From the NCBI GenBank assembly GCA_963729625.1, contig CAVSOU010000007.1, positions 480,001 to 544,000 of the forward strand: DNA of 64,000 nt. Direction: 5' to 3'. Of the stretch, positions 1 to 64,000 are shown piece after piece. The notes under the pieces were generated by a model that did not search any database, was not told the origin of the DNA, and saw nothing but the letters and a program-made list of their open reading frames with translations. The translations under genes and the position numbers were made by a program. Numbering within the stretch: position 1 is the first letter of the stretch; the number at the start of each line of letters is the position of its first letter. The stretch comes from an uncultured bacterium (GTDB taxonomy: Bacteria; Chloroflexota; UBA5177; JANWHV01).

Positions 1-2
1 TG

Positions 3-2603
3 CGCACGGCGCTTCGCTGGGAGGCGCCAACCGATTTCAGCACCTGGCTGTATGCCCAGACCGACGGCTATCCCGCGCTCCTGCAGGCAGCGCTGCAGCA
101 CGTGCGTGCTGATGGCCTGCTCATGCGCCAGTCCAATGGTTCCGGGTGGGACGTCAGTCCCCTGTTCCGGGAATACGACCTCCGAGGCCTGCTGCAGCGC
201 GAGCGCGCGCGTGCCGAGGAGGCGAGCGAGCTCGTGCGGCCCTACGGGCTGCTGGTCGGGCGGACCGACGAGCTCCGCACGATCAAGCAATCGATCGCCG
301 GGGAGCAGCTGGTTGTGCTGGCTGGGCACGGTGGCGTGGGAAAGACGCACTTGGCCCTGCAAGCGGCAGCCGAGGTGGGCCCGCTATTCGCCGACGGTGT
401 GGTCGTCGTGCCGCTAGCAGCAACCACCACGGTCGAGTTCGTCGCCCTGGCGCTGGTGCATGCACTTGCGCTGGCCGTCGTCGGTCAGCAGGAGCCGTAT
501 GCCGTCGCCGTCGAGTACCTGACTGCCCGTGACATGCTGGTGGTGTTCGATGGTGCCGAAGATCTGGCCGGTATTGGCGTGCTTGTCCACGGGCTGCTCG
601 CGGCAGCGCCGAAGTTGCGGGTTCTGGCCACGACGCGCGACGCGGCAGTCATACACGCGAGATCCATCCTTACGCTGGGCGGACTGCACGATCACGACGA
701 GATCGTCCGTGCCGATGCCGGGGTGGCGAGCGGCGCCGCGCTCCTCGCCGCGCTCGCTGAGTGCGCGCGCGCGACGCCGGCAAGCAACCTCTACCTACTG
801 GCGTCGGGTCATGGTGTGCCAGGGACTCTGCCGGACGTGGCCACTGTAACGGCGATACGACGGCTCTGCCGCCTCGTGCACGGCTATCCACTGGCGATCA
901 AGATGCTGGCCGGCTGGACGACCTTTTTTGGGTATGAGGAACTCGTTGAGCGCGTCACAGAGCAGTTTCAAACAGCTCCCATAGGCGAGGTGCTAGATGA
1001 CGATGAGCCCGAGAACTCTCCCTTGCCGACAGTGTTTGGCTTCTTCTGGACCTTGCTGGCAGAGCACGATCGGCGCTGCATTAGCGGCCTTGCGCTGTTT
1101 CGTGGCGGTTTCACTGCCGAAGCAGCGCGTGAGGTCGCCGGGGCCACACCGTTTCTGCTGGCTGCGCTGGGCGATCGCGCGTTCATTCAGAGCGATCGCG
1201 CAGGCCGCTATCACCTGCACCAGTTGCTGCGCCAGTATGCCTCCACCTGGCTGCAGCAAGATGCGGCAGCGACTGCAGAGCTCAAGCGACGCCACGCGCT
1301 CTGGTACCTTCGCCTGGCCGAGGCAGCAGCCGAGGACATGCGGGGTCCGCACTTCGGTGACTGGGTTGAGCGGCTGGAAGCCGAACTTGACAATTTGCGC
1401 AGCGCGCTGACCTGGGCCCTGCAGCACGCGCCGGGGGCGGGACTGCAAGCGGCCGTGGGGCTGATCGAGTTTTGGCTGGCCGGATTCAACGCACGCGAAG
1501 GCCAGTCGTGGCTGGAACTGACGATTGCGTGCGCGGAAGATAGTGCTGAGGGATTGGCTCCCACGCTGCGCATGACAGCGCTGGGGAGGCTGGGGCGTTT
1601 GGAACGGCATTGCGGTGACACAGATGCTGCCCGCCTCCATTTAGTCGCCGCGGTGGACATGGCTGATGGCGACCAAGCCGGGAGCGATCGCGAGCTCGCC
1701 TACAGCCTGAGCACGCTGGCCAACATCGAATCGGATTTGGCCGCGCATGGGAAAGCTGTCGACCTGGCGCGGGAAGCTATGAACCATGTGCGGCGGATCA
1801 GCTCGCCGAAGGAGGTCGCCTTCACTGCAAACATGATCGTCTGGCCCTTGATTTTTGCTGGCGCCCTCGATCAGGCAAGCCGCGTTGCGGACGAGGGCCT
1901 GCAGGCGAGCGCTGCATCTGGTGATCGCCGCTCGACCGCCAACCTGACGAATGCCCGGGCCACTATCGCCTACGCCGATCCCGCCAAGCATGACCAGGCC
2001 ATCGCGCTCCGCCAGCACGCCATCGACCTCTACCGCGAGCTCCATGACTGGAGCGGACTCTTGCTCGCGGTCAACGATCTGGCCAGAGCCTACACCGATG
2101 ACAACCGGCTCGACCTTGCCGCTCAGACCTTCGGAGAGGCCCGCCGCATTGGACAGCGGCTGAAGCAGCATCGTGCGATGGCCGGCGTGCTGAGCGGCAG
2201 CGGCACGGTCGCCAGCCTCCGAGGCGACACTGCCACGGCATGGGCGTTCTGGCATGAAGCTATGGAACTTGCCCTCGCGGCCGGCAACGTCGCGATCCTC
2301 GAGGAGTGTGAGATCGGCCTCGCGGACGTCTGGGCACGAGCCGGTTTCACCGAGCAGGCCGCCGTAGTGCTTGGCATGATTGGCCTGCAGCCCAGCGGCA
2401 AGCCATGGCTGCCGCTTCCGATTGAAAGGGTCAGTGCCTTGGTGCGGGCGGCGCTACCCGCGCCACGATGGGAGGCACTGCTGCGCCACGGCGCCGGCCT
2501 GGCGGCCACGGACGTGGCGCGCCTGCTGCTGTCACGCACCGGTCCACTCGACCTGCCCGGAACTATCTCGCTTGAGGCTGCGGGGTCCGAGCCCCCAGCC
2601 TGA
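3..2603 (+). CDS. STAND-class (NB-ARC-like) ATPase with C-terminal TPR repeats, 5'-partial
   Basis: Frame is open from position 3 (RTALRWEAP...TDGYPALLQ). Walker A GHGGVGKT, Walker B LVVFDGAE, GYPLAI (GxP) motif, RYHLHQLLRQYA winged helix and an Ala-rich TPR-like C-terminus. Confidence 0.85.
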   Translation, partial: RTALRWEAPTDFSTWLYAQTDGYPALLQAALQHVRADGLLMRQSNGSGWDVSPLFREYDLRGLLQRERARAEEASELVRPYGLLVGRTDELRTIKQSIAGEQLVVLAGHGGVGKTHLALQAAAEVGPLFADGVVVVPLAATTTVEFVALALVHALALAVVGQQEPYAVAVEYLTARDMLVVFDGAEDLAGIGVLVHGLLAAAPKLRVLATTRDAAVIHARSILTLGGLHDHDEIVRADAGVASGAALLAALAECARATPASNLYLLASGHGVPGTLPDVATVTAIRRLCRLVHGYPLAIKMLAGWTTFFGYEELVERVTEQFQTAPIGEVLDDDEPENSPLPTVFGFFWTLLAEHDRRCISGLALFRGGFTAEAAREVAGATPFLLAALGDRAFIQSDRAGRYHLHQLLRQYASTWLQQDAAATAELKRRHALWYLRLAEAAAEDMRGPHFGDWVERLEAELDNLRSALTWALQHAPGAGLQAAVGLIEFWLAGFNAREGQSWLELTIACAEDSAEGLAPTLRMTALGRLGRLERHCGDTDAARLHLVAAVDMADGDQAGSDRELAYSLSTLANIESDLAAHGKAVDLAREAMNHVRRISSPKEVAFTANMIVWPLIFAGALDQASRVADEGLQASAASGDRRSTANLTNARATIAYADPAKHDQAIALRQHAIDLYRELHDWSGLLLAVNDLARAYTDDNRLDLAAQTFGEARRIGQRLKQHRAMAGVLSGSGTVASLRGDTATAWAFWHEAMELALAAGNVAILEECEIGLADVWARAGFTEQAAVVLGMIGLQPSGKPWLPLPIERVSALVRAALPAPRWEALLRHGAGLAATDVARLLLSRTGPLDLPGTISLEAAGSEPPA

Positions 2604-2910
2604 TCGCGTGGTGGCCAGTGCCAACGCCTGCGTCTGCTACTCTGGCTTCTCGTCGTGGCTCATGCGGGCGCTGTGGCTCGCCGGCTCGAGGCGCGCAGGC
2701 ACCAGGATTCGAAGGCCCGGAACTCGGGTCCGTGTCCCCAGCCGCAAGGTAATGCGGGTGGTCGTGCAGGTACTCTCCATACTGGTCCGACGGAGATGTG
2801 GCACGGAATCGCTGGCCGATGGCCAAGCACGCTCGCTCCGATTGCCCAGGAGGACGCCACGGAGCGAAGCCGGACCACCGCGAAGCGAGGCGCTGCCGGA
2901 CGTCCGCGCG

Positions 2911-4248
2911 TCAGGCGACTTCCAGGCGTTCGCGCGCGTACCGCCGCAGCGTCTCCAGCAGGCAGTAGCGCGGCTGATCGCGCAGGTCCGCCTGCACTAC
3001 GGAGGCTTCGACCAGGCGCGCCAGCAGATCCGGGACCTCACCCGGCGCGAGCGGCGGTTCGGCGCAGACGGCTTCCGCCGATTCGAGCGTAAACCAGCCG
3101 GGAAACGCGGCGAGACGCAACCACAAGATGCGCTCAGGCTCCGTGAGCAGCTCGTAGTCCCAGTCCAGCATCGCACGCAGCGTCTGATGGTGCCCGGGCG
3201 AGCTCGGGCCTGTCGCATGGAGAAAATCGGACCTATCTGGTAACCGGTCGGCCACGACACGCACCCCCAGGCTGGCTACTCTCGCCGCCGCCAGCTCCAG
3301 GGCGTGCGGCAATCCGTCCAGGTGGGCGCAGATACGACTGACGGCCTCGGCGTTGTCCTGGGAGAGCACGAAATCAACCTGCGCGGCCCTGGCCCTCTCC
3401 ACGAAGAAGTGAATGGCGTCGACCGCGGCCAGGTCCTCCACACGTGGAAGAGGGTCGAGCGAGGGGACGGCAAGCGGTGCGAGACGGAACAGCCGCTCGC
3501 CGGGCAAGCCGAGGACGCGGCGGCTTGTCGCGAGGATCTGCAGCGTGGGGCATGCGCCTAGGAGCGTGCCGGCGAGCCGAGTGCACTCGTCCCGCACGTG
3601 CTCGCAGTTGTCAAGCACGAGCAGGAGCGTCCGGGGGCGCAGCGCCTCGACAAGCGCCTCGAGCAGTCCCCGGTCCGCGGGTGGGAGAATGCCGAGCATC
3701 TCGGCCAGCGCCTGGGGCAGCACGGCCGGCTCGCTCAGTGAAGCAAGCTCCAGGAGCCATACACCATCGCCGTAGCGGCCGCGCACGCCGGCCGCGACTT
3801 CAAGGGCAAGGCGCGTCTTGCCCACCCCACCAGGGCCTGTAATCGTGACCAGCCGGCCCTGCTGGAGCAGGGCCGCGGCCTGCGCGATGACCGGAAGGCC
3901 GATGTAGTCGTCGAGAGGTGACACCAGATTGCCTCGGGCGGGAGCCCGTTTCGCGGCCGGCCGCGCCTTCTGCACGCAGTCGCCTTCGCCGTAGAGCGCC
4001 GATGCCGGCCGGGGCTGGGTCACGCGCGCAAGTATCAGTAAGGCCGCGCGATCCGTCTCCGTGAGGTCGAGGGCCAGTGCCAGTCGGCCGGCGGTGTCTC
4101 GGTAGGGTTGGTGCACGCCTCTCTCGAGGGCGCGGACGGTCCGCTTGCTGACTCCGGCTCGTGCTGCCAACGTCTCCTGCGTCATTCCGCGGGCCAGCCG
4201 GTGGCGGCGCAAGACCAGCCCAAATGGTTCGACAACAACTTCACCCAT
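2911..4248 (-). CDS. XRE-HTH + NB-ARC ATPase regulator, apparently C-terminally truncated
   Basis: FGLVLRRHRLARGMTQETLAARAGVSKRTVRALERG (XRE HTH), GPGGVGKT, LVLDNCEH, LDGLPHALELAA. Ends at LLETLRRYARERLEVA with no TPR region. ATG 4248 is preceded by GAGG. Confidence 0.8.
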   Translation of the reverse strand: MGEVVVEPFGLVLRRHRLARGMTQETLAARAGVSKRTVRALERGVHQPYRDTAGRLALALDLTETDRAALLILARVTQPRPASALYGEGDCVQKARPAAKRAPARGNLVSPLDDYIGLPVIAQAAALLQQGRLVTITGPGGVGKTRLALEVAAGVRGRYGDGVWLLELASLSEPAVLPQALAEMLGILPPADRGLLEALVEALRPRTLLLVLDNCEHVRDECTRLAGTLLGACPTLQILATSRRVLGLPGERLFRLAPLAVPSLDPLPRVEDLAAVDAIHFFVERARAAQVDFVLSQDNAEAVSRICAHLDGLPHALELAAARVASLGVRVVADRLPDRSDFLHATGPSSPGHHQTLRAMLDWDYELLTEPERILWLRLAAFPGWFTLESAEAVCAEPPLAPGEVPDLLARLVEASVVQADLRDQPRYCLLETLRRYARERLEVA

Positions 4249-4594
4249 GTGGCACCTCGCGGAGTGATGGAAGATGCCGATCGCCCAGACCTCGGTTGCG
4301 GTCGAGGATGGGCCTGCTTCCGCACGCAAGCAGCCCCTGCCGCATCTATGGTGCCATATCTCGCGCCGGCGTGGTGTTGACCTCACGTGCAACCTGGCTT
4401 GCACGCGCCGCTCCGACTGAATCAGCCACGGAATGCAGGGGCCGTGCCGAGAAGTGTTCGATGGCTTCGACAAGCGAAGGCGCTTGATTCAGCTCCGGTT
4501 GATGCCATGGACAGACAGTATTCGTGTGCGACGGCTCATTGGTGTCCGGCACTCTCCCGCAGTACGTGGGACGCGGGACAAGGGGCGATCGGAC

Positions 4595-7500
4595 TTAACC
4601 GGCGGCGTGTGCCAGGAGACGAGATCCGTGGCGCAGCGACTCCACGCCTGCGGCAATCGGCGTCTCCGCGATCTTCTCACTGGGCCGGCCAAGATAGTAG
4701 CCCTGAACGCCCTGCACGCCGCGCGGGAGCGTAACCCCTCCCGGGCCGCACTGCCGAACGAAGTCGAGCATCTCCCGTGTCTCGATGCCCTCGGCAATCA
4801 CGTAGGCGCCCATTCCGCTCGCGATGGAGATGATGCCCGCGAGCACGGCCCTCGCGGTCCTGTTCGTGAGTGCTCCATGTACCACGCCGCTATCCACCTT
4901 GATGAAGTCCATCGGAAGCTGGCTCAGCATCTCCAGCCCCGCGTTGCCGGCTCCCGTGTCGTCAAGCGCCAGCCTGAAGCCCGACCCGCGCAATCGCTTG
5001 GCATCACGCACGACCATGGCCAGACGCGCCATCGAGCGCTCCGTCAGCTCGAGCACGACACGCTCCGGTGCCAGCCCCGCTGCGCGCACGGCGCGCTCGA
5101 GGCTATCGTGCGCCAGCAGTCCGTGGTCGAGCGTTTGTGGCGAGATATTGATGAACAACAGCGCGTCGGGCGGAAGCTCCGCGGCCCTGCCCAGGATGGC
5201 GCGCCTGCAGACTGCGTCCAGGTCCTGCGCCCGCCCCATCTTTTCGGCGATATCGAATGCTTCCAGTGGACCGGCCAGGCCGAGCTCCGCGGGAGGCCTG
5301 GCCAGCGCCTCGTACGCAAACACGGTGCCCCGGGCCACGTCCCAGATCGGCTGGAACGCCACGCCCATGATCTGCTCGCTGATCAGTCTGTGTACGATCT
5401 GGCGCTGCGAGGAGGAGCTGATTGACGCACTGTCCTTCACCTCGTCGTACGTCGCGACTCTGTTGCGGCCACGCCGCTTTACGTCCTCTAGAGCCGCGCG
5501 TGCCTGTTGCTGCAAGGTGTCCGAGTCCGTATCTCCCATCGCGAGCGCGGCGACGCCGACACTCACGGTCGCTCCGGCCAGCCTCAGCTCGACTTCCCGG
5601 CGAAGGTGTTCCATGCTGGTGCGCGCCTCCGCGGGCCCGGTATGCGGCAGAATCAGGGCAAACTCGTCGCCGTGCACCCGGAAGGCGCGTGCCTGCCGGC
5701 AGGTATCCCGCAACATGCCGGCGACCTGCGTCAGGATGCGATCGCCGTGCGCCTGACCGCGCCGGTCGTTGATCAGCTTGAACTCGTCGACGTTTATCAG
5801 GGCCAAGGCGACTTGCTCTCCGTGGCGTGCGGCACGCTCGAGCTCTCGCTGCAGCTCTTCGCGGAACCAGCGATGGTTCCCCAGGCCGGTCAGGCCGTCG
5901 GTGAGGGCCGCGCGGGAGAGCTGGCGGTTCACACGCTGCAACGCAGCCATGCTCTCCTTGGTCTGCCTGACATATTGGCGCTGCACCCGGTGCATCATGA
6001 ACGCCGGCAAGGTGAACACGAGGGCGCCCAGATACCCTGTCTCGGCATAGGCGACGCCCAACAGGAGACCCACACCGCAGAGGGCCACGTAGTGCCCGGC
6101 GAGCCAGCGGTACTGGGCCAGCCAGGTTGAGCGTGCCTGCTCCCCCTCGCTCAGACTGAGCGCAGCGGCAACCAATCCCGTGTCGATCAAGAAGTATGCC
6201 GCCGCCGCCATCGCCCCCGGTGCGGCCAGTCCCGGCAAGGACCGCGCTGTGAGCGGGACGCCGGCGACTTGAATCAGCAACGCGGGCGCGAAGCCCGCCA
6301 GCACATGGGTGGCCCAGTTGTACGCCGCCCGGTGCAGGTGCTCGATATGCCGGCCACAACGGAAATGATGGGCGAGTGCGACCGCGGCGCTGACGCACGC
6401 GACGCCCGGAATGCCGCTCAGCAACGCGGCCGCAAACACGAGGCTGACGGACACGGAGACCGTGCCTCGCCCGTAGAGGTCGACCTGCGCCACTTCGGCG
6501 AGCACGGCCAGGGCCATAAAGAGCCAGATTGCCCCCGGCGCTACCTGTACACCTTGCCGCAGGCCGATCGCGGAGACGGCTGCCCCAGCGACGATCACGG
6601 TGGCGACGAACACCCATTGCAGCCAGGAGCGCTCGGCAGGCTCGCCGGGCAGCTGCGGCGGAGCGGGCGGGTTGGAGAGCTCGGGCTCCGCGCTCGCTTC
6701 GCCCGCTACATGGTCCGCCGGCATCCCCCGGCCCAGCGTTGCCGGAAGCGCGTTTGGCGCCTGAAGCGTTTCTGCGGAGGTGCGGCCCGGGTCGTGGGGC
6801 CCTGGCTTCGCTTCAATCCGTCCGCCAGGCACATCGGCCGCACAGACCACACAGTTCCGTCCTCTTGCCTTCGCCGCATAGCACGCCAGGTCGGCAGCTT
6901 GCACGAGGTCCCTGGCGTTCTCGCCGTCTTGCGGATAGCCCGCCACGCCCAGGCTCATGGTCACGCCTATGGGCTCGGCGCTGGTGGCCACCGTGAATCT
7001 CGCCGCCGCCACCGCCTGCCGCAGGCGTTCCGCCAGGGCCTCGGCCTCGGCAGGCTCGCGCTCGGGGGCGACCACGGCAAATTCTTCGCCGCCGAAGCGG
7101 CCGGCCACATCATATTCACTCGCGGTCTCCCGGATGACCCTGCCGATTCCTGCCAGCACCACGTCTCCTGCGAGGTGGCCGTACGTGTTGTTGATGTCGC
7201 GCAGCAAGTCGAGATCGGCCATGATCAGGGCCAGAGGCCTGCCGAAACGGCGGGCTCGTTCCAGTTCGGCGTCGAGCTGCAGGTTGAAGTGTCGCGCGTT
7301 GTCGAGTCCGGTCTTGCCGTCGATGTTTGCTTCATGTTTCAGCTGGGGAACCATCAGCGCTTGATAGATCAACACCAGCGGTGAGAGTGCCGCCACGGTG
7401 TACCAGGGCTCCACCTGCCAGAGCGCGGCAAGCACGAGGCCCATGAGGGCCATGACCAGGTCGAGGGTGACGCTCGTACTCTCCATCACGCCGGATTCGC

Positions 7501-8017
7501 GCCAGGACACTCCCCGCGCCAGGACCAGGGCGAGGCCCAGCAGCAGGTGGTTGAGGATCACATAGGCTATCGCCGTGAGCAGTCCGGCAGCCACGCGCGG
7601 CGGCACAATGCCGCCGGGGACGTCCACGTCGATCTGCAGGTCGAGCCATCCGGCTCCCAGGCCGCCAAGGCTGTACATGGAGAAGTTGAACGGCTGCAGG
7701 TACCAGCTGCGTAGGTGAGGGCTATCGACCCATCGCTCCCTGATCCACTCGATCGCGTGCGGCACGGCGACGAGGAGGATCACCAGGAGCGGCGGCAGGA
7801 GGAGGGCGCCGGCGAAGAAGAAAATGGGGCTGGCATAGAAGAGTATGTGATTCGGCGCTTCGGCCTTGAAGAGCTGCGCGAGGGTGGCGAACACGGCGAG
7901 CGCGGCGAACGTCTCCCAGGTCACCGGCGTCGCGCTGAACGAGTGCAGCGCCGCCGCGGACAGACCAATAGCCAGCAGCATTACGGAGCCCACGTAGGTC
8001 CAGGCCGGCTTCGACAT
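4595..8017 (-). CDS. Membrane-sensor diguanylate cyclase/phosphodiesterase: TM block-GGDEF-TM block-degenerate GGDEF-EAL
   Basis: Hydrophobic N-terminal ~225 aa; DGKTGL, DLDLLRDINNTYGHLAGD, RFGGEEF; second TM block; DGLTGL...RVHGDEF; YEALARP, ELTE, LDDTGAG, IAEGIET. RBS GGAAAGGA. Confidence 0.92.
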   Translation of the reverse strand: MSKPAWTYVGSVMLLAIGLSAAALHSFSATPVTWETFAALAVFATLAQLFKAEAPNHILFYASPIFFFAGALLLPPLLVILLVAVPHAIEWIRERWVDSPHLRSWYLQPFNFSMYSLGGLGAGWLDLQIDVDVPGGIVPPRVAAGLLTAIAYVILNHLLLGLALVLARGVSWRESGVMESTSVTLDLVMALMGLVLAALWQVEPWYTVAALSPLVLIYQALMVPQLKHEANIDGKTGLDNARHFNLQLDAELERARRFGRPLALIMADLDLLRDINNTYGHLAGDVVLAGIGRVIRETASEYDVAGRFGGEEFAVVAPEREPAEAEALAERLRQAVAAARFTVATSAEPIGVTMSLGVAGYPQDGENARDLVQAADLACYAAKARGRNCVVCAADVPGGRIEAKPGPHDPGRTSAETLQAPNALPATLGRGMPADHVAGEASAEPELSNPPAPPQLPGEPAERSWLQWVFVATVIVAGAAVSAIGLRQGVQVAPGAIWLFMALAVLAEVAQVDLYGRGTVSVSVSLVFAAALLSGIPGVACVSAAVALAHHFRCGRHIEHLHRAAYNWATHVLAGFAPALLIQVAGVPLTARSLPGLAAPGAMAAAAYFLIDTGLVAAALSLSEGEQARSTWLAQYRWLAGHYVALCGVGLLLGVAYAETGYLGALVFTLPAFMMHRVQRQYVRQTKESMAALQRVNRQLSRAALTDGLTGLGNHRWFREELQRELERAARHGEQVALALINVDEFKLINDRRGQAHGDRILTQVAGMLRDTCRQARAFRVHGDEFALILPHTGPAEARTSMEHLRREVELRLAGATVSVGVAALAMGDTDSDTLQQQARAALEDVKRRGRNRVATYDEVKDSASISSSSQRQIVHRLISEQIMGVAFQPIWDVARGTVFAYEALARPPAELGLAGPLEAFDIAEKMGRAQDLDAVCRRAILGRAAELPPDALLFINISPQTLDHGLLAHDSLERAVRAAGLAPERVVLELTERSMARLAMVVRDAKRLRGSGFRLALDDTGAGNAGLEMLSQLPMDFIKVDSGVVHGALTNRTARAVLAGIISIASGMGAYVIAEGIETREMLDFVRQCGPGGVTLPRGVQGVQGYYLGRPSEKIAETPIAAGVESLRHGSRLLAHAAG

Positions 8018-8276
8018 GTCCGTCCTTTCCCAGCTTGCACCAATGCGGGCCGGGAGCGCAACCCGGCCGCTTCAACAGGAGTTATCGGCAGAAGGTGACC
8101 CCTTCAGCAGCCGGAAGCGGCTGAGTAAGCGGCAGAGTTTAGGGCAGAGTTGGAGCGCTGCCCTCATCCGTTGCCCGCCTGCAACGGGCGCCGCTAGCGC
8201 ACGAGACCGGGGCAGGGTGTGCCTGCCCCGGCCAAGAGACGAAACGCGGGATCGCGTAGCCGTTGCTTCGACTCGG

Positions 8277-9857
8277 CTAGCCCCAGTAGTCGCTGCCCCA
8301 GCTTGCTGAACCCCAACTGGCCGAACCCCAGCTGGCTGAACCCCAGCTGGCTGAACCCCAACTGGCCGAACCCCAACTGGCCGAACCCCAACTGGCCGAA
8401 CCCCAACTGGCCGAACCCCAACTGGCCGAACCCCAGCTGGCCGCCGGATTGCCGGTCTGAATCGAGGCTGCCGGGGCCACACCGACGTTGGCGCTTGCCG
8501 TGCTGGGGTTCGCTACAGCCGCCGCCACATTGACCTCACCGGCACCCACCCCGCTGGTCGAGGCCACCGGCGAGGCCGTGGCCGTCAGGCGGTACTTCAC
8601 CTGATTCGGGGTCAAGCCGGGTTGGGCCTGCAGCAGCAGGGCCACCGCCCCGGAGACCATCGGCGCCGCCATCGACGTGCCGGACATGCGGAAGTAGTTA
8701 CTGTTGACGATGTTCGCGGGATGAGCGGTCGCCAGCGTATCGGAGGGACTGGCCAGGACGCTGACGATGTTGACTCCTGGCGCCACCAGATCCGGCTTGT
8801 TCATTAGGGACGTAAGCCCCGCCGTCGTGGAGATCGGGATGGTGCCAAATGAGGAGAACGATGCCAGGGTGTCGTCGCTCTGGTTTACCGTACCCTGGTC
8901 GTTCACCGCGCCCACGGTGATCGCGAAGGGGTCGTTGGCCGGGGCGAACAGCACCCCGGCGTTGGTGTTCCCGTTGTTGCCGGCTGAAACTACCACTACG
9001 ATCCCGGCATTCCAGAGCGTTTCCACCGCGGCATCCAGCGGATCCACCTGGTAGCTGTCGGCCACGGTGCTGTTCAGCGACAGGTTGACCACCCGGATGT
9101 TGCCGGTCGTCCGGTTGTTATACACCCACTGCAGACCGTTGACCACGTCGGACACGGAGGCCATGCCCTGATCGTCACTGATCTTGACGTCGATGAGATT
9201 GGCCTGGGGAGCGACGCCGATATAGGCCCCGGCAGAGTTGGCACCGTTTCCGCCGATGATCCCGGCTACATGGGTGCCATGGCCGTAGGGATCACCGCCG
9301 AAAGTCGTCCTGCTATTGATAATCTTCATGGCGACCATGTGCTCTTCGATAGCCGACGCCATGCCGCTGTCCACCACCGCGACGCCAACTCCCTGCCCCT
9401 GATACTGGGACCAGAGGGAGCCGGCGCCAATGGACTGCGGATAGACGTCATTGAGCGTCGCCGCGTTGCAGCAGCTGTAGCTCGACTTGACCACCGGCGC
9501 GTCCAGCGACACCCAGCGCACGCCGGGCATGGCGGCCAGACGGGGCACCGACCGGGCCGGCAGCCGCACGGCCAGGGCGTGGATGATCGGAAGCCGGCGC
9601 GTCACACGAGCGCCCAGACCGTCCAGCCCCCAGTTGACGCTCTGCCCGGCGTCCCGCAGCTGCACGATCACGCCGACCTGGGCGTCGGGGTGCGCCGCAG
9701 CCAGCTGCAGTAGGGCGGGCTGGGCGCGCAGCGGTGCCGCCGCCTGCACCGGAGAGCGTCCTTGCAAGGGCAGGCAGGCCGCTAGGCCCAGCAGCAGGGC
9801 GACACACAATCTGGGCAGGCTAACCGACCGGTTCACTGTTCCATCTCGCGCACTCAA
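8277..9857 (-). CDS. Secreted S8 (subtilisin-family) serine peptidase with C-terminal (ASWGS)x10-DYWG tail
   Basis: Signal peptide (VQA-A) and prodomain. Catalytic motifs VAVVDSG, HGTHVAG, SAGN, GTSMAAP. AGGAGG precedes the TTG start. Confidence 0.95.
   Translation of the reverse strand: MSARDGTVNRSVSLPRLCVALLLGLAACLPLQGRSPVQAAAPLRAQPALLQLAAAHPDAQVGVIVQLRDAGQSVNWGLDGLGARVTRRLPIIHALAVRLPARSVPRLAAMPGVRWVSLDAPVVKSSYSCCNAATLNDVYPQSIGAGSLWSQYQGQGVGVAVVDSGMASAIEEHMVAMKIINSRTTFGGDPYGHGTHVAGIIGGNGANSAGAYIGVAPQANLIDVKISDDQGMASVSDVVNGLQWVYNNRTTGNIRVVNLSLNSTVADSYQVDPLDAAVETLWNAGIVVVVSAGNNGNTNAGVLFAPANDPFAITVGAVNDQGTVNQSDDTLASFSSFGTIPISTTAGLTSLMNKPDLVAPGVNIVSVLASPSDTLATAHPANIVNSNYFRMSGTSMAAPMVSGAVALLLQAQPGLTPNQVKYRLTATASPVASTSGVGAGEVNVAAAVANPSTASANVGVAPAASIQTGNPAASWGSASWGSASWGSASWGSASWGSASWGSASWGSASWGSASWGSASWGSDYWG
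8292..8441 (-). repeat. 15-bp x10 coding tandem repeat (ASWGS)
   Basis: CCCCA recurs every 15 bp from 8296 to 8431. Variation between units is synonymous in the peptidase frame (AGC/AGT, TCG/TCA, GCC/GCA). Confidence 0.97.
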
Positions 9858-10029
9858 TGGGTCCTCCTTTGCGCTCTACACCTGGATTGCGCGTGTGCAG
9901 GACGGCTCCCAGATTCATTTCCCAGGAGATACCATTCCTGCTCCACACGATTGTACTTTGGAGGCAAGGGCTCGAACACCCCTAAACGAGGGGGCACACT
10001 CTTGCTAGCCCGTCTGGGTCGTCGGTTGC

Positions 10030-10705
10030 ATGGCGACGCCGATACGCGCGCGAGCGCGGCCAGCGAGGCGCGACTGGTGAAGCCGCAATCGGCGACGATG
10101 CCGGCCAGTCGACGCGCACCCACGACCTGCCGCACGCGGCGCGCGAGCACGGCAGCCAGGGCGGCTTCTCGGTGCCGGCCGCGCCCGAGCACGTAGGTGA
10201 TCACCTGGCCCGTGCCGGTATCCACGGCCAGGTAGAGGCGATAGCCGCGTAGCCGCCGACTGCGTCCACCCGCCCACCCTTTGAGGAAGCGCGTCAGCTT
10301 GCCCCGGCCCCAGTACGGCAGCTGGTGGGCATCCAGGGCCACCCACACCCGCCCGGAGCGGCTCGTCAGACTGGCCTAGTAGGCGGTTTCGACCGACCGC
10401 CGCACATCGTGGGCGGAGAATGCGCGCACACTCCGCGCCAGCGTGCGCGCACAGGGCAGGCGGCGCAGACCCAGCAGCACCGGCAGTAAGGGTTCCGCCA
10501 GCAGCCGCAAATGAAACGGCCGCCCGCTGCCCCGCCAGGCCAGCACCAACCAGAGCAACGCCAGGCTCAGACTGGAGAGGCCGCGCTTCGTCCGGGCCAA
10601 AAAGCGCTCCAACCCCAGCCCTTGCGCATACACCAAGAGCGCGGGCAGCGGCACGACGTTCGTTGGTCCGCTCGCCGACATCCGGCCGCTTGGTACACTT
10701 GCCAT
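10030..10705 (-). pseudogene. Inactivated DDE transposase fragment (IS4/IS1380-like), in-frame stop and 3' truncation
   Basis: ORFs 10376-10780 and 9854-10348 share a frame and are separated by TAG at 10376-10378. Motifs VALDAHQLPYWG, GYRLYLAVD and IVADCGF resemble the first two catalytic Asp regions; no Glu region follows. Family assignment and 3' limit are approximate. Confidence 0.65.
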
Positions 10706-10879
10706 GAGGGATCGCCTTCCTGGTTCCGGCTTTGATACTACCTTCCAGGATGCGCGATCCCTCCGTATTGCGAGGCTCAACTGTCCAATCTACGCTAGCA
10801 CTTTGGCGCGGCCTATCGCATCGGACGCCAGGCGGATGGGCACCGGCGTTATGACCAGGCCTCAGGCAGTTGGTTGCAT

Positions 10880-11404
10880 TTAGGAGCCCCAGTTGGCGTT
10901 TGCATGCACCGCTTGCGCGACGACGGTCGGAACCACCACCGTGGTGATGGCCTGGCCGCTCAGGCCCGACACCGTCGACGCCTGGTACAGCACGGTTACC
11001 ATATCGGTTGACAGCACCCTCGCCGTCACAGAAACGGCCACGGCCGGGCCGCTCACGCTCGCCGTGGTCACGACGGTGTATGTTCCGGGGCTGCCGTCGG
11101 CTACATAGGTGTACGATTCGTTCGCGCCGGTAAGCAGCTCACCCGTCACGGCGCCACCCTTAGGACCGTGGATAGCGTATGTGACGCACTGCACCTGCGA
11201 GCTTGCCGCCGATATCGTGGCGACGACCTGGATCAGTGTGGTGGACGAGCCGGACGCCGTGGGCGCGGAAACGAGCAGAATCGGGTCACGCCGGCTGGCC
11301 ACGGCGGCGTGCGCGCCCTGGGTCTGCGGGAGGATCCCGCCCACGGTGCCCGCCGCTATCGCCAGACCAGCCAGGATGCGTGTGATGCCTGTCAGCTTTG
11401 TCAC
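10880..11404 (-). CDS. Secreted beta-rich protein (RRDP motif) ending in NANWGS
   Basis: GGAGG then GTG; signal peptide ending AHA-A; Thr/Val/Ser-rich mature domain; clear paralog at 20926-21444. Confidence 0.88.
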   Translation of the reverse strand: MTKLTGITRILAGLAIAAGTVGGILPQTQGAHAAVASRRDPILLVSAPTASGSSTTLIQVVATISAASSQVQCVTYAIHGPKGGAVTGELLTGANESYTYVADGSPGTYTVVTTASVSGPAVAVSVTARVLSTDMVTVLYQASTVSGLSGQAITTVVVPTVVAQAVHANANWGS

Positions 11405-12215
11405 GTATAACCTCCATTACCGCCGCGGCACGAATGCATCCGTCTTGCCTTAACAACCCAGCCCGGGAGCGGCAGGCGGGGGCTAGCTGAATCCCGTCGC
11501 ACGGTGCCGGCCCTCCACGAGAACCCCCCGCCACGCGCGGGTGCCCCGTCCAGGACTGGCGCACGCATGCCGGGCTTCTGCCTGGTCCGGCTTCCAGCCG
11601 GTGTTGCTAAGGCGAGCGGCGGCTCCCACGGCTGCGGCGAGCCCGTGGTCACCACCTCGGCGCAGCCGGCAGGCCGCCCTCCCCGCGGGAAAGGGACGGT
11701 GTCCGTCCCTCGCGCCAAGGCCCCTTCCGCAGCACGCTCCCTGACCCCAGCACCCCGGGTTCCGGTCCGATGCACGATCTCGCACCAGGAGCCGCGGACA
11801 ATACGGTCGCGCAGCGCACTGCTTCGCTAGCGTAAGCCAGTATGGGCTCGGCGCACATCCTCGTTCGAGTAAGGCCGCACCTGGCCTGTTCAGGGGGGGT
11901 AGCTGGAGGCTGCGCCACAGTACCACGCACTCTCACCAGCCGCCGAAACCTTGAGCCATGCTACAAGTGGGCGGTGCGGCGGTGGCGGGCCGGGGTGAAT
12001 GGCGTGAGTGGCACGCCATACGTGCCATTGTGAGCCGTTACTTCCCATAGTACATTGGGCCGTGACAGGCCATGTGCACAGTCATCGCGCTAGCACGGCT
12101 TGCGTGCCCCTTGCGAGGACGCGAAGCCTGGCGACGCTTGGCGTTTTTTGCATGCCGGACGGGCGTTCCAGCCATACGGGATCGGTCGTCGGCAACGAGC
12201 TGGAAGGATTGTGTC

Positions 12216-15200
12216 GTGAGCAGCCTGGCACGGTTTGTCAGTGCGTGCCATCTGAGAAGCTCTGAGTGCCGATCGTGGCGACCAAGGCCGGCCATTCCGC
12301 TGGCCGTGCTCATGGTGGTGATGCAAACGCTGGTGCCGCTCGCGGCGACAGCGCCACAAACCGCGCACGCCGACGACACGCCCTGTGTCGTGTCCAGCCC
12401 TGCCGATGACGGCAGTATCGGGACCCTGCGCACGATCGTCGGCCTGGGCGTGTGTCCCGAGATTACCTTCGACACCGCGCAGATGGGTGCCGCCACGATC
12501 ACGCTTACCTCCGGCCCGATCCAAATTGGCACGGGCGACAGCTCAAATCTGCAGACGGTGGCGATAGACGGCGGCAGCGGCGTGACCATCCAGGGAGATG
12601 ACGTAGACTCGATCTTTACCGTCACGACCGGCGGTATTCTGACACTCAATAACCTGACTATTAGTGGCTCCGGCGATAGCGCCATCTGCAACAATGGCAC
12701 GCTAAACGTCGAAGGCTCCGTCCTCTCTGGCAACAGCGGTTTGAATGGCGGCGGCGCCATCTTCAACGACGGGTCCCTCGGCGCCGTCGCCACGCTCACC
12801 GATACGGCCATCACGAGCAACGCGGCGCCCATGGGCGGCGCCATTTACAATTATGGCGACGGGGGTACGGTCACGCTGACAATTGCCAACAGCACGCTGA
12901 GCGGCAACAGCACGTTCGGCGGCTCCGGCGGCGCTATCTCCGACGTCGGCGGTCCCGGCGGCGCCATCTACAACGATGGCGGCGCAGGCGCTGTGACTGT
13001 GGCAATTGCCAACAGCACGCTGAGCGGCAACAGCGCGAACTCCGGCGGCGGCATCTACAACGACGGCGACGGAGGCACGGTGAGTGTGACGATCGCCAAC
13101 AGCACGCTGAGCGGCAACAGCGCGCTCGTGGTCAGGCGGCACAGGATTCCGATTGTCGGCGCCGGCGACGGGCTCTACAACACGGCGGATGGTGGCGACG
13201 CGTCCCTGGCCGTGCACAGCAGCATCCTCGCCGACGGCGCGACCAACGAGTGCGCGGGCGACAGCTCGATCACCGACGACGGCTACGACCTCGCGCTTGG
13301 GACGACGGACGGCAACGGCTGCGCCCTGGACTCCGGCGACGAGGACGTGTCCACGGACGACCCGAGCTTCAGCGGCGGCGAACCCACGAATGGCGAGCTG
13401 GCCGATAATGGCGGAGCGACCCAGACCATCGCACTCGGTCCTGGGAGCATCGCCATCGGCAACGGCGACTGTCAGGCGTACACGGACTCGACGAGCGAAG
13501 ATGTGTATGCGGCCGTCACCACGGATCAGCGAGGGGCCGGATACCCGCGCAAGGATCCTTGCGACATCGGCGCCTTCGAGGCCGCCGGCGATGCGGTAAC
13601 GGCAACGGACACCCCGACGGCCACGGGCACAGCCACCTTGACTGATACCTACACACCGAGTGACACGGCTACGCTCACCGAGCCACCGAGCGACACCCCG
13701 ACGGACACGGCCACGGACACGGCCACCACGATCGATACCTCTACACCGAGTGACACGGCGACGGACACAGCCACGGTCACCGAGCCAGCGAGCGACACAC
13801 CGACCGCGGCCGATACATCCACGAACACGTACACGCCGAGTGACACGCCGACGGGCACGGCCACGGCGACCGATACCTCTACACCGAGTGACACCCCGGC
13901 GGACACGGCCACGGTCACCGAGCTACCGAGCGATACCAGTACGGCTTCCAATACACCGGCTCCCACCAACACAGCAAGCGACACCCCGACTGTCATCGGC
14001 ACGGCAGGCTATACCCCAGCAGCTACGGACACGCCAAGCAACACAGCGACGGATACCTACACGGCCAGTGCCACACCGAGCAACACGCCGACCGTCACCA
14101 ATACGCAGACAGATACGCCCACCAGCACGTACTCGCCAACAGCCATGCCGACCGATACCCACCCCCCAGCGGATACCTCGACGGGCACAGATACGGCGAG
14201 CGTGACCGCGGTCGCCACAGGCACAGCCAGTAGTACGCCGGTCCCGACAGACACGGCCACCGACACGCCCGCTGACACCAGCACAGCCAGCGACACGCCA
14301 ACCCCTACGGACACGGCGAGCGGTACGCCTTCGGCGACTCACGCGCCCACGAGCACGGTCACCGGCACGCCGACGGATACGGCTACGAGCACGCCGACGG
14401 CTACGGCTACCAGCACGAGGACGGAGATGGCGGTCGATCCGCCGGTCAATCTGCCCACGAGCGCGCCGTACGTGCTGTCATCGCCAACCGCGACTGGGGC
14501 GGCCGTGACCTCGAGCACGGCTACACCAGCCGACACCGGCTCCGCCCTTCCGCAGTTCACCAGTACGGCGATGCCAACGGCCACTGGCAGCAGCGCCTCC
14601 GCGGACGCGGCCACCGCCGTGCCACCCGTCCCCACCCCGGCAGGGCACGCCTCGGCGCTGGCAACGAACGGGACCATGCCCGCAACGTTCCAGGGTGGTC
14701 CGGCGATGGCCGCGGTACTGAGCGGCTCCACGCAGATCGCCCTGCGCGTCGCCTCGGATGCCGTGGCCCGCGGACAGACCCTCACCTTGAACGCATCGCT
14801 TGAGTCGTATGGCGGCTCATTGACAGGCAGCGTGACCTTCAAGGAGGGCAAGCTGGTGCTGGGCACCGCCAGCGTGCACGACGGAGTGGCCTTCCTGACG
14901 GTGACCATGCAGGCTGTCGGCCCCCACCATATCGTGGCCGTATATGACGGCCCGCACGGCTTGGTGGTAAGCACGACACCCCTCTCCATCACGGTCGGGC
15001 GCGCACCGAGTGCGCTGAGCGTCTGGAACCAGAAGCACACGGTAGTGGGCGGGCGCAAGAACGCCTGCCAAGCGCTCATGAGTGCCGGTATCCCCTCGCA
15101 GTCGGGCTGCGAGGCCGTCTTCAGCACCTGGCTGCCCGGGGCCAGGGTCACCGATACGCTCAGCTATGCCGACGGCACGCGCCAGACCTACACCGGCACC

Positions 15201-15374
15201 GCCGATGGCACGGGGCATCTACAGCACGCATTCGTGGTGAAGTACGAGCCCTCGCTCCACGCGAGGCACGGGGAGCCCGCTACCAGGGCCTGGATCAGTG
15301 TGGTGGCTACGAGCAAGGATGGTACCGAGACCAAGTCGGCCTGCCTGCGCTTCGCCGTGCTACCCAAGTTCTGA
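12216..15374 (+). CDS. Large secreted adhesin-like protein: GGAI beta-helix repeats, choice-of-anchor Q domain, Thr/Pro/Asp stalk, Ig-like domain
   Basis: GGAAGGA before GTG 12216; AHA signal site; repeated GGAIYN and IANSTLSGNS; LADNGGATQTIALGPGS...DQRG...CDIGAFE; long TDTP/TATP tract; GSVTFKEGKLVLGTASV Ig-like fold. Confidence 0.85.
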   Translation: MSSLARFVSACHLRSSECRSWRPRPAIPLAVLMVVMQTLVPLAATAPQTAHADDTPCVVSSPADDGSIGTLRTIVGLGVCPEITFDTAQMGAATITLTSGPIQIGTGDSSNLQTVAIDGGSGVTIQGDDVDSIFTVTTGGILTLNNLTISGSGDSAICNNGTLNVEGSVLSGNSGLNGGGAIFNDGSLGAVATLTDTAITSNAAPMGGAIYNYGDGGTVTLTIANSTLSGNSTFGGSGGAISDVGGPGGAIYNDGGAGAVTVAIANSTLSGNSANSGGGIYNDGDGGTVSVTIANSTLSGNSALVVRRHRIPIVGAGDGLYNTADGGDASLAVHSSILADGATNECAGDSSITDDGYDLALGTTDGNGCALDSGDEDVSTDDPSFSGGEPTNGELADNGGATQTIALGPGSIAIGNGDCQAYTDSTSEDVYAAVTTDQRGAGYPRKDPCDIGAFEAAGDAVTATDTPTATGTATLTDTYTPSDTATLTEPPSDTPTDTATDTATTIDTSTPSDTATDTATVTEPASDTPTAADTSTNTYTPSDTPTGTATATDTSTPSDTPADTATVTELPSDTSTASNTPAPTNTASDTPTVIGTAGYTPAATDTPSNTATDTYTASATPSNTPTVTNTQTDTPTSTYSPTAMPTDTHPPADTSTGTDTASVTAVATGTASSTPVPTDTATDTPADTSTASDTPTPTDTASGTPSATHAPTSTVTGTPTDTATSTPTATATSTRTEMAVDPPVNLPTSAPYVLSSPTATGAAVTSSTATPADTGSALPQFTSTAMPTATGSSASADAATAVPPVPTPAGHASALATNGTMPATFQGGPAMAAVLSGSTQIALRVASDAVARGQTLTLNASLESYGGSLTGSVTFKEGKLVLGTASVHDGVAFLTVTMQAVGPHHIVAVYDGPHGLVVSTTPLSITVGRAPSALSVWNQKHTVVGGRKNACQALMSAGIPSQSGCEAVFSTWLPGARVTDTLSYADGTRQTYTGTADGTGHLQHAFVVKYEPSLHARHGEPATRAWISVVATSKDGTETKSACLRFAVLPKF
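12885..13121 (+). repeat. Three identical 27-bp internal repeats (ANSTLSGNS) in the adhesin
   Basis: GCCAACAGCACGCTGAGCGGCAACAGC at 12885, 13008 and 13095. Confidence 0.9.
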
Positions 15375-16099
15375 CGGCGGCGACTGCCTCCACTGTGACG
15401 TGCCGCAGCCCGACGCATGCTTCTTTGCGCGGAGAACGGTTTCACAACGGATGTCGCACTGCTTGCCGTCAAGGCGGAGGGCGTGACGGCGGCCGCACCC
15501 GAGATTCGCCCGTGCCGCATAGTTGTCTTCTGCATTGCTCATGCATCGACTTCATCTCTCTACTGCTTTGGAAGGCGCAATCTTCGTGGCTGTCGCCGGC
15601 CCGGTCAACGCACGCCTGGCAGGCTCCGTGCAAACGGCAGTCAGGCGAGCCGCTTGTAAAGCTGCTCACACGCCTCGTTGAAGCTCGTCCATACATCCAC
15701 AATGAACTGCGGTGAACCAACATCCTGGCACGAAGGCGGAGGGGTGGAGATCGCGATGCGGATGCGTAGCACGGTAATCGTCAGCCAGTAGCCCGGCTGC
15801 CTAGCCGCCAAGTACATTACCCGTACGCGGCAGCGGCCTCACCTACAGCCAGCACCGCAACACAGAGCGGGCGGCGCTCCGGCTCGGCAGTGTAGAATTG
15901 CCGCAGCGGCGGCGTTCCGGCCGGTGCCCGGCCAGAGACCGGACGCCGAAAAGAATAGCCTGGACACGTATCCTATACGATGGAGTAGTAGTTCGCGGTA
16001 GACTCGACAGTGACGGGGCTGGTAGGTGCGCCCTGGGCGGTCGGCGACGCACGTGCCGTCTGACCGTAGCAACTCTCAGTCTGCGGGAATGGTGCAAGG

Positions 16100-16483
16100 A
16101 TGTCGCGACAGATAGCAATCGCAGAAGTTGACGAGATGCTCCGCGCGCTGTTTCGCGAGTTCATCATCCTTGACGGATATGACCCACAGGTCGTGCAGCC
16201 GACCACGGATGCTGTGGCGGGGCTCGCCGCGATGGGCCCAGCCGTGCTGGTCCCGGGTGCGCGCCTGCAGGATACGGATCCCGGCTTGCGGCTGCTCCGG
16301 GCTATTTGGCGAGAGCCAGCGCTGGCTCACCTGCCGGTCATCCTGTGCACGACCGACGCGGACCGCCGACGATTGCCGCGCGAACACGGGGAGCAGCCTT
16401 GCTGCCAGCTGCTGCGCGAGCCGTTCAGTTTGGCCGAGTTCGAAACAGCATTCACGGCCGCGTTGGCTGCGGCGTCACCATAG
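16100..16483 (+). CDS. Stand-alone atypical (pseudo-)receiver domain protein
   Basis: CheY-like pattern IAIAEVD...GYD...PAVLVPG...GLRLL...LPVILCT...LREPF. The phospho-Asp and conserved Lys positions are substituted. Confidence 0.7.
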   Translation: MSRQIAIAEVDEMLRALFREFIILDGYDPQVVQPTTDAVAGLAAMGPAVLVPGARLQDTDPGLRLLRAIWREPALAHLPVILCTTDADRRRLPREHGEQPCCQLLREPFSLAEFETAFTAALAAASP

Positions 16484-16613
16484 GAGGAATCGCGCTGCCA
16501 GGTGCCGCGCCCCCGGTCGCGGCGCCTACTCCCTGCCCGCTGGAGCGTTGGCGTGAAGCGGGAGGGCGTCAGGGCACCAGACAAGATTGCCACCATGACC
16601 ATGCGAGGCAGCC

Positions 16614-19600
16614 TCAGCTACCCTCGGGCCGGAGCTCAACCGTCGGCCGGCTGAGCCACTCGACGAGCTGCTCCGCCGGTAGCGGAACAGACAGGTAGAA
16701 GCCCTGGGCGCTGTCTGCCCCCAGGCCGCAGAGCTGGGAGTAGGTGTCACCATCCTCCACCCCCTCGGTAACCACATCCATTCCCAGCGAGCGCGCCAAT
16801 CCAATGGTGGAGGCGACAATCGTCTGGTCGCCCACATGCCCTTTCATCCGCTGCACAAACGTGCGGTCGATCTTCAGCTCTGTCAGCGGCAAAACCGACA
16901 GGTAGGCCAGCGACGAGTATCCCGTGCCGAAGTCGTCGATTGCCAGCCGCACGCCCATGCCGGCGAGTCGTTCCAGGCTCGCTTTCGTGCCCTCCACGTC
17001 GGCCATCACCACGGTCTCCGTTACCTCCAGGGTCAGGCGTTGCGCCGGGACACCATGCTGTGCAAGCAGTCGCTCTACGGTCGCGCACAGGTCGGGGTCA
17101 CGCACGTCACAAATCGACAGGTTGACGGCAACTTGCAGGTGCCACCCCTTGGCCGCCCACACTGCCCACTGCCGCAGCGCCGTATCGAGCACCCACTTCG
17201 TCAATGGGATGATCACGCCCGTCTGCTCGGCCAGAGGGATGAACTCTTCAGGCAGCAGCAGGCCGAGGTGAGGGTGCTGCCAGCGCACGAGGGCTTCGAC
17301 GCCGTAGACCTGTCCGGACGCGAAGTCCGTCGTCGGCTGGTAATACAGGCGCAGCTCACCGTGCTCGACTGCGACCCGCAAGTCAGACGCCAGACCGTGA
17401 CGCCCCCGATCGTGCCCGTTGAAACTGGGGTCGTAGAGCGCATAGCCAAGCTGCCCGCGTTTGGCCGCGTACATGGCCACATCCGCACATCCGAGCAGCG
17501 TAGCGGCATCCCGGCCGTGTTCGGGATATACGGCAAGGCCCACGCTGGCGCCAATGGACAGCGGATGGCCTTCCACCACAAAGGGCGCCTGCATAGCGGC
17601 GTGGATCTGCTGGGCCACCACCTGCGCGCCCGCTCCGTCCGCCCGTGGCAGCACGATGGCGAACTCATCTCCGCCCAGCCGCGCCACAAAATCGCTCGCG
17701 CGTACGCTACCGCGCAGGCGGTCGGCAACCTGCCGCAGCAAGGCATCACCCATCTGGTGACCAAGAGTATCGTTGACCTCCTTGAAGCGGTCGAGGTCGA
17801 GACTGAGCATGCTCGCGCACCCGGCATCCTGGTCCGCGCCTACCATGGCGTGTTCCAGGCGATCGAGGAACGCGATGCGGTTCGGCAGACCGGTCAATGC
17901 ATCGTGCTGCGCCATATGGGCCAACCGCGTCTCCAGCTGCTGCTGGGCCGAAATGTCGGTCTGCGATCCCGCGATCCGCACGGGCTCTGATCCCTCGCGC
18001 ACCACGGCCCCGCGGCACAGCATCCACCGGTAGCTGCCATCGCGGTGTAGCAACCGGTACCGGTACTCGACTCGGTCGGAGCCTACCGCGATCTGCTGGG
18101 CGATGCCGCGTTCGAGCGCGCCACGGTCATCAGGATGGACCAGCTCAAACCAGCTGCCGGGTACGGCTTCGACCTCATCATCGGCAAACCCCGCCATCTC
18201 TTTCCACCGCGCCGAGTAGTAGACGCGGTTATCGCGCAAGTCCCAATCCCACAGGCCGTCGTTCGTCCCTTTTGTGGCCACCGCGTACCGCTCCTCGCTC
18301 ACACGGAACGACTGGAGCAGCTCGCGCTCCAGTGCCGCCATCAGCAGCACGGACCACTGCCAGACGGCGGCGGCGTCCGAAATCGTATGGCTCTCCACCG
18401 GGCTCAGAAGGGCCAGGGCGCCCCAGTCGCGGTCGGCCGTCTGCAGCGGCAGCACCATGGGCACATAGAGTGTGGCGTTCGGCGCGGTTCGCTCGACGAC
18501 GTCAAGCGGAGGGAACGACTCCGGGGGACAGCACGCGCCGGCCTGTACAGTCGACCCGAGGTCATGCGGGTAGACACCGGCGATGGTCAGCTCGCCCCCG
18601 GGGGTGTCGTGCTGCCAGAGCCCTAGGCATCCAGCCACGGCAGGCGTGTCGCGCAGCCACGCCAGATCACGCACGCTCGCTTTGCCCGGTTGCAGCATGG
18701 CGAGGCTGGTGTGGTAGTTCTGGTTCGAGCTGACCTGCGCGTCAACCATGCTCTCTACGAAGGGTAGGCGCGCGGCATACAGCAATTCGGTGCGCAGCTC
18801 GTACAGAACATCGTTGACGCGATCCGTCACATTGCTCGGATGGTTGCCGGCGCCCAGCACGGCCAGTACCGCCCGTTCGAGCAGAAAAATGGCACGATTC
18901 GCCGCCTCGACGCCGTGCGCGCAGGCGCACAGGTGCCGGCACGCCCCATTGAGTTCCCCTGGTAACGGCAGCGGCCCGCCATGCAGGGCAACCTCCAGGG
19001 CGGCAATGCAGCGGTCGATAGCCGCGGATGCCGCGCGAACACCCTTGGCGAACGCCTCGGGCGCGTCGCCGCACACTTCTCGTGCCAGGGCCTGCCGAAG
19101 CACCGTTGCCCAAGCCCCCTCTGTAGCGCTATCCGGCTGCCACGTTCGCTGCCTGACGCCGAACGAGGAGCACCCGCACGATTGCCGATAGACCGGCTCC
19201 GACGGCACAAACACACGCTCCGACGGTACGTGCTGGCCCGCCAGCATGGTCAATACCAACCTGGCGGCCTCCGCGCCGAGTGCCTCGTTGTCCTGGTGGA
19301 CGGTGGTCAAGGCCGGTGCTGCCATGGCGTTGAGCGCCAGGTCGTCGAAGCCGGTTATCGCGAGGTCGCCGGGTATCCGGTACCCCGCGTCCTGCATGCG
19401 CGCCATCAGGCCCAGCGCGTTCTGATCTGTGGCCGCGCAGACGGCTGTGCAGGTCATGCCGGTAGCGAGGAGTGCCTCCGCGGCAGCAAGACCGCCGGGC
19501 TCGTTCATGTCCGGTGCGTCGAAGCATAGCCCTGGATCGGGCTCGATGCCCACTTCCCGCAGCGCGCCCACGTACGCCGCAAAGCGGTCGCGGGTATCCT

Positions 19601-20180
19601 CAAACGCGAGGCACCCCACGAAACCGATACGCCGGTGCCCATGGTCCACCAGGTGCCGCACTATTGCCGCCATTCCCGTCCGGTTGTCAGGGAACACGGC
19701 AGGTATACCGAGGTCCTCGTAGCCGGCGCAAACGCTGACCAGCGGCTTGCCGGACTGTTTGAGACGCTGCAGCGTGCCGCGACCCACGGCGTCGAGCACC
19801 ACGACATACCCGTCCACGAGGTCGCGCGCGTAGGGCACGTACGCTCTCGCGTCGCCCGCCACGGGGACCTCGCGCCACTGAGGGAGCGCCTGGATGCCGA
19901 TGACGCGTCCCCCTGCGTGTTTCGCGGCCCGATGCAGGCCGGCAATAACGTTGCCGAAGAACTCATCGCCGAGGGCAGTGGCGATGATCCCGATGGTCGG
20001 TTGCCGGCGATCAGCGCGACCGCGCGTCACACGCGTGGTCGACGGTCGCACGGCTTCTGCCGATGCGGCCGCGGGTTCCGGGCTGTCGCGCCGGCTTCGT
20101 AGCGTCCCGCGAACCGGACGCGTGCTCACCGGCGACTCTCGCCGCGTAGTCCCAGCCCTACGATGGCGGTGTCTTGCCAC
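16614..20180 (-). CDS. LacI-type ligand-binding domain (no HTH)-linker-PAS-GGDEF-EAL protein
   Basis: HLVDHGHRRIGFV, PGDLAITGFDD, PALTTV, RQSCGC; DGLWDWD...HPDD PAS/PAC; HDALTGLPNR, RASD I-site, RLGGDEF; VEALVRW, DDFGTGYSSL. The start may be downstream (GTG 20129). Confidence 0.92.
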   Translation of the reverse strand: MARHRHRRAGTTRRESPVSTRPVRGTLRSRRDSPEPAAASAEAVRPSTTRVTRGRADRRQPTIGIIATALGDEFFGNVIAGLHRAAKHAGGRVIGIQALPQWREVPVAGDARAYVPYARDLVDGYVVVLDAVGRGTLQRLKQSGKPLVSVCAGYEDLGIPAVFPDNRTGMAAIVRHLVDHGHRRIGFVGCLAFEDTRDRFAAYVGALREVGIEPDPGLCFDAPDMNEPGGLAAAEALLATGMTCTAVCAATDQNALGLMARMQDAGYRIPGDLAITGFDDLALNAMAAPALTTVHQDNEALGAEAARLVLTMLAGQHVPSERVFVPSEPVYRQSCGCSSFGVRQRTWQPDSATEGAWATVLRQALAREVCGDAPEAFAKGVRAASAAIDRCIAALEVALHGGPLPLPGELNGACRHLCACAHGVEAANRAIFLLERAVLAVLGAGNHPSNVTDRVNDVLYELRTELLYAARLPFVESMVDAQVSSNQNYHTSLAMLQPGKASVRDLAWLRDTPAVAGCLGLWQHDTPGGELTIAGVYPHDLGSTVQAGACCPPESFPPLDVVERTAPNATLYVPMVLPLQTADRDWGALALLSPVESHTISDAAAVWQWSVLLMAALERELLQSFRVSEERYAVATKGTNDGLWDWDLRDNRVYYSARWKEMAGFADDEVEAVPGSWFELVHPDDRGALERGIAQQIAVGSDRVEYRYRLLHRDGSYRWMLCRGAVVREGSEPVRIAGSQTDISAQQQLETRLAHMAQHDALTGLPNRIAFLDRLEHAMVGADQDAGCASMLSLDLDRFKEVNDTLGHQMGDALLRQVADRLRGSVRASDFVARLGGDEFAIVLPRADGAGAQVVAQQIHAAMQAPFVVEGHPLSIGASVGLAVYPEHGRDAATLLGCADVAMYAAKRGQLGYALYDPSFNGHDRGRHGLASDLRVAVEHGELRLYYQPTTDFASGQVYGVEALVRWQHPHLGLLLPEEFIPLAEQTGVIIPLTKWVLDTALRQWAVWAAKGWHLQVAVNLSICDVRDPDLCATVERLLAQHGVPAQRLTLEVTETVVMADVEGTKASLERLAGMGVRLAIDDFGTGYSSLAYLSVLPLTELKIDRTFVQRMKGHVGDQTIVASTIGLARSLGMDVVTEGVEDGDTYSQLCGLGADSAQGFYLSVPLPAEQLVEWLSRPTVELRPEGS

Positions 20181-20832
20181 TCGGCGCCGCCGACCCGCAG
20201 AGCTCGCGCAGGTCCATAGCGGCTTCCGGCAGGAGGCCGTAACATGCCTCTCATCCCCTTAATTCGCGAAGACTCCTGATCGCGTCTACTTCTTGCAGCC
20301 TACACCAACAGGGTAGCCATGATCACTCCCCCAACAGGGTTGGCAGGTGGAGCGGCGTTATTGCGGACGCGATTGGTCGCCGCTGTGCCACGCGGGAGTT
20401 GAACCAACCACTCGCCGCGCTCTGGCCGATGTCCGGATCGCCTGCGTCTGACGGAGCCACAAGGTTGTGGAGGCATGCGCTGACGGTGGACCGTGCTGTG
20501 CGCCTTCACGCCACGTGGACGTCTGATCGGCCATTGGCCAAGAGGCCCTACGCCGGCAGCGAGGCTGCGGCTCCATGTCGCACGTTTGCAGACCCGCGAG
20601 GCGTCGCCAGACTGGCTAGCAAGAGCGGGCCACCTCGTTCGGGTGATGTGTCGGTCAGGCGTCACGCCTACTATTGGGTTGGAGCGCGGACGTATCGCTA
20701 AGGAAGTGCTCACAACGCCGGCGTGATGGCCATGCAGACGGTGGCTGCGTTCGCCGCGCTCGTCCGAGGAGGGATACAGGTAGAAAGCCAGAGAGGGAAC
20801 ACTGTCCCGGTCGCGATTTGTGTCAAGAGCAG

Positions 20833-20895
20833 GCCAACTGGGGCTCCGCCAACTGGGGCTCGGTAAATTGGGGTAGCGACTACTGAGGGAACTAA
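20833..20895 (+). pseudogene. Remnant of a second WGS-repeat tail (ANWGS ANWGS VNWGS DY*GN*)
   Basis: Matches the S8 tail (xxWGS)n-DYWG; the TGA at 20884-20886 sits where a Trp TGG is expected. No intact peptidase ORF lies upstream. Confidence 0.75.
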
Positions 20896-20925
20896 CCCCG
20901 GATCTCGATGAAAGGGAATGCATGT

Positions 20926-21444
20926 ATGAAGAAGACAATCTCGGGCCTCGTCCGCGGCACGGCATGTGCGGTAATCGTGGCAAGTGGCCTGGCGGGGTTG
21001 TGGCAGCACACGCCCGGCGCCCATGCCGCCGTGGCCAGCCGGCGTGACCCCATTCTGTTGATTTCCACGCCTACGGCGTCTGGTGCCACGCTGACTCTGG
21101 TTCAGGTCGTGGCCTCCATCTCCGCGAACAGCACGCAGGTGAAAGGTGTCAGCTTCGCCATCCACGGTCCAGTCGGTAGCTCGCTGACGAAAGAACTCTT
21201 GACCGGCGCGGGCGAAACTTACACGTACACGGCGGACCGCGTGGACACCTCCTACTCGACCGTGACCACCGTTACCGTGAGTGGGGCGGCCGTGCCGGTG
21301 ACCGTGACCTCCAGTGTCCTGGCAACCGATATGCAGACGGTGCTGTACCAGTCGACTGCCGTGGCTGGCATGAGTGGCAAGGGTATCACCACGACGGTAT
21401 GCCCGGTCGCCCTGGCCAATACCAATGCCGGCTGGGGGTCGTAG
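20926..21444 (+). CDS. Secreted beta-rich protein (RRDP motif) ending in NAGWGS
   Basis: Paralog of 10880-11404: GAHAAVASRRDPILL identical; AIHGP, ELLTGA and TDMxTVLYQ shared; signal peptide; AAAGGG before ATG 20926. Confidence 0.88.
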   Translation: MKKTISGLVRGTACAVIVASGLAGLWQHTPGAHAAVASRRDPILLISTPTASGATLTLVQVVASISANSTQVKGVSFAIHGPVGSSLTKELLTGAGETYTYTADRVDTSYSTVTTVTVSGAAVPVTVTSSVLATDMQTVLYQSTAVAGMSGKGITTTVCPVALANTNAGWGS

Positions 21445-21504
21445 GCAGCCCTCACAGCGGCCGTGCAATAGCAGGTAGTGAAGGTAATGAACGGAGAAAC
21501 AATC

Positions 21505-21687
21505 GTGAGTGGACAGAGGAAGAATCGATCGTTGCCGGTGCTCTGGCGCCGGATCGCCGTGTTGGCCCTGGTAATTCTTGGCACAGGCCTCTTCATCAGC
21601 CAGCCGGCACATGGCCTGGGCGGCACGAATACGGCAGCATGTGCGACATGTCACGTCGACAAGCCGTCCGCCGGCTGGGGGTCGTAG
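21505..21687 (+). CDS. Small secreted peptide precursor (~60 aa), predicted mature LGGTNTAACATCHVDKPSAGWGS
   Basis: GGAG before GTG 21505; basic n-region, hydrophobic h-region and AHG cleavage site; C-terminal AGWGS identical to the upstream gene; contains CxxCH. Confidence 0.72.
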   Translation: MSGQRKNRSLPVLWRRIAVLALVILGTGLFISQPAHGLGGTNTAACATCHVDKPSAGWGS

Positions 21688-21959
21688 GGGCCACAGCGAG
21701 CAGCTGCAATGGTTGGGTGCGCGGCTCCCGGCCGAAGCTGCGCTCGTGTACTGGACAGGCAACGCTCGGGGTGCGGCCTAGGCCGCACCCCGAGCGTTTG
21801 GGCTCGTGGTCAGACCGGCCGGCCGTGGCGCATCCGCTCTGGCCAGGGCCCGCGCAAATCCTGAACGCCTGGCAGATGGCTCGCCGACATCCTGTGAGCA
21901 CATGGGCCACCGGTACCGGATACTTCCGGGGCGTTTCGCACTCGAGGGTAGTAGTTGCT

Positions 21960-22030
21960 TTGCACGAGCTTGGTGGCAACTGCAGCGACCGGGTAACTCT
22001 CGGAGCCATCGGCTCACTGGGTGGTCGTAG
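21960..22030 (+). pseudogene. Possible decayed copy of the small WGS peptide gene
   Basis: HELGGN resembles HGLGGT; in another frame EPSAHW resembles KPSAGW; CTGGGTGGTCGTAGG is one inserted base away from CTGGGGGTCGTAGG (WGS*). Confidence 0.45.
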
Positions 22031-22181
22031 GCGCCACACCGCGCGGCTGCGCCGGTTGGGGGAGCGACTGCCGGTCGCAGCAGTGCTAGTGTACTGAATA
22101 GGAAATGCTCGGATCGCGGTGTACGCCGCGTCCCAGCCATGAGTTCTCCCGGGTGTTCGGAACGAGGTCGGACGAGCAGCC

Positions 22182-24989
22182 ATGTCACTACGTGCCCGGG
22201 CCTATGTCGGCAGCGTGCTTGGCGCCAGTGTCGCGCTGAGCGTGCTCGCGCTGCTTCGCTTCGCCCCAACGCTCGCGCTGTGTGAGACCTTTGCCGCCTT
22301 GACCGTCCTGGCCAGCGTGGCCCAGCTGTTCAAGGCCGAAGCCCCCAACCACGTGCTGCTCTACGCCAGCCCCATCTTCTTCTTTGCCGGTGTCCTGCTG
22401 CTGCCGCCCTTCCTGTTCGTTCTGTTGGTGGCTGTTCCGCACATGGTCGAGTGGGGTGTCGAGCGATTGCGGCACAGTCCTCACCTCCGTGCCTGGTACT
22501 TGCAGCCGTTCAATATCGCAATGAACTGGATATCCGGGCTGAGCGCGTACTGGCTGTACGCGCAGGTCAGTGGTGAGAACACCGCCAGCGTGCTTTCGAC
22601 CACCGTGCTCGCGGGTCTGGCCGCCGTTGCCTGCTTCGTCGTCCTCAACCACATCCTGCTGGGGCTGGCCCTCGCCCTCGCGCGTGGCGTGAGCTGGCGC
22701 GAGTCGGGCATGTTCGAGCTGTGGAGCCTGCTCACCGACCTGGTGCTGGCCTGCATGGGCCTGGTCGTGGCGGAACTCTGGCGGATACATCCCGCGTTCG
22801 TCGTGCCGGCCCTCGCTCCCCTGGTATTGATGTACCAGTCCCTGATGATCCCACGGTTGAAGCAGCAAGCCGAGATCGACGCCAAGACCGGTCTGTTCAA
22901 CTCCGGGCATTTCAAGACCATGTTTGGCGCCGAGCTGGCCCGGGCCACGCGGTTTGATCGGCCGCTCACGGTGATCATGGCCGACCTGGACCTGCTGCGT
23001 AACGTCAACAATCAGTACGGCCATCTCGCCGGTGACGTTGTTCTCGCCGGGATCGGCAAAATCATCCGTCAGACGATGCGCGAGTACGATATCAGCGGCC
23101 GATTCGGCGGTGAAGAATTCGTCCTGGTTGCCCCTGAAGCAGGTCTTACAACGGGCGAAAGCCTGGCAGAGCGACTGCGGCAGGCGGTAGCCGATGCTCG
23201 TTTTCCGATCGGGGCAGACGCCGCGCCGATCGGCGTGACGATGAGCCTGGGAGTAGCGTGCCACCCCCTGGACGGGAACACCGCGGAAACGTTGATCTAT
23301 GCAGCGGATATGGCGGTCCTCGAAGCCAAGACCAGGGGACGCAACTGCGTGGTGCGCGCCGCGGACCTGTCATGGGACCGCCGCGTCGCTCAGCCGGCCC
23401 CGCCTGAGCCCGATGCGGCCTCCGCCGGCGCCGTGACGCCGCAGCGATCGTCGCTGCAAGCAGAGGGGCCTCAGATACCGCCCGTCAGGCTCCTTGCGCC
23501 TGAAAGCCTGCGGAGCGCCTCTCCTCCCGAGACAGCCGAGCCAGCGTATCCAGGGACAAAGGCTCTGCCCCTGCGCGCAGGCTGGCTCGGCCAGGGCGCG
23601 GAACGCGATGGCGCGGATCGCGATCTGCCGGTGAGCAGCCAACGCGCGACGCAGGCGCCACCGCGTCTCGCGCGAATGCTTCCCCAGCCTGGGGTGGCCG
23701 TGGCCACGATGCTGCTGGCCATTGGCACAGTGCTTGCGGGGGTGCGGTACGAGGACATCTCGCTGGGATTGCAGCCCTTCGGCGAGATCCTCACGGCCGT
23801 ACTCCTGGCCGCCACACTCGTTCTGACTTACCGGTATCCGATTCATATCCGCCTGCACCTCAAGGTGCAGGTGTCTACGATGGTCTACTACCTGGTGGCC
23901 GCGCTGCTGCCCCTATCGTTGGGCATGGGTGTTGCGGCGCTGGGCACCCTGCTGGGCGAAGTATCCGTGCGCCGGCAGCGCAAGCTCTACCCGAGCGATA
24001 TTGCCACGGCCGTCGGCCGATGGACGGTGTTGGTGTTTCTGGGCACCTTGGTAGCACATGTGCCCGCACAAGGAGATGTCGCCCTGGCGCCGTTGGCGGC
24101 CTGCGCGGTGGTGCTGGCAATGGGCGACCTCCTCACGTTGCCGCTGATCATCGCATCGATAACCGGTGAGCGCCCGCTTCGCGTGCTGCGCGCGCTGGCC
24201 ACGGACACCGCCGTGCCAGATGGCATCCAGTACTTGCTTGGCTTCCTGGCGATTCTCGCATCCCAGCGCGCGGCGTGGGTACTGGTTCTCTGTGCGGTGC
24301 CTGCCGTTCTCGTTTACCAGGCCACGAAAGCCATGCATGAGGTGCAGGACTCCACGCACCATCTCCTGGAGGGCATGGCCGACACGGTAGACCTCCGCGA
24401 TTCCTACACCGGGGGTCATTCGCGGCGCGTGGCGGACTTCTGCCGCCGCATCCTGGATGAACTGGATCTCATGGGCCCCGATGCCGAGATGATCGTCTCG
24501 GCCGCGCGCGTGCATGATATCGGCAAAATCGCCATTCCCGACGCGATCCTCATGAAGCCGGGGCCCCTGACGGGCGAGGAGCGCGCCCAGATGCAGACGC
24601 ACGCGGAGCGTGGCGCCGAGGTGCTGGCCCGCCATCGAGATTTCCGGCATGGCGTGGCTGTTGTGCTGCACCACCACGAGGCGTGGGACGGCAGTGGGTA
24701 TCCGCGCGGGCTCAAAGGGCTCGCAATCCCGTTCGGAGCACGGTTGATGGCCGTAGCGGACGCCTTCGACGCTATGACAAGCGACCGGCCGTATCGCGGC
24801 GCGATGTCAGCAGCAAAGGCGGCAAGTATCTTGCGGCAGGGACGGGGTCTGCAGTGGGATCCTCAAATGGTCGATGCGCTGTTGCGCTGCATCGATGTTC
24901 AAACCGTGCTGGCCGAGCTCGCGGTGCTGCCGAGCCCCGACTGCACGACAGCCCAACGCCCCTCCAGCACGTCCGCGGCAGGCGCTTGA
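22182..24989 (+). CDS. Membrane-sensor diguanylate cyclase/phosphodiesterase: TM block-GGDEF-TM block-HD-GYP
   Basis: N-terminal ~400 aa closely paralogous to 4595-8017 (QLFKAEAPNH, YASPIFFFAG, WYLQPFN, ARGVSWRESG); REYD I-site, RFGGEEF; YTGGHS, VHDIGK, HHEAWDGSGYP, DAFDAMTSDRPY. Confidence 0.93.
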   Translation: MSLRARAYVGSVLGASVALSVLALLRFAPTLALCETFAALTVLASVAQLFKAEAPNHVLLYASPIFFFAGVLLLPPFLFVLLVAVPHMVEWGVERLRHSPHLRAWYLQPFNIAMNWISGLSAYWLYAQVSGENTASVLSTTVLAGLAAVACFVVLNHILLGLALALARGVSWRESGMFELWSLLTDLVLACMGLVVAELWRIHPAFVVPALAPLVLMYQSLMIPRLKQQAEIDAKTGLFNSGHFKTMFGAELARATRFDRPLTVIMADLDLLRNVNNQYGHLAGDVVLAGIGKIIRQTMREYDISGRFGGEEFVLVAPEAGLTTGESLAERLRQAVADARFPIGADAAPIGVTMSLGVACHPLDGNTAETLIYAADMAVLEAKTRGRNCVVRAADLSWDRRVAQPAPPEPDAASAGAVTPQRSSLQAEGPQIPPVRLLAPESLRSASPPETAEPAYPGTKALPLRAGWLGQGAERDGADRDLPVSSQRATQAPPRLARMLPQPGVAVATMLLAIGTVLAGVRYEDISLGLQPFGEILTAVLLAATLVLTYRYPIHIRLHLKVQVSTMVYYLVAALLPLSLGMGVAALGTLLGEVSVRRQRKLYPSDIATAVGRWTVLVFLGTLVAHVPAQGDVALAPLAACAVVLAMGDLLTLPLIIASITGERPLRVLRALATDTAVPDGIQYLLGFLAILASQRAAWVLVLCAVPAVLVYQATKAMHEVQDSTHHLLEGMADTVDLRDSYTGGHSRRVADFCRRILDELDLMGPDAEMIVSAARVHDIGKIAIPDAILMKPGPLTGEERAQMQTHAERGAEVLARHRDFRHGVAVVLHHHEAWDGSGYPRGLKGLAIPFGARLMAVADAFDAMTSDRPYRGAMSAAKAASILRQGRGLQWDPQMVDALLRCIDVQTVLAELAVLPSPDCTTAQRPSSTSAAGA

Positions 24990-25151
24990 GACACCAGGCG
25001 GTAACAGTGCCGCTGCCAGCGCGCGCCGCGTGCTGCTCGAGTCCAAAGTCATACCCAATTGGGCATTGCGCTGCGCGGCAGGTCCGCTATGATGCGGTGG
25101 ACAGCGGAGTCATCTCTACTATTCGCGGGAAATCGACTTTGAACGCAGCAC

Positions 25152-27188
25152 ATGGCGACTGAATCGCCCTTCCGCGAGCGTAGCCAACCTCAAGCCGGCG
25201 GCACGTCCGTGCCCGCAAACGGGCGCGACGCGGCGCGACGCACCGCGCGAAGCCGCCGTGCCGAATCGTTCCGCGCTGAACCGGCGACGGACACGTCGCG
25301 CGTCGCCAGCAGCAAGCTTGGCGAGCTGCTGGTCGCGAACGGGAGTGCCACGAGCGACGGCGTGGAAGCGGGCCTGGACGAGCAGCGTCGCACCGGCGTG
25401 CGCCTCGGCGAGGCACTGGTGAGCCTCGGCTACGCCCGTGCCGATCGGGTGGCCCAGGCACTTGCCGCGCAATACGGTCTCGAGGCGCTCAGTTCACTCG
25501 AGTCATCCAGCGAGCGACCCACGTGCTGCACCACCGACGACACCTGGTACCAAACGCACCGCCTCGTTCCACTGTCTGTCAGCAATGGCATATTGCGCGT
25601 GGCTACCGCGGATCCGACGAATACCGCCTTGCTGGCTGAGGCCGCGCGCATTGCCGGGATGCCAGTTCAACCGATCGTGGCCACGAACCGCGACATCGAG
25701 CGGGCGCTTAACTCGCTGTTCGGTCTGCCGGACCTGTATAAGAGCGCCAACGACCTGCTTGAGCGCATGCCGGAAGACAGCGCGTATCAGGTGCTCAGCC
25801 GCGCCCAGAAGACCGCCATCCTCGGCGCACTCGTCGTCTGTCTGGCGGCGCTCCTGCTGGATACAACGGCCACCCTGATCGTGCTCATTACCCTGTTGAC
25901 CCTTCTGCACCTGGCTTCCTGTTTCTACAAGCTGTACCTGCTCAGCCAGGGCGTGAAAGCGGGGGAGACGATCTATTCCGCACCCGAAACCGCGCATCTG
26001 GACGATCGCACGCTTCCTGTCTACACGATCCTCGTCCCGCTGTACCGTGAAGCGGTCATGTTGCCGCAATTGCTCCAGGCACTGCAAGCCCTCGACTGGC
26101 CGAAAGCAAAGCTGGATGTGCGCTTGCTCCTGGAGCAAGATGACGTCCCCACCATCGACGCGGCATTCGCCGCGCGATTACCGGCCTATTTCACGTTTGT
26201 CATCGTGCCGCCCGGATTGCCGCGGGGCAAGCCCAAAGCATGCAATTTTGGCCTTGCCCACGCAAGGGGCAAGTACGTCGTGATTTTCGACGCGGAGGAT
26301 ATTCCGGAGCCCGACCAGCTCAAGAAGGTTTACGCGGCGTTCCAGCAGGCGCCGGCAGACCTCGGCTGCATTCAGTGCCATTTGAACTTCTACAACGCCG
26401 ACCAGAATCTGCTCACCCGGTGGTTCACGGCCGAGTATTCGGTGTGGTTCGACATCCTCCTGCCCAGTGTGCAGGCCGCGCGGGTGCCGGTGCCTCTCGG
26501 AGGAACATCGAACCATTTCAAACGCGATGTGCTCGAGCAGCTCGGGGCGTGGGATCCCTATAACGTGACCGAGGACGCCGACCTGGGAGTGCGCCTCTTC
26601 AAGCGAGGTTACCGCACCGCCGTCTTGACGTCGACGACCTACGAAGAGGCGAATCCGCGCGTCGGCAACTGGCTGCGGCAGCGTTCGCGCTGGATCAAGG
26701 GCTATCTTCAGACCTGGCTGGTGCACATGCGTCACCCGATTGTTCTGTGGCGGGAGCTTGGCCCGCGCGGTTTCCTGGGCATTCAGTTTCTCCTTGGCGG
26801 TACTGTGCTGGTGCTTCTGCTCAATCCACTCTTCTGGGCCCTGGTGCCTCTATGGTTCACCACGCGATCGGCGCTGCTGCTGCAGCTCTTCCCTGGTCCC
26901 GTCTTTTACCTGGGCGCCGCCGCCCTCTACGTCGGCAATATCCTGTTCATTTATCTTGCCATGGCGGGGTCGCTCGGACGCGGATACCATTCCCTCACCA
27001 AGTACGCGCTCCTCAGCCCGGTCTATTGGGTGCTCATGAGCATCGCAGCCTGGAAAGGCGCCCTGCAGCTGCTGAGCCGGCCACACTACTGGGAGAAGAC
27101 GAAGCATGGCCTTGCGCGCTACGCGGTGGTGCCAGCGGCCCTTCCGCCAGACGCGGCAGTGATACACAAGAAGTCGGGGACCCCGTGA
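25152..27188 (+). CDS. MshEN (c-di-GMP-binding) domain + processive GT2 glycosyltransferase
   Basis: KLGELLVANG...LDEQ followed by RLGEALVSLG...ALAAQ; GT2 motifs LVPLYRE, FDAED, TEDADLG, QRSRW; C-terminal TMs and WEKTKHG. Confidence 0.9.
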   Translation: MATESPFRERSQPQAGGTSVPANGRDAARRTARSRRAESFRAEPATDTSRVASSKLGELLVANGSATSDGVEAGLDEQRRTGVRLGEALVSLGYARADRVAQALAAQYGLEALSSLESSSERPTCCTTDDTWYQTHRLVPLSVSNGILRVATADPTNTALLAEAARIAGMPVQPIVATNRDIERALNSLFGLPDLYKSANDLLERMPEDSAYQVLSRAQKTAILGALVVCLAALLLDTTATLIVLITLLTLLHLASCFYKLYLLSQGVKAGETIYSAPETAHLDDRTLPVYTILVPLYREAVMLPQLLQALQALDWPKAKLDVRLLLEQDDVPTIDAAFAARLPAYFTFVIVPPGLPRGKPKACNFGLAHARGKYVVIFDAEDIPEPDQLKKVYAAFQQAPADLGCIQCHLNFYNADQNLLTRWFTAEYSVWFDILLPSVQAARVPVPLGGTSNHFKRDVLEQLGAWDPYNVTEDADLGVRLFKRGYRTAVLTSTTYEEANPRVGNWLRQRSRWIKGYLQTWLVHMRHPIVLWRELGPRGFLGIQFLLGGTVLVLLLNPLFWALVPLWFTTRSALLLQLFPGPVFYLGAAALYVGNILFIYLAMAGSLGRGYHSLTKYALLSPVYWVLMSIAAWKGALQLLSRPHYWEKTKHGLARYAVVPAALPPDAAVIHKKSGTP

Positions 27189-27303
27189 TGGGTGCTCGGC
27201 CCGATCGTCGAGTGCGGGACGCGAAGGGCAAATCCAGTCGATCGTCTGGCCCGGCCCCGCTTCGAACCTCGGGTTTCGCAGGCAGAACCGTGCCATTTTC
27301 GCT

Positions 27304-28944
27304 TTGGCGTTCGTGTTCTACCTCTTGGTCGCCCTCTATCTTCGCCGGCTAGACCTGTACATGCAAGACGCGGTTGCTCGCACGGCCCAGGCCTTCTCCG
27401 TCCTCTACTCGCGCGACCCGCACCTTGGCGCGCTGGGCTTCGTGTGGAACCCGCTGCCGGCCTTGCTGCAACTGCCCTTAATCACCGTTCTGCATACGGT
27501 TCGCCTCGACCCGTTGCTGGCGAGCAATATACTGACCGCGGGCTGCGGTGCGGCGGCCCTGTGCGTGTTGAACGCTTTCATGCTCCGCGCAGGACTCTCC
27601 TCCCGCCTGCGTTTGCTGCTCCTCGCTCTCTATGGCCTCAATCCAGTCATCGTGCTGTATAGCGCCAACGGGGAGAGCGAGGCGCTCTTCATCCTGCTGA
27701 TCGTGAGTCTGGTCACGAATTTCGTCGAATGGGCGGATACACGGTCCCTGCGCGCCCTGCTGTCCATGACGCTCATCTCCGCGCTGGCAGTGCAGGCCCG
27801 CTACGAATCGCTCGCACTGATCGCAGCGGTCGCAGCGGCGATCATCCTCACCTGTATGCCCCTCACCCGGCACATCGGCGTCTCGGCTGCCGCCCGGCGG
27901 ATGGAGAGCTACTCGATTGCGTACCTGGCCGCCCCAGTTTATTCCTGCGCGATCTGGGTCTTCTTCAACTGGATGATCGAGGGGGACGCCCTGTTCTTCC
28001 TGCGCAGCGCGTACAGCAATATCGCGGATACCGCTCAGTTCAGGTCGAATGCTGGAAGCTACCTCCATGGAGTGGTCTACTCCTGGCCGGGCGCATTCCG
28101 GTACGGCGCCCGCGAAATGCTCTGCATCTTCCCCGCGTTTGCCGTGATCCTGCTGCTCGCGTTGTTCCTGGCCATGGCACGGCGTGAGCGAGGGATTTCG
28201 TTGTTCGGTGTTCTACTGATTTCCCTGGCAATCCCTGGGTTCGAGATCGCGATGATCGAGCGGGGCGCTTCTTACGGCTGGCTCCGTTTCTTCATATATG
28301 TGATTCCTTTCTCGTTCCTGCTGCTCACCGTGCTCTGCCGGACAGTTCCCAGCTTGATTGGGGGGCGAGGCGCCAAACTCGTCTGGGTGCTGATTGTTTT
28401 CGCGCTGCTCAGCTCGGACGTTGCGAGCTGGATCGCCATGAATACGCCCTCCCTCGGTCGCGAAGAACGATACGTCACCTGCAAGATCTTGCACCCAGGC
28501 CGGATATCCAGCCACGACACGATTCGCGACCCCAAGGCGATCGATGCCGTGGTCCAATCTCTGCCGCCGGGCCGCGTCCTGCTCGATACCTACCAGGGTT
28601 TCGCCATCCCACTCGTTTCTCCCAATCCGACACGCTACGTGATAACCTCGGACCTTGACTTCTCGGCAATACTGCACCATCCCGCGGGTATGGTGCGCTA
28701 TATCCTCGTCCCTTACCCCGACGCGGTTGGCCTTGACGATAGTATCAACCAGCAGTATCCCAATCTGTGGGAACGCGGCAGCCCCTGGACGCGCTTGCTC
28801 CGCGACTTTCCGCAGACCTTCAATCATTGGAGACTCTACGCGGTGGTCGGCGTCCCTCCCACGGGGGCGCGCGACCGGCAACCTGCCCGTACGCAACCCC
28901 TGCCCGCCAGGAATACAACACCAGAACAGTGTGAGAATGGGTAG
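27304..28944 (+). CDS. Multi-TM GT-C fold (PMT/GT39-like) glycosyltransferase-like membrane protein
   Basis: About 10 hydrophobic segments; DAVAR, RDPHLGALGFVWNPLP, NGESEA and RYE motifs; C-terminal soluble domain. Start codon uncertain. Confidence 0.7.
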   Translation: MAFVFYLLVALYLRRLDLYMQDAVARTAQAFSVLYSRDPHLGALGFVWNPLPALLQLPLITVLHTVRLDPLLASNILTAGCGAAALCVLNAFMLRAGLSSRLRLLLLALYGLNPVIVLYSANGESEALFILLIVSLVTNFVEWADTRSLRALLSMTLISALAVQARYESLALIAAVAAAIILTCMPLTRHIGVSAAARRMESYSIAYLAAPVYSCAIWVFFNWMIEGDALFFLRSAYSNIADTAQFRSNAGSYLHGVVYSWPGAFRYGAREMLCIFPAFAVILLLALFLAMARRERGISLFGVLLISLAIPGFEIAMIERGASYGWLRFFIYVIPFSFLLLTVLCRTVPSLIGGRGAKLVWVLIVFALLSSDVASWIAMNTPSLGREERYVTCKILHPGRISSHDTIRDPKAIDAVVQSLPPGRVLLDTYQGFAIPLVSPNPTRYVITSDLDFSAILHHPAGMVRYILVPYPDAVGLDDSINQQYPNLWERGSPWTRLLRDFPQTFNHWRLYAVVGVPPTGARDRQPARTQPLPARNTTPEQCENG

Positions 28945-29062
28945 CGGCCACCGAGCGTACGACGCTCCGTGGTGGAGAGTCTTGATCCTTTCCCATCGGG
29001 GGATTGCTCGGCAGTTGGTTGCCGCAGCAGAATAGTGCGGAGGTCGACCGGTAGTCTCGGGG

Positions 29063-31705
29063 ATGCAGAACACTATGCATGCAGCCAATTCGCCCCGCCA
29101 GCCACGCATCGGCGTGCTCAGTCCCTTCTTGGGCGACGAGTTCTTCGGCAATACACTGCTGGGCATTAACCGTGCCGCGCGGCAGGAGGGTAGTTGCGCG
29201 CTCGGGATCCAGACTCGGCCCCAATGGTGGCGCAATCATGAAACGACAGGCGCTGACTGCGGCCCCTTCATCCCCTATGCCATTGACCACGTCGACGCGG
29301 TCATCAGCATCACGGATGCTGCAACCGCCGACGACTTGCGGCAGCTACAGCTTTCTGGAAAACCGATAGTCACGATCTGCACCTTCTTGCCCGAGCTTGG
29401 CATTCCGGCAGTCTTCCCCGACAACCACTCCGGCATCTCCGCGGTCGTTCGTCACCTCATCGAACATGGCCATACGCGCATCGGTTTTGTCGGGTACATG
29501 CCCAATGATGACGTGCGGGAACGGTGGGAAGCCTATGTGGCCACACTGCGGAAGGCCGGTATTGAGCCCGATCCAAATCTTTGCTTTGAGGCTTCCGACT
29601 TGATTGAATCAGGTGGGGTCGTCGCCGCGAAAGCCCTGCTCGCCGCTGGGGTGCCCTGCACCGCACTCTGCGTCAGCACCGACCAGAATGCCCTCACGAT
29701 CATCTCGTGCATGCAGGAAGCGGGCTACAGGGTGCCGGAGGATCTGGCGGTTGTGGCGTTCGATGACGTGCAGGTCAGCGCGACCAGCGTGCCGTCGCTT
29801 ACCACCGTACATCAGTCCAATATTGAGATCGGTGCAGTGGCAGCCAGAATGGCGCTGGCACGACTGGCCGGTACGGATATCCCGCCTCGGAAGTATCTCG
29901 TTTCCTCCCAACCGGTTTTCAGGCAGTCGTGCGGCTGCTGGACTTTTGCCAGCGCGACGTCTCTCGCAATCGACAACAGCGATCGCATCCGCCACCGCAT
30001 CGAAGCGCTGCAGCATGCCCTGGTCGCCGAAGCGCTCCCGATCGCGGGCGAAGAGACAGTTGGCTATCCAGATGCGCCGCGTGCAGCTGCTGCGAGAATC
30101 GGGAGGGCACTTGCCAGAGTGGTGGCTGGCGGGCCTCTGCCCGCGCCGGGAGCGCTGAACAAGGCCTGGCGCGATATCTGCGCTGCCGGCACAAGCATTG
30201 AAGCTGTAAGCCGCGCGTTCGGTGTCTTGCAACGCGGTACCCAGGCTGTTCTCGAAACCGAACCCCACGACGCCTCCGCGCCGCTTCGGGTCCGGGAGTT
30301 CCTGGATGAGATGCGGACAGAGCTCCTGTACGCCGCGCGCCATCAATTTGTCGGGCGCGCCCTCGATCTAGAAACGATAAACGATCGAAACCACCAAACA
30401 AGCCTGCGACTGCTCGCGCCCGGCGACGGCAGCGCGCGCGACCTTGCCTGGCTCGCGGAAACGCTGGCTTCCGCGGGGTGCCTCGGCATCTGGCGCGACG
30501 ACGTGGTCGGCTCCGAGCTGATCATCTCCGGCATATTTCGACAAGGCAAAAGTGGGCTTGAGCGAATTGGCGATATCTGTAGCCCGACGGCATTTCCCCC
30601 TCTCGACGTGCTCGAGCCTGCGATGCGGGACAACCCGAACCAGATGATCATGATCGTGCCACTGCAAACCACCGACCACGATTGGGGCGCCCTGGCACTG
30701 CTGAGTCCGCCTGAGATTCAGGTGCTAACGGCCGACTCCGGGGTGTGGCAATGGACAGCTCCACTGATGGCCGCGCTCGCTCGCGAACGGCTGACACGGG
30801 AGCGTGAGCGCCTCATGCAACTCCTCGAGGAAAGCGAACGGCGGCGCACGCGCATGGAGCTCGAGCGCGAGCGTACAGAGAAGGACGTATACAGGTCGGC
30901 CGCGCTCCGCCTGGAGGACCTGAACCACCAGCTTGCGGAAACGAATCGTTTGAAATCAGAGCTGCTGGAACAATCCCAGACACAGGCCGCGGCAGCGCAG
31001 GATCTGGCCAGACTTCGCAGCGACTTCGTGGCCACGGTGAGTCACGAGCTCCGCACGCCACTTACGGCGATCGTCGGCTACGCGGAGCTGCTGCAGTCCC
31101 ATTGGGCGCAGCTTACGGACGAGGAGCGGCTTGAGCGGATCGATCGCATAGTCGCGTCGGCAAATCGCCAGCAACGACTGGTCGAAGACCTGTTGATCCT
31201 GAGTCGACTGGAGATCGGAGCCCTGGCGCCCAAAGTCAGGACTATACTGCTTGGCAGTCTGATCGAGCGCGCTGCGGACGAAGTGCGCTCAAGTTACCAT
31301 GGCCAGCAGATAGCCGTCGAAGGTCCCTCCTGGCTCCAGGTGCAGGCCGATCCTGACCGCTCCGTGCAGGTGCTCGTAAATATCATGGACAACGCCGCAA
31401 AGTACTCGCCGGAAGGCTCGCCCGTCCACATTCGCTTCGTGAAAGAAGGGGACACGGCCATTGTCCTCGTTCGGGACGAGGGCGCAGGTATTTCCGTCGA
31501 AGGGCGTGAACTCTTGTTCACTCGATTCGGCCGTGCAAGTGGCAGCCGGACGCGCGCCGGGCGTGTCGGCACCGGATTGGGCCTGCACCTCAGCCGGAGC
31601 CTTGCTCAAGCCATGGGCGGAGACCTCCGGCTCGAGTCGACCGGCCCCTCGGGGAGCGTGTTTCGCCTGACGCTGCCCCTGGCAGAGGACCGCCAGCCTG
31701 AGTAA
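29063..31705 (+). CDS. LacI-type ligand-binding domain-linker-histidine kinase
   Basis: N-terminal ~580 aa paralogous to 16614-20180; H-box SHELRTPL, N-box NIMDNAAKYS, DEGAG, GTGLGL; no TM segments. Confidence 0.92.
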   Translation: MQNTMHAANSPRQPRIGVLSPFLGDEFFGNTLLGINRAARQEGSCALGIQTRPQWWRNHETTGADCGPFIPYAIDHVDAVISITDAATADDLRQLQLSGKPIVTICTFLPELGIPAVFPDNHSGISAVVRHLIEHGHTRIGFVGYMPNDDVRERWEAYVATLRKAGIEPDPNLCFEASDLIESGGVVAAKALLAAGVPCTALCVSTDQNALTIISCMQEAGYRVPEDLAVVAFDDVQVSATSVPSLTTVHQSNIEIGAVAARMALARLAGTDIPPRKYLVSSQPVFRQSCGCWTFASATSLAIDNSDRIRHRIEALQHALVAEALPIAGEETVGYPDAPRAAAARIGRALARVVAGGPLPAPGALNKAWRDICAAGTSIEAVSRAFGVLQRGTQAVLETEPHDASAPLRVREFLDEMRTELLYAARHQFVGRALDLETINDRNHQTSLRLLAPGDGSARDLAWLAETLASAGCLGIWRDDVVGSELIISGIFRQGKSGLERIGDICSPTAFPPLDVLEPAMRDNPNQMIMIVPLQTTDHDWGALALLSPPEIQVLTADSGVWQWTAPLMAALARERLTRERERLMQLLEESERRRTRMELERERTEKDVYRSAALRLEDLNHQLAETNRLKSELLEQSQTQAAAAQDLARLRSDFVATVSHELRTPLTAIVGYAELLQSHWAQLTDEERLERIDRIVASANRQQRLVEDLLILSRLEIGALAPKVRTILLGSLIERAADEVRSSYHGQQIAVEGPSWLQVQADPDRSVQVLVNIMDNAAKYSPEGSPVHIRFVKEGDTAIVLVRDEGAGISVEGRELLFTRFGRASGSRTRAGRVGTGLGLHLSRSLAQAMGGDLRLESTGPSGSVFRLTLPLAEDRQPE

Positions 31706-32093
31706 TCGCGCTCCGTGGCGCGTACCCAAGTCGCACCTCGCCGGGCAGGGTACCTGCGGGCGCCGATGCCATATGGGTCAGTCGGCTGCAAGCAGTCCGC
31801 GGCCTGTCGAGCTAACGTAGCTCCCGTCGTGCCATCGCACGTGCCAGCGTTCACCCCATGCTTCCGCTGCGCGCGCGCAATCCTTGCAGTACTCGCCATT
31901 GCCCGACGGATCAGCCTGAGTGCCGCCGCACCGCTCGCAGACCCGCGCACCGCAGAAATCGCACCGACGCACATCACAGCACGAGCTTTCGGCATGACAA
32001 TACCTGCACCGCGCCCGATCAACCAGGCGGGTGGTTGGGGAGTTGGAGGGCCGTGTCCGCGGCGTACATCCTGCAGCCGGTCCTATACCCTGA

Positions 32094-32315
32094 GTTACCG
32101 CTTGCCCGCTTGACCTGTTTTCGGCCCGCTCCAAGAACCCGGTCTTGCGTCTGATCACATTGCTGCTCACAAACCCGGTGCTCTTCCGCCGAGAAGCGTA
32201 TTTGCGGTCCCACATCTACGGCGCTGCCATGGCACCGATGCGCAGCGACGCGGCGGCAGCCAATGCGCTGCCCTACCACGTCGTCCTTCTGGAAGACTGC
32301 CACGACGAACCTTAG
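32094..32315 (+). pseudogene. Possible decayed isochorismatase-family fragment
   Basis: Start-less frame reading LDLF...LITLLLTN...LPYHVVLLEDC, loosely like the C-terminal half of cysteine hydrolases. Confidence 0.25.
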
Positions 32316-32404
32316 GATCCTGAGGAACGGCTGTCAAGTAGGTTATGAAGAAACTCTACTCCAGGCTGCGCTTCCCAGTCTCTTCGTTCCCGCGGTTCCT
32401 GTGG

Positions 32405-33265
32405 TCAGGCGAGAATTACGTCTCGGTCTTGCGGCGTGTTGCACGCGATCAAGTCTTCGTCCAGGCTGGCGACGTGCGCCAGGGCGTCGATAGGCGAGGA
32501 CGGGAGCGCTCCACCGAAACGACGTTGTGCCAGGGCGCGTTGAAGCAGCGGCCTCATTGCGTCCGGTGCGAGCACTGACAGGCCCACGCGGACGCGTCCC
32601 CGAGCTCGGTCCGGCACGGCATACCGAACCGCCACCTCAGTCCGGTTGACCTCGTGCAGCATCAGGACCTCCACTTCGGCGCTGGTCGCCGCAAGGAGAT
32701 ACTGGCGATCGCTTTCCACACCAGCAGGCTCAGTGGCGATCACCATGGACAGCCCTCCCTCGCTGACGTCCACCACCTCGGCCCGCCAGACCTTGCCGCC
32801 GGCGTAGAGCCGGGCCGCGGCAGTGACGTGCCAGCGCTCGCTGGCACGCATGGACACCTCCAGGGCTGCGTCGGTTGGTCGCGTGAGCGCCCGCAGAGCG
32901 TCCAGGACATCGTCTCGCAAGGCGCAGGCCTCGCGCCGCGCGCGCCAGCGCTCCAGCACACCGTCGAGCTGCGAAGCCCTGGCGGCAAACTGGCCGCTGA
33001 CCCAAACGGCCGTGCCTGGGCGCTCGCGCGCCTCCCCTGCGTAGGCGGCAAAGCGCAGCCGCAGCACGGCGAGCGGCCCATCCTCTAGTGTGAGCAACAC
33101 GGCGTGGGCATCACCAATGCGGCGCGACGTCCATCGATGCCGGCGGCCAACGCTGGACGAGAAGCGCAGCAGCATCACCAATACAGATTCCGGCTCTGCC
33201 GCAATCGGCAGCACGATCGGAGTCAGCTCCTGCAGATGCCCGATGCCGGGCCTACCAGTCGTCAT
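32405..33265 (-). CDS. PilZ domain-containing protein
   Basis: RASER (RxxxR) and DVSEGG (DxSxxG) c-di-GMP-binding motifs; N-terminal half unassigned. Confidence 0.75.
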   Translation of the reverse strand: MTTGRPGIGHLQELTPIVLPIAAEPESVLVMLLRFSSSVGRRHRWTSRRIGDAHAVLLTLEDGPLAVLRLRFAAYAGEARERPGTAVWVSGQFAARASQLDGVLERWRARREACALRDDVLDALRALTRPTDAALEVSMRASERWHVTAAARLYAGGKVWRAEVVDVSEGGLSMVIATEPAGVESDRQYLLAATSAEVEVLMLHEVNRTEVAVRYAVPDRARGRVRVGLSVLAPDAMRPLLQRALAQRRFGGALPSSPIDALAHVASLDEDLIACNTPQDRDVILA

Positions 33266-33503
33266 AGGGATCCTCGCTCGTCTTCCATGGCCTTTCTACT
33301 ATATGCGAGGAACATCATGTTGCCAGTACCTATTTGGGCCATATGCAGTGCCCCCCCGCGCGGGGAATCGGCCGCGTCAGAAAGCCGATGGCGGGCGTCG
33401 CCAGCAGCCGCCGCGCGACAATTCCTTGACAGCCGTGGTCGCCCTGCTATTCCCAGGCGAGCCTGGCCAGGTCCCCGGCAAACATGGCCGCCAGTGGGAA
33501 GAC

Positions 33504-34109
33504 CTAGACAACGACGTTGCGGCGCCGGACCCGGCACCTTTCGGCTCGGATAATGCAGTCAATCTGGTCCACCGCCCGGTCGAGCTCATCGTGCTTGTTC
33601 ACCACCACGTAGTCGTAGCTCTCTACAGCGTCCATCTCGACGTAGGCGGTGAGCATCCGCTCCGCGATCTGCTGTTCGGTTTCCGTGTTTCTCTGCTTGA
33701 GGCGCTCGAGCAAATCATCGATGGATGGGGGCGCTAGGAAGATGAACACGGCTTCCGGCACCCGGCTCTTGACTTGCCGCGCCCCCTGAACGTCGATCTT
33801 GAGAAGCACGTCCGCGCCTTCTTCCAGTTGGGCGCGTACCTGAGTCCGCGGCGTACCGTAGCGATTTCCCGCTACGACTGCCGACTCGAGCAGTTCGTTC
33901 CGCTTGAACATCTCCGCGAACTCATCGGGAGAGAAGAAGAAGTAGTCCACCCCATGCTGTTCGTTCGGACGCCGCTGGCGTGTCGTCGCGGTAATCACGT
34001 GGTATATGTCCGTGCCGAGAGCCTTGAGGCGCTCGATTGCCGCATCTTTTCCCACGCCCGACGGGCCGGACAGGACGAAGAGCAGCCCGCCGGCTGCGGG
34101 TTCACTCAT
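33504..34109 (-). CDS. gmk: Guanylate kinase
   Basis: LSGPSGVGK, TATTR...E.HGVDYFF, YGTP, IDVQGA, FLAPPS. Confidence 0.96.
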   Translation of the reverse strand: MSEPAAGGLLFVLSGPSGVGKDAAIERLKALGTDIYHVITATTRQRRPNEQHGVDYFFFSPDEFAEMFKRNELLESAVVAGNRYGTPRTQVRAQLEEGADVLLKIDVQGARQVKSRVPEAVFIFLAPPSIDDLLERLKQRNTETEQQIAERMLTAYVEMDAVESYDYVVVNKHDELDRAVDQIDCIIRAERCRVRRRNVVV

Positions 34110-34380
34110 CAGGGTCGCTTTCCTCCAACGTGGCTGCCGGGTCTCCGAAACGTCGCACAACAGTTGTGGTCGGCAAGAAGCTCGCGACCATGTGCCCATC
34201 GTCAAGCACGACGACAGAACGCAGCTCGCGATGCTGGCTCACGTCGAGCAGCTTGCCAGAATCCTTGCCTTCTCGGATCACGCGCCGAATAGGCGCCGTG
34301 TTGCTCGCAAGGATCGCCACGACGCGGTGTGCCACCACGTAGTTCTGTGCGCCGACGTTCACCATTTCATTCTTGCCCAT
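34102..34380 (-). CDS. remA: DUF370 / RemA-like extracellular matrix regulator
   Basis: MVNVGAQNYVVAHRVVAI...PIRR...KLLD...RSVVVLDDGH; overlaps the gmk start, as in the known remA-gmk arrangement. Confidence 0.8.
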   Translation of the reverse strand: MGKNEMVNVGAQNYVVAHRVVAILASNTAPIRRVIREGKDSGKLLDVSQHRELRSVVVLDDGHMVASFLPTTTVVRRFGDPAATLEESDPDE

Positions 34381-34745
34381 TGCAGCCTCGCCTTCCTGCT
34401 TCGCCATCTTCAGGATCCTCCACTCGGCCCGCTGGAAACCACACGCATACGTCCATTATTGGCCGCTGAACCTGAATAATGCAATCAGTGCCGTTTTGGC
34501 TCGACCACGGTACCGAAACCCTTCAATGGTGCAGTGTGCCCTGGTCACACGCCGTCAATCGAGTGCTCTCCCGAATGCACGCCTCAAGAGGAAGATTGGA
34601 CGCCGACCTCGATGAAGACACGTGATTTCGTCGAAGCGCTCGAGATTTGCCGGCACAGAATGCGCGCGCGTCTCGCGCGTGATGGTCGGACGGGGAGAGC
34701 ATGCCACGCTCCGTACGAATAGGTGAAGCGTCTATACTTGGAAAT

Positions 34746-36509
34746 ATGCCATACGATTCGATCGTGACTCGGGCCGTCGCGGAAGATCTGCGACTCCATC
34801 TTGTCGGTGGCAGGGTCGACAAGGTCGTGCAGCCTGAGGAGCTCTCCGTCGCCTTGTTGCTGCGCGCCGAACATGCCAACCAGTGGCTGCTCATGTCTGC
34901 CCATGCGCAGCGCGCCACGGTGCGCCGAACGTTGTCTCGACAGGCGGCAGCATTCAGCGAGCCCACGCCTTTTGTCATGCTGCTGCGAAAGCACCTGGAA
35001 GGCGCAAGGCTGAGCGCGGTCTCGCAGGTTGGCGTCGACCGCGTGTTGCGCCATGTCTTCGTGCGCGGAGCGGATGAGACGGTGTTGATCGCCGAGATAA
35101 TCGGTCGGTACAGCAACGTAATCCTCACTGCGTCCGACTCGACGGTGCTTGGCGCCTTGAAGGTGGTGCGGTCCACCGAGAACCGTGTGCGCGTGATCGT
35201 GCCGCGAAAGCCATATGTTCCGCCGCCTGCGCCGATGCAGGCCCCTCCGTACCAAGAACGCGCGAAGCTAGATCCCATTCATGGTCTTGCCGGGGATCTT
35301 GCCGCCGCACTCAGCGGCATTGACCCAACAGCTTGCCTGTGGAAGTCGCTGCTCGACATCGTCGATGGATTGAGCCCCACGGTTGCACGCGAAACAGTGT
35401 TCCAGGTAACTGGCGCCGTCGACGCGCCCGTTGCACAGGCAGCCGGTCTTGCTCAGGCCTCCGCGCTGCTTGACATGACACGGATGCTGTACTCGCCTGC
35501 ACGCGGTCTCCCCTGCGCCGTTCGACAGGGCGAGAAGCTGCTGGACTTTGCCGCGTTCCCTCTGCACCATCGGGGCATCGCGCCGACGACCTATCCTGAC
35601 ATCACGACCCTGCTGGACGACGTTCAGTTTGCTCCTGACACAGGAGATGCCATGGCGGCGCGGCGGGGGCCGGTTGTGGCCACGGTCGAGATTTTGCGCA
35701 AGAATGCTCGGCGCAAGATTGCCTCGCTGCAGGGATCGCTTGTCGGCGAGTCCGTACTCGCGGACATGCGCGCGCGTGGCGAAATGGTGCTCGCCTACCA
35801 GCACGCGATCGAGGTCGGCGCGAAGGAGCTTGTGGTGCCTGACACGGCGATGAGATTCGCGCTCGACCCAGAGCTGACGCCAGTGGAGAATGCTCAGCGC
35901 TTCTTCAAACAGTATGGAAAGGCGCGCGATGCTGCCCGCGTGGTGCCCGCGCTGTTGGATGCCGCACGTCAAGAGCTCGAGTATCTCGACCAGCTGGCGG
36001 TGCACGCGACGGCTGCTGACGACCCCCAGTCTCTCGCCGCCGTGCGCGAGGACTTGCGCGAGCTCACTGCCACCCCGGAAGAGACCGCACAGCGCGCCAA
36101 GAAAGAGGCACAGCGCGCCAAGCGGGGTAAAGCGCGGAGGGGTACGCCTGCGATAAATCCGCTTCGGGTGCGAGCTTCCGACGGGAGCGAGATCCTGGTG
36201 GGGCGGAGCGCCAAGCAAAACGATGCCGTAACGTTTGACATGGCCGGCTCGCAGGACATATGGCTGCACGCGCGGCGCATCCCCGGCGCGCACGTGATCC
36301 TGCGCGCGGTCGGGCACCCGCCCGATCCCGCCGCCCTGCTGATGGCGGCGACCCTGGCCGCGGCCCACAGCCAGGCGCGGGGTGCTACCACTGTGCCGGT
36401 CGACTACACCCTGGTGCGCAATGTGCACCGTATCAAGGGAGCCAAGCCCGGACTCGTCTACTATTCGGGTGAGACGACGCTCAACGTCCGGCCGGACACA
36501 GCGGATTGA
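34746..36509 (+). CDS. rqcH: NFACT family ribosome quality control protein (RqcH/Rqc2, FbpA-like)
   Basis: F.MLLRKHLEG, DRVL, EIIGRYSNVIL, ENAQRFFKQY.K, VGRSAKQND, WLHARRIPGAHV, VDYT. Confidence 0.92.
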   Translation: MPYDSIVTRAVAEDLRLHLVGGRVDKVVQPEELSVALLLRAEHANQWLLMSAHAQRATVRRTLSRQAAAFSEPTPFVMLLRKHLEGARLSAVSQVGVDRVLRHVFVRGADETVLIAEIIGRYSNVILTASDSTVLGALKVVRSTENRVRVIVPRKPYVPPPAPMQAPPYQERAKLDPIHGLAGDLAAALSGIDPTACLWKSLLDIVDGLSPTVARETVFQVTGAVDAPVAQAAGLAQASALLDMTRMLYSPARGLPCAVRQGEKLLDFAAFPLHHRGIAPTTYPDITTLLDDVQFAPDTGDAMAARRGPVVATVEILRKNARRKIASLQGSLVGESVLADMRARGEMVLAYQHAIEVGAKELVVPDTAMRFALDPELTPVENAQRFFKQYGKARDAARVVPALLDAARQELEYLDQLAVHATAADDPQSLAAVREDLRELTATPEETAQRAKKEAQRAKRGKARRGTPAINPLRVRASDGSEILVGRSAKQNDAVTFDMAGSQDIWLHARRIPGAHVILRAVGHPPDPAALLMAATLAAAHSQARGATTVPVDYTLVRNVHRIKGAKPGLVYYSGETTLNVRPDTAD

Positions 36510-36620
36510 TGCGGCGGGCGCGGGGCACACCCCACAGCTAGCTCGCACGCCGAAACTCCTCTGCGTGAACGTCTAGATCTCCATCAATGACGTTCAACGT
36601 GCGGCCGGACTCAGTGGATT
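36476..36620 (+). repeat. Imperfect 32-bp direct repeat duplicating the rqcH 3' end
   Basis: 36476-36507 GACGCTCAACGTCCGGCCGGACACAGCGGATT versus 36589-36620 GACGTTCAACGTGCGGCCGGACTCAGTGGATT (28/32 identical). Confidence 0.8.
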
Positions 36621-36645
36621 ACGCCACACCGGCTGCCAAGGCACG

Positions 36646-37191
36646 CTACTTCGTCATCGCAGCGATCCACTCGCGCAGTTGCTTGTCCCACAGCGGCTCG
36701 TCGCGGAAGAACGCGCGCAACCATTCGCGCATCCTGGCAGTGTCGCGAGAAGTCGGGTCGAGCACGCGCGCGAAGTATTCGGCCAGCTTTCGGGAATTGT
36801 CCGAATGCCCGCGCACGACCGCATCCAGGAAGGCGGCAAACTTGTCGCGGTGTTTCGCGGTCTCGTACGGCCGCTTGAAGTAGTTGCTGGCGGTGCGCTC
36901 AACGCGCCTGCTGCGTCGGTCTTCAAGCCACTTGCCAAGCGGTGTGGCCGGCAACTTCTGAATCTGCTCACGGCGGATTGCGTCCACGGTTGTGTCCTCG
37001 AGCGGATCGACAGCCAGCGCATCCTGTTCGACGTCCAACACCTGGTGAACTTGCCGCCGAAACTTGCGGTTCGCCTGCTCCTTGACCGGGGTTGCATGCG
37101 GTGAAGGCTTCTTGCGTTGCTCCGCACGGATCACGTGATCGCGCGTGTACGAGAGTGCCTTCTTCTCCTGGGGCGCTTTGCGCTCAGACAT
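36646..37191 (-). CDS. Hypothetical basic protein
   Basis: 181 aa; GGGAGG RBS; gene-like codon usage; Lys/Arg-rich helical N-terminus (KAPQEKKALSYTRD). Confidence 0.7.
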   Translation of the reverse strand: MSERKAPQEKKALSYTRDHVIRAEQRKKPSPHATPVKEQANRKFRRQVHQVLDVEQDALAVDPLEDTTVDAIRREQIQKLPATPLGKWLEDRRSRRVERTASNYFKRPYETAKHRDKFAAFLDAVVRGHSDNSRKLAEYFARVLDPTSRDTARMREWLRAFFRDEPLWDKQLREWIAAMTK

Positions 37192-37340
37192 TCGTGCCTC
37201 CCCTGTACGAACTCAACTGCGAAACCCCTGTCGATGCCTATTCCTCGCAACCCTCCCCCTCTATCTTCCATCGTTCCGGCGATAAAGCATAGGACATCGC
37301 TTATCTCCGACGAGCAGCTAACAATCAATGCCGCTTATCT

Positions 37341-37904
37341 TCACGCCACGCTATTGGTTTCGGCAAGGGCGGCCTCACCTGATGGGCTCGCGGGATGAAG
37401 CTTCTGGGCCGCGGGCCTGAACACGAAGCGTTTCGAGACCACGAAGTTCATTGAGAACGCAGCGATGATGCCGGCCGCGTCCGCCGGCAGGTAGTGCAGG
37501 CCGGCATGCATGAGCAACGAGAACGCGTAAATGTTCACGATGAGGCCTGCCAGCGAGCTTATCTGCGCCTTCACCGCGCGAATCGGCCAGTCCCAGCCCC
37601 GGAGATGTGTCTGCTCATGATAGGTAAACTTCTGGTTGCCGTAGAAGTTGATCAGGGTGCTGCAGATGAACGCCAGGGTCCAGGACAGCTTCATCGGAGC
37701 GCCTAGTAGCGCGTAGAAGAACCACAGGAAGCCCATGTTGATCGGGATGCCGACACCGCCGACAAGAGCAAACCGGATCGCTCGGGCTGCGAGCAGTCTC
37801 CGCGCTATGGCCGGCCATCCACGACGTAGCAAGCCCACCAACACCTCCTGTATTGCGCCGGAGTCCGTTGTGGGAGCACCGTACCACAGGGATGAACCCT
37901 TCAC
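37341..37904 (-). CDS. GtrA family membrane protein
   Basis: RFALVGG...NFYGNQKFTY...NFVVSKRFVF with four TM segments; start uncertain. Confidence 0.85.
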   Translation of the reverse strand: MKGSSLWYGAPTTDSGAIQEVLVGLLRRGWPAIARRLLAARAIRFALVGGVGIPINMGFLWFFYALLGAPMKLSWTLAFICSTLINFYGNQKFTYHEQTHLRGWDWPIRAVKAQISSLAGLIVNIYAFSLLMHAGLHYLPADAAGIIAAFSMNFVVSKRFVFRPAAQKLHPASPSGEAALAETNSVA

Positions 37905-38033
37905 AATCCCCGTTTTGTACTCAGGGCCATGCCGAGCCTCAAGGTAATGCGGGAATGCGCGCCGGGGAGATTCCGGTACGCGCCGTGAGCGGGGGGGGTC
38001 TCACGCGTGGAGTCGGTTTGCCGTTTGCACGAC

Positions 38034-39785
38034 CTAGAACGGAAGCGTTGGCTGCCCCTGAGCGCGCGCGAGCAAATCGCCGGCGGCACGGAGCGTGCTG
38101 TCGGTGACGGGGGTGCCTCCGAGCATGGCGGCAATCTCGCGAACACGCTCATTGCCGCGCAGCGTGGTCACGACTGCGCGCGTCCGGTCGGCCACGATCT
38201 GCTTTTCCACCCGGAGATGCGCGTTGCCCAGCGCTGCGACCTGCGGCAGATGTGTGATGCAGAGTACCTGGTGATCGTGTGCCAGGTCGCGCAGCTTCTC
38301 TCCGACGACCTGGCCACCGCGGCCGCCCACACCCGTGTCAACTTCGTCGAATATGAGCGTCGGCGTGCGATCGGCAGTCGACAGAATTGTCTTCAACGCG
38401 AGCATCAGGCGTGAGGTCTCGCCACCGGAGGCGATGCGGGCAAGCGGCTTGAGGTCTTCGCCCACGTTTGGCGATACGCGGAACTCCACGCGGTCCAGCC
38501 CGGTGTCGTCGCAGGCAAAGCGAGTGTCTACGCCCGGCACGGGAACGCCTTCGGCGCTCGACCGACGCTCCAGCGCGACGTCGAACCGCGCGCGCTGCAT
38601 GTTCAGGTCGCCCAACTGGGCTTCTACGCGCCGTGCCAGGTCCTGGGCTGCCTGCTGTCGGGCGGTGGACAACGCGGCCGCCTCTCTACCGATCTCGACA
38701 CGAACCTGCTCGACCTGGGCCGCGAGCTCTTCGAGCCGATCCTCCGTGTTGAGCAGCTCCGCGCGTTCCGCCGCGGCGTTCCGGCCAAACTCGATGACGT
38801 CCGCCACGGTGGCGCCGCCGTACTTGCGTTTCAGCAACTGGAGCAGCATCGCCCGCTCTTCGAGGATGCTGAGTCGACCGGGGTCAGCTTCGATCGAGGC
38901 ACGGTAACGAGCTAGGTCGTGGGCCACCTCGTCAACCGCGATGAGCGCGTTCCGCAGGGCCTCCACAAGGGCCAACTGGCTAGCGTCCACGCGCGCGAGT
39001 TCGCTCAGCATCTGCGTTGCCCGAGTAAGGAGGTCCACGGCGCTATCGTCGCCCCTTGCACTTTCGCTGAGGAGTGCCTGCGCGCTCGCGCCAAGACCCG
39101 CCAGGCGGTCGGCATTCGCCAATATCACTCGTTCTGCCTCCAGGGCTGCCTCCTCGCCTGCTGCGAGCTGCGCCGCGTCAATCTCCGCGATCTGATAGCG
39201 CAGCGCGTCGAGGCGCCGCTCCGCATCCAGACGGGACGAGCGCAACCGGGTTTCATCGGCCTCAATGGCATGCAGCCGGTGAACGAGCGCGGCGACAATG
39301 CTGCGCTGCTCGAGGGTGCCGGCAAAGCGGTCAAGCAAGTCCACGTGGCCCGCCACCCGAAAGAGTGAGAGATGCTCGCCCTGACCGTGTATGTCCACGA
39401 GCAGCTCGCCAACGGCGGCCAATACCGAGATTGGTACCGCGCGGGCATTGATTCGCGCCGTGCTGCGGCCTGCCACGCTGATCTCGCGGGACATGATGAG
39501 CGTGTTGTCGGCCTGGTCAAACAGGTCAAAGCCCTCGAGTGCAAGAACGACGGCGTCCACTATGTCCGGCGAATCGAGGGTGAAAATCGCTTCCACGCGG
39601 GCCGTTCGCGCGCCGGTGCGGACCATCTCCCCGTTGGTTCTTCCGCCAAGCACTGCTTCGACGGCGTCGATAATGATCGACTTGCCGGCACCCGTCTCGC
39701 CGGTCAGCACGCAGAAACCTGAGTCGAACGCCACGACCAGGTTATCGATAATCGCGAAATCGGTGATCGCCAGTTCCTGGAGCAT
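38034..39785 (-). CDS. recN: DNA repair protein RecN
   Basis: LTGETGAGKSII, DIHGQ.EH, ASGGETSRLMLA, IFDEVDTGVGG, ITHLPQVAA. Confidence 0.97.
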   Translation of the reverse strand: MLQELAITDFAIIDNLVVAFDSGFCVLTGETGAGKSIIIDAVEAVLGGRTNGEMVRTGARTARVEAIFTLDSPDIVDAVVLALEGFDLFDQADNTLIMSREISVAGRSTARINARAVPISVLAAVGELLVDIHGQGEHLSLFRVAGHVDLLDRFAGTLEQRSIVAALVHRLHAIEADETRLRSSRLDAERRLDALRYQIAEIDAAQLAAGEEAALEAERVILANADRLAGLGASAQALLSESARGDDSAVDLLTRATQMLSELARVDASQLALVEALRNALIAVDEVAHDLARYRASIEADPGRLSILEERAMLLQLLKRKYGGATVADVIEFGRNAAAERAELLNTEDRLEELAAQVEQVRVEIGREAAALSTARQQAAQDLARRVEAQLGDLNMQRARFDVALERRSSAEGVPVPGVDTRFACDDTGLDRVEFRVSPNVGEDLKPLARIASGGETSRLMLALKTILSTADRTPTLIFDEVDTGVGGRGGQVVGEKLRDLAHDHQVLCITHLPQVAALGNAHLRVEKQIVADRTRAVVTTLRGNERVREIAAMLGGTPVTDSTLRAAGDLLARAQGQPTLPF

Positions 39786-39895
39786 GCATTCATTCTACCG
39801 GGCGCTACGCACGGCTATCGCGATCTCCTCAAGCGCGTAGACAGCAGAGCGGGCTCCATCGCTGTGGCACAGCAGCTCGACACTACACGTAGAAT

Positions 39896-39913
39896 AGAAC
39901 GAACGGTCGTTCT
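39896..39913. promoter_or_regulatory. Palindromic operator containing a GAAC-N4-GTTC (Gram-positive-type LexA) box upstream of recN
   Basis: AGAACGA-ACGG-TCGTTCT inverted repeat; GAAC GGTC GTTC at 39901-39912, about 115 bp upstream of recN. Confidence 0.55.
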
Positions 39914-39978
39914 TGATCAGGGGGGTCCGTACTCACTATGATGAAGCTGCAAAAGAACGGGCATTCGTTTTGGGAGAC

Positions 39979-40935
39979 ATGATGGCCAATCGAGCGCAAC
40001 TGCGGCTGCTTGCCGTTCCCTTGTTGGTGCCTTTGCTGGTGGCCTTCGCCTTGACCATGTTCGCCTGGCCGAGCGCGAACCTTCAGCCACGCGACTTGCC
40101 CCTCGGCCTGGTTGGGCAGACCCGGGCCACGGCGGCGATCGCGGCCCACCTGCAGGCGGCGACCGACTCGGGCTTCGACTTGCAGTATTACACCGACGAG
40201 CCGAGTGCGCGCGCCGCGATCACCAGACGCGACGTCTATGGGGCCATCGTCATCAGCCGGACCGTTACCACGCTGCTCATCGCTTCAGCTGCAGGTCCAA
40301 TGGTGGCACAGCTTCTGACTCAAGCCCTGACTGCCGGCGCTTCCGAGGCGCCGACGCGTGTCGTCGACGTCGTGCCGACTCCGGCCAATGACCCGCGCGG
40401 CGCGGCGTTCGGTTCTTCCGTGCTGCCATTCGTGCTCAGCGGCGTGATTGCCGCGATCCTCATCGCCCTTCTGGGATCAGTCGTCACGTTCCAGGCCATG
40501 GCACTGGTGGTTACTGCCTGCCTCGCGGGACTCGTGGCCGACGGGATCGCACAGGGTTGGCTCGGCGTCTTGCGCGGCAGCTGGGCCGCGAACTCTGGCG
40601 TGTTTATGCTGAGCCTGCTGGCTATCTCCGCCACCATCGTGGGGCTCAAGAGCTTGCTCGGCTATCCGGGCATGGGCGCCGGCGCGTTTCTGATGATGTT
40701 CGTGGGCAACCCGCTCTCCGGCGCCACGTCCGCGCCAGAGCTCCTGCCCAGACCCTGGGGCTCTCTGGGGCAACTGCTACCCCCCGGCGCCGGGGCAAAC
40801 TTGCTGCGCTCCACGGCGTTCTTTGGTGGGGCAGGCGCAAGCACCCATCTTGCCGTCCTCATCGCCTGGATACTGGTTGGCTTTGCGGCGCTTCTAGCCT
40901 CGGGTTTGACGGCGACCCCATCACCGGCGTCATGA
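39979..40935 (+). CDS. ABC-2/YhgE-Pip-like membrane permease
   Basis: N-terminal TM; PRDLPLGLVG...RDVYGAIV extracytoplasmic loop; DPRG; five further TMs with GNPLSG and LPPGAG. Confidence 0.8.
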   Translation: MMANRAQLRLLAVPLLVPLLVAFALTMFAWPSANLQPRDLPLGLVGQTRATAAIAAHLQAATDSGFDLQYYTDEPSARAAITRRDVYGAIVISRTVTTLLIASAAGPMVAQLLTQALTAGASEAPTRVVDVVPTPANDPRGAAFGSSVLPFVLSGVIAAILIALLGSVVTFQAMALVVTACLAGLVADGIAQGWLGVLRGSWAANSGVFMLSLLAISATIVGLKSLLGYPGMGAGAFLMMFVGNPLSGATSAPELLPRPWGSLGQLLPPGAGANLLRSTAFFGGAGASTHLAVLIAWILVGFAALLASGLTATPSPAS

Positions 40936-41038
40936 AACCCGCCGGCCGGCGCCTTGTTCGCAGCAGGCCCGAGTGCGCGAGCAGCGGATCCACGCCTTGC
41001 AGGAGAGCGACGGATGATGCCAGGCAGCCGCTCGCCAA

Positions 41039-41719
41039 TCATGATTCGTCGTCCACCTGCGCAACCCGCACCCAAGCTGCCAGCGCGGTATCCAGATGTT
41101 CGGCAGCCGGTTGCCGATCGACCTGAATTTCTATGTGCCTGCCGAAGCGGGCGCGCAGCTGCAGGATGGCCGATGGTCGCAGGCCGAGCGCGCCGTATAT
41201 GCGCATCCATTCCGCGCGATGCTCGGCCATCTCGGACAGCGCGACCACCCTGAGCTTCACGGAAACTGGAGCGCTCGCCAGGGCAAAGGCATGCTGGTCG
41301 TGGAAGTATGCTGAGGCGTCGAAACCGGGGCGCGGAATGGGATTGCCGTGCGGACAAACGCTCGGCCTTGACAGGCGCAGATCGATGTGCTCCTCGACCA
41401 GCGGCGTGAGTCCGCGCTCAAACTGGCGCGCATGGTCGTGGACGTCTGTCCAATCCACGCCAAGAACGTCGACGAGGAACCTCTCCGTCAGGCAATGCCG
41501 GCGCACACCCTCTTCGGCGCGGCCGCGGCCAGCAGCGGTAAGGGACACGGTCCGGTGCACGTGCGTGACCAATCCGTCGCGCTCAAGTCGCGTCAGAGTG
41601 GCGCCGGCGGCCGCGCGCGACACGGCGAACAGACCAGCCAAGGTGACTGCATGCACGTCATGACCTTCAGCCTGAAGCGAGTAGATTGCTTCGAGGTAGT
41701 CGCCCACTACTGAACGCAC
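41039..41719 (-). CDS. DtxR/MntR family metal-dependent transcriptional regulator
   Basis: DYLEAIY, LT..GR..AE..VRRHCLTERFL, CPHGNPIP and a C-terminal FeoA-like domain. Confidence 0.9.
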   Translation of the reverse strand: MRSVVGDYLEAIYSLQAEGHDVHAVTLAGLFAVSRAAAGATLTRLERDGLVTHVHRTVSLTAAGRGRAEEGVRRHCLTERFLVDVLGVDWTDVHDHARQFERGLTPLVEEHIDLRLSRPSVCPHGNPIPRPGFDASAYFHDQHAFALASAPVSVKLRVVALSEMAEHRAEWMRIYGALGLRPSAILQLRARFGRHIEIQVDRQPAAEHLDTALAAWVRVAQVDDES

Positions 41720-41951
41720 GCCTCCTGCCCCCTTTCCGCCTCAGTATGGCCCTCAATGCGCCATGGGCGCAAGCGACGCCCGTCTTCAGCGCAGTGATGT
41801 CTCATTGCGATTGCGGGCGCGCTTTGCTACGTTGAGGACGGCTGGGGTTGGCGGGCACCCGGTGAGCCCTGGTTCCGTGCGTTTGGCGGCAAGCGGCTGC
41901 CTCTCGCGAACTGTGGTCAGGCGCTCCGCAGACAGGGCCGAGACAGCGACG

Positions 41952-43634
41952 ATGCGCTACCTGTTTCAGATATACGGTATGCGCCTCCGCGCGGTGCGCA
42001 ACAACATCACGCGCCGCGGGCTACGTCATGGCACTGGATGGATTTTCGTCGTCCTGGCAGTGAGTCTCGTCGACATCGTGGTGTTCAAGGCGGCCCCGCG
42101 GAGCCTGAACCTTGTAGGAGCGGCGCACTCTGAGGTCGCGGGCGGCGTGGATCTGGATCGGCTGTTTGGCTCACTCATACCGTTTTTCAATGTCAGCTTC
42201 GCAATGTTGTTCCTTGCCTCCTTTCCACTCACGATCGGTACGTTTACGTACCGAAGCGACCTGGCGATTCTGCTTGCCACGCCGGTGAGCCCCCGCATTG
42301 TGTTTGCCGAGAAGCTGCTAACCGGTATTCTCCGCCAGTACATACTCGTGCTGCCGCTCATGGGCCCGTACCTGCTTGGCCTTGGCACCGGCCTGCACCT
42401 GCCACCAGGCTACTTCGTGTTCGCAGCGCTGATGCTGCTCCTGATGCCGGTCGCACCCACGTGCTTGGGAGGAATCCTCACGTTCGCGTGCCTCAGGTTA
42501 CTTCCGCCTGCACGAGCGAAGACCCTGGTGACGGTGGGCGGTGCACTTATCGGTTCCGCGTTCTACCTTTCTCAGGAGATCATCTGGTCGAACAGGACCA
42601 CATTGAGCCTTGGACAAGCGACCGTATTCGTGCGAGGGCTTAAGGGGCAGTGGCTCTCACAACTTCCGCCGTCGTGGCCGGCATCCGGATTGACGCTCGC
42701 CGCCCATCACCAATTCGGGATATCGCTGGGCTACGGCCTTTGTATTGGCACGGTAGGCATGTTCACGTTCGCCGCTGGGGTTTCCACGGCGATGCACACG
42801 TTCAGCAGCGGCTGGGCAAACTTCCAGGAAGCCTCGCATATGGCGGAGCCGTTGTACATAGGCAGCGCTACTCCCGGCGTGCAGCTGATGCGCCGACCGC
42901 CGTTTGGCACGACGGCGCTTCTGCCCAAGGAGTGGCTGCTCTTCGCCCGCGATCCTCAACAGTGGGCCGCGCTGATCATGCCTCTTGGCGTTTCGGTCTA
43001 CTTCAGTTATGTGCTGATCTTTCGCTTTGGATCGTCTCAACTCTCAGCCGGCCTGCGGTTCATGCTGGTCATCGCGGGCCTCAACTTCCTTATTGCGTCT
43101 ATCGTGGCGCCGCTCAGTTTGACTATCATCAATCGCGAGGCACGCACCTTCATGCTTCTGCGGACCTGGCCGCTCAGCGCCAACACGATCGTTCGCGACA
43201 AGTTTCTTGCCGTGTATACTCCACTCCTCGCAGTGTTCGAAATGCTCGTCGTCGTGATCGCGATCGGCGATCATCTGCCGCTGCACCTTGCCGTGCTCGC
43301 AGCCGTAGGCGTGTTCCTTTGCACCGGCACGTTGATCGGCTGGAGCATGGTGCTCAGTCTTGCGTTTCCACGCCTGGACTGGACGAACATCACCCAGATC
43401 TCGACATGGCAGGCCTGGCTCCTCTCGTTCATCGGCGGCAGCGCCATAGGGATGATCGAGGCAGCTCTACTCGCCGTGGGTCCCCTGGCCGGCACGACAT
43501 GGGCGACGCTTGCTGGCCTTGAGCCAGTGCTAACGGCGATTGGACTGGTCCTAGTCACGGTCATCAGTGGCTGCGTGGCGATAACCCTGTTCGTCTGGGG
43601 TCCGCAGCGCCTGGCGTCGATCGAGATGCACTAG
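41952..43634 (+). CDS. Putative ABC exporter permease subunit
   Basis: About 12-14 TMs; DLAILLATPV...EKL, KEWLLFARDP and REART...LRTWP motifs. Confidence 0.8.
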   Translation: MRYLFQIYGMRLRAVRNNITRRGLRHGTGWIFVVLAVSLVDIVVFKAAPRSLNLVGAAHSEVAGGVDLDRLFGSLIPFFNVSFAMLFLASFPLTIGTFTYRSDLAILLATPVSPRIVFAEKLLTGILRQYILVLPLMGPYLLGLGTGLHLPPGYFVFAALMLLLMPVAPTCLGGILTFACLRLLPPARAKTLVTVGGALIGSAFYLSQEIIWSNRTTLSLGQATVFVRGLKGQWLSQLPPSWPASGLTLAAHHQFGISLGYGLCIGTVGMFTFAAGVSTAMHTFSSGWANFQEASHMAEPLYIGSATPGVQLMRRPPFGTTALLPKEWLLFARDPQQWAALIMPLGVSVYFSYVLIFRFGSSQLSAGLRFMLVIAGLNFLIASIVAPLSLTIINREARTFMLLRTWPLSANTIVRDKFLAVYTPLLAVFEMLVVVIAIGDHLPLHLAVLAAVGVFLCTGTLIGWSMVLSLAFPRLDWTNITQISTWQAWLLSFIGGSAIGMIEAALLAVGPLAGTTWATLAGLEPVLTAIGLVLVTVISGCVAITLFVWGPQRLASIEMH

Positions 43635-43741
43635 CCTGACCGTATTCGGTCATAGAGGTCAGCCTTCCAGGGCCGTGCATCTGTCGCGGCATTGACGCGC
43701 TCTACGTCGCGCCCTATCCTAGATGAGCAACCCCTGCCCAT

Positions 43742-43824
43742 GCCGAAGTGGCGGAACGGTAGACGCGGCGGTCTCAAAAACCGTTGAGGACAACCTCGTG
43801 TGGGTTCGAATCCCACCTTCGGCA
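43742..43824 (+). tRNA. tRNA-Leu(CAA)
   Basis: GCCGAAG/CTTCGGC acceptor stem; GGTAGACGC D-arm; anticodon loop CT-CAA-AA; long variable arm; GGTTCGAATCC T-arm; CCA not encoded. Confidence 0.95.
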
Positions 43825-43847
43825 CCGCGGCTCGCGAGCGGACTCCG

Positions 43848-44072
43848 CTACGAATTGAGCTGCACGATAGCGATCATCAGCGGGATTCCGATGGCCACGA
43901 GCAGGACGCCAAAGGCTATGGTCACGAAAGCGGTCTGGCGCTGTGCGACCTCGAGCCGCCGGCCGAGAGTCGAGTCCTCGTGCGGTCCCATGGATTGCCG
44001 CAGATAAAAACCGCCGATAGCCACAAACAGGATGCCGGGCAGCAGCATGACGAACGGGAAACGATCGATCAT
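43848..44072 (-). CDS. Small two-TM membrane protein
   Basis: ATGA overlap with the upstream GT9 stop; two hydrophobic helices. Confidence 0.6.
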   Translation of the reverse strand: MIDRFPFVMLLPGILFVAIGGFYLRQSMGPHEDSTLGRRLEVAQRQTAFVTIAFGVLLVAIGIPLMIAIVQLNS

Positions 44073-45268
44073 TTTGCGTGCTCCAGGACCTCGAGCGCAG
44101 CGAGCACAACCTGATTCACCGTAAGGTCTATCATACACGACGGCTGACCGTGCGGGCACTCGGCTATTGCACGAAGCGTATAGCATGGGCTGCATTTCAG
44201 GCCTTTGCGGATAACCATGGCAGGCTGGCCGGGCCTGGGCGCTGGGCCATAGAGAGCCGGGTCAGTAGGTCCGTAGATCGACACGGTCGGACGCCCAAGC
44301 GCGACCGCCAGGTGCAGGGGACCGCTGTCTCCGCTGATCACCAGGTCGCAGCGCGCGAGCACCGCCAGCAGCTCGTCGACCGTGGTCTCGCCGGTCAACA
44401 CGACCGGCCGATGTTCCATGCGGGCGACGATCGTATCGCTGATGCACCGCTCGCTCTCCGAGCCCGTCAGTATCACCTTGAAACCATGGCGCTCGATCAT
44501 GGTATCCGCCAGCGCCGCCCAGTGCGACCCGGGCCATCGCTTGGCGTTGCCGTTGACCGCTCCGCCGTGAATGCCGATCACGACGTCGGCTGAATGCACG
44601 CCAAGCGTCGCCAGGCGCGTCTCCATGCAGGCGATGGCGTCGTCTCCGGCTCGAAGCACGGCCGTCCGCAAGCTGCCCTTCGCGCCCGCGGCTGCTACCA
44701 GCTCGAGGTTCCAGCGTATCTCGTGCCGGCGTCGGTCGAATCGCCCTCCCTGCACAGGGTCAGTGAACATGAACGGATATGCTTCCTGCCGGTACCCGAT
44801 GCGCCGATGGGCGCCGCTCGCGAAGGCAAAGAGACTTGCCATCCTGCCGTACAGACTCACGCACAGATCGAATCGCTCACGGCGCAAGTGACCGATCGTG
44901 CACAGGAATGCAGTGACGGTTTTCGGGCGAAGTAGATTCCTGACGCTGCGAATGCTGTTAGTGTCCAGCTCCAGAACTTGATCGACGCAGTCGAAGCGGC
45001 GCGGAATCGTGGCTGTATATGGCAGGGTGAGCATGGTGATGCGCGCGGAGGGGTAGCGCTCTCGCAGCGCCTCGACGGCCGGCATGGAGTTGAGCACATC
45101 GCCAAGCAGATCGAGCCTGATGACGAGGATACGATGAACGGCCGAAGCATCAATCGCCGGCCGTGGCCGCGCCAGCCGGCGCAGGGCGGCGCCCAGTCCC
45201 AGAGCGCCGAACAGGACGTAGAGCACGGCCTCCACGAGGTGCTTGACCTGATGCTTCAGGAACCGCAT
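44069..45268 (-). CDS. GT9 family (heptosyltransferase-like) glycosyltransferase
   Basis: ILVIRLDLLGDVL, KRWP, SGDSGPLHLAVA, CSPC. Confidence 0.92.
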   Translation of the reverse strand: MRFLKHQVKHLVEAVLYVLFGALGLGAALRRLARPRPAIDASAVHRILVIRLDLLGDVLNSMPAVEALRERYPSARITMLTLPYTATIPRRFDCVDQVLELDTNSIRSVRNLLRPKTVTAFLCTIGHLRRERFDLCVSLYGRMASLFAFASGAHRRIGYRQEAYPFMFTDPVQGGRFDRRRHEIRWNLELVAAAGAKGSLRTAVLRAGDDAIACMETRLATLGVHSADVVIGIHGGAVNGNAKRWPGSHWAALADTMIERHGFKVILTGSESERCISDTIVARMEHRPVVLTGETTVDELLAVLARCDLVISGDSGPLHLAVALGRPTVSIYGPTDPALYGPAPRPGQPAMVIRKGLKCSPCYTLRAIAECPHGQPSCMIDLTVNQVVLAALEVLEHAK

Positions 45269-45272
45269 CACC

Positions 45273-46460
45273 TCACTCTCCCTTTGCAGCGAGGACCGCA
45301 TCGCAGGCGGCGCGAACGCTCGCAACCTCGATCGCCCGCATACAGGGCGGCGGTCCGTCCGTTTCGGGCTCCAGGCGACAGTAATCGAGGCGACAGCACG
45401 GCCTGCACGGGAGATCAGCGGCTACTACGGCGTGCCGGACCGGGTCGCTCCACGGTCCGAACTGTGCCGGATCGGCCGGCCCAAACAATGCGACGCTAGG
45501 CGTCTGGGCTACGACGGCGAGGTGAAGCGGTCCGCTGTCGACGCCGACGACCAGACTCGCATGGCGGAGCACTGTCTCGAGCTCTCCCCAGCTCAGCCTT
45601 CCTGCCAGGTTGAGCGCGCCGTTGGGAAGACGCTCACATAGCTCCGCTGCCATATCGGCCTCGCCGGCGCTCCCCGTTACCACCAGACGCCGTGCCGGTG
45701 CGCCGCGCGCCAACGCAGCGCCAAGCTCCGCGAAACGCTCGATCGGCCAGCTCTTGATCCGCGATCCCGATCCGGAATGGAGCACGACGTACGGCTGCGT
45801 TTCGAGACCGGTCTCGCGCAGCAGCAGAATGGCCGACACGTCATCCGAGAATGTCGTCGCCGATGCCAGCTGGGGTAATGCAGGCGCTTCCACGCGCTCG
45901 TGGACAGGGAGCCGAGCGAGGTATGCGTCGACAAGATCGAGCGATTCCTGCGCCGCATGCTTTCCGTGGGTGTACGCAAGCTCAACGGTCAGGAACGGCG
46001 ACGTCTCGGGCGTGGCGTATCCGACGCGCACCGGGATTCCCGCCAGCGCGGCAAGCCACGCTCCCCACCAGTGATCCGGGCGCAGTATCAGCGCCGCGTC
46101 GAAGGATTGCTGCCGGCGCATGCGCAGTGCGTAGGTAAGTAGCATTCGATACGGCCGCATGTGCTTGTCGGACGCACGCGCGAAGCCGGGAAATGGGCAC
46201 GTGAGCACGTCGAAACGCGAGTGCGTGCCCAGCGCGGCCCGGCTCCAGGGCCCGACCGCCACGACGACGCGGGCGCCGGGAAGTGACTGTACCATGCGGT
46301 CGATCGCCGGGCGGCTCAGCAGTACGTCTCCAAGATGATCCGGCCGAATAATCAGGATCGAGCGCGGACTCTGGGATGCTCGGCGCCCGGCCCGTCCCTG
46401 CGGACGCAGCACTCTTCCACAGATGCGCAGGCCAATCAGGCGAAGGCGCTGCCTTAACAC
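45273..46460 (-). CDS. GT9 family glycosyltransferase
   Basis: ILIIRPDHLGDVLL, KSWP, GVDSGPLHLA; GTG 46460 with GGAG, overlapping the upstream stop. Confidence 0.9.
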   Translation of the reverse strand: MLRQRLRLIGLRICGRVLRPQGRAGRRASQSPRSILIIRPDHLGDVLLSRPAIDRMVQSLPGARVVVAVGPWSRAALGTHSRFDVLTCPFPGFARASDKHMRPYRMLLTYALRMRRQQSFDAALILRPDHWWGAWLAALAGIPVRVGYATPETSPFLTVELAYTHGKHAAQESLDLVDAYLARLPVHERVEAPALPQLASATTFSDDVSAILLLRETGLETQPYVVLHSGSGSRIKSWPIERFAELGAALARGAPARRLVVTGSAGEADMAAELCERLPNGALNLAGRLSWGELETVLRHASLVVGVDSGPLHLAVVAQTPSVALFGPADPAQFGPWSDPVRHAVVAADLPCRPCCRLDYCRLEPETDGPPPCMRAIEVASVRAACDAVLAAKGE

Positions 46461-47629
46461 CGGCGAAGCTCCGCGAGCAACTCGCGGCAAGCGCCGGCGA
46501 CCTCGCTCACAGGCAGCCCGCGCATGCATGCGTGATGGTTGGGGCACGGCGGGAAACGGCCGTGGATGAAGCACGGGCTGCACGGTATGTCGCGGCGCAC
46601 GACACGCGCGGACGTACTGTACGGGCGATACAGGTGAACAGGCGAAGGTCCAAACACAGCCACCACAGGGCAACCGACGGCCACCGCAAGGTGCATTGGC
46701 CCCGAGTCGTTGCCTACATAGAGCGCACAGCGCTGGAGGAACGCGGCCCGCTCGCCAAGGGGGATGGAGCCTGTGAGGTCGATGGGCGGCGCGCGCATGG
46801 CCGTTCGCATCGCGCTGCACGCCATCCCATCCGCAGGGGTACCGACAATCGCGATCTGGACCCCCTCCTCGTCGCGCAGAAGATCCGCGAGGTGTGCAAA
46901 ACTCTCGGGCGGCCAGCGCTTTTCGGGCAAATCCATGCCGGGATTTGTGCCGCCACCCGGAGCGATTGCCACTACCATCGGGCCGAGATCGTGCGTCCGC
47001 CACAGCGCTTCGGTCGCTTCGGTCGCGCGCGCATCGGGCACAAAGCGAAGCCGCCCGTGCTCCACTGAGCAACCGAGCGCACCGGCCACGCTGAGATATA
47101 AGTCCGCCTCGTGCAGCGACTCATCCCACGGCACGGCGGCATTGAGCGTGAAGCCGCGCCCCGCGCTATCAATACCGGCACGACTGCGGATACCCGCAAG
47201 CAGCGGCAGAATGGCAAACACCGGCGACCGCTCCAGCACAAGGCAGAGATCGTAGTGTCCGGCGCGCATGCGCTGAAGAAGTCGCATCACCGAGCGCAGG
47301 TCGCGACCGGCGCCCGGCCCGGCGTCCACGATGGCGGCAACCTCCGGGTGGCCTTCGATCGCCGGCATGGCATGGCGTGCCACGGCAAAATCGATCGTGC
47401 TATCGGGGAACCGTTCGCGCAGCGCGGCGATCACGGGTGTGGCCAACAGCACATCGCCCAGGCAACACGGCTTGACGATCAGGATGCGGCACGCGGAGGG
47501 CGGCAGCCGCGGCGTGGACATGAACGGCCGGAACAGCGCGCGGAGAAGCACGAAGCATGCAGTGACAATGCGTTCCCGCCAGGGGCGGCCGGCAGCAGGC
47601 CGCACGATCAGTGGGTGGTTCACGTCCAT
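46454..47629 (-). CDS. GT9 family glycosyltransferase
   Basis: ILIVKPCCLGDVLL, KRWP, GNDSGPMHLA, CSPC. Confidence 0.9.
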   Translation of the reverse strand: MDVNHPLIVRPAAGRPWRERIVTACFVLLRALFRPFMSTPRLPPSACRILIVKPCCLGDVLLATPVIAALRERFPDSTIDFAVARHAMPAIEGHPEVAAIVDAGPGAGRDLRSVMRLLQRMRAGHYDLCLVLERSPVFAILPLLAGIRSRAGIDSAGRGFTLNAAVPWDESLHEADLYLSVAGALGCSVEHGRLRFVPDARATEATEALWRTHDLGPMVVAIAPGGGTNPGMDLPEKRWPPESFAHLADLLRDEEGVQIAIVGTPADGMACSAMRTAMRAPPIDLTGSIPLGERAAFLQRCALYVGNDSGPMHLAVAVGCPVVAVFGPSPVHLYRPYSTSARVVRRDIPCSPCFIHGRFPPCPNHHACMRGLPVSEVAGACRELLAELRRC

Positions 47630-47905
47630 ACGTGTTGACGAGTGTACCGCACTGAACGCCTGACCGATCCCGGCGTTTGAGCGTTGCGACGCCTCAGGGC
47701 GCGCCCGGCGGAACTGCACGGCCACCGTCCGCCGCCGACAGGCGAACTGTTCATTCAGGTCATGTGCCGGGGAGTGTGAGCGCGCGATCAGACGCCGCTG
47801 CAGTCTTTCGCCGGGGTCGGCGTGCCTGAACGCACTGGCGTACCGCCGTTGCGCCATTCTTTCGCCAGGCGGAAGGGAGAACCCCTCCGCGATCTTGAGC
47901 CGGCC

Positions 47906-50035
47906 TTACAGCGCTATTCCTGTGGGAAGACTGGATATGAGCTCGTGGTTGGCGTTGAGCTGCAGATCCTGATACCCCAACACAAAAGCTCTGTCGGCGC
48001 CGTCGGTGACCGCCCCGCGAACGTTTCGCACCTTCTTGACGTCGCCAATCTTGGTCACCAGGAGCCCTGCCACGAGATACTCTTCGAACAGGCTGTCGTC
48101 CGCTACTACCTGCCCAAGAACTACCGTGTCCACGTTGACTGTGCTGCGCTCAAACTCTCCGTTTACAAGGATGACGTCACCGCTGTCCCCAATCTCAAGT
48201 ACCGAGGAATCGGTAATGATTGTCGCGGGGTGCGCGAAGGTCTTGCTACTGAGCGCCTCGCCCTGCCCGCCCTTGAGCCTCTTGACGAGGATGTCCCGGT
48301 GGCTGGGTTCCATCCAGGAAGCGAATTCCTTGTTCTTGGTGACGATGTAGACCTTCTTACCGTCGACGCCGAGCTTCTCGGCCACGTCGGCGGCGCCGAA
48401 ATGGTCTCCCCAGACCAGGACCGTCTGACCGACCTCGGCCGGCGCAGGCTTGCCGCCCTTGGGCCAGTACTCGCACGCCGTGCTCTTGCACCGGAGGACG
48501 TCTTCAAAGGTCACCACGCGCGTCGAGTCGATACCAGGAATCGAAGGGCGCTCGACCGCGGCGCCGGTCGCCACGAACACGGCGTCGTACATCCTTAGCT
48601 CCTCAGGCTTTGGGACTGTTTCCAGTCTCACATCGATCGCGAGCTTGGCGACTTGCTCCCGCTGCCAGTCGGCGAACCACCGTATCTTGCTCTTCGCGTG
48701 GACCGTGCAGCAGCAGAGGATAGCACCCCCAAGCTCGTTTGTCTTCTCGAAGATCGTTACCTTGTGCCCCCGTAGGGTAGCGATGCGCGCGGCCTCGAGG
48801 CCTGCGGGACCGCCTCCGACAATCGCCAGAGCTTGCGGCCTCGGAGCAGGGCCGAAGTTGACGAAGCGCTCGTCCCCGATTGCGGGGTTGATCGTGCAGC
48901 GCATGTGGCGCTTTATCATCAGGGATTCCTGCCAGCAACCAACGAGGCAGGAGATGCATCTTCGAATCTCGTCTTTCCTCCCAGCCCTCGCTTTGTTCGC
49001 CCAGTAGGGATCCGCGATCAGCTGTCGCGACAGGCCGACCATATCGGCTTTCCCCTGCGCCAGTATCTTGTCGCAGTACTCAGGATTCCGAAGCGAGTGG
49101 CTGGTGATCACCGGGATGCGTACGTGCTTCTTGATCTCCTCCGCCGCGTATGTATTCCAGCCCTCGTGATAGTACATGGGGTCGCACGCTGGGCCGGGGA
49201 CGTCGAAGATTCCGGCACTGATATCCAGGAACGCCAGTCCGGATTCCTCCATGAGCTGCGCGATCTTGACGCTCTCGTCAAGGCAGCGTCCCCCGTCGAT
49301 CCACTCCTCGCCGGAGTACCGGATGCCAATTGGGAAGTCGGGGCCGCACTTCTGTTTGATCCGCGCGATGATCTCCAGGGGGAAGCGCATGCGGGACTGG
49401 AAGTTGCCGCCGAAACGGTCGTTGCGCTTATTGACATAGGGACTCATAAACTGGGCGATAAGGTAGCCGTGCGCGCCATGCAGCTCGACGGCATCGAAGC
49501 CGGCTTGCTGAACACGCCATGCGCCTTCGGCGAACTTCTCGATCAGGTCGTAGACTTCTTCCACGGTCATCGCGCGAATGGACTTGCCGTGAGCCTCGGA
49601 GCCGGCGTACACGACCTCGTGGCCGGCGGAACCGGGGAGGTGCACGACCATGTCGGTGGCGGAGATCATATCCGTGCGAGGCCATGCCGATTGCCGGCCG
49701 GGGTGCTGTATCTGCACGGCGCACTTCGCCCCGTGGCGGTGCATCGCTTCGGCAAGCTCGGCGAGGCCTGGGATCAGCGGGTCTTCGTCCACAGCAAGGC
49801 AGGTGACGGTCGGCCGTCCAGACTTCTTGTCGGGAGTGGACGCGCCGACGATGATGAAGCCGGTTCCTCCCTTTGCGACCTCTTCATGATAGGTGATCAC
49901 TCGCTGGTTGACGGATCCGTCGGCATTACCGGAAGAGATATCAGTGGGAACGTGACAAATCCTGTTTGAAACCTCGAAATTCCCGATCTTGAGAGGCCTG
50001 AACATCGAGGGAAATCTGCCGTCGCTCATGCTCAT
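47906..50035 (-). CDS. NADH:flavin oxidoreductase (OYE TIM barrel, Fe-S cluster, FAD/NAD domain; FadH/BaiCD-like)
   Basis: AGFDAVELHGAHGYLIAQF.SP..N.R.D.FGG, CISCLVGC...C, IVGGGPAGLEAA, ATGA. Confidence 0.92.
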   Translation of the reverse strand: MSMSDGRFPSMFRPLKIGNFEVSNRICHVPTDISSGNADGSVNQRVITYHEEVAKGGTGFIIVGASTPDKKSGRPTVTCLAVDEDPLIPGLAELAEAMHRHGAKCAVQIQHPGRQSAWPRTDMISATDMVVHLPGSAGHEVVYAGSEAHGKSIRAMTVEEVYDLIEKFAEGAWRVQQAGFDAVELHGAHGYLIAQFMSPYVNKRNDRFGGNFQSRMRFPLEIIARIKQKCGPDFPIGIRYSGEEWIDGGRCLDESVKIAQLMEESGLAFLDISAGIFDVPGPACDPMYYHEGWNTYAAEEIKKHVRIPVITSHSLRNPEYCDKILAQGKADMVGLSRQLIADPYWANKARAGRKDEIRRCISCLVGCWQESLMIKRHMRCTINPAIGDERFVNFGPAPRPQALAIVGGGPAGLEAARIATLRGHKVTIFEKTNELGGAILCCCTVHAKSKIRWFADWQREQVAKLAIDVRLETVPKPEELRMYDAVFVATGAAVERPSIPGIDSTRVVTFEDVLRCKSTACEYWPKGGKPAPAEVGQTVLVWGDHFGAADVAEKLGVDGKKVYIVTKNKEFASWMEPSHRDILVKRLKGGQGEALSSKTFAHPATIITDSSVLEIGDSGDVILVNGEFERSTVNVDTVVLGQVVADDSLFEEYLVAGLLVTKIGDVKKVRNVRGAVTDGADRAFVLGYQDLQLNANHELISSLPTGIAL

Positions 50036-50378
50036 TTTCTGCCTTTTCGTTGGCTACCCCAGCTACTTTGCTGTGACCACATTACCACCACCGGCACACT
50101 GTTCAGCGTGTGCCATAGGGCACCGGTTGTCTTCCCATAAGTCACGTCCTGCGGCTACTCCGCGACCGTTCTGGACCAGAGTGAGCAGCGCGGCGCGATC
50201 GTAGTCCGGATCGCCCGGACGGCTTGGACGACGTGTCGCGTCTCTTGACGTTTCCGCCTTGGGCGAGTACCACGAATTGGCGTGGGAGTCCCTTGATCTG
50301 GATTGCCTTCGCGCCGGCAGGGTGCGAGGAATAGACATTCATTTGTTGTTTTGAGCCTCGAAGGCGATCGGAGATCTC

Positions 50379-51668
50379 GTGCGTTCCGACTCTGCGATTG
50401 AGTTAACTATCGACGAGGCACGCGCCTTAGCGGTGGCGGCCCAGAGTCTGGATGCTTTGCCCGACGCGTCGCCGGACGAGACGTCGATCCTCGATGCCCT
50501 TGAGCGCGTCGGCGTGCTCCAGGTCGACACCATCAACGTGGTGGAGCGGTCTCAGTACCTTGTGCTCTGGAGCAGGTTGGCCGCATACGATCCTGCGTTG
50601 CTCGACGCGCTACTTTACCCGCGGCGCCTGATCTTCGAATGCATGGCTCCCGTGGCCTTGATAGCCCCGATGAAGAACTATCGCTTCTATCGTCCCGCCA
50701 TGCTCTCCTCCGCGCACGAGAGTCGGCTGCGGTCAAGCGAGTGGTTGGCCGAGCATCCCGATGCGATACCCGACACGCTCGGCGCAATACGCGAGCGCGG
50801 CCCGCTCGCTTCCGCGGACTTCGCGAGGCCGGAGGGCGCCACGCGATCCGGCCCATGGGATTGGCACGGACCCAAGCCGAGCCGCCGCGCACTCGAGATA
50901 CTGTACAATTCCGGCGATCTCATGGTGCACAGCCGGCGAGGGGGCCAGAAGCTTTACGATGTGCGTGACCGAGTGCTGGCCGAGGCATTCGGCGCGGAAG
51001 TCCCGGGTGACGACGGGCTGCCTGATGCAGCCGAACGGCAGGCGTTCTTCACCGGGCACGCCGCTGAAGCACTTGGCATCATCGTGCCGGCCTGGCTCTG
51101 GAGGTACCACGCGCAGCGGCCTCAGCGCAGCGCCCGCGCCAACCATCGCGATGCAGCACTGGAGGCGCTTGAGCGCATGGCATCAACCGGTCAATGTGTG
51201 CGGGCTGTCATAGATGGCCTCGACGAGCCGGCATTCGTGGTGTCATCGCTGCTCGGCAAACTAGACCGCTGGCGTCGTGGGCCGGCGCCTGCACGCACGA
51301 CACTGCTCTCGCCTTTCGACAGTCTGATCTGGGATCGCGCGAGGACGCGCGCTCTGTTTGGTTTCGACGTGTGCTTTGAGGCATATGTCTCGCCCCCGAG
51401 GCGCAAGTACGGCTATTATTGCCTCTCGATCCTCCATAGGAACAACCTGGTCGGCCGAGTGGATCCCAAGATGGATCGTGCCAAGCGCCGCCTTCAAGTG
51501 CGTGCAGCGTACCTCGAGCCGGGGGTGGCGTTGGACGACGCACTGGTGGATGGACTTGCCATAGCCCTCGCCGATCTGTCACGGTTTCTCGGCGGAACGG
51601 GCGTCGACGTCGCGAGCTGTGGATGCGTTGATCTGGTGGCGGCACTTTCGGAGCGCCTCAGGGATTAA
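50379..51668 (+). CDS. YcaQ/AlkZ-like (HTH_42) crosslink-repair DNA glycosylase
   Basis: LQVDTINVVERS (QxD), LWSRL, LLSPFD.LIWDR.R, FEAY..P..RKYGYY.L.IL. Confidence 0.88.
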   Translation: MRSDSAIELTIDEARALAVAAQSLDALPDASPDETSILDALERVGVLQVDTINVVERSQYLVLWSRLAAYDPALLDALLYPRRLIFECMAPVALIAPMKNYRFYRPAMLSSAHESRLRSSEWLAEHPDAIPDTLGAIRERGPLASADFARPEGATRSGPWDWHGPKPSRRALEILYNSGDLMVHSRRGGQKLYDVRDRVLAEAFGAEVPGDDGLPDAAERQAFFTGHAAEALGIIVPAWLWRYHAQRPQRSARANHRDAALEALERMASTGQCVRAVIDGLDEPAFVVSSLLGKLDRWRRGPAPARTTLLSPFDSLIWDRARTRALFGFDVCFEAYVSPPRRKYGYYCLSILHRNNLVGRVDPKMDRAKRRLQVRAAYLEPGVALDDALVDGLAIALADLSRFLGGTGVDVASCGCVDLVAALSERLRD

Positions 51669-52257
51669 GCATTATCTGGTTATGGAATCTTTTTTCTCGC
51701 GCCGCCGCAGACGGTGCTGCCGGGAATCCAGCGGACAACCGAGGGCCGAACGTTGCCCAACAGCGAACCTGGGCGGCGGCGGGATCGGGGCCGCGCCGAT
51801 CGTCTGAGGCACCGTAGCGCCGCTGCGCGAAGAAGGGCGAGCGTCTTCACGCTTGCGTTCGCCGTGAGAGTATTTGCAAGCGTTTGGCCTGTTGTTGAAA
51901 GTTCGGCGCGGCTTATGGTTTGCTCATCGGGTCTGGCTCGGATCGCAAACTCTCAGCCCGACGACGCTGATACGGCCCAGAGGCTGAGCATTGGAGCCGG
52001 CAAAGAGGAGGTGGAAGGAACCACCGGCATTCCCGCCGAGGACAGACCCGCCGACACAAGCCGCTGGTCATGGCGGCCGTGCCGTGAGGAATATGGCGCG
52101 AGCGCGTGGTTGTCCGATCGCTCACCGTGGTGGCGAGCGTCACCGGTACCAGTAGACATGATCACTGTGCACACGCCGCTCCGTCTCCTGGCATCAGGTC
52201 AACGCAGACGTCTGGCAACACTAACGTCGACATACTGATTCTCGAGGAGAAAGCTCA

Positions 52258-53061
52258 ATGGGAAGGAAGTCTGTAGTTGGAGCCCTGGTCACCGGTATAG
52301 CCCTGGCCCTATCCCTGCTGCCCGTGAATGCCGTTCACGCGGCCGCGCCTGCCGCGCGGCACGGGGTGTACTACCTGGCGTTGGGCGACTCACTGTCCGA
52401 CGGGTACCAACCCGACAAGACGGTCTTGCGGACGCATGGGTGGGTCTATCAGTTTCGCGACATGCTGGCCAAGCAATCGCCTATCGAACTCACCAATCTC
52501 GCGCTCGGCGGCGAATGCACCGGCACTTTCATCAAAGGTGGTCTGAGCCCGACCTGCGCAACCAAGACGATCGACTCGCCGTCCCAACTTGGGGCTGGTG
52601 TCGCGTACCTGAAGGCACATGCGGGCATGGTGAATCCGATCACGGTCGAGATCGGCGGAGACAATCTCTACAGCGTTCTGCCTGCCTTCCTCAAGGCGAC
52701 ACCGGCGGAGCGGCAGGCGCTGGCACAGAAGGCTCTCGCGCCGCTGGCGCAGGATTGGACTACGATCTTCACAGGCTTGCGGACCGCGTGCCCGACCTGC
52801 ACCATCATCGCGGTCGACCAATACAACCCGTACGGATCCGGCGACATGTCCGCCGCCGTCGCACAGGTGATGGAGACCTACAGCGGCGTGCTGCAGAAGG
52901 TTGCCAAGCCTCTCGGCGTGCGAGTGGCGACGGTGTATGGCGCGTTCGCCGGCCATGAGGTCGAATACACCTGGATCGCAAAGAACGACATCCATGCCAA
53001 CACGACCGGGTACCAGGTCATGGCGGCGATCGTGGCGAAAGCATCCGGCATGGTCCAGTAG
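52258..53061 (+). CDS. Secreted SGNH/GDSL hydrolase
   Basis: Signal peptide (VHA-A), YLALGDS, IGGDN, DIH; GAGGAG RBS. Confidence 0.9.
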   Translation: MGRKSVVGALVTGIALALSLLPVNAVHAAAPAARHGVYYLALGDSLSDGYQPDKTVLRTHGWVYQFRDMLAKQSPIELTNLALGGECTGTFIKGGLSPTCATKTIDSPSQLGAGVAYLKAHAGMVNPITVEIGGDNLYSVLPAFLKATPAERQALAQKALAPLAQDWTTIFTGLRTACPTCTIIAVDQYNPYGSGDMSAAVAQVMETYSGVLQKVAKPLGVRVATVYGAFAGHEVEYTWIAKNDIHANTTGYQVMAAIVAKASGMVQ

Positions 53062-53119
53062 TCAGCGTTTCTGCGACCCCTCCGTGTTTTGTGAAGACGA
53101 ATGCCGTTAACGTTGGTCC

Positions 53120-53154
53120 GCCGCTGGCAGAGTCGAACTTCCTCTGCCAGCGGC
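53120..53154. terminator. Stem-loop downstream of the SGNH gene
   Basis: 13-bp perfect stem GCCGCTGGCAGAG/CTCTGCCAGCGGC with a 9-nt loop; no U-tract. Confidence 0.5.
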
Positions 53155-53225
53155 AGTAGCCTGACTCACGCCCTCGCCCGGACCTGAATCGCTACATTCA
53201 AGGTAGAGATACGTGGGAGGGCCGG

Positions 53226-54353
53226 TTGAATCGTCGCGTAATAGGCCTGCTGAGCCTTGGCCATCTTACAGTGGACGTATACGCGGGATCCCTGCCGGCC
53301 CTCCTATACGTGCTTCGCCCGAGCCTTCACCTTTCGTATTTCCTGATTGGCCTGGCATCCCTCGCCTTCACGATCACATCATCGGTCGTGCAGCCTCTCT
53401 TCGGCTATCTCTCGGACCGAAAGCACATGGCGGAGTTGCTTCCGGTTGGCTGCCTGCTCTGCGCTGTTGGGCTGTCCCTCGCCAGCAGGGCACCAGGCTA
53501 TCTCGCGCTACTCGCGCTCATCAGCCTGGGCGGTTTCGGATCCGCGCTCTACCATCCCGAGGCAGCCAAGACCACGGCGTTCTTCAGCGGAGACCGGCGT
53601 GCAAGTGCGATGGCCTTGTTCTCGGTCGGCGGCAGTATCGGCTATGCTCTTGGTCCAGGAGTATTTCTGGTACTCAACGATCGCGTTCACGCCGCGGCGC
53701 CCATTGCATTCTTCGCCTTCGGGCTCGCGATGACACTTCGCCTAACGGCAGCCTGCTCGCCGCTGCGCCGGGGCGTCGCCCTGCAGCTTGCCAAGCGCGG
53801 AGACGCGGAAGAGAAAGTCGCGTGGGCGGTCCTCGCCAGCGTGCTCAGTATCGTCGCCCTCCGGGCATGGGTGCAGATGGGCCTCGTACTGTACTTGCCG
53901 TACTGGGCACAGAACGCCGGTGACGGGATTGCCCCAGGCGTGTTTGTTTCAGCCTTTCTCTTTGCCGGAGTCGCAGGGACACTGTTGGTTGGCCCGATTG
54001 CCGACCGCCTTGGACCCCGGCGTGTCTTGGTGGTGACGATGGTACCGCTGACGCCTGTTCTGCTGCTATTTCTGCCGATGAGGGGGTTCATTGCGCTGGC
54101 GACGATTACCGCGTTCGGCGCACTGCTTCTATCGACGTTCTCGCTGACCGTCGTGATGGCGCAGGAGCTGATTAGCCGGCGCCAAGGGATGGCGGCCGGA
54201 TTGAGCAACGGATTTGCCTCTGGGATCGGGGCTCTTGGGTCGCTCGCTACCGGCGCCGTAGGAGATCGGTTCGGTCTCACCGCGTCCTTTGTGCTATTGT
54301 CGATGCTGCCGCTCCTTGCGCTCTGGCGGTCATTGTTGCTGCCCGTCAGGTGA
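53226..54353 (+). CDS. MFS transporter (Fsr-like)
   Basis: GH..VD.Y, QPLFGYLSDR, GSALYHPE, GPIADRLG; about 12 TMs. Confidence 0.9.
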   Translation: MNRRVIGLLSLGHLTVDVYAGSLPALLYVLRPSLHLSYFLIGLASLAFTITSSVVQPLFGYLSDRKHMAELLPVGCLLCAVGLSLASRAPGYLALLALISLGGFGSALYHPEAAKTTAFFSGDRRASAMALFSVGGSIGYALGPGVFLVLNDRVHAAAPIAFFAFGLAMTLRLTAACSPLRRGVALQLAKRGDAEEKVAWAVLASVLSIVALRAWVQMGLVLYLPYWAQNAGDGIAPGVFVSAFLFAGVAGTLLVGPIADRLGPRRVLVVTMVPLTPVLLLFLPMRGFIALATITAFGALLLSTFSLTVVMAQELISRRQGMAAGLSNGFASGIGALGSLATGAVGDRFGLTASFVLLSMLPLLALWRSLLLPVR

Positions 54354-54491
54354 AGGCATGTTCGCGGATGCAAGCAGAGAGCGTCGTCGTGTACCCTGTG
54401 GACAAGGCGTCGAATAGCCCGGACTCTGGCTTGATGATGGCGAGGAGCTACGGACAGATGTGCCCGCGGCGCACCGTACGAGGAGATGTAC

Positions 54492-56207
54492 ATGGCAACG
54501 ACCACGACACGGCAGATGCGTTCGGACACCATCAAGAAGGGTTTCGAGCGCGCGCCGCACCGCGCTCTGCTCCGGGCAACGGGCGTCATTCAGGACGAGA
54601 GGGACTTCCGTAAGCCGTTCATCGCGGTGATAAACAGCTATGTGGATATCATTCCGGGCCACGCTCATCTGCAAGAGGTCGCCAAGACCGTGAAGGCCGC
54701 CATTCGCGCGGCCGGTGGCGTTCCCTTTGAGTTCAACACCATCGGCGTGGACGACGGTATCGCCATGGGCCACATCGGGATGAAGTACTCGCTGCCTAGC
54801 CGCGAGCTCATCGCGGACTGCGTGGAGACAGTGGTAGCAGCGCACGCCTTCGACGGCATGATCTGCATCCCCAACTGTGACAAGATCGTGCCCGGGATGC
54901 TGATGGCCGCGATGCGTCTGAACATTCCAACCATCTTTTGCTCCGGCGGTCCGATGCGTGCTGGACGTCTGGCCAGCGGAGCCAAGGCCGATCTGATCAC
55001 CGTGTTTGAGGCAGTGGGCGCCTATGCGCAGGGCAAGGTCAGCGACGAGGCGCTGCTGGAGCTGGAGATGAAGGCCTGCCCGTCGTGCGGATCATGTTCG
55101 GGCATGTTTACTGCCAATTCCATGAACTGCCTGTGTGAGGCGCTTGGCATCGCCCTCCCGGGCAACGGAACGATCCTGGCCCGTACGGAGGAGCGCGACG
55201 ACCACTATCGTCGCTCGGCGCAGCGGCTGATGCAGCTCGTCGAGGAGAACGTTCGCCCACTGGACATCATCACACCGGCCGCAATCGACAATGCCTTTGC
55301 GCTGGACATGGCGATGGGCGGCTCGACCAATACGGTGTTGCACACACTTGCCCTCTGCAACGAGGGCGGCGTCGAATACCCGCTGGCGCGCCTCAACGAT
55401 GTGGCTGCCCGCGTGCCGTATATCTGCAAAGTGTCGCCGGCCACGGCAAACGTCCATATCGAGGACGTCCATCGCGCTGGCGGGATCAGCGCTATTCTGC
55501 ACGAGCTGGGTCGACGAGCAGGAATCCTGCATCTGGACGTGCCCACTGTGACCGGGAAGACCCTGGGCGAGAACATCGCCGAGACCGTGGTCGTCGACTC
55601 CTCGGTCATTCGACCGCTGGAGGAACCGTTCCAGGACCGTGGGGGCTTGACCGTGCTGTTCGGCAATCTGGCGCCCGACGGCGCTGTCGTCAAGTCGGGA
55701 GCAATAGATACGACGGCGTGGAAGTTCCGCGGACCGTGCCGTATCTACGAGAGCGAGGAAGAGGCTCAGGCGGCAATCCTGCGCGGCGATATCGTCGCCG
55801 GCAACGCGGTAATCATTCGATACGAGGGGCCAAAGGGCGGGCCCGGCATGCAGGAAATGCTGGCGCCGACCGGGGCACTGTCGGGCATGGGGCTGGGCAC
55901 ATCGGTCGCGTTGCTTACCGACGGCCGCTTCAGCGGCGGCAGCCGCGGCCTGGCCATAGGGCACATCTCGCCTGAAGCTGCCTCCGGCGGGCCGCTCGCT
56001 GCGTTGCGCGACGGCGACATGATTTTGGTGGACATTCAGGCGCGACGGCTCGATGTTGAGCTGAGTGAGGTTGAGATTCGCCGGCGTCTCGAGGATGCGC
56101 GGCCTCCTGATCGGGTGCTGCCCGGCCGCTGGCTCCGGCGCTATCGGAGCCTGGTTACGTCGGCAAACACCGGGGCTGTCTTGCGCGATCCAGACGCGGC
56201 GCAATAG
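54492..56207 (+). CDS. ilvD: Dihydroxy-acid dehydratase
   Basis: [57 protein letters not shown]. Confidence 0.97.
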
Positions 56208-56503
56208 CCGACCGAGGATCCGCGGGCAAAGCGAGTCCAGTCGTCGAAAGCCTTGAAGGCGATAAGTAGCGATGTTGCCTGTACCAGTCCCCTACGCCAG
56301 CAAAGCGAGATGCTCGTCTTTGCTCATGGGCTGGGCCGCGGTCCGCCCTCCAACCTACTCACGATCCGCGCGCTTGAGCAGGCGCCTACTGCTCCGCAGC
56401 CAAAGGAGCGGTCCTGGCGAGCGTTCACGCACTCGCTGGCCGCTTGGGTTAGCATAGCGCGGCGACGTCTTTCGGAACGGTGAAGTCAGGGGTAAGTTGC
56501 CAT

Positions 56504-56548
56504 CCATGGCTGAAACGCCCGGGTCGGACCCGGGCGTTTCAGCCATGG
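56504..56548. repeat. Perfect 45-bp palindrome between convergent ilvD and ahpC (possible bidirectional terminator)
   Basis: CCATGGCTGAAACGCCCGGGTC-G-GACCCGGGCGTTTCAGCCATGG (22-bp arms). Confidence 0.85.
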
Positions 56549-56567
56549 TATTGCAGTCAGGCGAGAT

Positions 56568-57104
56568 TCAGGCCGTGGCCAGGGTTGGCTCGCCGGCTTT
56601 CCAGCCGCAAGCCGTGAGCTCACCGGTCTGGATGGCCTTCAGCGAGCGCAGCACCTCGTCGACACTGCGCCCGGTGTCGAGGTCGTTCACGGCCACGAAG
56701 CGGATGATGCAATCCGGATCGACGATGAATGTTGCGCGGAGGGCGACTCCCTCACCGGGGTCGAGAATGCCCAGAGACGAGCACAGCTCGCGCTTCAGAT
56801 CCGCCGCCATCGGGAATGGAAGCCGGCGGAGGAGCGGATTCTGCTCGCGCCAAGCAAGGTGAACGTACTCATTATCCACGCTGACGCCGAGGATGTCCGC
56901 GCCTACCGCGTTGAACGAGGGCTGCATCGAACCGAATGCAGCGATCTCGGTCGGGCAGACGAACGTAAAGTCTTTGGGCCAGAAGAACGCTACCAACCAG
57001 CGGCCTTTATACTCTGATAACGATACGCGCGTGATGGTCGGGTCTTCACTACCGTCGACGGCTGCCAGATTGAAGTCGGGAAAGCGGTCGCCAACCGTGA
57101 GCAT
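56568..57104 (-). CDS. ahpC: Peroxiredoxin AhpC
   Basis: FWPKDFTFVCPTEI, RATFIVDP, GR...EVLR, ACGW; AAGGAG RBS. Confidence 0.93.
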   Translation of the reverse strand: MLTVGDRFPDFNLAAVDGSEDPTITRVSLSEYKGRWLVAFFWPKDFTFVCPTEIAAFGSMQPSFNAVGADILGVSVDNEYVHLAWREQNPLLRRLPFPMAADLKRELCSSLGILDPGEGVALRATFIVDPDCIIRFVAVNDLDTGRSVDEVLRSLKAIQTGELTACGWKAGEPTLATA

Positions 57105-57376
57105 GCTGAACTCCTTGCGATTCCATGAAGGCACCTACAATGACATGTTCCTCCGCGAGCGTAGCGGGCGGCGCTATCGTCCGTCTAGAGGCGAACCGAC
57201 TACGTACCCGGGGCCAAACGTACTGCAGAGCCGCATCCGCCTATGGGAGAGTCGACGGGATCACTCTCGAACCGCACGATTTTGGGAGCGCTCGGACGTC
57301 CTACAGTGAGGCCAGAGTGAGATCTACATGCATCTATGCCGCCTCTTTCACAAGTTGAAGAGTGGGCGTGCGAGTG

Positions 57377-57568
57377 TTATTTTCGCCGGTCCGCCGTGCT
57401 CCTCAGGTGCTCGAGCGCTTCGTTTACCAGCGCATTCATACTTCTTCGCTCATAAAAGGCGGTAGTGCGAAGCCATTCATACAGGTCAGTGGATAGCCGC
57501 ACCTGAAGAATGGACTGATGCTTATCCGCGCGCTCCTCGTCCGCAGGCAGGTTCGACTGTGCCTTCAT
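57377..57568 (-). CDS. Small Arc/ribbon-helix-helix DNA-binding protein
   Basis: ILQVRLSTDLYEWLR..A..ERRSMNALVNEAL matches the RHH pattern. Confidence 0.65.
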   Translation of the reverse strand: MKAQSNLPADEERADKHQSILQVRLSTDLYEWLRTTAFYERRSMNALVNEALEHLRSTADRRK

Positions 57569-57737
57569 TTCTGACCCTTTACTAGCACGATGCGCGGCCA
57601 ATGAACGCCGTGTACGCCATTATGCTAGCACCATACTAAGTTCGCGCGCTGCTGTCAAAACATTCCCCCGCGGCACGGTCTTTCCCTACGGAGGGCCTCC
57701 GCACCATGCGAGCACAACGCCGGGCGCCGTCGGGTTC

Positions 57738-58859
57738 TTAGCGTTCGTCGACAGGGACGTATGGGCGCGCGGCGGGCCCGATGTAGTCGGCGCGGGGGCG
57801 CATGAGGCGATTGTTGGCGTACTGCTCCAGGACGTGCGCCGTCCACCCCGCGATGCGGCTGCAGGCAAAGATGGGCGTGAAGAGGTCCGTATGGATGCCA
57901 AGGGCCCGATAAGTCGACGCCGAATAGAAGTCGACGTTCGCATGGAGGCCCTTTGTCTCCCGTACAACCTGCTCCACCAGCTCCGACATCTGGAACCAGT
58001 AGGGATTGCCGGACCGTTCGCCAACTTCCTTCGCCAGGCTGCGCAAGGCAGTCGCACGCGGATCCTCGGTGCGGTATACCGCGTGCCCGAATCCCATGAT
58101 GCGGTCGCCGCGATCGAGAGCCGCGCGTACCCATTCCTGGGCGCCCCCGGGCGAGTCAATCGCCTCGAGCATACGCATGACGCGCTCGTTTGCACCGCCA
58201 TGCGAGGGGCCGGCTAGCGCGGCGATGGCCGCGGTAACGGCTCCGTAGATATCCGCCAGCGTCGACGCCACTTCACGGGCCGCGAACGTGGAGGCGTTTA
58301 GCTCATGGTCGGCGTGCAGAATGAGCGCGACGTCGAACACGTGCGCGTCGCGCTTATCGGGTTCCTTGCCGCGCAGCATATAGAGGAAGTTGGCGGCAAG
58401 AGGCAGATCTGGGCGGGGCGTTATCGGCGAATGGCCGTATCGCAGCTTGTCGAACGCTGCAACGATTGTGGGGATGCGCGCGGTCAGCCGCACGGCCTTG
58501 CGCACCATCGCGGGACGGGAGCTATCGAACAGCTCGCGGTCGTACATGGCCATTGCCGAGACCGCGGTGCGCAACGCCGACATCGGCGAGCCGCTACTCG
58601 GCAGAGACCCAAGTAGATCGATGATTTCCGCCGGTAGCTCCGCTTCCGACTTGATGACTTCGGCAAGCTGCTCCAGTTGCAGGAGTGTCGGTAGCTCGCC
58701 GTGCCACAACAGATAGATCACTTCTTCGAACGTCGAGTAGCGCGCAAGCTCGGCTATGTCGTACCCACGGTAGGAGAGTTTCCCTTGTTCGCCGTCGACG
58801 TTGCAAATAGCAGACGACGCAGCAATCACATCACGTAGACCGGCGGTCGGACTAGCCAT
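57738..58859 (-). CDS. gltA: Citrate synthase (short type)
   Basis: GKLSYRGY, HADHELNAST, GPSHGGANE, GFGHAVY, ANVDF. A methylcitrate synthase is not excluded. Confidence 0.88.
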   Translation of the reverse strand: MASPTAGLRDVIAASSAICNVDGEQGKLSYRGYDIAELARYSTFEEVIYLLWHGELPTLLQLEQLAEVIKSEAELPAEIIDLLGSLPSSGSPMSALRTAVSAMAMYDRELFDSSRPAMVRKAVRLTARIPTIVAAFDKLRYGHSPITPRPDLPLAANFLYMLRGKEPDKRDAHVFDVALILHADHELNASTFAAREVASTLADIYGAVTAAIAALAGPSHGGANERVMRMLEAIDSPGGAQEWVRAALDRGDRIMGFGHAVYRTEDPRATALRSLAKEVGERSGNPYWFQMSELVEQVVRETKGLHANVDFYSASTYRALGIHTDLFTPIFACSRIAGWTAHVLEQYANNRLMRPRADYIGPAARPYVPVDER

Positions 58860-59019
58860 TGCCTTTCCTTTCTCTACCCGCAACACAGCGGGCCTTCATG
58901 CCAGAGTCGAGCAGCGCTCTCGTCGTTGGACGGCGCTAAGTCAGGGCTACTGTGAGTAGTTTCAGTATCGCTGTACTCCACGACACGGTCAACAGAAGTA
59001 CAGAGCCTCAGGCGCTCGG

Positions 59020-60672
59020 TCACGGCGCCGTACCCGCGGCCGGGGCATCCGATGGGTCCGCGAGCGTGCTTTCGCCGTCGGCAGGCTGGCCCTGCCGATC
59101 GAGCAGCCGAGGCAAAGTGACCACGAATCGAGTCCACCCATCGTCGCCGCTGCGGGCCTCGACAGTGCCGCCGTGCGCCACCACGATCTCGCGGACGATG
59201 GCCAACCCCAGGCCGGTACCGCCGGTCTGCGCCGCCCGCGAATGGTCGGTCCGGTAGAAACGCTGAAAGACGCGGGTTAGGTCCTCGGCGGCGATGCCCG
59301 CTCCCGTGTTCGAGATGGTCAACGAGGTCGTGCTGCCGGACCCGACGCTGTGCAGCGCCACCGTTCCAGCCGAATCGCAGAACTTCACCGCGTTGTCCAG
59401 GAGATTCACGAGCATCTGTGTAAGTCGATCTGCGTCGCAGAAGACCATGAGGCTCCCGGCTGCGCGCTCGTCGCGGAAATGCAGCGCTGCGTGCGCCGGC
59501 AGCGTGGCGTAGCGCTCGAGAATCTTCCCGGCGAGCTGATTCACATCCAGCGTTTCGCGTCGCAGCGTGAGCTGGCCGGCCTCCAACTTCGACAGGTCTA
59601 GGAGATCCTGAGTCAACCGCTGAAGCCGTCGCGCCTCTTCGTTGATCACCTGCACCGCGCGCCGCTGCGTCGGGTCGGCGGCCACGCCGTCGCTGTCCGC
59701 TAGGATCTGGCTGAAGCCGACGAGGGACGTCAGCGGGGTCTTCAGGTCGTGCGAGACATTGGCAATGAACTGTCGCTGCATCTCGCGGGCAGAGCTCACC
59801 TCGCTGGCCATCTTATTGAAACTCTGCGCGAGGTGCCCGATCTCGTCGTCGCGCTCCTCATGCACGCGCTGGTTGTAGTCGCCCCGCGCCATCTTCTCCG
59901 AGGCCTGAGCGATGGACTGAATGGGCCGGGTGATGGCGCGCACGATGAGCAGCACGACCAGCATGGTCACCAGGAGCGCGAAGCCGACCGCCCTGGCCAG
60001 CTCAGGCACGAGGCTGCCGAACGCGCGCTGGTCGACTCCGCCCGGCGACTTGGCAACGACGATCGCGCGCACGAGGAGCGGCGGAGTGTAGCTTTGCATG
60101 AACGATGTACCCATGAGCGCCGCATATGAGGCAGAGAAGGACGCAGAGCACGCAGCGTAGTAGTAAGCGCCTCCGCCCGGCAGGCTACTCGCGTGCTGTA
60201 CTTGTTTGCAGCTGTTAGGCAAGCTGAGCACGACAGGCTGGGGCGATTCGCGGGTGACGTCGTCAAGTGTGCGGCAGTCCGTCTGCGGGTACAGACTGAC
60301 CAACGGCGAGGCCGAATCGGTATCGATAGCCACCTGGTCGCAATAGTCGGTGAGCAGGATCCGGAAGTCGTTCGCATGCGCCAGGGTGGTAAGCTGGCTG
60401 CGAAGGGCAGTGAGTGCCGCCAGCTCGCGTTGCGCGGAGTCCAGCGCCCCCTGTGATTGGGCGAAGCGGTTCAGGTCCCTCTTGACTTGCGCGAAGACTG
60501 ACGGCGCTGAGGTCAGGAGGTCAGACTGCACTTGCCTGGCATCGGATGCGCTGATTTGCCGCCAAAAGGCGGCGCCGGTGAGAATCGAACTGAGCAGCAG
60601 TACGCCAACGAATGCTACGAAGAGTCTGCTGCGCAGACTCACGAAGCGCGGGTGGGAGAAACGGCCGCTCAT
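59020..60672 (-). CDS. HAMP-domain sensor histidine kinase
   Basis: Two TMs; DEIGHLAQSFNKM, SHDLKTPL, NLLDNAVK, GTGLGL. Confidence 0.93.
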   Translation of the reverse strand: MSGRFSHPRFVSLRSRLFVAFVGVLLLSSILTGAAFWRQISASDARQVQSDLLTSAPSVFAQVKRDLNRFAQSQGALDSAQRELAALTALRSQLTTLAHANDFRILLTDYCDQVAIDTDSASPLVSLYPQTDCRTLDDVTRESPQPVVLSLPNSCKQVQHASSLPGGGAYYYAACSASFSASYAALMGTSFMQSYTPPLLVRAIVVAKSPGGVDQRAFGSLVPELARAVGFALLVTMLVVLLIVRAITRPIQSIAQASEKMARGDYNQRVHEERDDEIGHLAQSFNKMASEVSSAREMQRQFIANVSHDLKTPLTSLVGFSQILADSDGVAADPTQRRAVQVINEEARRLQRLTQDLLDLSKLEAGQLTLRRETLDVNQLAGKILERYATLPAHAALHFRDERAAGSLMVFCDADRLTQMLVNLLDNAVKFCDSAGTVALHSVGSGSTTSLTISNTGAGIAAEDLTRVFQRFYRTDHSRAAQTGGTGLGLAIVREIVVAHGGTVEARSGDDGWTRFVVTLPRLLDRQGQPADGESTLADPSDAPAAGTAP

Positions 60673-60676
60673 CGTA

Positions 60677-61372
60677 TCAATCGGGCTGCGGCGCCTCGAA
60701 CTTGTAGCCCACGCCCCAAACCGTACTGATCCACCCCGGCCCGCCGCCTGCAGCCTGCAATTTGTCGCGCACGTGCTGGACATGCACGTCTACGGTCCGG
60801 CTGAAGCCCTCGAAATCGTACCCCCACACAGTATTCAGCAGCTGCTCTCGGGTGAACACCTGGCCGGGGTACCGCGCCAAAGCCAACAGCAGGTCGAACT
60901 CCTTTGGCCTGAGCTCGACCGGCCGGCTTTCGACGCGCACTTCCCTTCGGTCGGGGTCCACGCGCAAGGCACCAAAGTCCAGAGCGCCTGACGGCCGTTC
61001 GGCGGTGGCCTGCACACGGCGCAACAGCGCCTTGACCCGCGCAACCAGCTCTTTTGGCTCGAACGGCTTGGTAAGGTAGTCGTCCGCGCCGAGCTCAAAT
61101 CCGACCACCTTGTCCACGATGTCGTCGCGCGCGGTGAGCATCAGGATCGGCACCATGCTGGTCTTGCGGATGGCGCGGCACACATCGGTGCCGGATATCC
61201 CCGGAAGCATGATATCAAGCACGACGAGCGCCGGCTTCACCCGGCCACACATTTCCAACGCTTGAGGTCCAGTTGCGGCGTGCTCGACCGAGTAGCCTTC
61301 GCGTGTCAGATAGTGGGCCACCAGCTCGCGAATATGGTCTTCGTCGTCGACGATCAGTACTGGTCCTGCCAT
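60677..61372 (-). CDS. OmpR/PhoB family response regulator
   Basis: LIVDDE, VLDIMLP, GADDYLTKPF, RTVDVHV, TVWGVGYKF. Confidence 0.96.
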   Translation of the reverse strand: MAGPVLIVDDEDHIRELVAHYLTREGYSVEHAATGPQALEMCGRVKPALVVLDIMLPGISGTDVCRAIRKTSMVPILMLTARDDIVDKVVGFELGADDYLTKPFEPKELVARVKALLRRVQATAERPSGALDFGALRVDPDRREVRVESRPVELRPKEFDLLLALARYPGQVFTREQLLNTVWGYDFEGFSRTVDVHVQHVRDKLQAAGGGPGWISTVWGVGYKFEAPQPD

Positions 61373-61613
61373 GCGCCTATCGTACCACGCCTCAGATCAA
61401 TGCGAAACGACGTCATCGACGCTCAGCTCCACGAGTCATCTCCGGTGGCCGACATGCCATCACACGTCAGCTCCGTTTGTTGCGATACGTTCTGGACGCC
61501 CCCTGCGATCGTGGTATCATTCCGGCTCCCCGTTGGGGATGCCTTCTGAAGGCCAGCAAGGTTGACACCTTCAGCATCCGGGCAGGGGCGGCGCGATACG
61601 GCAACTCCCCTGG

Positions 61614-62903
61614 CTAGGTCATCGTGTCATCCGCGCGCATCCAGGCCATCTGATTTCTGGATCGCCGTGTGCGCGGCATGACGAGCAGCATGCCGAACAC
61701 CACCAGAGCCAGGCCGAGGAGCTTCTTTGCCGTTATCGGCTCGCCGAGTTGCGGCGCGGCCAGCAACACCGTGATTACCGGCGTCAGCAGGGCATTGTAG
61801 CCGGTGCGCACCGTGCCCATGTGCCGCACCAGCCAGTTCGTGAGACCATATGCCACGCAACTGCAGAAGATCACGAGGAACGCGAAAGCGCTGAGGGTCT
61901 CCGGCGTCGGTTGCGACGGCATCCGATGCTCGAAGATGAGGCTCAGCACGAAGTTCAGGACGCCGGCGAGGAAGAGCTGCCACGCCGTGAGCACGAGCAG
62001 GTCGCCGGTGGCCACGCTGCGGCGCACCTGCTGGAAGCCAAGCGAATAGAGGAGCGCCGAGGCGGCGACGGCAAGCTCCGCCGCGAGCGCCGCGCCGCTC
62101 ATCCGCACGCCGCTACCGCCCAGGATTACCAGCGTCACCCCGGCGAAACCGGCTACCATGCCGGCTGCCGTCAAGGGGCTCTGTCCCTCGGACTCGTTGC
62201 CGATATTCAGCAGACTCAGGAATATCGGCTGCACACTCCAGACCAGGGTGAGCACGCTGACTTGCGCGTACTGGGCGCCCAGGAAGAAGGCGGTTGCCGG
62301 GATGCCGACGATTGTCATCGAGATGAACGTTACAATCGGGATGTCGCCGCGCTCCAGCCAGACACGCCCACCGCGCGCGCGGATGATCGCACCCAGCAGC
62401 AGGCCGGCAAGCGTGAACCGCATTCCCACGACCAGCATCGGCGGCTGGTTTGTTATGCCTACTTTTGTGGCCACCGGAAACTCGCCCCATATCGCGCACA
62501 ACGCAGCGAAACCGAGCGCGAGGGCCAGCGGGGACGACCCGCCGCCCAGATGGAGCGGCGATTCCGCACGCGATTCTCGCGATCTTCTCCGCCTGGGCAG
62601 CGCCGTCTCAGCGTCTCGCAGCGGGCGATCGGCCATACGCTGTTCTGCCGATCCTGGCGACTTCGCGTCCTGGCGCAGTGGTTCGAGCGTCCGGCTGGTT
62701 GCAGTTCGCGGTTCCTGGGCCGCCGCGTCGCGGACGTGTGGCTCTTGCTGCTCGGCCGGGTTCTGGGCCGGCGCGTCTGTCACAGGGCGTGGGTCGACGT
62801 GGGTGCCGGCCGCCGCGTGCGGCGCGGTCTGTCCCCCAGCCACCGGATAGGTCGCGCACCGTATGTCTGGCGCTGGCGGAGATGGTACCTGCGTTTCAGC
62901 CAT
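61614..62903 (-). CDS. EamA/DMT transporter with long disordered N-terminal extension
   Basis: About 120-aa Pro/Ala/Arg-rich N-terminus followed by ten TMs (IWG, P...GMRF, LGEP). Confidence 0.85.
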   Translation of the reverse strand: MAETQVPSPPAPDIRCATYPVAGGQTAPHAAAGTHVDPRPVTDAPAQNPAEQQEPHVRDAAAQEPRTATSRTLEPLRQDAKSPGSAEQRMADRPLRDAETALPRRRRSRESRAESPLHLGGGSSPLALALGFAALCAIWGEFPVATKVGITNQPPMLVVGMRFTLAGLLLGAIIRARGGRVWLERGDIPIVTFISMTIVGIPATAFFLGAQYAQVSVLTLVWSVQPIFLSLLNIGNESEGQSPLTAAGMVAGFAGVTLVILGGSGVRMSGAALAAELAVAASALLYSLGFQQVRRSVATGDLLVLTAWQLFLAGVLNFVLSLIFEHRMPSQPTPETLSAFAFLVIFCSCVAYGLTNWLVRHMGTVRTGYNALLTPVITVLLAAPQLGEPITAKKLLGLALVVFGMLLVMPRTRRSRNQMAWMRADDTMT

Positions 62904-62909
62904 GCGCTG

Positions 62910-63410
62910 TCAGCCGTGGCTCGCGCGGCTGATCAGTGCGACGGCTATGGCCGCGATACCTTCTTCACGGCCGACGAAACCCATGCGCTCGTTGGTTGTA
63001 GCCTTGACGCCCACCTGTTCCACCTCTATGCCGAGGGCCGCGGCGATGTTTGCCCGCATCGATTCCGCCACCGGGGCGATCGCAGGGCGCTCCGCGATAA
63101 GCGTGCTGTCCACGTTGCTTACGTGCCAGCCCTTCGCGTGCAACATACCGGCGACCCGCGCCAGCAACAGGGTGCTGGAGATGTCCTCGAACTGCGGATC
63201 GGTGGGAGGAAAGTGCCTGCCAATGTCGCCCAAGCTCGCCGCGCCTAGCAGCGCGTCGGCAATGGCGTGCAACAGTACGTCGGCGTCTGAGTGGCCGAGC
63301 AGACCGCGATGGTGCGCGAATTCTACGCCTCCGAGCACGAGCCGACGATCCTCGGCAAACGGGTGAACGTCGTACCCGAGACCCACGCGGAGGACTGGCA
63401 CGTCGCTCAT
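62910..63410 (-). CDS. ispF: 2-C-methyl-D-erythritol 2,4-cyclodiphosphate synthase
   Basis: RVGLGYDVH, GHSDADVLLHA, GDIG.HFP, KATTNE.MGF.GR.EG. Confidence 0.97.
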   Translation of the reverse strand: MSDVPVLRVGLGYDVHPFAEDRRLVLGGVEFAHHRGLLGHSDADVLLHAIADALLGAASLGDIGRHFPPTDPQFEDISSTLLLARVAGMLHAKGWHVSNVDSTLIAERPAIAPVAESMRANIAAALGIEVEQVGVKATTNERMGFVGREEGIAAIAVALISRASHG

Positions 63411-64000
63411 GACGCTGTACCCCGATGCGTGTCCCAGAGCGCGCGGACGACGGCAACATCGTCGACGGTCGTCACCTTCACGTTGGTGCGGTCGCCGAGA
63501 TAGGTGTACACGGGGTAACCGGCAAGCTCGAACACTTCCGCGTCGTCCGTGCAGGTCGAGCGCGCCTGTCCCACGCGCGCGTACGCTTCGACGAGCGGTT
63601 CCCAGGCGAAGATCTGCGGAGTTTGCGCGGCGTGAAGCGACGATCGCGCTGGGGTTGCCTCTACCTGTCCCGTTCCATCCACCACCTTGATCGTGTCGGT
63701 CACCGGCACGGCGGCCAGGGCTGCGCCGCGCTCGCGGGCCACCGCGATCCCTCGCGCAATCATGCTCTTGTCTATAAGGGGGCGCGCTCCGTCGTGGACA
63801 AGCACGATCTCGCAAGGCTCAAGCACTTGCAGCCCACAATAGACTGAGTCCTGCCTTGTATCTCCGCCGCGAACCCAACGGTTGACGCGACACCACGGTG
63901 GAAACGCGCGAAGAGGCGCCGCGCGCGCGATGGTTTCCGGTCCGGCCACCACGACCAACTGGCCGAGCCCTTCACAGCCGGCCGCGATCGCCGCGATCGT
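63407..64000 (-). CDS. ispD: 2-C-methyl-D-erythritol 4-phosphate cytidylyltransferase, 5'-partial
   Basis: GG.TRQDSV, VHDGARP, DTIK, QTPQ, TDDA, NVKVTT; frame open to the window end. Confidence 0.95.
   Translation of the reverse strand, partial: TIAAIAAGCEGLGQLVVVAGPETIARAAPLRAFPPWCRVNRWVRGGDTRQDSVYCGLQVLEPCEIVLVHDGARPLIDKSMIARGIAVARERGAALAAVPVTDTIKVVDGTGQVEATPARSSLHAAQTPQIFAWEPLVEAYARVGQARSTCTDDAEVFELAGYPVYTYLGDRTNVKVTTVDDVAVVRALWDTHRGTAS

Follow-up and report, generated by a model that had tools for sequence, protein, structure and literature searches.

It was found that a secreted S8 subtilase bearing a tail of tandem Trp pentapeptides and a neighbouring membrane c-di-GMP enzyme form what is, on sequence comparison, a conserved module of Chloroflexota, triplicated in the genome studied here. 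The tailed protease adjoining such an enzyme suggests a peptide-to-second-messenger signalling pair that appears to be undescribed, and no description of the module was found in the literature searched. It is quite possible, although we favour this reading only tentatively, that the Trp pentapeptide serves as a cue supplied by the protease and read by the membrane block of the enzyme.

Layout of the locus

The window, i.e. the whole stretch of 64,000 nucleotides analysed, encodes two paralogous membrane GGDEF proteins, DgcA (4595..8017, minus strand, 1140 aa; Pfam GGDEF, E = 7.2e-77; EAL, 4e-43) and DgcB (22182..24989, plus strand, 935 aa; GGDEF, 1.1e-37; HD_5, 5.2e-37). From motifs in the translations, DgcA was read as membrane block 1, GGDEF (GGEEF), membrane block 2, degenerate GGDEF (HGDEF) and EAL, and DgcB as block 1, GGDEF (GGEEF, with RxxD present), block 2 and HD-GYP. 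By six-frame scan and translation, four intact secreted products with a WGS-type C-terminus were located in the window, each upstream of and co-oriented with DgcA or DgcB, as a sequence-only reading of this DNA had claimed.

The S8 subtilase (8277..9857, minus strand) has a signal-peptide-like N-terminus, a possible I9-like propeptide, an intact D/H/S triad and a C-terminal repeat tail, (ASWGS)x10 followed by DYWG and directly by the stop (8280..8441, minus strand). The others are the tagged secreted protein A (10880..11404, minus strand, 174 aa, terminus NANWGS), the tagged secreted protein B (20908..21444, plus strand, 178 aa, NAGWGS), and a 69-aa precursor (21478..21687, plus strand) with an N-terminal hydrophobic segment, a CATCH (CxxCH) motif and the terminus SAGWGS. 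An insertion-sequence remnant (9854..10780, minus strand; a partial DDE transposase, Pfam DDE_Tnp_1, 3.8e-7, and a 134-aa ORF) separates the genes for protein A and the subtilase; at the third locus of the genome, C11, these two genes adjoin. A terminator-like, perfect palindrome of 38 bp (21761..21798), detected as a self-match to the opposite strand, lies 3' of the 69-aa gene.

DgcB is followed by a MshEN-GT2 glycosyltransferase gene (25152..27188, plus strand; Pfam MshEN, 6e-15; Glyco_trans_2_3, 2.4e-29; NCBIfam c-di-GMP motif, 3.4e-13) and, as local context only, by a gene for a multi-pass membrane protein (27304..28944, plus strand) weakly like Agl23 and putative glycosyltransferases, for which NCBIfam matches appeared only at E 0.005–0.018, far under the cut-offs, and Pfam gave no match. 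A PilZ gene lies at 32405-33265 (minus strand; Pfam). The earlier assignments of GGDEF, EAL, HD-GYP, MshEN, PilZ and S8 agreed with Pfam. An RRNPP system with an adjacent TPR receptor (Rap, NprR, PlcR, PrgX) was considered and rejected: the neighbours are membrane GGDEF proteins, and the STAND NTPases with TPR/NB-ARC domains encoded at 3-4473 are not conserved with the module.

Linkage of the motif and the membrane block

Each of the three genes of this genome that encode the block has WGS-ended proteins upstream. The third is a paralogue on another contig with the same arrangement as in the window, and it adds to the two co-oriented downstream paralogues that had been recognised before. Only 11 of 63,295 stop-to-stop frames (at least 50 aa, genome-wide) end in WGS; four of them lie on the same strand and within 3.5 kb upstream of a block gene (binomial p about 3e-10), and a fifth is a duplicated copy. 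No frame in the 32–64 kb part of the window ends in WGS, in line with the earlier remark that the motif was not seen in its housekeeping half.

The upstream ORFs of block genes were also inspected in other Chloroflexota, and 21 of 25 informative loci (5/6, 11/14 and 5/5) had a tailed or tagged ORF just upstream and co-oriented, with gaps to the block gene down to 3–30 nt. At 20 of these 21 loci the upstream protein was an S8 subtilase with 5–14 tandem x-x-W-[G/D/S]-[S/T/N] units. Four of the 25 loci had no tailed ORF, and in genomes G342 and G210 a tailed S8 was present but unlinked to the block gene; both observations count against the favoured reading. Among 401 Chloroflexota genomes, the block and the repeat pattern were found together in 12, the pattern only in 4 and the block only in 7 (Fisher p 3e-15, related genomes not being independent); G210 and G298 contained tailed S8s additional to those caught by the pattern. 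The sequence-only reading had named three findings that would speak against it, including absence of the motif beside this sensor family elsewhere and WGS termini being common genome-wide. These two were looked for, and the linkage across genomes and the rarity of WGS termini were found instead.

Genes downstream of the module vary among the loci listed, the same-genus locus included, so the proposal that the system includes a coupling to the glycosyltransferases downstream had no support. The MshEN-GT2 protein is a candidate c-di-GMP effector of this locus only, not being conserved along with the module.

The subtilase and its tail

The S8 protein of the window scored 155.8 bits against PF00082 (cut-off 21.8), every orthologue tested matched as well, and the catalytic D163, H193 and S395 were invariant in a 15-sequence orthologue alignment. 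At the propeptide position (residues 45–123), AF2 gave a beta-alpha-beta-beta-alpha-beta unit with pLDDT of 71–91. Pfam I9 did not match the window S8, and one orthologue matched at a mere E of 0.11.

Codon comparison showed purifying selection at every core-unit position, core units having the same amino acids and differing at synonymous sites. The ten ASWGS units were encoded by five different DNA versions, the nine units of a VSWDT tail by nine and the seven units of a VSWDS tail by seven, with pN = 0. AF2 of the tail (residues 469–526, 15-row alignment) gave pLDDT of ∼25, no secondary structure and none of the strands expected of the folded quadrilateral beta-helix of pentapeptide-repeat proteins (PF00805, PF01469); the tail is predicted to be disordered or flexible, low AF2 confidence not amounting to proof of disorder. 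The pentapeptide-repeat model PF01469, which describes an X-N-X-G-X composition, matched the S8 tail of VNWGS units at C11 (34.2 bits, cut-off 26.4) and many database homologues; in the window S8, the ASWGS units were not matched by it in the Pfam scan.

A tail-profile search returned 613 proteins, and the best 120 of the 613 were nearly all S8; six of these 120 had no S8 Pfam match, and four of the six, which were retrieved, were C-terminal pieces of S8 proteins. The ancestral motif carrier is the subtilase itself. Most S8 tails finish in a cap (DYWG-x) rather than a free unit, and the unit end was the exact C-terminus in nine proteins. Position 2 of the unit differed between the S8 tail and the single-unit tag of the same module (ASWGS vs ANWGS; VNWGS vs VSWGS). 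The capped tails and this mismatch weigh against the favoured reading as far as the sequences can tell. A sorting signal of the LPXTG, PEP-CTERM, GlyGly-CTERM or PGF-CTERM kind was rejected: the stop follows directly after the motif or after at most the DYWG-x cap, with no hydrophobic stretch, and none of the NCBIfam sorting-signal models matched the tagged or tailed proteins.

When a secreted enzyme ends in short aromatic repeats in tandem, these are typical of a wall-binding module. The Trp repeats might be a non-covalent anchor that retains the protease and a few secreted proteins on an envelope or matrix polymer, the c-di-GMP enzyme governing matrix production and being merely co-expressed. 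Secreted proteins of three families carry the motif at their very end, the S8 tail is predicted to be flexible, and the gene after DgcB encodes a c-di-GMP-binding GT2, all of which would fit. We nevertheless regard such retention as unlikely, because the sole conserved neighbour of the tailed S8 is the membrane c-di-GMP enzyme and polysaccharide genes are not conserved. Moreover, a single five-residue unit would anchor small proteins only very weakly, identity at five of five core-unit positions despite synonymous changes exceeds what aromatic spacing needs, and no known wall-binding family was matched in Pfam or NCBIfam.

Fungal, plant and borosin precursors are also known in which an enzyme is fused to identical cores in tandem, and cyanobactins are matured by S8 proteases. 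The tail could be a RiPP-like precursor, its units being the multiple cores of a modified peptide natural product, and send no signal to the neighbouring enzyme; a weak NCBIfam similarity to PatA/PatG was seen (42 bits, cut-off 421). This seems most improbable to us, since ORF lists and Pfam scans showed no radical SAM, prenyltransferase or cyclodehydratase among the conserved neighbours, and the conserved partner is a signalling protein.

Single-unit tagged proteins and loss of S8

Proteins A and B, both called beta-rich in the sequence-only reading, are paralogues of one family (58% identical), and protein A matched no Pfam or NCBIfam family. An extension of ∼15 aa ending in N-x-x-W-G-S was present in 4/4 module-adjacent members of this family vs 0/10 homologues examined elsewhere, and the Asn preceding the terminal unit was invariant in the family; in these alignments the tag was shown to be portable and module-specific. 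Single-unit tagged proteins were observed only in the window's genus. A second copy of the 69-aa gene, in a segmental duplicate (C10), had three synonymous and no non-synonymous changes in its final 40 codons and retains a hairpin of different sequence after the gene. Because it lies within a segmental duplicate, it is not independent evidence.

Two decayed copies of the motif had been reported in the window. The one at 20839-20877 (plus strand; ANWGS, ANWGS, VNWGS, DY and a stop) held up as an S8-tail remnant, its DNA matching the 3' end of the genome's second S8 gene, that of C11, with 82% identity; no further S8 remnant was found at the DgcB locus. The other, a possible decayed AGWGS within a 30-codon frame (22057..22065, plus strand; six-frame scan alone), is weak. 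The C11 S8 is itself frameshifted, and its Asp and His motifs are missing from the single frame for this reason. In G190, a genome of the same genus, no S8 orthologue was found, and a tagged protein is kept directly upstream of the sensor. With a remnant at DgcB, a frameshifted gene at the third locus and absence from G190, the S8 is, to judge from these genes, undergoing loss in the window's genus, and therefore protease action would not be required at every module. This loss, too, tells against the favoured reading.

The membrane block and the enzymatic domains

Block 1 of DgcA (aa 1–230; 7328..8017, minus strand) was 58% identical to that of DgcB, and the block was always N-terminal in its proteins. 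The Pfam MASE check proposed earlier drew a blank, block 1 giving no Pfam match even at E up to 1 and no NCBIfam match. Block 2 of two homologues reached 16.2 and 13.9 bits against MASE9 (PF20972), under its gathering score of 24.3 bits; block 1 and block 2 were related by hhalign (96% probability, E 3.6e-9), and 25 of 30 ESM Atlas matches of block 1 were clusters with MASE9 in 22–46% of members. These profiles suggest that block 1 is remotely MASE9-like. In its AF2 model (pLDDT 91), eight helical segments including a short pair were seen, at residues 3–25, 31–49, 63–73, 76–97, 100–129, 139–168, 180–202 and 204–231. This layout resembles the one published for MASE9, in which eight helical segments, a short pair among them, also occur together with outer segments of poor conservation and with a fusion to HD-GYP, GGDEF or EAL (10.1101/2021.11.05.467447); block 1 differs in lacking a Pfam match and in its S8 partner, which is new. 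In the MASE9 section of this preprint, Galperin and Chou propose ligand binding inside the membrane, with no ligand or gene partner proposed there (10.1101/2021.11.05.467447).

Residues 29–205 of the model superposed on five entries of ECF S-components (RibU, BioY, NikM/CbiM-type), best on 5kbw_A (Z 15.4, rmsd 2.4, 158 residues), then with Z of 14.0, 13.8, 13.2 and 12.6 (sequence identity 10–13%); Z of 12.6–15.4 is at or just above the tool's range for unrelated helical bundles, in which such values can arise. Block 1 differs in having additional helices at both ends and in its predicted orientation. K+R averaged ∼9.3 on the conserved-loop side vs 0.9 on the opposite side (positive-inside rule), or 1.5–3.5 per loop in the equivalents of L1, L3 and L5 and 0–0.5 in the opposite loops. 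From this bias, a basic N-terminus and the direct passage of the last helix into GGDEF, the conserved loops are predicted to be cytoplasmic, so that an S-component-like pocket would face inward; in S-components, with their six-helix fold, L1, L3 and L5 are outside and both termini inside. In the predicted topology the outer loops are variable and of 4–12 residues. The N-terminal position, the likeness to MASE9 and the modelled resemblance to small-ligand-binding S-components argue for a sensor character of the block. The conserved loops predicted to be cytoplasmic and the short, variable outer loops argue against the simple form of the earlier idea that the block senses the exported peptide. 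Of the earlier interpretation as a whole, the motif-sensor linkage stood, the glycosyltransferase coupling found no support, and its simple form is disfavoured by the predicted topology.

C-terminal pro-regions are known in other subtilases. The tail might serve the protease alone, e.g. as a pro-region or substrate mimic, the shared operon implying no contact and the block sensing, for example, a lipid or the envelope state. The conserved face predicted to be cytoplasmic would suit this, as would the lack of a known ligand for MASE9 (10.1101/2021.11.05.467447). We consider it rather improbable, since it leaves unexplained the same terminal unit on module-adjacent non-protease proteins and the tagged protein of G190 upstream of a sensor in a genome without an S8 orthologue.

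PF00990 matched DgcA and DgcB with 257 and 130 bits, and the AF2 model superposed on solved GGDEF domains with Z of 20–27. DgcB HD_5 scored 127.6 bits with HD and GYP motifs present, and DgcA EAL 147.9 bits with the EAL motif present. By their motifs, the first GGDEF, HD-GYP and EAL look catalytically intact. This intactness, the tiny outer surface of the block and the lack of a LapD-like periplasmic domain and a LapG-type protease make it very improbable that information flows outward, with the membrane protein gripping or letting go of the protease's Trp tail as the c-di-GMP level changes. The idea has its attractions: the LapG protease gene likewise adjoins the gene for a membrane GGDEF/EAL-type protein, LapD; disordered Trp repeats are multivalent hooks in other systems; and the DgcB RxxD site and the degenerate second GGDEF of DgcA could bind c-di-GMP. 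In contrast to LapD-LapG, the protease here is of another class, and the membrane protein has intact catalytic motifs and no output domain in the periplasm.

Proposed mechanism and comparison with known systems

According to the favoured cue reading, block 1 would drive the GGDEF cyclase and block 2 the HD-GYP or EAL phosphodiesterase. The protease, bearing 5–14 units, would probably cut before each unit, between [S/N] and [A/V]-x-W-G-S, and would free the units of its own tail as well as the single terminal unit of other secreted proteins. The freed peptide would shift the balance of c-di-GMP synthesis and breakdown, bound either inside the membrane, reached from the outer leaflet, or, once imported, at the cytoplasmic side that carries the conserved loops. 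That the units are cut off and bound, in which direction c-di-GMP responds and where the peptide binds are what we infer.

In the yeast alpha-factor/Kex2/Ste2 system and in fungal Kex2 precursors, tandem identical peptides, an S8-family protease and a polytopic receptor occur together. The tandem units, S8 protease and polytopic membrane protein found here are alike by analogy only, and differ in that the repeats lack dibasic spacers, protease and units form one polypeptide, the organism is bacterial and the output is c-di-GMP. A stronger version of the cue reading, conceivable but doubtful, would be a bacterial parallel to alpha-factor/Kex2 and make the subtilase a polyprotein precursor of 5–14 identical Trp pentapeptide autoinducers that a MASE9-type membrane domain resembling an ECF S-component binds, setting c-di-GMP directly and without a kinase; the subtilase would also free the single units carried by other tagged proteins. 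If true, this would be the first MASE9 ligand class and the first peptide-to-c-di-GMP receptor.

In the Phr-Rap systems of Bacillus, a secreted precursor gives up its C-terminal pentapeptide as the signal, which is released by the extracellular S8 proteases subtilisin, Epr and Vpr. A C-terminal pentapeptide and an S8 subtilase are found here too, the sequence register alone fitting, and were the peptide bound at the conserved side of the block, predicted to be cytoplasmic, re-import would apply as well. The candidate receptor, however, is a membrane MASE9-like block on c-di-GMP enzymes rather than a TPR protein of the cytoplasm, the protease with its 5–14 tandem copies would itself be the main precursor, and there is no conserved adjacent Opp system. 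Compared with AgrC/ComD, the output is GGDEF with HD-GYP or EAL instead of a histidine kinase, sequence and fold are unrelated, and there is no AgrB-like or ABC-type processing partner; the likeness is that a small secreted peptide would be read by a multi-pass sensor whose outer loops are very short.

WGS-ended products and their neighbours

Four intact products ending in WGS and two decayed copies had been described in the sequence-only reading, and all six were confirmed by a six-frame scan and translation of the window (G+C ~65%). The S8 peptidase (8277-9857, minus strand; Pfam S8) had at its C-terminus ten ASWGS units and a final DYWG, an array hereafter called the tail. The other three carried a single unit, the tag, directly before the stop codon: a 174-aa ORF (10880-11404, minus strand; NANWGS), a 178-aa ORF (20908-21444, plus strand; NAGWGS) and a 69-aa precursor (21478-21687, plus strand; SAGWGS). 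The decayed copies were a fragment at 20839-20877 (plus strand), reading ANWGS-ANWGS-VNWGS-DY and stop, and a weaker WGS fragment at 22057-22065 (plus strand). In line with the sequence-only reading, no WGS-ending frame was found by six-frame scan in the other half of the window (32-64 kb).

The intact genes lay upstream of, and co-oriented with, one of two membrane c-di-GMP enzymes, DgcA (4595-8017, minus strand; two GGDEF domains and EAL by Pfam) and DgcB (22182-24989, plus strand; GGDEF and HD-GYP by Pfam). At the DgcA locus, an IS remnant with a partial DDE transposase (9854-10780, minus strand) was located between the tagged-protein gene and the S8 gene. An MshEN and GT2 protein (25152-27188, plus strand; Pfam) followed DgcB, and a PilZ protein was encoded at 32405-33265 (minus strand). 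A coupling to the downstream glycosyltransferases had been proposed. This was not upheld, because the genes downstream vary among the loci listed, which places the glycosyltransferases outside the conserved module (tailed S8 and/or tagged protein ahead of the membrane enzyme); those downstream of DgcB (MshEN) are plausible candidates for local c-di-GMP targets.

Frequency of the motif in the source genome and a third locus

Among the 63,295 stop-to-stop frames of at least 50 aa in the source genome, 11 ended in WGS. Four were on the same strand as a gene with a DgcA/DgcB-type block and at most 3.5 kb upstream of it (binomial p ~3e-10), a fifth was a duplicate (that of the 69-aa gene, on contig C10), and the remaining six resembled off-frame sequence as judged by eye. 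Exactly three membrane-block genes were found in this genome by tblastn. The third, DgcC on contig C11, had the architecture block-GGDEF-block-HD-GYP, and co-oriented upstream of it were an S8 gene with (VNWGS)n-DYWGS directly before its stop codon and a gene for a protein whose last residues are NVSWGS. The N-terminal half of this S8 gene (G000:C11:61510-63015 in the source genome, L001:9511-11016 in the fetched locus) was frameshifted and matched the window S8 in three frames, and its long ORF contained neither the Asp nor the His motif, indicating either a pseudogene with frameshifts or a faulty assembly. On C10, the duplicate of the 69-aa gene precedes another membrane GGDEF-EAL protein; it was rejected as an independent case because it sits in a duplicated segment (91% identity) in which the 3' end of the tagged-protein gene is retained too.

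The last 40 codons of the 69-aa gene differed between C10 and the window by 3 synonymous and 0 non-synonymous changes, which indicates that the mature part of this small protein is conserved. A perfect palindrome of 38 bp (21761-21798) was located 3' of the gene, and the C10 copy retained a hairpin 3' of the gene with a different sequence (G000:C10, ~421350-421392), as would be expected if a functional terminator separated the small gene from DgcB. The precursor belonged to no Pfam or NCBIfam family, its sole match being the NrfH N-terminus at chance level (E 0.039). A CxxCH motif (CATCH) was observed eight residues ahead of the terminal AGWGS; a mature peptide of ~23 residues would be an unusual place for a site of haem or metal binding. 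In a metatranscriptomic run (X3), a 263-nt contig with 6 differences matched 21068-21330 within the NAGWGS protein gene, a weak hint of its expression in a close relative for which DNA carry-over is a possible source. Among the assembled contigs of the RNA run most of the stretch had no cover, and this one contig does not demonstrate transcription.

Linkage of tail and membrane block in other genomes

When homologues of the N-terminal membrane block (block 1, DgcA residues 1-230) were collected and the ORFs upstream were tested for C-terminal Trp motifs, as the sequence-only reading had proposed, a tail or tag was present at 21 of the 25 informative loci. A scan for two conserved peptide words in one genome per prokaryote species gave six loci, every one from Chloroflexota MAGs; at five of them an ORF of S8 size ending (VNWGS)n or (VSWGS)n was directly upstream and co-oriented. 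When 401 Chloroflexota genomes were searched with a profile, the block was detected in 19 (16 at E <1e-15), and a tailed or tagged ORF was upstream at 11 of the 14 informative loci. Ten of these ORFs were S8 genes, with units VSWDS, TVSWD, LNWDS, ASWGS or SSWST; the eleventh, in a genome of the same genus (G190), was homologous to the 174/178-aa proteins and had NAVWGS directly before its stop codon. A metagenome scan with a three-row alignment as query yielded seven loci, and all five with enough upstream DNA had a tailed S8 (ANWST, ASWST, AANWS, ASWGS or VNWGS), although L112 and L113 share one tail and may be a single organism. No period-5 Trp ORF was found within the 15-19 kb fetched at four loci (L005, L039, L046, L048); two of their genomes (G342, G210) hold a tailed S8 elsewhere.

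A DNA pattern of four period-5 Trp units was also run on the 401 genomes. It matched 16, and 12 of these, spanning 8 families, also carried the block (Fisher's exact p 3e-15, kin among the genomes not being independent). The four pattern-only genomes contained unrelated sequence (the repeats WGTAR, WGTLP and WGSLM, and one non-repeat). Because units with Ser as fourth or Asn as fifth residue (G298, G210) escape the pattern, its counts are minimum values. The tallies of the block profile search, the DNA pattern and the tagged-family homologues include three unpublished genomes (G145, G173, G226), on which no claim rests.

The gap between the S8 stop codon and the next gene was as short as 3-30 nt (L043, L044, L047). 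In L008 and L040, block 2 (the internal membrane block) and HD-GYP were encoded on their own by a gene located between those of the S8 and of block1-GGDEF, and in L043 and L045 a stand-alone block occupied that position. The pair of S8 and membrane enzyme is conserved, tightly spaced and co-oriented, which argues for a direct functional tie of the protease tail to the enzyme; mere co-regulation of the two is considered unlikely.

Two loci showed additional features. In L008 (Ardenticatenaceae), the VSWGS-tailed S8 is separated from the sensor genes by a second S8 (4876-7917), which carries a beta-propeller of PQQ type and a Trp-rich tail of another kind (repeats of YAWGG, with RWVDDW at the stop codon). 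In L047 (7670-8467, 10005-13226), the tailed S8 is preceded by an ORF resembling an OmpR-type regulator, and the block1-GGDEF protein ends in HisKA-HATPase, which argues that the block can also feed a two-component output.

Properties of the tandem unit and of the tagged proteins

The tails could be aligned in a single register, x-x-W-x-x, with the Trp invariant. Position 1 was mostly V, A, L or T and position 2 mostly N, S or L; position 4 was G, D or S and position 5 S, T or N. Ahead of the core stood a first unit of less regular sequence, and behind it a terminal cap that was DYWG-x in 7 of 16 tails. The core units of any one protein had the same amino acids encoded by different DNA: nine VSWDT units by nine versions, seven VSWDS by seven and ten ASWGS by five. 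For core units pN was 0 and pS 0.6-1.3, every non-synonymous difference coming from edge units, which indicates that all five positions are held by selection.

A tail profile searched against 5.8 billion proteins retrieved 613 at E <=0.001. Nearly all of the best 120 were S8 proteins, under the names 'serine protease AprX' or 'S8 family peptidase'; the organisms named among them were Chloroflexota MAGs without exception. Four of the six listed tail proteins without an S8 Pfam match were fetched, and all four were C-terminal S8 pieces, one of them with an F5/8 type C segment as well. The longest array among the fetched tail proteins had 14 units.

In the AlphaFold2 model of the S8 (15 orthologues), the propeptide was modelled and the catalytic domain less well, and the tail (residues 469-526) had pLDDT ~25 and no secondary structure. 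In this model the tail therefore resembles a flexible string, low confidence alone not being proof, and a reading of it as a beta-helix was unsupported. No hydrophobic helix follows the WGS motif, and its reading as a sorting signal was rejected. That the Trp repeats are a retention tag or anchor is regarded as rather unlikely; if so, a new and very short surface-retention motif would be defined all the same.

The 174-aa, 178-aa, C11 and G190 proteins formed one family (33-58% identity) with a signal-peptide-like N-terminus and invariant N, W, G and S at the C-terminus. For the tagged secreted protein there was no usable ESM Atlas match and no Pfam or NCBIfam match. None of 10 homologues examined in the same class adjoined a block, and all 10 ended shortly after the last conserved strand, without the ~15-residue extension and WGS, indicating that the tag was gained by the family copies located in the module. 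No single-unit proteins were found outside the window's genus in the loci and genomes examined.

In nine proteins the register of the units coincided with the very C-terminus, and Asn or Ser ahead of each unit was invariant. Together with the identity of the units under selection and with their transfer, inside the module only, to secreted proteins of unrelated families, these features fit a unit that functions as a peptide instead of a folded domain. A RiPP-like product is considered very improbable.

The membrane block

Block 1 had no Pfam or NCBIfam match even at E <=1. Its profile retrieved 660 of 1.84 billion representative proteins at E <=0.001 (102 at E <=1e-30), and the block was N-terminal in every one of the 150 matches listed. 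Blocks 1 and 2 were related to each other (hhalign probability 96%, E 3.6e-9, 232 columns). The suggested scan with Pfam MASE models was negative for block 1 and gave MASE9 only below threshold, for block 2 of two homologues. Clusters bearing MASE9 were the nearest to block 1 in the ESM Atlas (score 0.95), and these three lines point to a MASE9-like block. In its preprint description (10.1101/2021.11.05.467447), MASE9 has eight segments, a short intramembrane pair and poorly conserved outer segments, no ligand is known, and ligand binding within the membrane is proposed; this description fits block 1.

The AlphaFold2 model of block 1 with GGDEF had pLDDT 91 and pTM 0.74. An exhaustive structural search gave GGDEF domains at Z 20-27, and residues 29-205 of block 1 matched five ECF S-component entries, the best being 5kbw_A (Z 15.4, rmsd 2.4 over 158 residues), followed by 3p5n_B (Z 14.0), 4m5c_A (13.8), 4hzu_S (13.2) and 4dve_A (12.6). 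This resemblance of the modelled fold is at the edge, its Z bordering on chance level for helical bundles. Foldseek against the PDB returned GGDEF matches only, which do not bear on the membrane block.

The conserved loops (KAEAPNH, RERW-SPHLR-W, ARGVSWRES) had a K+R sum of ~9.3 versus ~0.9 on the opposite loops, and the outer loops were variable and short (4-12 residues). The conserved loops are predicted to be cytoplasmic because of this bias, the basic N-terminus and the last helix leading into GGDEF, whereas the ligand loops of ECF S-components face the opposite side. LapD-like inside-out control of the protease is considered quite unlikely. A charge match between unit position 4 (G/D) and outer loop 129-140 was rejected by eye: the Arg/His tendency in the WDS clade follows phylogeny, and L040 misfits.

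A putative peptide cue and its meaning

Tentatively, at a little under an even chance, we propose that the S8 supplies, and probably also releases, a Trp pentapeptide cue and that the MASE9-like blocks would sense it and thereby shift the balance of the cyclase and phosphodiesterase halves. Binding might take place within the membrane from the outer leaflet or, after import, on the conserved inner face; the peptide is likewise imported before binding in Phr systems. Weaknesses of this cue reading are the topology prediction, which would place the conserved loops in the cytoplasm, the four unlinked or tail-less loci, and the decay of the S8 in the window's genus, where the tagged proteins persist. 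This decay suggests that a protein with one unit at its end may suffice or that all modules may be served by a single protease.

In a search of limited depth of the literature on MASE9, S-components, Chloroflexi subtilisin/c-di-GMP and peptide pheromones, no published description of the module was found, and NCBIfam had no model for it. The S8, the GGDEF/HD-GYP/EAL domains and the MASE9-like block are of known kinds; what appears to be new is their combination and a tandem Trp pentapeptide borne by the protease. Few sensor parts of c-di-GMP enzymes are as common as MASE-type membrane blocks, and to our knowledge almost none of these blocks has a known ligand. For one such block, the module offers a synthesisable candidate ligand, the Trp pentapeptide, and a genetic partner that is conserved across at least 8 Chloroflexota families among the 401 genomes sampled and also occurs in hundreds of protein clusters from metagenomes. 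If the cue reading is true, peptide communication would feed directly into c-di-GMP, many copies of a signal fused to their own protease would be a new bacterial precursor design (no bacterial precedent was found), and a way would be opened into the cell-cell signalling of a phylum whose members are filamentous and often uncultured.

Other genes near the loci

Between the two module loci of the window, 12072-15374 (plus strand) encodes a secreted protein of 1100 aa with Gly/Asn-rich repeats, a long Thr/Pro/Asp linker (TDTPT...) and a Big_3_5 domain; the antisense ORFs of VSVAVSV repeats opposite it are artefacts of the linker. STAND-type NTPases flank the DgcA locus (NB-ARC/NACHT with TPR at 3-2603, plus strand; HTH with NACHT/AAA at 2911-4473, minus strand) and are not conserved with the module. 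A periplasmic-binding-protein fold of LacI type was fused to sensor outputs at 16614-20180 (minus strand) and 29063-31705 (plus strand) of the window and at L003:11231-13348. The fusion partners were PAS-GGDEF-EAL and HisKA-HATPase and, in another genome and directly downstream of the module, STAS, making this a recurrent sugar-binding-like sensor close to these loci.

Follow-up and report, generated by a model that had tools for sequence, protein, structure and literature searches.

A subtilase encoded in the 64,000-nucleotide stretch of Chloroflexota DNA analyzed here (the window) ends in ten consecutive ASWGS pentapeptides, and proteases that bear tails of this kind are tied to enzymes of c-di-GMP synthesis and breakdown across several phyla. 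This cross-phylum pairing points to an undescribed protease-linked signaling module, and our literature searches returned no description of such a protease-tail/c-di-GMP arrangement. We tentatively favor, at somewhat below an even chance, an interpretation in which the subtilase is the protease of a protease-plus-sensor module, such that a Trp-containing peptide signal matured by proteolysis feeds the c-di-GMP enzymes.

The subtilase and its pentapeptide array

The subtilase gene (positions 8277 to 9857, minus strand) begins with TTG and encodes 526 amino acids. Its translation and Pfam matches indicate a signal peptide, a prodomain-like N-terminal region, a catalytic domain and a Trp-repeat tail. 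Specifically, Pfam Peptidase_S8 (PF00082) spans residues 154-438 (E 1.9e-45), and D163, H196, S395 and N294, corresponding to the Asp-His-Ser triad and the oxyanion Asn, are invariant across 32 aligned homologs. Eight matches to named NCBIfam S8 subfamilies (mycosin, QhpE, PatA/G, CspBA and others) all fall below their cut-offs, the best being T7SS_mycosin at 132.8 against a cut-off of 278.75. The closest solved sequence is Tk-SP (PDB 3afg), which aligns with residues 77-447 through its prodomain and catalytic domain (E 1.8e-45) and leaves the tail uncovered. Likewise, none of the 37 matches to solved relatives reaches the tail, all of them ending by residue 449. AF2 models the protein with a mean pLDDT of 78 and is confident up to about residue 467, and thus little separates the enzyme from the array.

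At its C-terminus, the translated gene reads NPA-(ASWGS)x10-DYWG-stop. The ten ASWGS units (residues 473-522) occupy positions 8292 to 8441 on the minus strand, followed by a terminal DYWG (8280 to 8291, minus strand) that represents the conserved last unit of the family (SDYWG), and then by the stop codon (8277-8279, minus strand). Tandem Repeats Finder reports the array at 8296-8443, with a period of 15, 9.9 copies and 93% matches. Six of the 15 nucleotide columns vary among the ten units, and all variants are synonymous, even a TCG-to-AGC serine codon switch. Given that only 10 of the 45 single-base changes possible in the consensus unit are synonymous, this pattern supports selection on the array at the level of the peptide. 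A preliminary description of this DNA had proposed both that the array sits right after the catalytic domain and that the synonymous differences between units reflect peptide selection; the exact sequence was recovered (residues 473-526, as compared to a Pfam domain end at 438), and the codon comparison agrees as well. A chance repeat is ruled out by the all-synonymous differences together with the family-wide conservation of the tail.

No sorting or wall-binding module in the subtilase is matched by Pfam or NCBIfam, and the protein terminates at DYWG with no hydrophobic segment, and hence with no TM-plus-basic sorting tail. We therefore rejected a known sorting signal as an explanation.

Tail-bearing proteases and their c-di-GMP partners

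Relatives of the subtilase were found by an alignment-based search of genome contigs, since a single-protein query had returned none. A Trp-centered pentapeptide tail with at least 5 Trp units is present in 119 of the 120 best homologs. Eight units are most common (65 proteins), with 7 units in 17, 9 in 9 and 10 in 15; members of the window's clade carry 10-11. The inner units are uniform within a protein and differ by lineage (ASWGS, SSWGS, VSWNS, VNWNS, VDWNS, VQWGS, VGWNT), and among these 120 proteins the opening unit (xTWGS) and the closing unit (SDYWG) are conserved. In relatives from Acidobacteriota, Actinomycetota and Firmicutes, the same position is taken by arrays of 5- or 6-residue aromatic-Gly units. 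Both the repeat period and the aromatic residue vary between phyla, with some relatives having period 6 or Phe/Leu centers, and the WG-to-WG spacing in Acidobacteriota is a multiple of 6 in 280 of 332 cases.

Directly downstream of the subtilase lies a gene for a membrane sensor of 1140 amino acids (4595 to 8017, minus strand). As judged by Pfam, hydropathy and motifs, it comprises a multi-TM module, a GGEEF domain, a second multi-TM module, a degenerate GGDEF domain and an EAL domain. By the same measures, a second sensor of 935 amino acids (22182 to 24989, plus strand) is composed of an N-terminal TM module that is 56% identical to that of the first, a GGEEF domain, a second TM module and an HD-GYP domain. 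No Pfam family matches the TM modules of these sensors, including the N-terminal one.

The partnership extends well beyond the window. Among 90 tail-bearing loci, a homolog of the sensor or of its TM module is found no more than 1.5 kb away in 59 and at 1.5-6 kb in 3 more, and the tblastn matches span the TM module rather than GGDEF alone. No sensor occurs in ten tail-bearing loci for which the sequence extends 3 kb or more in both directions. The preliminary description had staked its reading on a link between tailed homologs and c-di-GMP genes and had called for a comparison of repeat unit and copy number across homologs. The link is borne out by the 59 loci, and the comparison shows a tail that is nearly universal, has a mode of eight units and is lineage-dependent in its unit type.

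In Acidobacteriota the partner is an HD-GYP-GAF-GGDEF enzyme with a MASE9 match of 22.4 bits, just below the cut-off of 24.3, and it shares the architecture of known MASE9-HD-GYP-GAF-GGDEF enzymes. This MASE9-like enzyme also aligns with the Chloroflexota sensors over their second TM module plus HD-GYP; the N-terminal TM module of the window sensors has no Pfam match. The accessible portion of a paper on enzymes of MASE9-HD-GYP-GAF-GGDEF architecture names no ligand and mentions neither proteases nor peptides (bioRxiv 10.1101/2021.11.05.467447). An Opp/Dpp-type importer, consisting of two BPD_transp_1 permeases, an SBP_bac_5 binding protein and an oligo_HPY ATPase, sits between the MASE9-like gene and the subtilase in 23 acidobacterial loci, in several gene orders. 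In the window, no SBP_bac_5 or permease match was found at E 1e-8.

Riboswitches provide a second connection to c-di-GMP. Among 23 related Chloroflexota loci, 10 carry c-di-GMP-I or c-di-GMP-I-GGC riboswitches (18 matches), and in 7 of the 23 (L012, L014, L018, L020, L021, L095 and L097) a riboswitch lies directly upstream of either the subtilase or a small preceding ORF. The window has no match to RF01051 or RF03167 at the gathering score, nor any at E<=1 in 9700-12200 or 20100-22300, and riboswitches are absent from the 8 acidobacterial loci searched.

Two known protease systems invite comparison. In Clostridioides difficile, the secreted metalloprotease PPEP-1/Zmp1 lies behind a c-di-GMP-I riboswitch and is co-regulated with adhesin substrates that bear its target motif. 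The relatives of the window subtilase, although not the window itself, resemble this system in placing a c-di-GMP-I riboswitch before a secreted protease gene; they differ in that the enzyme belongs to the S8 family, bears a repeat tail and adjoins a c-di-GMP enzyme. The LapD-LapG system pairs the cysteine protease LapG with a degenerate GGDEF-EAL receptor that has a periplasmic domain. We rejected a LapD/LapG analog because the protease here is of the S8 type and because GGEEF and HD..GYP or EAL motifs are retained in the sensors, which have only short loops between TM segments.

Secreted proteins and small ORFs that carry the unit

Several other proteins encoded in the window end in a version of the tail unit. 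A 174-aa secreted protein (10880 to 11404, minus strand) ends in HANANWGS, and its 178-aa paralog (20908 to 21444, plus strand) ends in NTNAGWGS; both are Ig-like-sized and terminate in a single unit. A 69-aa precursor-like ORF (21478 to 21687, plus strand), with a copy of 94% identity at C10:421082-421285, has a hydrophobic signal-type segment, a short mature part and a C-terminal SAGWGS. None of these secreted proteins or small ORFs matches a Pfam family. The preliminary description had equated the ASWGS unit with the terminal motif of these neighbors. Four of five residues are indeed held in common, but the match is not exact: the first protein ends in ANWGS and the other two in AGWGS. A further stub that reads ANWGS-ANWGS-VNWGS-DY-stop (20833 to 20886, plus strand) is perhaps a leftover from the tail-coding end of a second subtilase gene that has been lost. 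The stub ORF has no signal peptide, and no catalytic-domain match lies upstream.

The family of the 174-aa protein has 382 representatives, of which only the closest have the Trp end. A 150-aa protein family adjoins tail-bearing subtilases only in the window's genome, in L012 and in L089/L091/L103, and its copies outside the window's genome are without the Trp end. Small secreted proteins that carry and end in the subtilase-tail unit occur in the window's genome and in at least 3 other lineages. Signal-peptide ORFs with little but spaced and terminal units lie beside the subtilases of L030, L095-L100, L104 and L106. Their lengths range from 37 to 127 aa, including a 37-aa ORF in L096, a 51-aa ORF in L030 and two ORF families in L095/L097; the motif copies are invariant, and the spacers and copy number vary.

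A survey of unit-bearing ORFs that allowed one mismatch, and that missed the SVAWN family, picked out ORFs with a signal peptide in no more than 3 of 37 loci (L023, L095, L097), which indicates that accessory precursors are lineage-specific. We set aside a strict count of ORFs that end in the Trp 3-mer of their locus (14 own-type versus 149 other-type, for 22 types and 87 loci) because six-frame noise in GC-rich DNA dominates it and one-residue variants are missed. A RiPP precursor reading was dropped, as no modifying enzyme is encoded among the 14 neighbors scanned.

Possible roles of the array: peptide signal, folded tail or pro-region

In the interpretation that we favor, the Trp-Gly unit would be the working element of the protease-sensor module. 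The subtilase would be exported with its signal peptide and prodomain, and could then cut its own array and the unit-bearing ends of the 174- and 178-aa proteins and the 69-aa ORF to yield short Trp peptides. Such peptides would report the amount of exported enzyme, and hence cell density or confinement. They might be sensed at or in the membrane in Chloroflexota, by the adjacent double multi-TM GGDEF/HD-GYP or GGDEF-EAL enzyme, whereas in Acidobacteriota the Opp/Dpp-type transporter might import them for the MASE9-like HD-GYP-GAF-GGDEF enzyme. In many relatives, c-di-GMP-I riboswitches could then let c-di-GMP act back on the protease operon. Within this scheme we infer the cutting, the release of peptides, their sensing, and which sign the loop takes.

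Judged from the genes, a released ligand seems to be favored by the precursor-like ORFs, with their spaced and terminal units, and by the acidobacterial importer. AF2 run with the 32-sequence alignment gives the tail of the window subtilase a pLDDT of about 25 and no secondary structure, and a tail of this kind would be accessible to proteases. Other observations run against a signal. In most tail-bearing loci no accessory ORF carries the unit, the ten loci noted above show no sensor, and the window has neither Opp genes nor a riboswitch. A unit number that peaks at 8, together with conserved first and last units, looks like a constraint on length or fold rather than a free precursor array, and one AF2 model of a 15-unit tail is a confident beta-helix.

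A more specific version is possible, although we are inclined to doubt it. The subtilase may be fused to a multi-copy array of its own autoinducer, releasing peptides both from the array and from accessory precursors. MASE-type c-di-GMP enzymes would read these peptides directly in Chloroflexota or after Opp import in Acidobacteriota, and riboswitches would close a positive loop. We know of no precedent for an enzyme that bears an array of its own signal.

The nearest parallel is found in the RRNPPA systems of Bacillota, such as Rap-Phr. There, according to the accessible part of one account, propeptides exported by signal peptides are cut by extracellular proteases to release pheromones of 5-6 residues that are usually C-terminal and sometimes internal or duplicated, and that re-enter the cell through Opp (PMC11343458). 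The 69-aa ORF and the ORFs of L096, L030 and L095/L097 appear to share the feature of a small exported propeptide with a C-terminal candidate peptide. The present module, known from sequence alone, differs in that its largest unit array is on the protease itself, in that the Chloroflexota cassettes have no importer, and in that the neighbors are membrane GGDEF/EAL/HD-GYP enzymes rather than a cytoplasmic TPR-type receptor (Rap, NprR, PlcR, PrgX, AimR). The only TPR match in the window is a STAND NTPase at 102-2603, outside the cassette.

To our knowledge, few membrane (MASE-type) c-di-GMP enzymes have an assigned ligand, and hardly any peptide signaling has been described outside Bacillota. 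The module is a concrete candidate on both counts, and because the gene itself spells out the candidate ligand (ASWGS here), synthetic peptides offer a way to test the hypothesis. If the array is indeed the enzyme's own autoinducer, the system would represent peptide quorum sensing with a c-di-GMP output outside Bacillota.

Alternatively, the tail might remain uncut and fold, alone or as a dimer, into a short beta-helix with a Trp core. This is the main rival explanation, which we hold to be only somewhat less probable than the favored one; the preliminary description had likewise named a tether or beta-solenoid as an alternative. The helix would be of the quadrilateral pentapeptide-repeat type in Chloroflexota and of a hexapeptide type in Acidobacteriota. 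It would dock or tether the protease to the sensor membrane module, the membrane interface or a substrate, and the one-unit accessory proteins would attach either to that partner or to the helix at its open edge. In pentapeptide repeats, which have a period of 5, the hydrophobic center of each unit is preceded by N/S/D (-1) and a small residue (-2). The tail shares this pattern with pentapeptide repeat proteins (PF00805; MfpA, AlbG, Rfr23 and the SV2 luminal domain) but differs in having Trp at every center and mostly only 8 units. The modal number of eight (65 of 120) equals two turns of four pentapeptides, and the distinct conserved end units, the homogenized inner units and the acidobacterial spacing by multiples of 6 also fit a helix. 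The window's clade does not follow this rule, as 10-11 units are no multiple of 4, and two turns are probably very short for a stable helix.

Profile matches and structure predictions are likewise divided on a folded tail. PF00805 does not match the subtilase tail alone at E<=10; this tail yields only Pentapeptide_2 (PF01469) at 22.8 bits, below the cut-off of 26.4, and the tail of L021 yields Pentapeptide_4 (PF13599) at 17 bits, below a cut-off of 38. Single-sequence AF2 of the (AVNWN)15 tail of L021 produces three-residue strands every five residues, with pLDDT 85-96 in the best model. Foldseek matches this model to SV2 luminal domains and pentapeptide-repeat proteins, among them MfpA (2bm7_B, TMq 0.65, rmsd 1.5, 73 columns). 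Only one of the five models of this 15-unit tail is confident, however (77 versus 57-38), and AF2 is described as over-predicting confident beta-solenoids for perfect repeats (PMC11795689, in its accessible part). The low confidence of the aligned prediction for the window tail also speaks against a fold. Finally, a beta-helix leaves unexplained both the 37-127-aa ORFs made of a signal peptide plus spaced units and the conserved Opp-type importer. Should the tail nevertheless prove to be a two-turn helix with a Trp core, it would represent both a minimal solenoid of an unusual sort and a novel type of docking domain in secreted enzymes.

Some other subtilases have C-terminal pro-regions, and the array could be a pro-region or pseudosubstrate in which the unit is the preferred cleavage site of the enzyme. 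The tail would keep the enzyme latent or aid its export until it is trimmed at activation, the unit-bearing neighbors would be substrates or decoys, and the peptides would have no signaling role. The unit common to the tail and to the ends of the neighboring secreted proteins and the predicted disorder of the tail are consistent with this idea, and the importer could merely salvage peptides. We consider it improbable because it explains neither the cross-phylum partnership with c-di-GMP enzymes and riboswitches nor the homogenization of units within proteins and their divergence between lineages. AF2 does not dock the tail in the active site, a weak point given the pLDDT of about 25.

Slightly less probable still is that the tail serves as a multivalent anchor, holding the protease and the tagged small proteins to the cell wall or to a c-di-GMP-controlled exopolysaccharide matrix by stacking of Trp on sugars. 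The array is C-terminal and multivalent, single units end the Ig-like-sized secreted proteins, and a GT2 glycosyltransferase with a c-di-GMP-binding MshEN domain is encoded at 25152-27188 in the window. Against an anchor, Pfam and NCBIfam detect no known wall-binding or sorting domain, the 37-aa L096 peptide and the 69-aa window ORF would be tags without cargo, the importer is unaccounted for, and neither the repeat period nor the aromatic residue is constant from phylum to phylum. It is very improbable that the array forms amyloid or a cross-beta matrix segment: the short, regular units, with their abundance of Ser, Asn, Gly and an aromatic residue, and the biofilm-type c-di-GMP context would suit this idea, but nothing specific favors it, the arrays are short (35-55 residues) and attached to what appears to be an active protease, and no curli-, Fap- or TasA-type genes occur among the 14 neighbors scanned.

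The window copy of the subtilase may itself be misregulated, because an insertion sequence abuts its start codon. The transposase ORFs (DDE_Tnp_1; 9854 to 10780, minus strand) lie between the upstream secreted-protein gene and this codon, and a second copy, 91% identical, is located at C11:630373-631119.

The subtilase and its repeat array

The gene at 8277-9857 on the reverse strand encodes an S8 subtilase of 526 aa (translation, Pfam), with its Peptidase_S8 domain at residues 154-438 (E 1.9e-45); an NCBIfam profile search places it in no subfamily above that profile's cut-off. The enzyme looks active, since D163, H196, S395 and N294 do not vary among 32 aligned homologues. In an AF2 model (mean pLDDT 78), an N-terminal helix at residues 14-27 is read as a signal peptide, a confident alpha/beta region at residues 47-123 lies where subtilases have their prodomain, and confidence in the catalytic domain extends to approximately residue 467. 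The translated C-terminus is NPA-(ASWGS)x10-DYWG, and Tandem Repeats Finder reports a 15-nt period, with 9.9 copies, at 8296-8443. Six nucleotide columns vary among the ten units, including a TCG-to-AGC serine switch, and every unit reads ASWGS. Thus translation, repeat detection and codon comparison agree with the preliminary description, which had proposed a ten-copy tail with exclusively synonymous differences. The selection on the peptide that it suggested is likewise upheld: all six variable columns are synonymous, whereas merely 10 of the 45 possible single-base changes to a unit are silent.

Tails of this type are a property of the family. Among the 120 best database matches (46-77% identity to the query, the window's own protein apart), which come mostly from Chloroflexota metagenome bins, 119 carry at least five Trp residues at a period of five at the C-terminus, and the one exception is truncated. 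Inner units are uniform inside each protein and vary by lineage (ASWGS, SSWGS, VSWNS, VNWNS, VDWNS, VQWGS, VGWNT and others), and in these 120 homologues the end units are conserved, the first as xTWGS and the last as SDYWG. Eight Trp units are present in 65 of the tails, seven in 17, nine in 9 and ten in 15, the last group mainly from the window's clade. Relatives from other phyla have differing aromatic or hydrophobic repeats at the same C-terminal place: SVVWGx, NAMWGT and DQALWG with a period of six in Acidobacteriota, ANWTx in an actinomycete bin, and NAYWE and NVFFE in Firmicutes bins. Of the acidobacterial WG-to-WG spacings, 280 out of 332 are multiples of 6. The tails of two Chloroflexota genomes are built from GQTWTG. 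Distribution is patchy, with a subtilase match at E 1e-40 in 6 of 41 related genomes, the window's own included, and in none of four genomes of the same genus. One related locus (L023:1-12119) holds four consecutive subtilases of approximately 670 to 1250 aa, each with a terminal array of 8 to 17 VNWGS units; the 12.7 kb of sequence covering them shows no sensor.

Association with c-di-GMP genes

Sequence comparison establishes a conserved module in which an S8 protease, predicted to be secreted and bearing a tail of aromatic-Gly repeats, is paired with a putative membrane c-di-GMP synthase or hydrolase, hereafter the sensor. Our survey covers 105 loci, many of them near-duplicates and hence not independent, of which 90 hold a tail-bearing subtilase ORF by the criterion used. 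The preliminary description had named the lack of a link between such homologues and c-di-GMP genes as the refuting outcome; in 59 of the 90, the nearest homologue of the sensor or of its N-terminal transmembrane (TM) module lies within 1.5 kb, and in three it lies 1.5-6 kb away. Such a homologue is absent from ten loci whose flanks measure 3 kb or more on each side, and was not found in a further 18 with short flanks. The match covers the TM module in Chloroflexota, Actinomycetota and Firmicutes loci, usually in the gene immediately downstream, and the window's GGDEF-GGDEF-EAL form is shared by every one of the closest ASWGS/SSWGS-type loci whose flanks are long enough (L085-L091, L094). On this synteny, the link of tail-bearing subtilases to predicted c-di-GMP enzymes is conserved.

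Riboswitches of the c-di-GMP-I or c-di-GMP-I-GGC class add to this pattern, with 18 matches, often tandem, in 10 of 23 related Chloroflexota loci. In seven of the 23, they immediately precede the subtilase or a small ORF in front of it. None is found in the window or in the eight acidobacterial loci scanned.

In an acidobacterial cassette (L037), a MASE9-like TM-HD-GYP-GAF-GGDEF protein is followed by two BPD_transp_1 permeases, an SBP_bac_5 binding protein, an ATPase with an oligo_HPY region, a subtilase with an SVVWG array and, at L037:9776-10528, a separately encoded membrane protein of 250 aa that resembles the TM module of the sensor and also follows the subtilase in homologous acidobacterial cassettes. 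Genes for the binding protein and its partners are shared by 23 loci, where they are arranged in at least four orders and identity falls as low as approximately 45-55%; a query with this binding protein finds no importer genes in the window or in pentapeptide-type loci. The available text of the MASE9 paper names no ligand and makes no reference to proteases or peptides (bioRxiv 10.1101/2021.11.05.467447). By the same comparisons, the module is extended in some lineages by predicted c-di-GMP riboswitches, in others by a predicted peptide importer and in a few by accessory secreted proteins that bear the unit.

Carriers of the unit and the role of the tail

Two small-gene families adjoin SVSWN-type subtilases (L095-L100, L104, L106). 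The first encodes AVSWNS in three or four spaced copies along with a signal peptide, ending in DVSWNS before the stop, and the other a lipoprotein-like signal and two SVAWN copies, ending in RSVAWN. The motif copies are invariant across loci, and spacers and copy number vary; at L095 the first type of gene sits between a tandem riboswitch and the subtilase. Elsewhere, a 37-aa ORF ending in SVSWN stands in front of the subtilase (L096), and a 51-aa ORF ending in SVSWNG follows a (K/S)VGWN tail (L030). In the window, a 174-aa secreted protein (10880-11404, reverse strand) encoded upstream of the subtilase ends in ANWGS. Its family has 382 representatives at E 1e-3, and xxWG(S/L) ends occur in only 7 of 153 sequences inspected, all of them either copies from the window itself or the closest relatives of these; family members neighboring the subtilases of L012 and L089/L103 have no Trp end. 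Since small and secreted neighbours of the subtilases carry the unit, it is, judged from these sequences, moving between proteins of the cassette, with lineage-specific accessory carriers.

We tentatively favor a mechanism in which the protease would cut its own array and the tagged ends of accessory proteins into short Trp peptides, which would then act on c-di-GMP enzymes. The logic is that of Phr-type signaling (PMC11343458), in which pheromones located at the C-terminus or repeated internally are matured outside the cell by proteases, and Opp takes them back up. Among the models weighed, peptide release alone accounts for the cargo-less small ORFs and the importer.

The main rival, which we hold only slightly less likely, is that the tail stays attached as a two-turn beta-helix with a Trp core for docking. 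It is the best account of why the number of units is fixed and the end units are conserved, but leaves the small ORFs and the importer unexplained. Eight units, the commonest number, equal two turns of the four-unit helix of pentapeptide-repeat proteins, and the peaked unit number among the 120 homologues counts against a free, unstructured array. Structure prediction gives residues 468-526 a pLDDT of approximately 25 and no secondary structure (AF2, 32-sequence alignment). For the (AVNWN)15 tail of another locus (L021), single-sequence AF2 yields one confident model of five (77 versus 57, 51, 42 and 38), with strands of three residues every five residues, which Foldseek matches to SV2 luminal domains and to pentapeptide-repeat proteins, MfpA, AlbG and alr1298 among them. 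AF2 is reported to be overconfident in modeling perfect repeats as beta-solenoids (PMC11795689). Pfam finds no PF00805 match to the tail and only below-threshold scores for Pentapeptide_2 and Pentapeptide_4, and no solved structure among the relatives covers it. Neither peptide release nor the beta-helix covers both sets of facts; as a speculation, a folded array that is processed later would reconcile them.

Of the lesser models, a pro-region or pseudosubstrate that plays no part in signaling is improbable, a wall or matrix anchor slightly more so, and an amyloid very improbable. Literature coverage, which leaves out most subscription journals, returned no description of the tail or the module under the topics subtilase/pentapeptide repeat, MASE9, HD-GYP and c-di-GMP riboswitch.

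Cassettes of the window and its genome

The window's subtilase is followed directly downstream by a 1140-aa membrane sensor (4595-8017, reverse strand) that comprises two multi-TM modules, the first followed by a GGEEF domain and the second by a degenerate GGDEF and an EAL domain. Two transposase-type ORFs (DDE_Tnp_1; 9854-10780, reverse strand) lie exactly in the interval that separates the 174-aa protein gene from the start codon of the subtilase, the expected position of a leader. This insertion sequence, of which a second, 91% identical copy lies at C11:630373-631119 on another contig, may have displaced a native leader at the spot where relatives have c-di-GMP riboswitches. Two STAND-type NTPase genes, one NB-ARC/TPR and one HTH-AAA/NACHT-like, flank this cassette (102-2603, forward; 2911-4473, reverse).

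A second cassette, on the forward strand, contains a stub reading ANWGS-ANWGS-VNWGS-DY-stop (20833-20886), read as the remnant of a lost subtilase's tail, together with a 178-aa paralogue of the 174-aa protein and a precursor-like 69-aa ORF, both ending in AGWGS, and a sensor of 935 aa that shares its type of N-terminal TM module with the first sensor and carries a GGEEF domain and HD-GYP. A paralogous third cassette (C11:58456-63874) encodes a secreted protein ending in VSWGS, a subtilase and a GGDEF/HD-GYP sensor. Its subtilase ends in (VNWGS)x7-DYWGS and has its catalytic domain split over three frames, which may reflect a pseudogene or an assembly error. The subtilase is decayed or frameshifted in both other cassettes, and the copy of the first has an insertion sequence at its start. 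Across this bin, which is 87% complete, such repeats or gene ends are confined to these cassettes and a partial duplicate of 21400-21687 at C10:421034-421288. This duplicate, whose surroundings otherwise differ, comprises the end of an NTNAGWGS gene and a copy of the 69-aa ORF at 94% identity.

Genes for c-di-GMP functions are dense between the window's two cassettes, where a periplasmic-binding-protein-PAS-GGDEF-EAL protein (16614-20180, reverse strand) and a weak receiver-domain ORF (16100-16483, forward) are encoded. Just past the second sensor, a family-2 glycosyltransferase fused to a c-di-GMP-binding MshEN domain (25152-27188, forward) is likely a c-di-GMP-activated exopolysaccharide synthase. 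Finally, an 1100-aa protein with a Big_3_5 domain (12072-15374, forward), whose 87-nt and 138-nt tandem DNA repeats code for Gly/Asn-rich and Thr/Pro/Asp-rich segments, is probably a large surface protein.

Follow-up and report, generated by a model that had tools for sequence, protein, structure and literature searches.

The window, that is the whole 64,000-nucleotide stretch of DNA that was analysed (G+C 61-69%), carries on its forward strand a 60-codon open reading frame at 21505..21687, called pep60 here. It begins with a GTG start codon at 21505, ends with a TAG stop codon at 21685-21687 and is preceded on the same strand by a ribosome-binding site, GGAG, read from the sequence at 21493..21496, 8 nt 5' of the start. 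Residues 1-37 (21505..21615) resemble a signal peptide, in which five Arg/Lys residues are followed by an uncharged hydrophobic stretch and then by A-H-G, the putative cleavage site. The predicted exported part comprises the 23 residues encoded at 21616..21684. According to the translation, it contains the motif C-A-T-C-H (21640..21654) and ends in the tail P-S-A-G-W-G-S (21664..21684). The initial annotation had described a 23-residue mature part with C-A-T-C-H and a WGS end, and the translation of pep60 reproduces it exactly. The 5' neighbour of pep60, P0002 (20926..21444, + strand), codes for a 172-aa secreted beta-sandwich protein that ends in N-A-G-W-G-S. At its 3' end, pep60 runs into a module, defined by alignment and folding and named Module B (21662..21800, + strand), which combines the tail codons with two hairpins, one long and one terminator-like. 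The latter is a perfect 19-bp inverted repeat without spacer (I1, 21761..21798, + strand).

Export of pep60 is predicted by a simple filter of our own and not by a trained predictor. The filter asks for a basic n-region, 14 uncharged hydrophobic residues and small residues at positions -3 and -1, and pep60 was the only one of the 271 window ORFs of 45-90 aa with such a signal-peptide-like N-terminus. Coding potential was evaluated with a codon-usage score for which 22 window genes with Pfam support served as the training set. At +0.097 bits per codon, the frame of pep60 outscored the five other frames and ranked 23rd among the 271 small ORFs; this is modest support by comparison with real genes, at about 0.33 bits per codon. 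The exported part alone scored -0.056 bits per codon. GC3 was 0.74 in pep60, against 0.78-0.79 in the neighbouring genes. It had also been suggested that the ORF is small enough to be missed by gene callers. Apparently this is what happened in the genome of the window, because P0002 and P0003, its larger neighbours on the same contig, are present in the protein collection while the window's own copy of pep60 is absent. In another genome it was called, and the collection holds that annotated 60-aa orthologue.

P0003 (10880..11404, - strand) is a 174-aa paralogue of P0002 that ends in N-A-N-W-G-S. P0002 carries a signal peptide, and its AlphaFold2 model is an all-beta sandwich with a mean pLDDT of 87, in which the tail (residues 161-172) is flexible, with a pLDDT of 65-69. 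In a Foldseek search against PDB no fold reached E <= 0.001, the lowest E being 0.073. Both proteins belong to an unnamed family for which neither Pfam nor NCBIfam has a model. In a profile search against 1.84 billion representatives, 191 proteins were recovered at E <= 1e-3 and 8 at 1e-10. Family members have about 150 aa and show a signal peptide followed by a conserved C-R-x-D-P motif, which reads S-R-R-D-P in the window members P0002 and P0003. A scan of a genome collection with the P0002 subfamily alignment produced 126 pattern matches, none of which was confirmed.

The end of pep60 and the end of the P0002 gene are identical over 19 nt (21670..21688 and 21427-21445, family D3). This shared stretch includes the TAG stop codon and the next base. 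The 19-mer has two exact matches in comparison with 0.06 expected, and two matches were obtained in none of 100 shuffles. In the window, 3 of the 1,445 stop-to-stop ORFs with 20 or more aa have endings of the form [ANSG][ANGVS]WG[SL], while 32,119 such ORFs from 1.38 Mb of unrelated loci include none. The WGS terminus of pep60 is far beyond chance. In the P0002 subfamily the tail follows the consensus [PN]-[SN]-A-x-W-G-[SL], and pep60 agrees with it at all seven positions. Relatives from other sources end in the tail as well, namely P0005 (46% identity, ending N-A-N-W-G-S), P0006 (38%, P-S-A-A-W-G-L) and P0008 (34%, P-N-A-V-W-G-S). Since it is kept in relatives that are only 34-46% identical, the tail is a motif of the subfamily at the protein level. 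WGS endings were found in 5 of the 152 collected proteins: P0001 (an orthologue of pep60), P0002, P0003, P0005 and P0008. A literature search with the tail strings gave, among the matches listed, only unrelated items such as software names.

Outside these last 19 nt, pep60 resembles neither P0002 nor P0003, whether the DNA is compared with codon shuffles or the protein with shuffled proteins. We considered that pep60 could be a truncated P0002 paralogue with its core deleted, and discarded the idea for this lack of similarity. The P0002 subfamily profile gave pep60 3.3 bits, a score exceeded by 20 of 500 tail-preserving shuffles, and a profile of 150 family sequences gave 4.7 bits, aligned to the signal-peptide region only. 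The family has a conserved mature N-terminus and a beta-sandwich core, whereas pep60 has neither, the two being alike only in the last 5-7 residues and in the 3' untranslated module. As the identity spans the stop codon and the next base and there is no homology to P0002 or P0003 elsewhere in pep60, the tail appears to have arrived as DNA. Judging from the sequence, it is the sharing of this tail between pep60 and P0002, which the initial annotation had not noted, and not the CxxCH motif, that we take as the real structure of the locus.

DNA similarity between the tail-bearing copies continues past the stop codon. Positions 21662-21795 align with 22004-22137 at about 75%, forming a 135-nt unit whose decayed second copy, Module C (22004..22143, + strand), was delimited by alignment and scored 159 bits in a covariance-model search. 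Module C is a decayed tail. After E-P-S-A-H-W its reading frame is lost to one extra T in a G-run, and the DNA 5' of it has several stops and no ORF with a start codon or signal peptide. Module C also adjoins the next gene, ending 39 nt 5' of the start of a GGDEF/HD-GYP gene, and it could act on the 5' leader of that gene.

Another trace of the tail lies upstream of P0002, at 20833..20886 (D7, + strand), where three tandem 15-nt units encode A-N-W-G-S, A-N-W-G-S and V-N-W-G-S, followed by D-Y and a stop. The units are located 40-90 nt 5' of the P0002 start and have TCC, TCG and AGC as their Ser codons, which agrees with a motif kept at the protein level. The first unit and the final 15 coding nt of P0003 have the same sequence. 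Upstream of the units, neither a usable start nor a signal peptide nor homology to the P0002 family was detected. The ending of this remnant resembles the G-G-S-D-N end of P0007, another relative. A family pseudogene 5' of the repeats was also considered and rejected, as tblastn with ten proteins (eight members of the P0002 family and two pep60 orthologue records) places the family only at 20926-21441 and 10883-11404. The stretch 20833-20886 is probably the decayed 3' end of another P0002-family gene, and it may also be a DNA or RNA site before P0002. The locus thus shows one intact family gene (P0002), pep60 and two remnants, all with the same tail.

Module B folds with -88.4 kcal/mol (z -3.2), and in its long hairpin the tail codons pair with downstream bases. 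The 135-nt module matched no Rfam family above the gathering score; the only Rfam match in 19500-23000 at E <= 1 was a microRNA model placed on the hairpin, with 24.3 bits against 70. That the module could be a dispersed repeat or mobile element was discarded, since the covariance model finds only copies B and C in the window, the next match being the palindromic hairpin itself as it appears on the opposite strand. Scans of 20000-22400 for consensus promoters and terminators returned none of either. The hairpin at 21761-21798 was not called by the terminator scan because its T-run is too short. We read it as the terminator of a transcript that would cover both P0002 and pep60. The two genes lie on the same strand, 60 nt apart, and no notable hairpin is found between them (z -0.04).

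The module copies bear directly on the main rival to our favoured view. Module duplication could have put the tail and the stop codon behind a chance open hydrophobic stretch, and pep60 would then be a young by-product ORF with no function, the conserved entity being the module as DNA or RNA. We hold this to be possible, although somewhat doubtful. The existence of two copies agrees with it, and so does their consensus of 39 predicted pairs, 6 of which stay paired although both bases have changed (slid controls show none). However, these pair counts are partly circular because the two copies themselves served to derive the RNA structure, and Module C, when folded by itself, is no more stable than shuffles (z -0.62). 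Neither Module C nor the 20833-20886 remnant has a usable ORF, and the codon score of the pep60 exported part is negative, as could be expected for a by-product; pep60, on the other hand, has a well-placed GGAG, the sole signal-peptide-like N-terminus among the 271 small ORFs and the best codon score of the six frames.

Orthologues of pep60 speak to the same question. Only two were found in the collections searched, P0001 (95% identical) and P0153 (91%), and such confinement to very close relatives would suit a by-product. P0001, retrieved by a word-indexed search, has 60 aa with the same start position and is encoded on a 1.39-Mb contig of an NCBI/ENA genome. P0153, retrieved in a search for longer forms, is 91% identical over 90% of the query and lies on a 3,362-bp ENA contig. 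Leaving out V1M at the GTG start, the two records add up to seven substitutions, at residues 3, 5 and 16 and at residues 6, 8, 23 and 24, all in the signal region and none in the exported part. The two that affect the hydrophobic core are conservative (V to L, I to V). The exported part is unchanged in P0001, and in P0153 it is unchanged up to a frameshift right after V-D-K-P; the frame shifts again about 25 nt further on, both times beside single-base runs. P0004, the orthologue of P0002 on the same 3,362-bp ENA contig, is likewise frame-shifted. The frameshifts of P0153 and P0004 could come either from sequencing error or a low-quality assembly, or from decay of the whole locus in that strain. 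That pep60 is intact in two of the three records, and that the indels of the third lie beside base runs and thereby suggest read errors, speaks against a by-product. Nevertheless, in the P0153 record the 70 nt of non-coding DNA (23 codons) 3' of the stop also translate identically. Since this DNA and the peptide are conserved to the same degree, what keeps the exported part unchanged may be conservation at the nucleotide or RNA level. Purifying selection on pep60 is not demonstrable, given that no relative beyond 91% identity was found. Finally, P0002 is alone in its 90%-identity cluster, which means that the P0001 genome contributes no close annotated P0002, and this weakens the idea of an obligate P0002-pep60 pair.

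The CxxCH motif occurs 7 times in the 127,996 six-frame residues of the window, one of these occurrences lying in frame within a cytoplasmic glycosyltransferase gene. From this frequency, about one chance case is expected among the small ORFs of the window, while the chance expectation for pep60 itself is only about 0.003. The caution, already expressed in the initial annotation, that a single CxxCH may be due to chance was well placed, and by itself the motif is unremarkable in a 64-kb scan. In pep60 it sits in the predicted exported part, as is the case in c-type cytochromes. A haem c mini-peptide could result if, after export, the cytochrome c synthase joined haem to C46 and C49 and H50 served as its ligand, giving a 23-residue microperoxidase-like molecule whose distal site would be open or weakly ligated. 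We consider this unlikely. Profile searches do point towards haem sites: the first haem site of CCP_MauG, the only Pfam match, gave 15.6 bits (E 0.026, cut-off 25.6), the NCBIfam model of NrfH gave 14.6 bits (E 0.026, cut-off 134.2), a MauG-like NCBIfam model gave E 0.089 and, among PDB sequences, cytochrome c-552 gave E 1.4. But no Pfam match reached E <= 0.01, no cytochrome c family profile of Pfam or NCBIfam was above its curated threshold, and matches of this kind below the cut-offs are expected for any sequence that, as pep60, was picked for its CxxCH. ESM Atlas neighbours of pep60 include NrfB-like and c7 clusters at 0.82-0.84; these scores, at most 0.88 for pep60 and 0.76 for P0002, are leads only.

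A second axial ligand, Met or His, is usual in c-type cytochromes, although not universal. The 23-residue exported part of pep60 has no Met, and no His besides that of the CxxCH. The scan against Pfam covered 105 window ORFs (12, 17 and 76), and none of them is a cytochrome c, a maturation gene (Ccm/Ccs) or a haem gene. The neighbours of pep60 are c-di-GMP genes, not redox genes, and its tail is common to P0002-type proteins that contain no CxxCH. Comparison of the motif between orthologues is limited to those 95% and 91% identical, no divergent one having been found, and its conservation is uninformative because there are only these two and their exported part is unchanged. In favour of a haem peptide, one report describes that a purified bacterial System II synthase, CcsBA, attaches haem in vitro to CXXCH peptides of 9, 11, 16 and 20 residues, and that attachment needs only both thiols and the His (PMC8112865). 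Peptides in this 9-20-residue range are comparable to the exported part of pep60 in carrying a CxxCH. Haem attachment to pep60 is chemically possible but unsupported by the data above, and we would not expect it. The literature searched, which is far from exhaustive, contained no naturally encoded haem peptide of this size. A more elaborate proposal is that pep60 is a haem c peptide sent by its P-S-A-x-W-G-S tail to the extracellular destination of the beta-sandwich proteins, where it would add a redox-active or peroxide-reactive group; we find it rather improbable. If true, a natural haem peptide would matter much more than the acquisition of a tail, the case for it being the motif itself. 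The CxxCH of pep60 is a possible haem or disulfide site and not what defines the locus.

The genomic surroundings were also inspected. The window holds a dense set of c-di-GMP genes, at 4595-8017 (-), 16614-20180 (-), 22182-24989 (+), 25152-27188 (+), 29063-31705 (+) and 32405-33265 (-), which looks like a regulated exopolysaccharide locus. Two of its products are GGDEF-EAL proteins, and one of these is fused to a PAS domain and to a LacI-type sugar-binding domain that recurs in a histidine kinase of the set. The others are a GGDEF/HD-GYP protein of the membrane, a GT2 glycosyltransferase that bears an MshEN domain, and a PilZ protein. The GT2/MshEN gene is immediately followed by a 546-aa ORF (27304-28944, +) that is gene-like, with 0.325 bits per codon, and has no Pfam domain. 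The best relative of the GT2/MshEN protein belongs to a Chloroflexi MAG (51% over most of the protein), and the nearest relatives are Chloroflexota MAGs. A genome-collection scan with this neighbour retrieved 80 loci, none of them with a P0002-family member or a tail-bearing ORF. Two STAND-type NTPase regulators, at 102-2603 (+) and 2911-4473 (-), consist of one NB-ARC protein with TPR and one HTH protein with AAA/NACHT-like domains. P0003 is flanked by an S8 subtilase gene (8277-9857, -) and by the gene of a 1,100-aa Big_3_5 protein (12072-15374, +), and either product could belong with the P0002 secreted family. Downstream of P0003 lie DDE transposase fragments (9857-10780, -). A stop codon separates the one at 9857-10348, which matches DDE_Tnp_1 with E 3.8e-07, from the ORF before it, and we consider these fragments an insertion-sequence remnant.

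These surroundings are relevant to whether pep60 could be a Phr-like signalling pro-peptide, that is, a precursor cut down in the extracellular space to its last five to seven residues, which would then serve as a signal. The xNWGS repeats upstream of P0002 would then represent a decayed multi-copy precursor. The size of pep60, its signal peptide and its conserved C-terminal pentapeptide would match the layout of Phr precursors, the S8 subtilase gene lies two genes from P0003, and the locus is found amid c-di-GMP signalling genes. Yet the same tail is present on folded 170-aa proteins, unlike such precursors, and the xNWGS repeat lacks a start codon followed by a signal peptide. The genes that flank pep60 encode P0002, without any Pfam domain, on the upstream side and the GGDEF/HD-GYP membrane protein on the downstream side; there is no adjacent TPR receptor gene, the NB-ARC/TPR proteins being about 17 kb away. 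We regard a Phr-like function as very unlikely. Regarding other peptide pathways, none of the 105 scanned window ORFs is a RiPP maturase (radical SAM, P450, YcaO, lanthionine synthetase or similar).

The explanation that we favour, with roughly even confidence, is that pep60 is a genuine exported mini-protein restricted to its lineage. It would be co-transcribed with P0002, would owe its tail to a copied 3' module and would probably share the fate of the family tail. This explanation builds directly on the ORF with its ribosome site and signal-like N-terminus, on the 19 nt in common with P0002, on the copies of the module and on the occurrence of the tail in distant relatives. From these observations we infer that pep60 is translated and cleaved, that it is co-transcribed with P0002 and that its tail has any role. 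According to this explanation, the 3' module (tail codons, hairpin and terminator-like hairpin) would have come from the P0002 gene family and would have been copied locally at least twice, and pep60 would have acquired its P-S-A-G-W-G-S together with this module. P0002 and pep60 would be transcribed as a two-gene unit ending at the hairpin 21761-21798. Sec would export the pep60 precursor, and cleavage behind A-H-G would give the 23-residue peptide; if uncut, the precursor would stay anchored. Because pep60 shares the tail, whatever reads the free C-terminus of P0002 and P0003 could be expected to handle pep60 as well. We hypothesize that this putative reader is a factor that binds the C-terminus, for example a processing protease or an anchoring factor, at which pep60 might be a co-substrate or a competitor of P0002 and P0003. 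Tails decay at this locus, as can be seen from Module C and from the remnant upstream of P0002, and pep60 could be the next.

If pep60 is made, it would offer a clean case of a small exported protein that gains a functional end from the 3' module of its neighbour, with tail codons, stop codon and terminator copied together. More generally, the free C-terminus P/N-[SN]-A-x-W-G-[SL] marks a few exported proteins in a poorly sampled lineage, and it is a candidate recognition tag.

pep60 can be compared with several known systems. Microperoxidases and engineered CXXCH peptides are, as the predicted exported part of pep60 is, short peptides with one CxxCH. They are, however, proteolytic or engineered products, while pep60 is naturally encoded and has a tail unrelated to haem. 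An E. coli route to artificial microperoxidases based on Ccm has reportedly been described. Cytochromes of the NrfH/NapC and CCP/MauG types share with pep60 a hydrophobic N-terminus and a C-A-x-C-H within about 10 residues, and it is there that the weak profile matches fall. Unlike these cytochromes, pep60 stops 10 residues after the motif, with no remainder of such a gene following. Phr-type pro-peptides of Bacillus resemble pep60 in their size of about 40-60 residues, in having a Sec signal peptide and in a short C-terminal part that is conserved. Phr genes differ in having an adjacent TPR receptor gene, which pep60 does not, and the tail of pep60 is also found on folded proteins. As for sorting signals, the LPXTG, PEP-CTERM and GlyGly-CTERM tags have a membrane helix and a basic cluster after the motif, and no sortase-like gene was found among the 105 window ORFs scanned. 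In contrast to these tags, the tail of pep60 and P0002 is a free C-terminus, with nothing after the Ser. What it has in common with them is to be a short C-terminal motif present in otherwise unrelated exported proteins of one organism.
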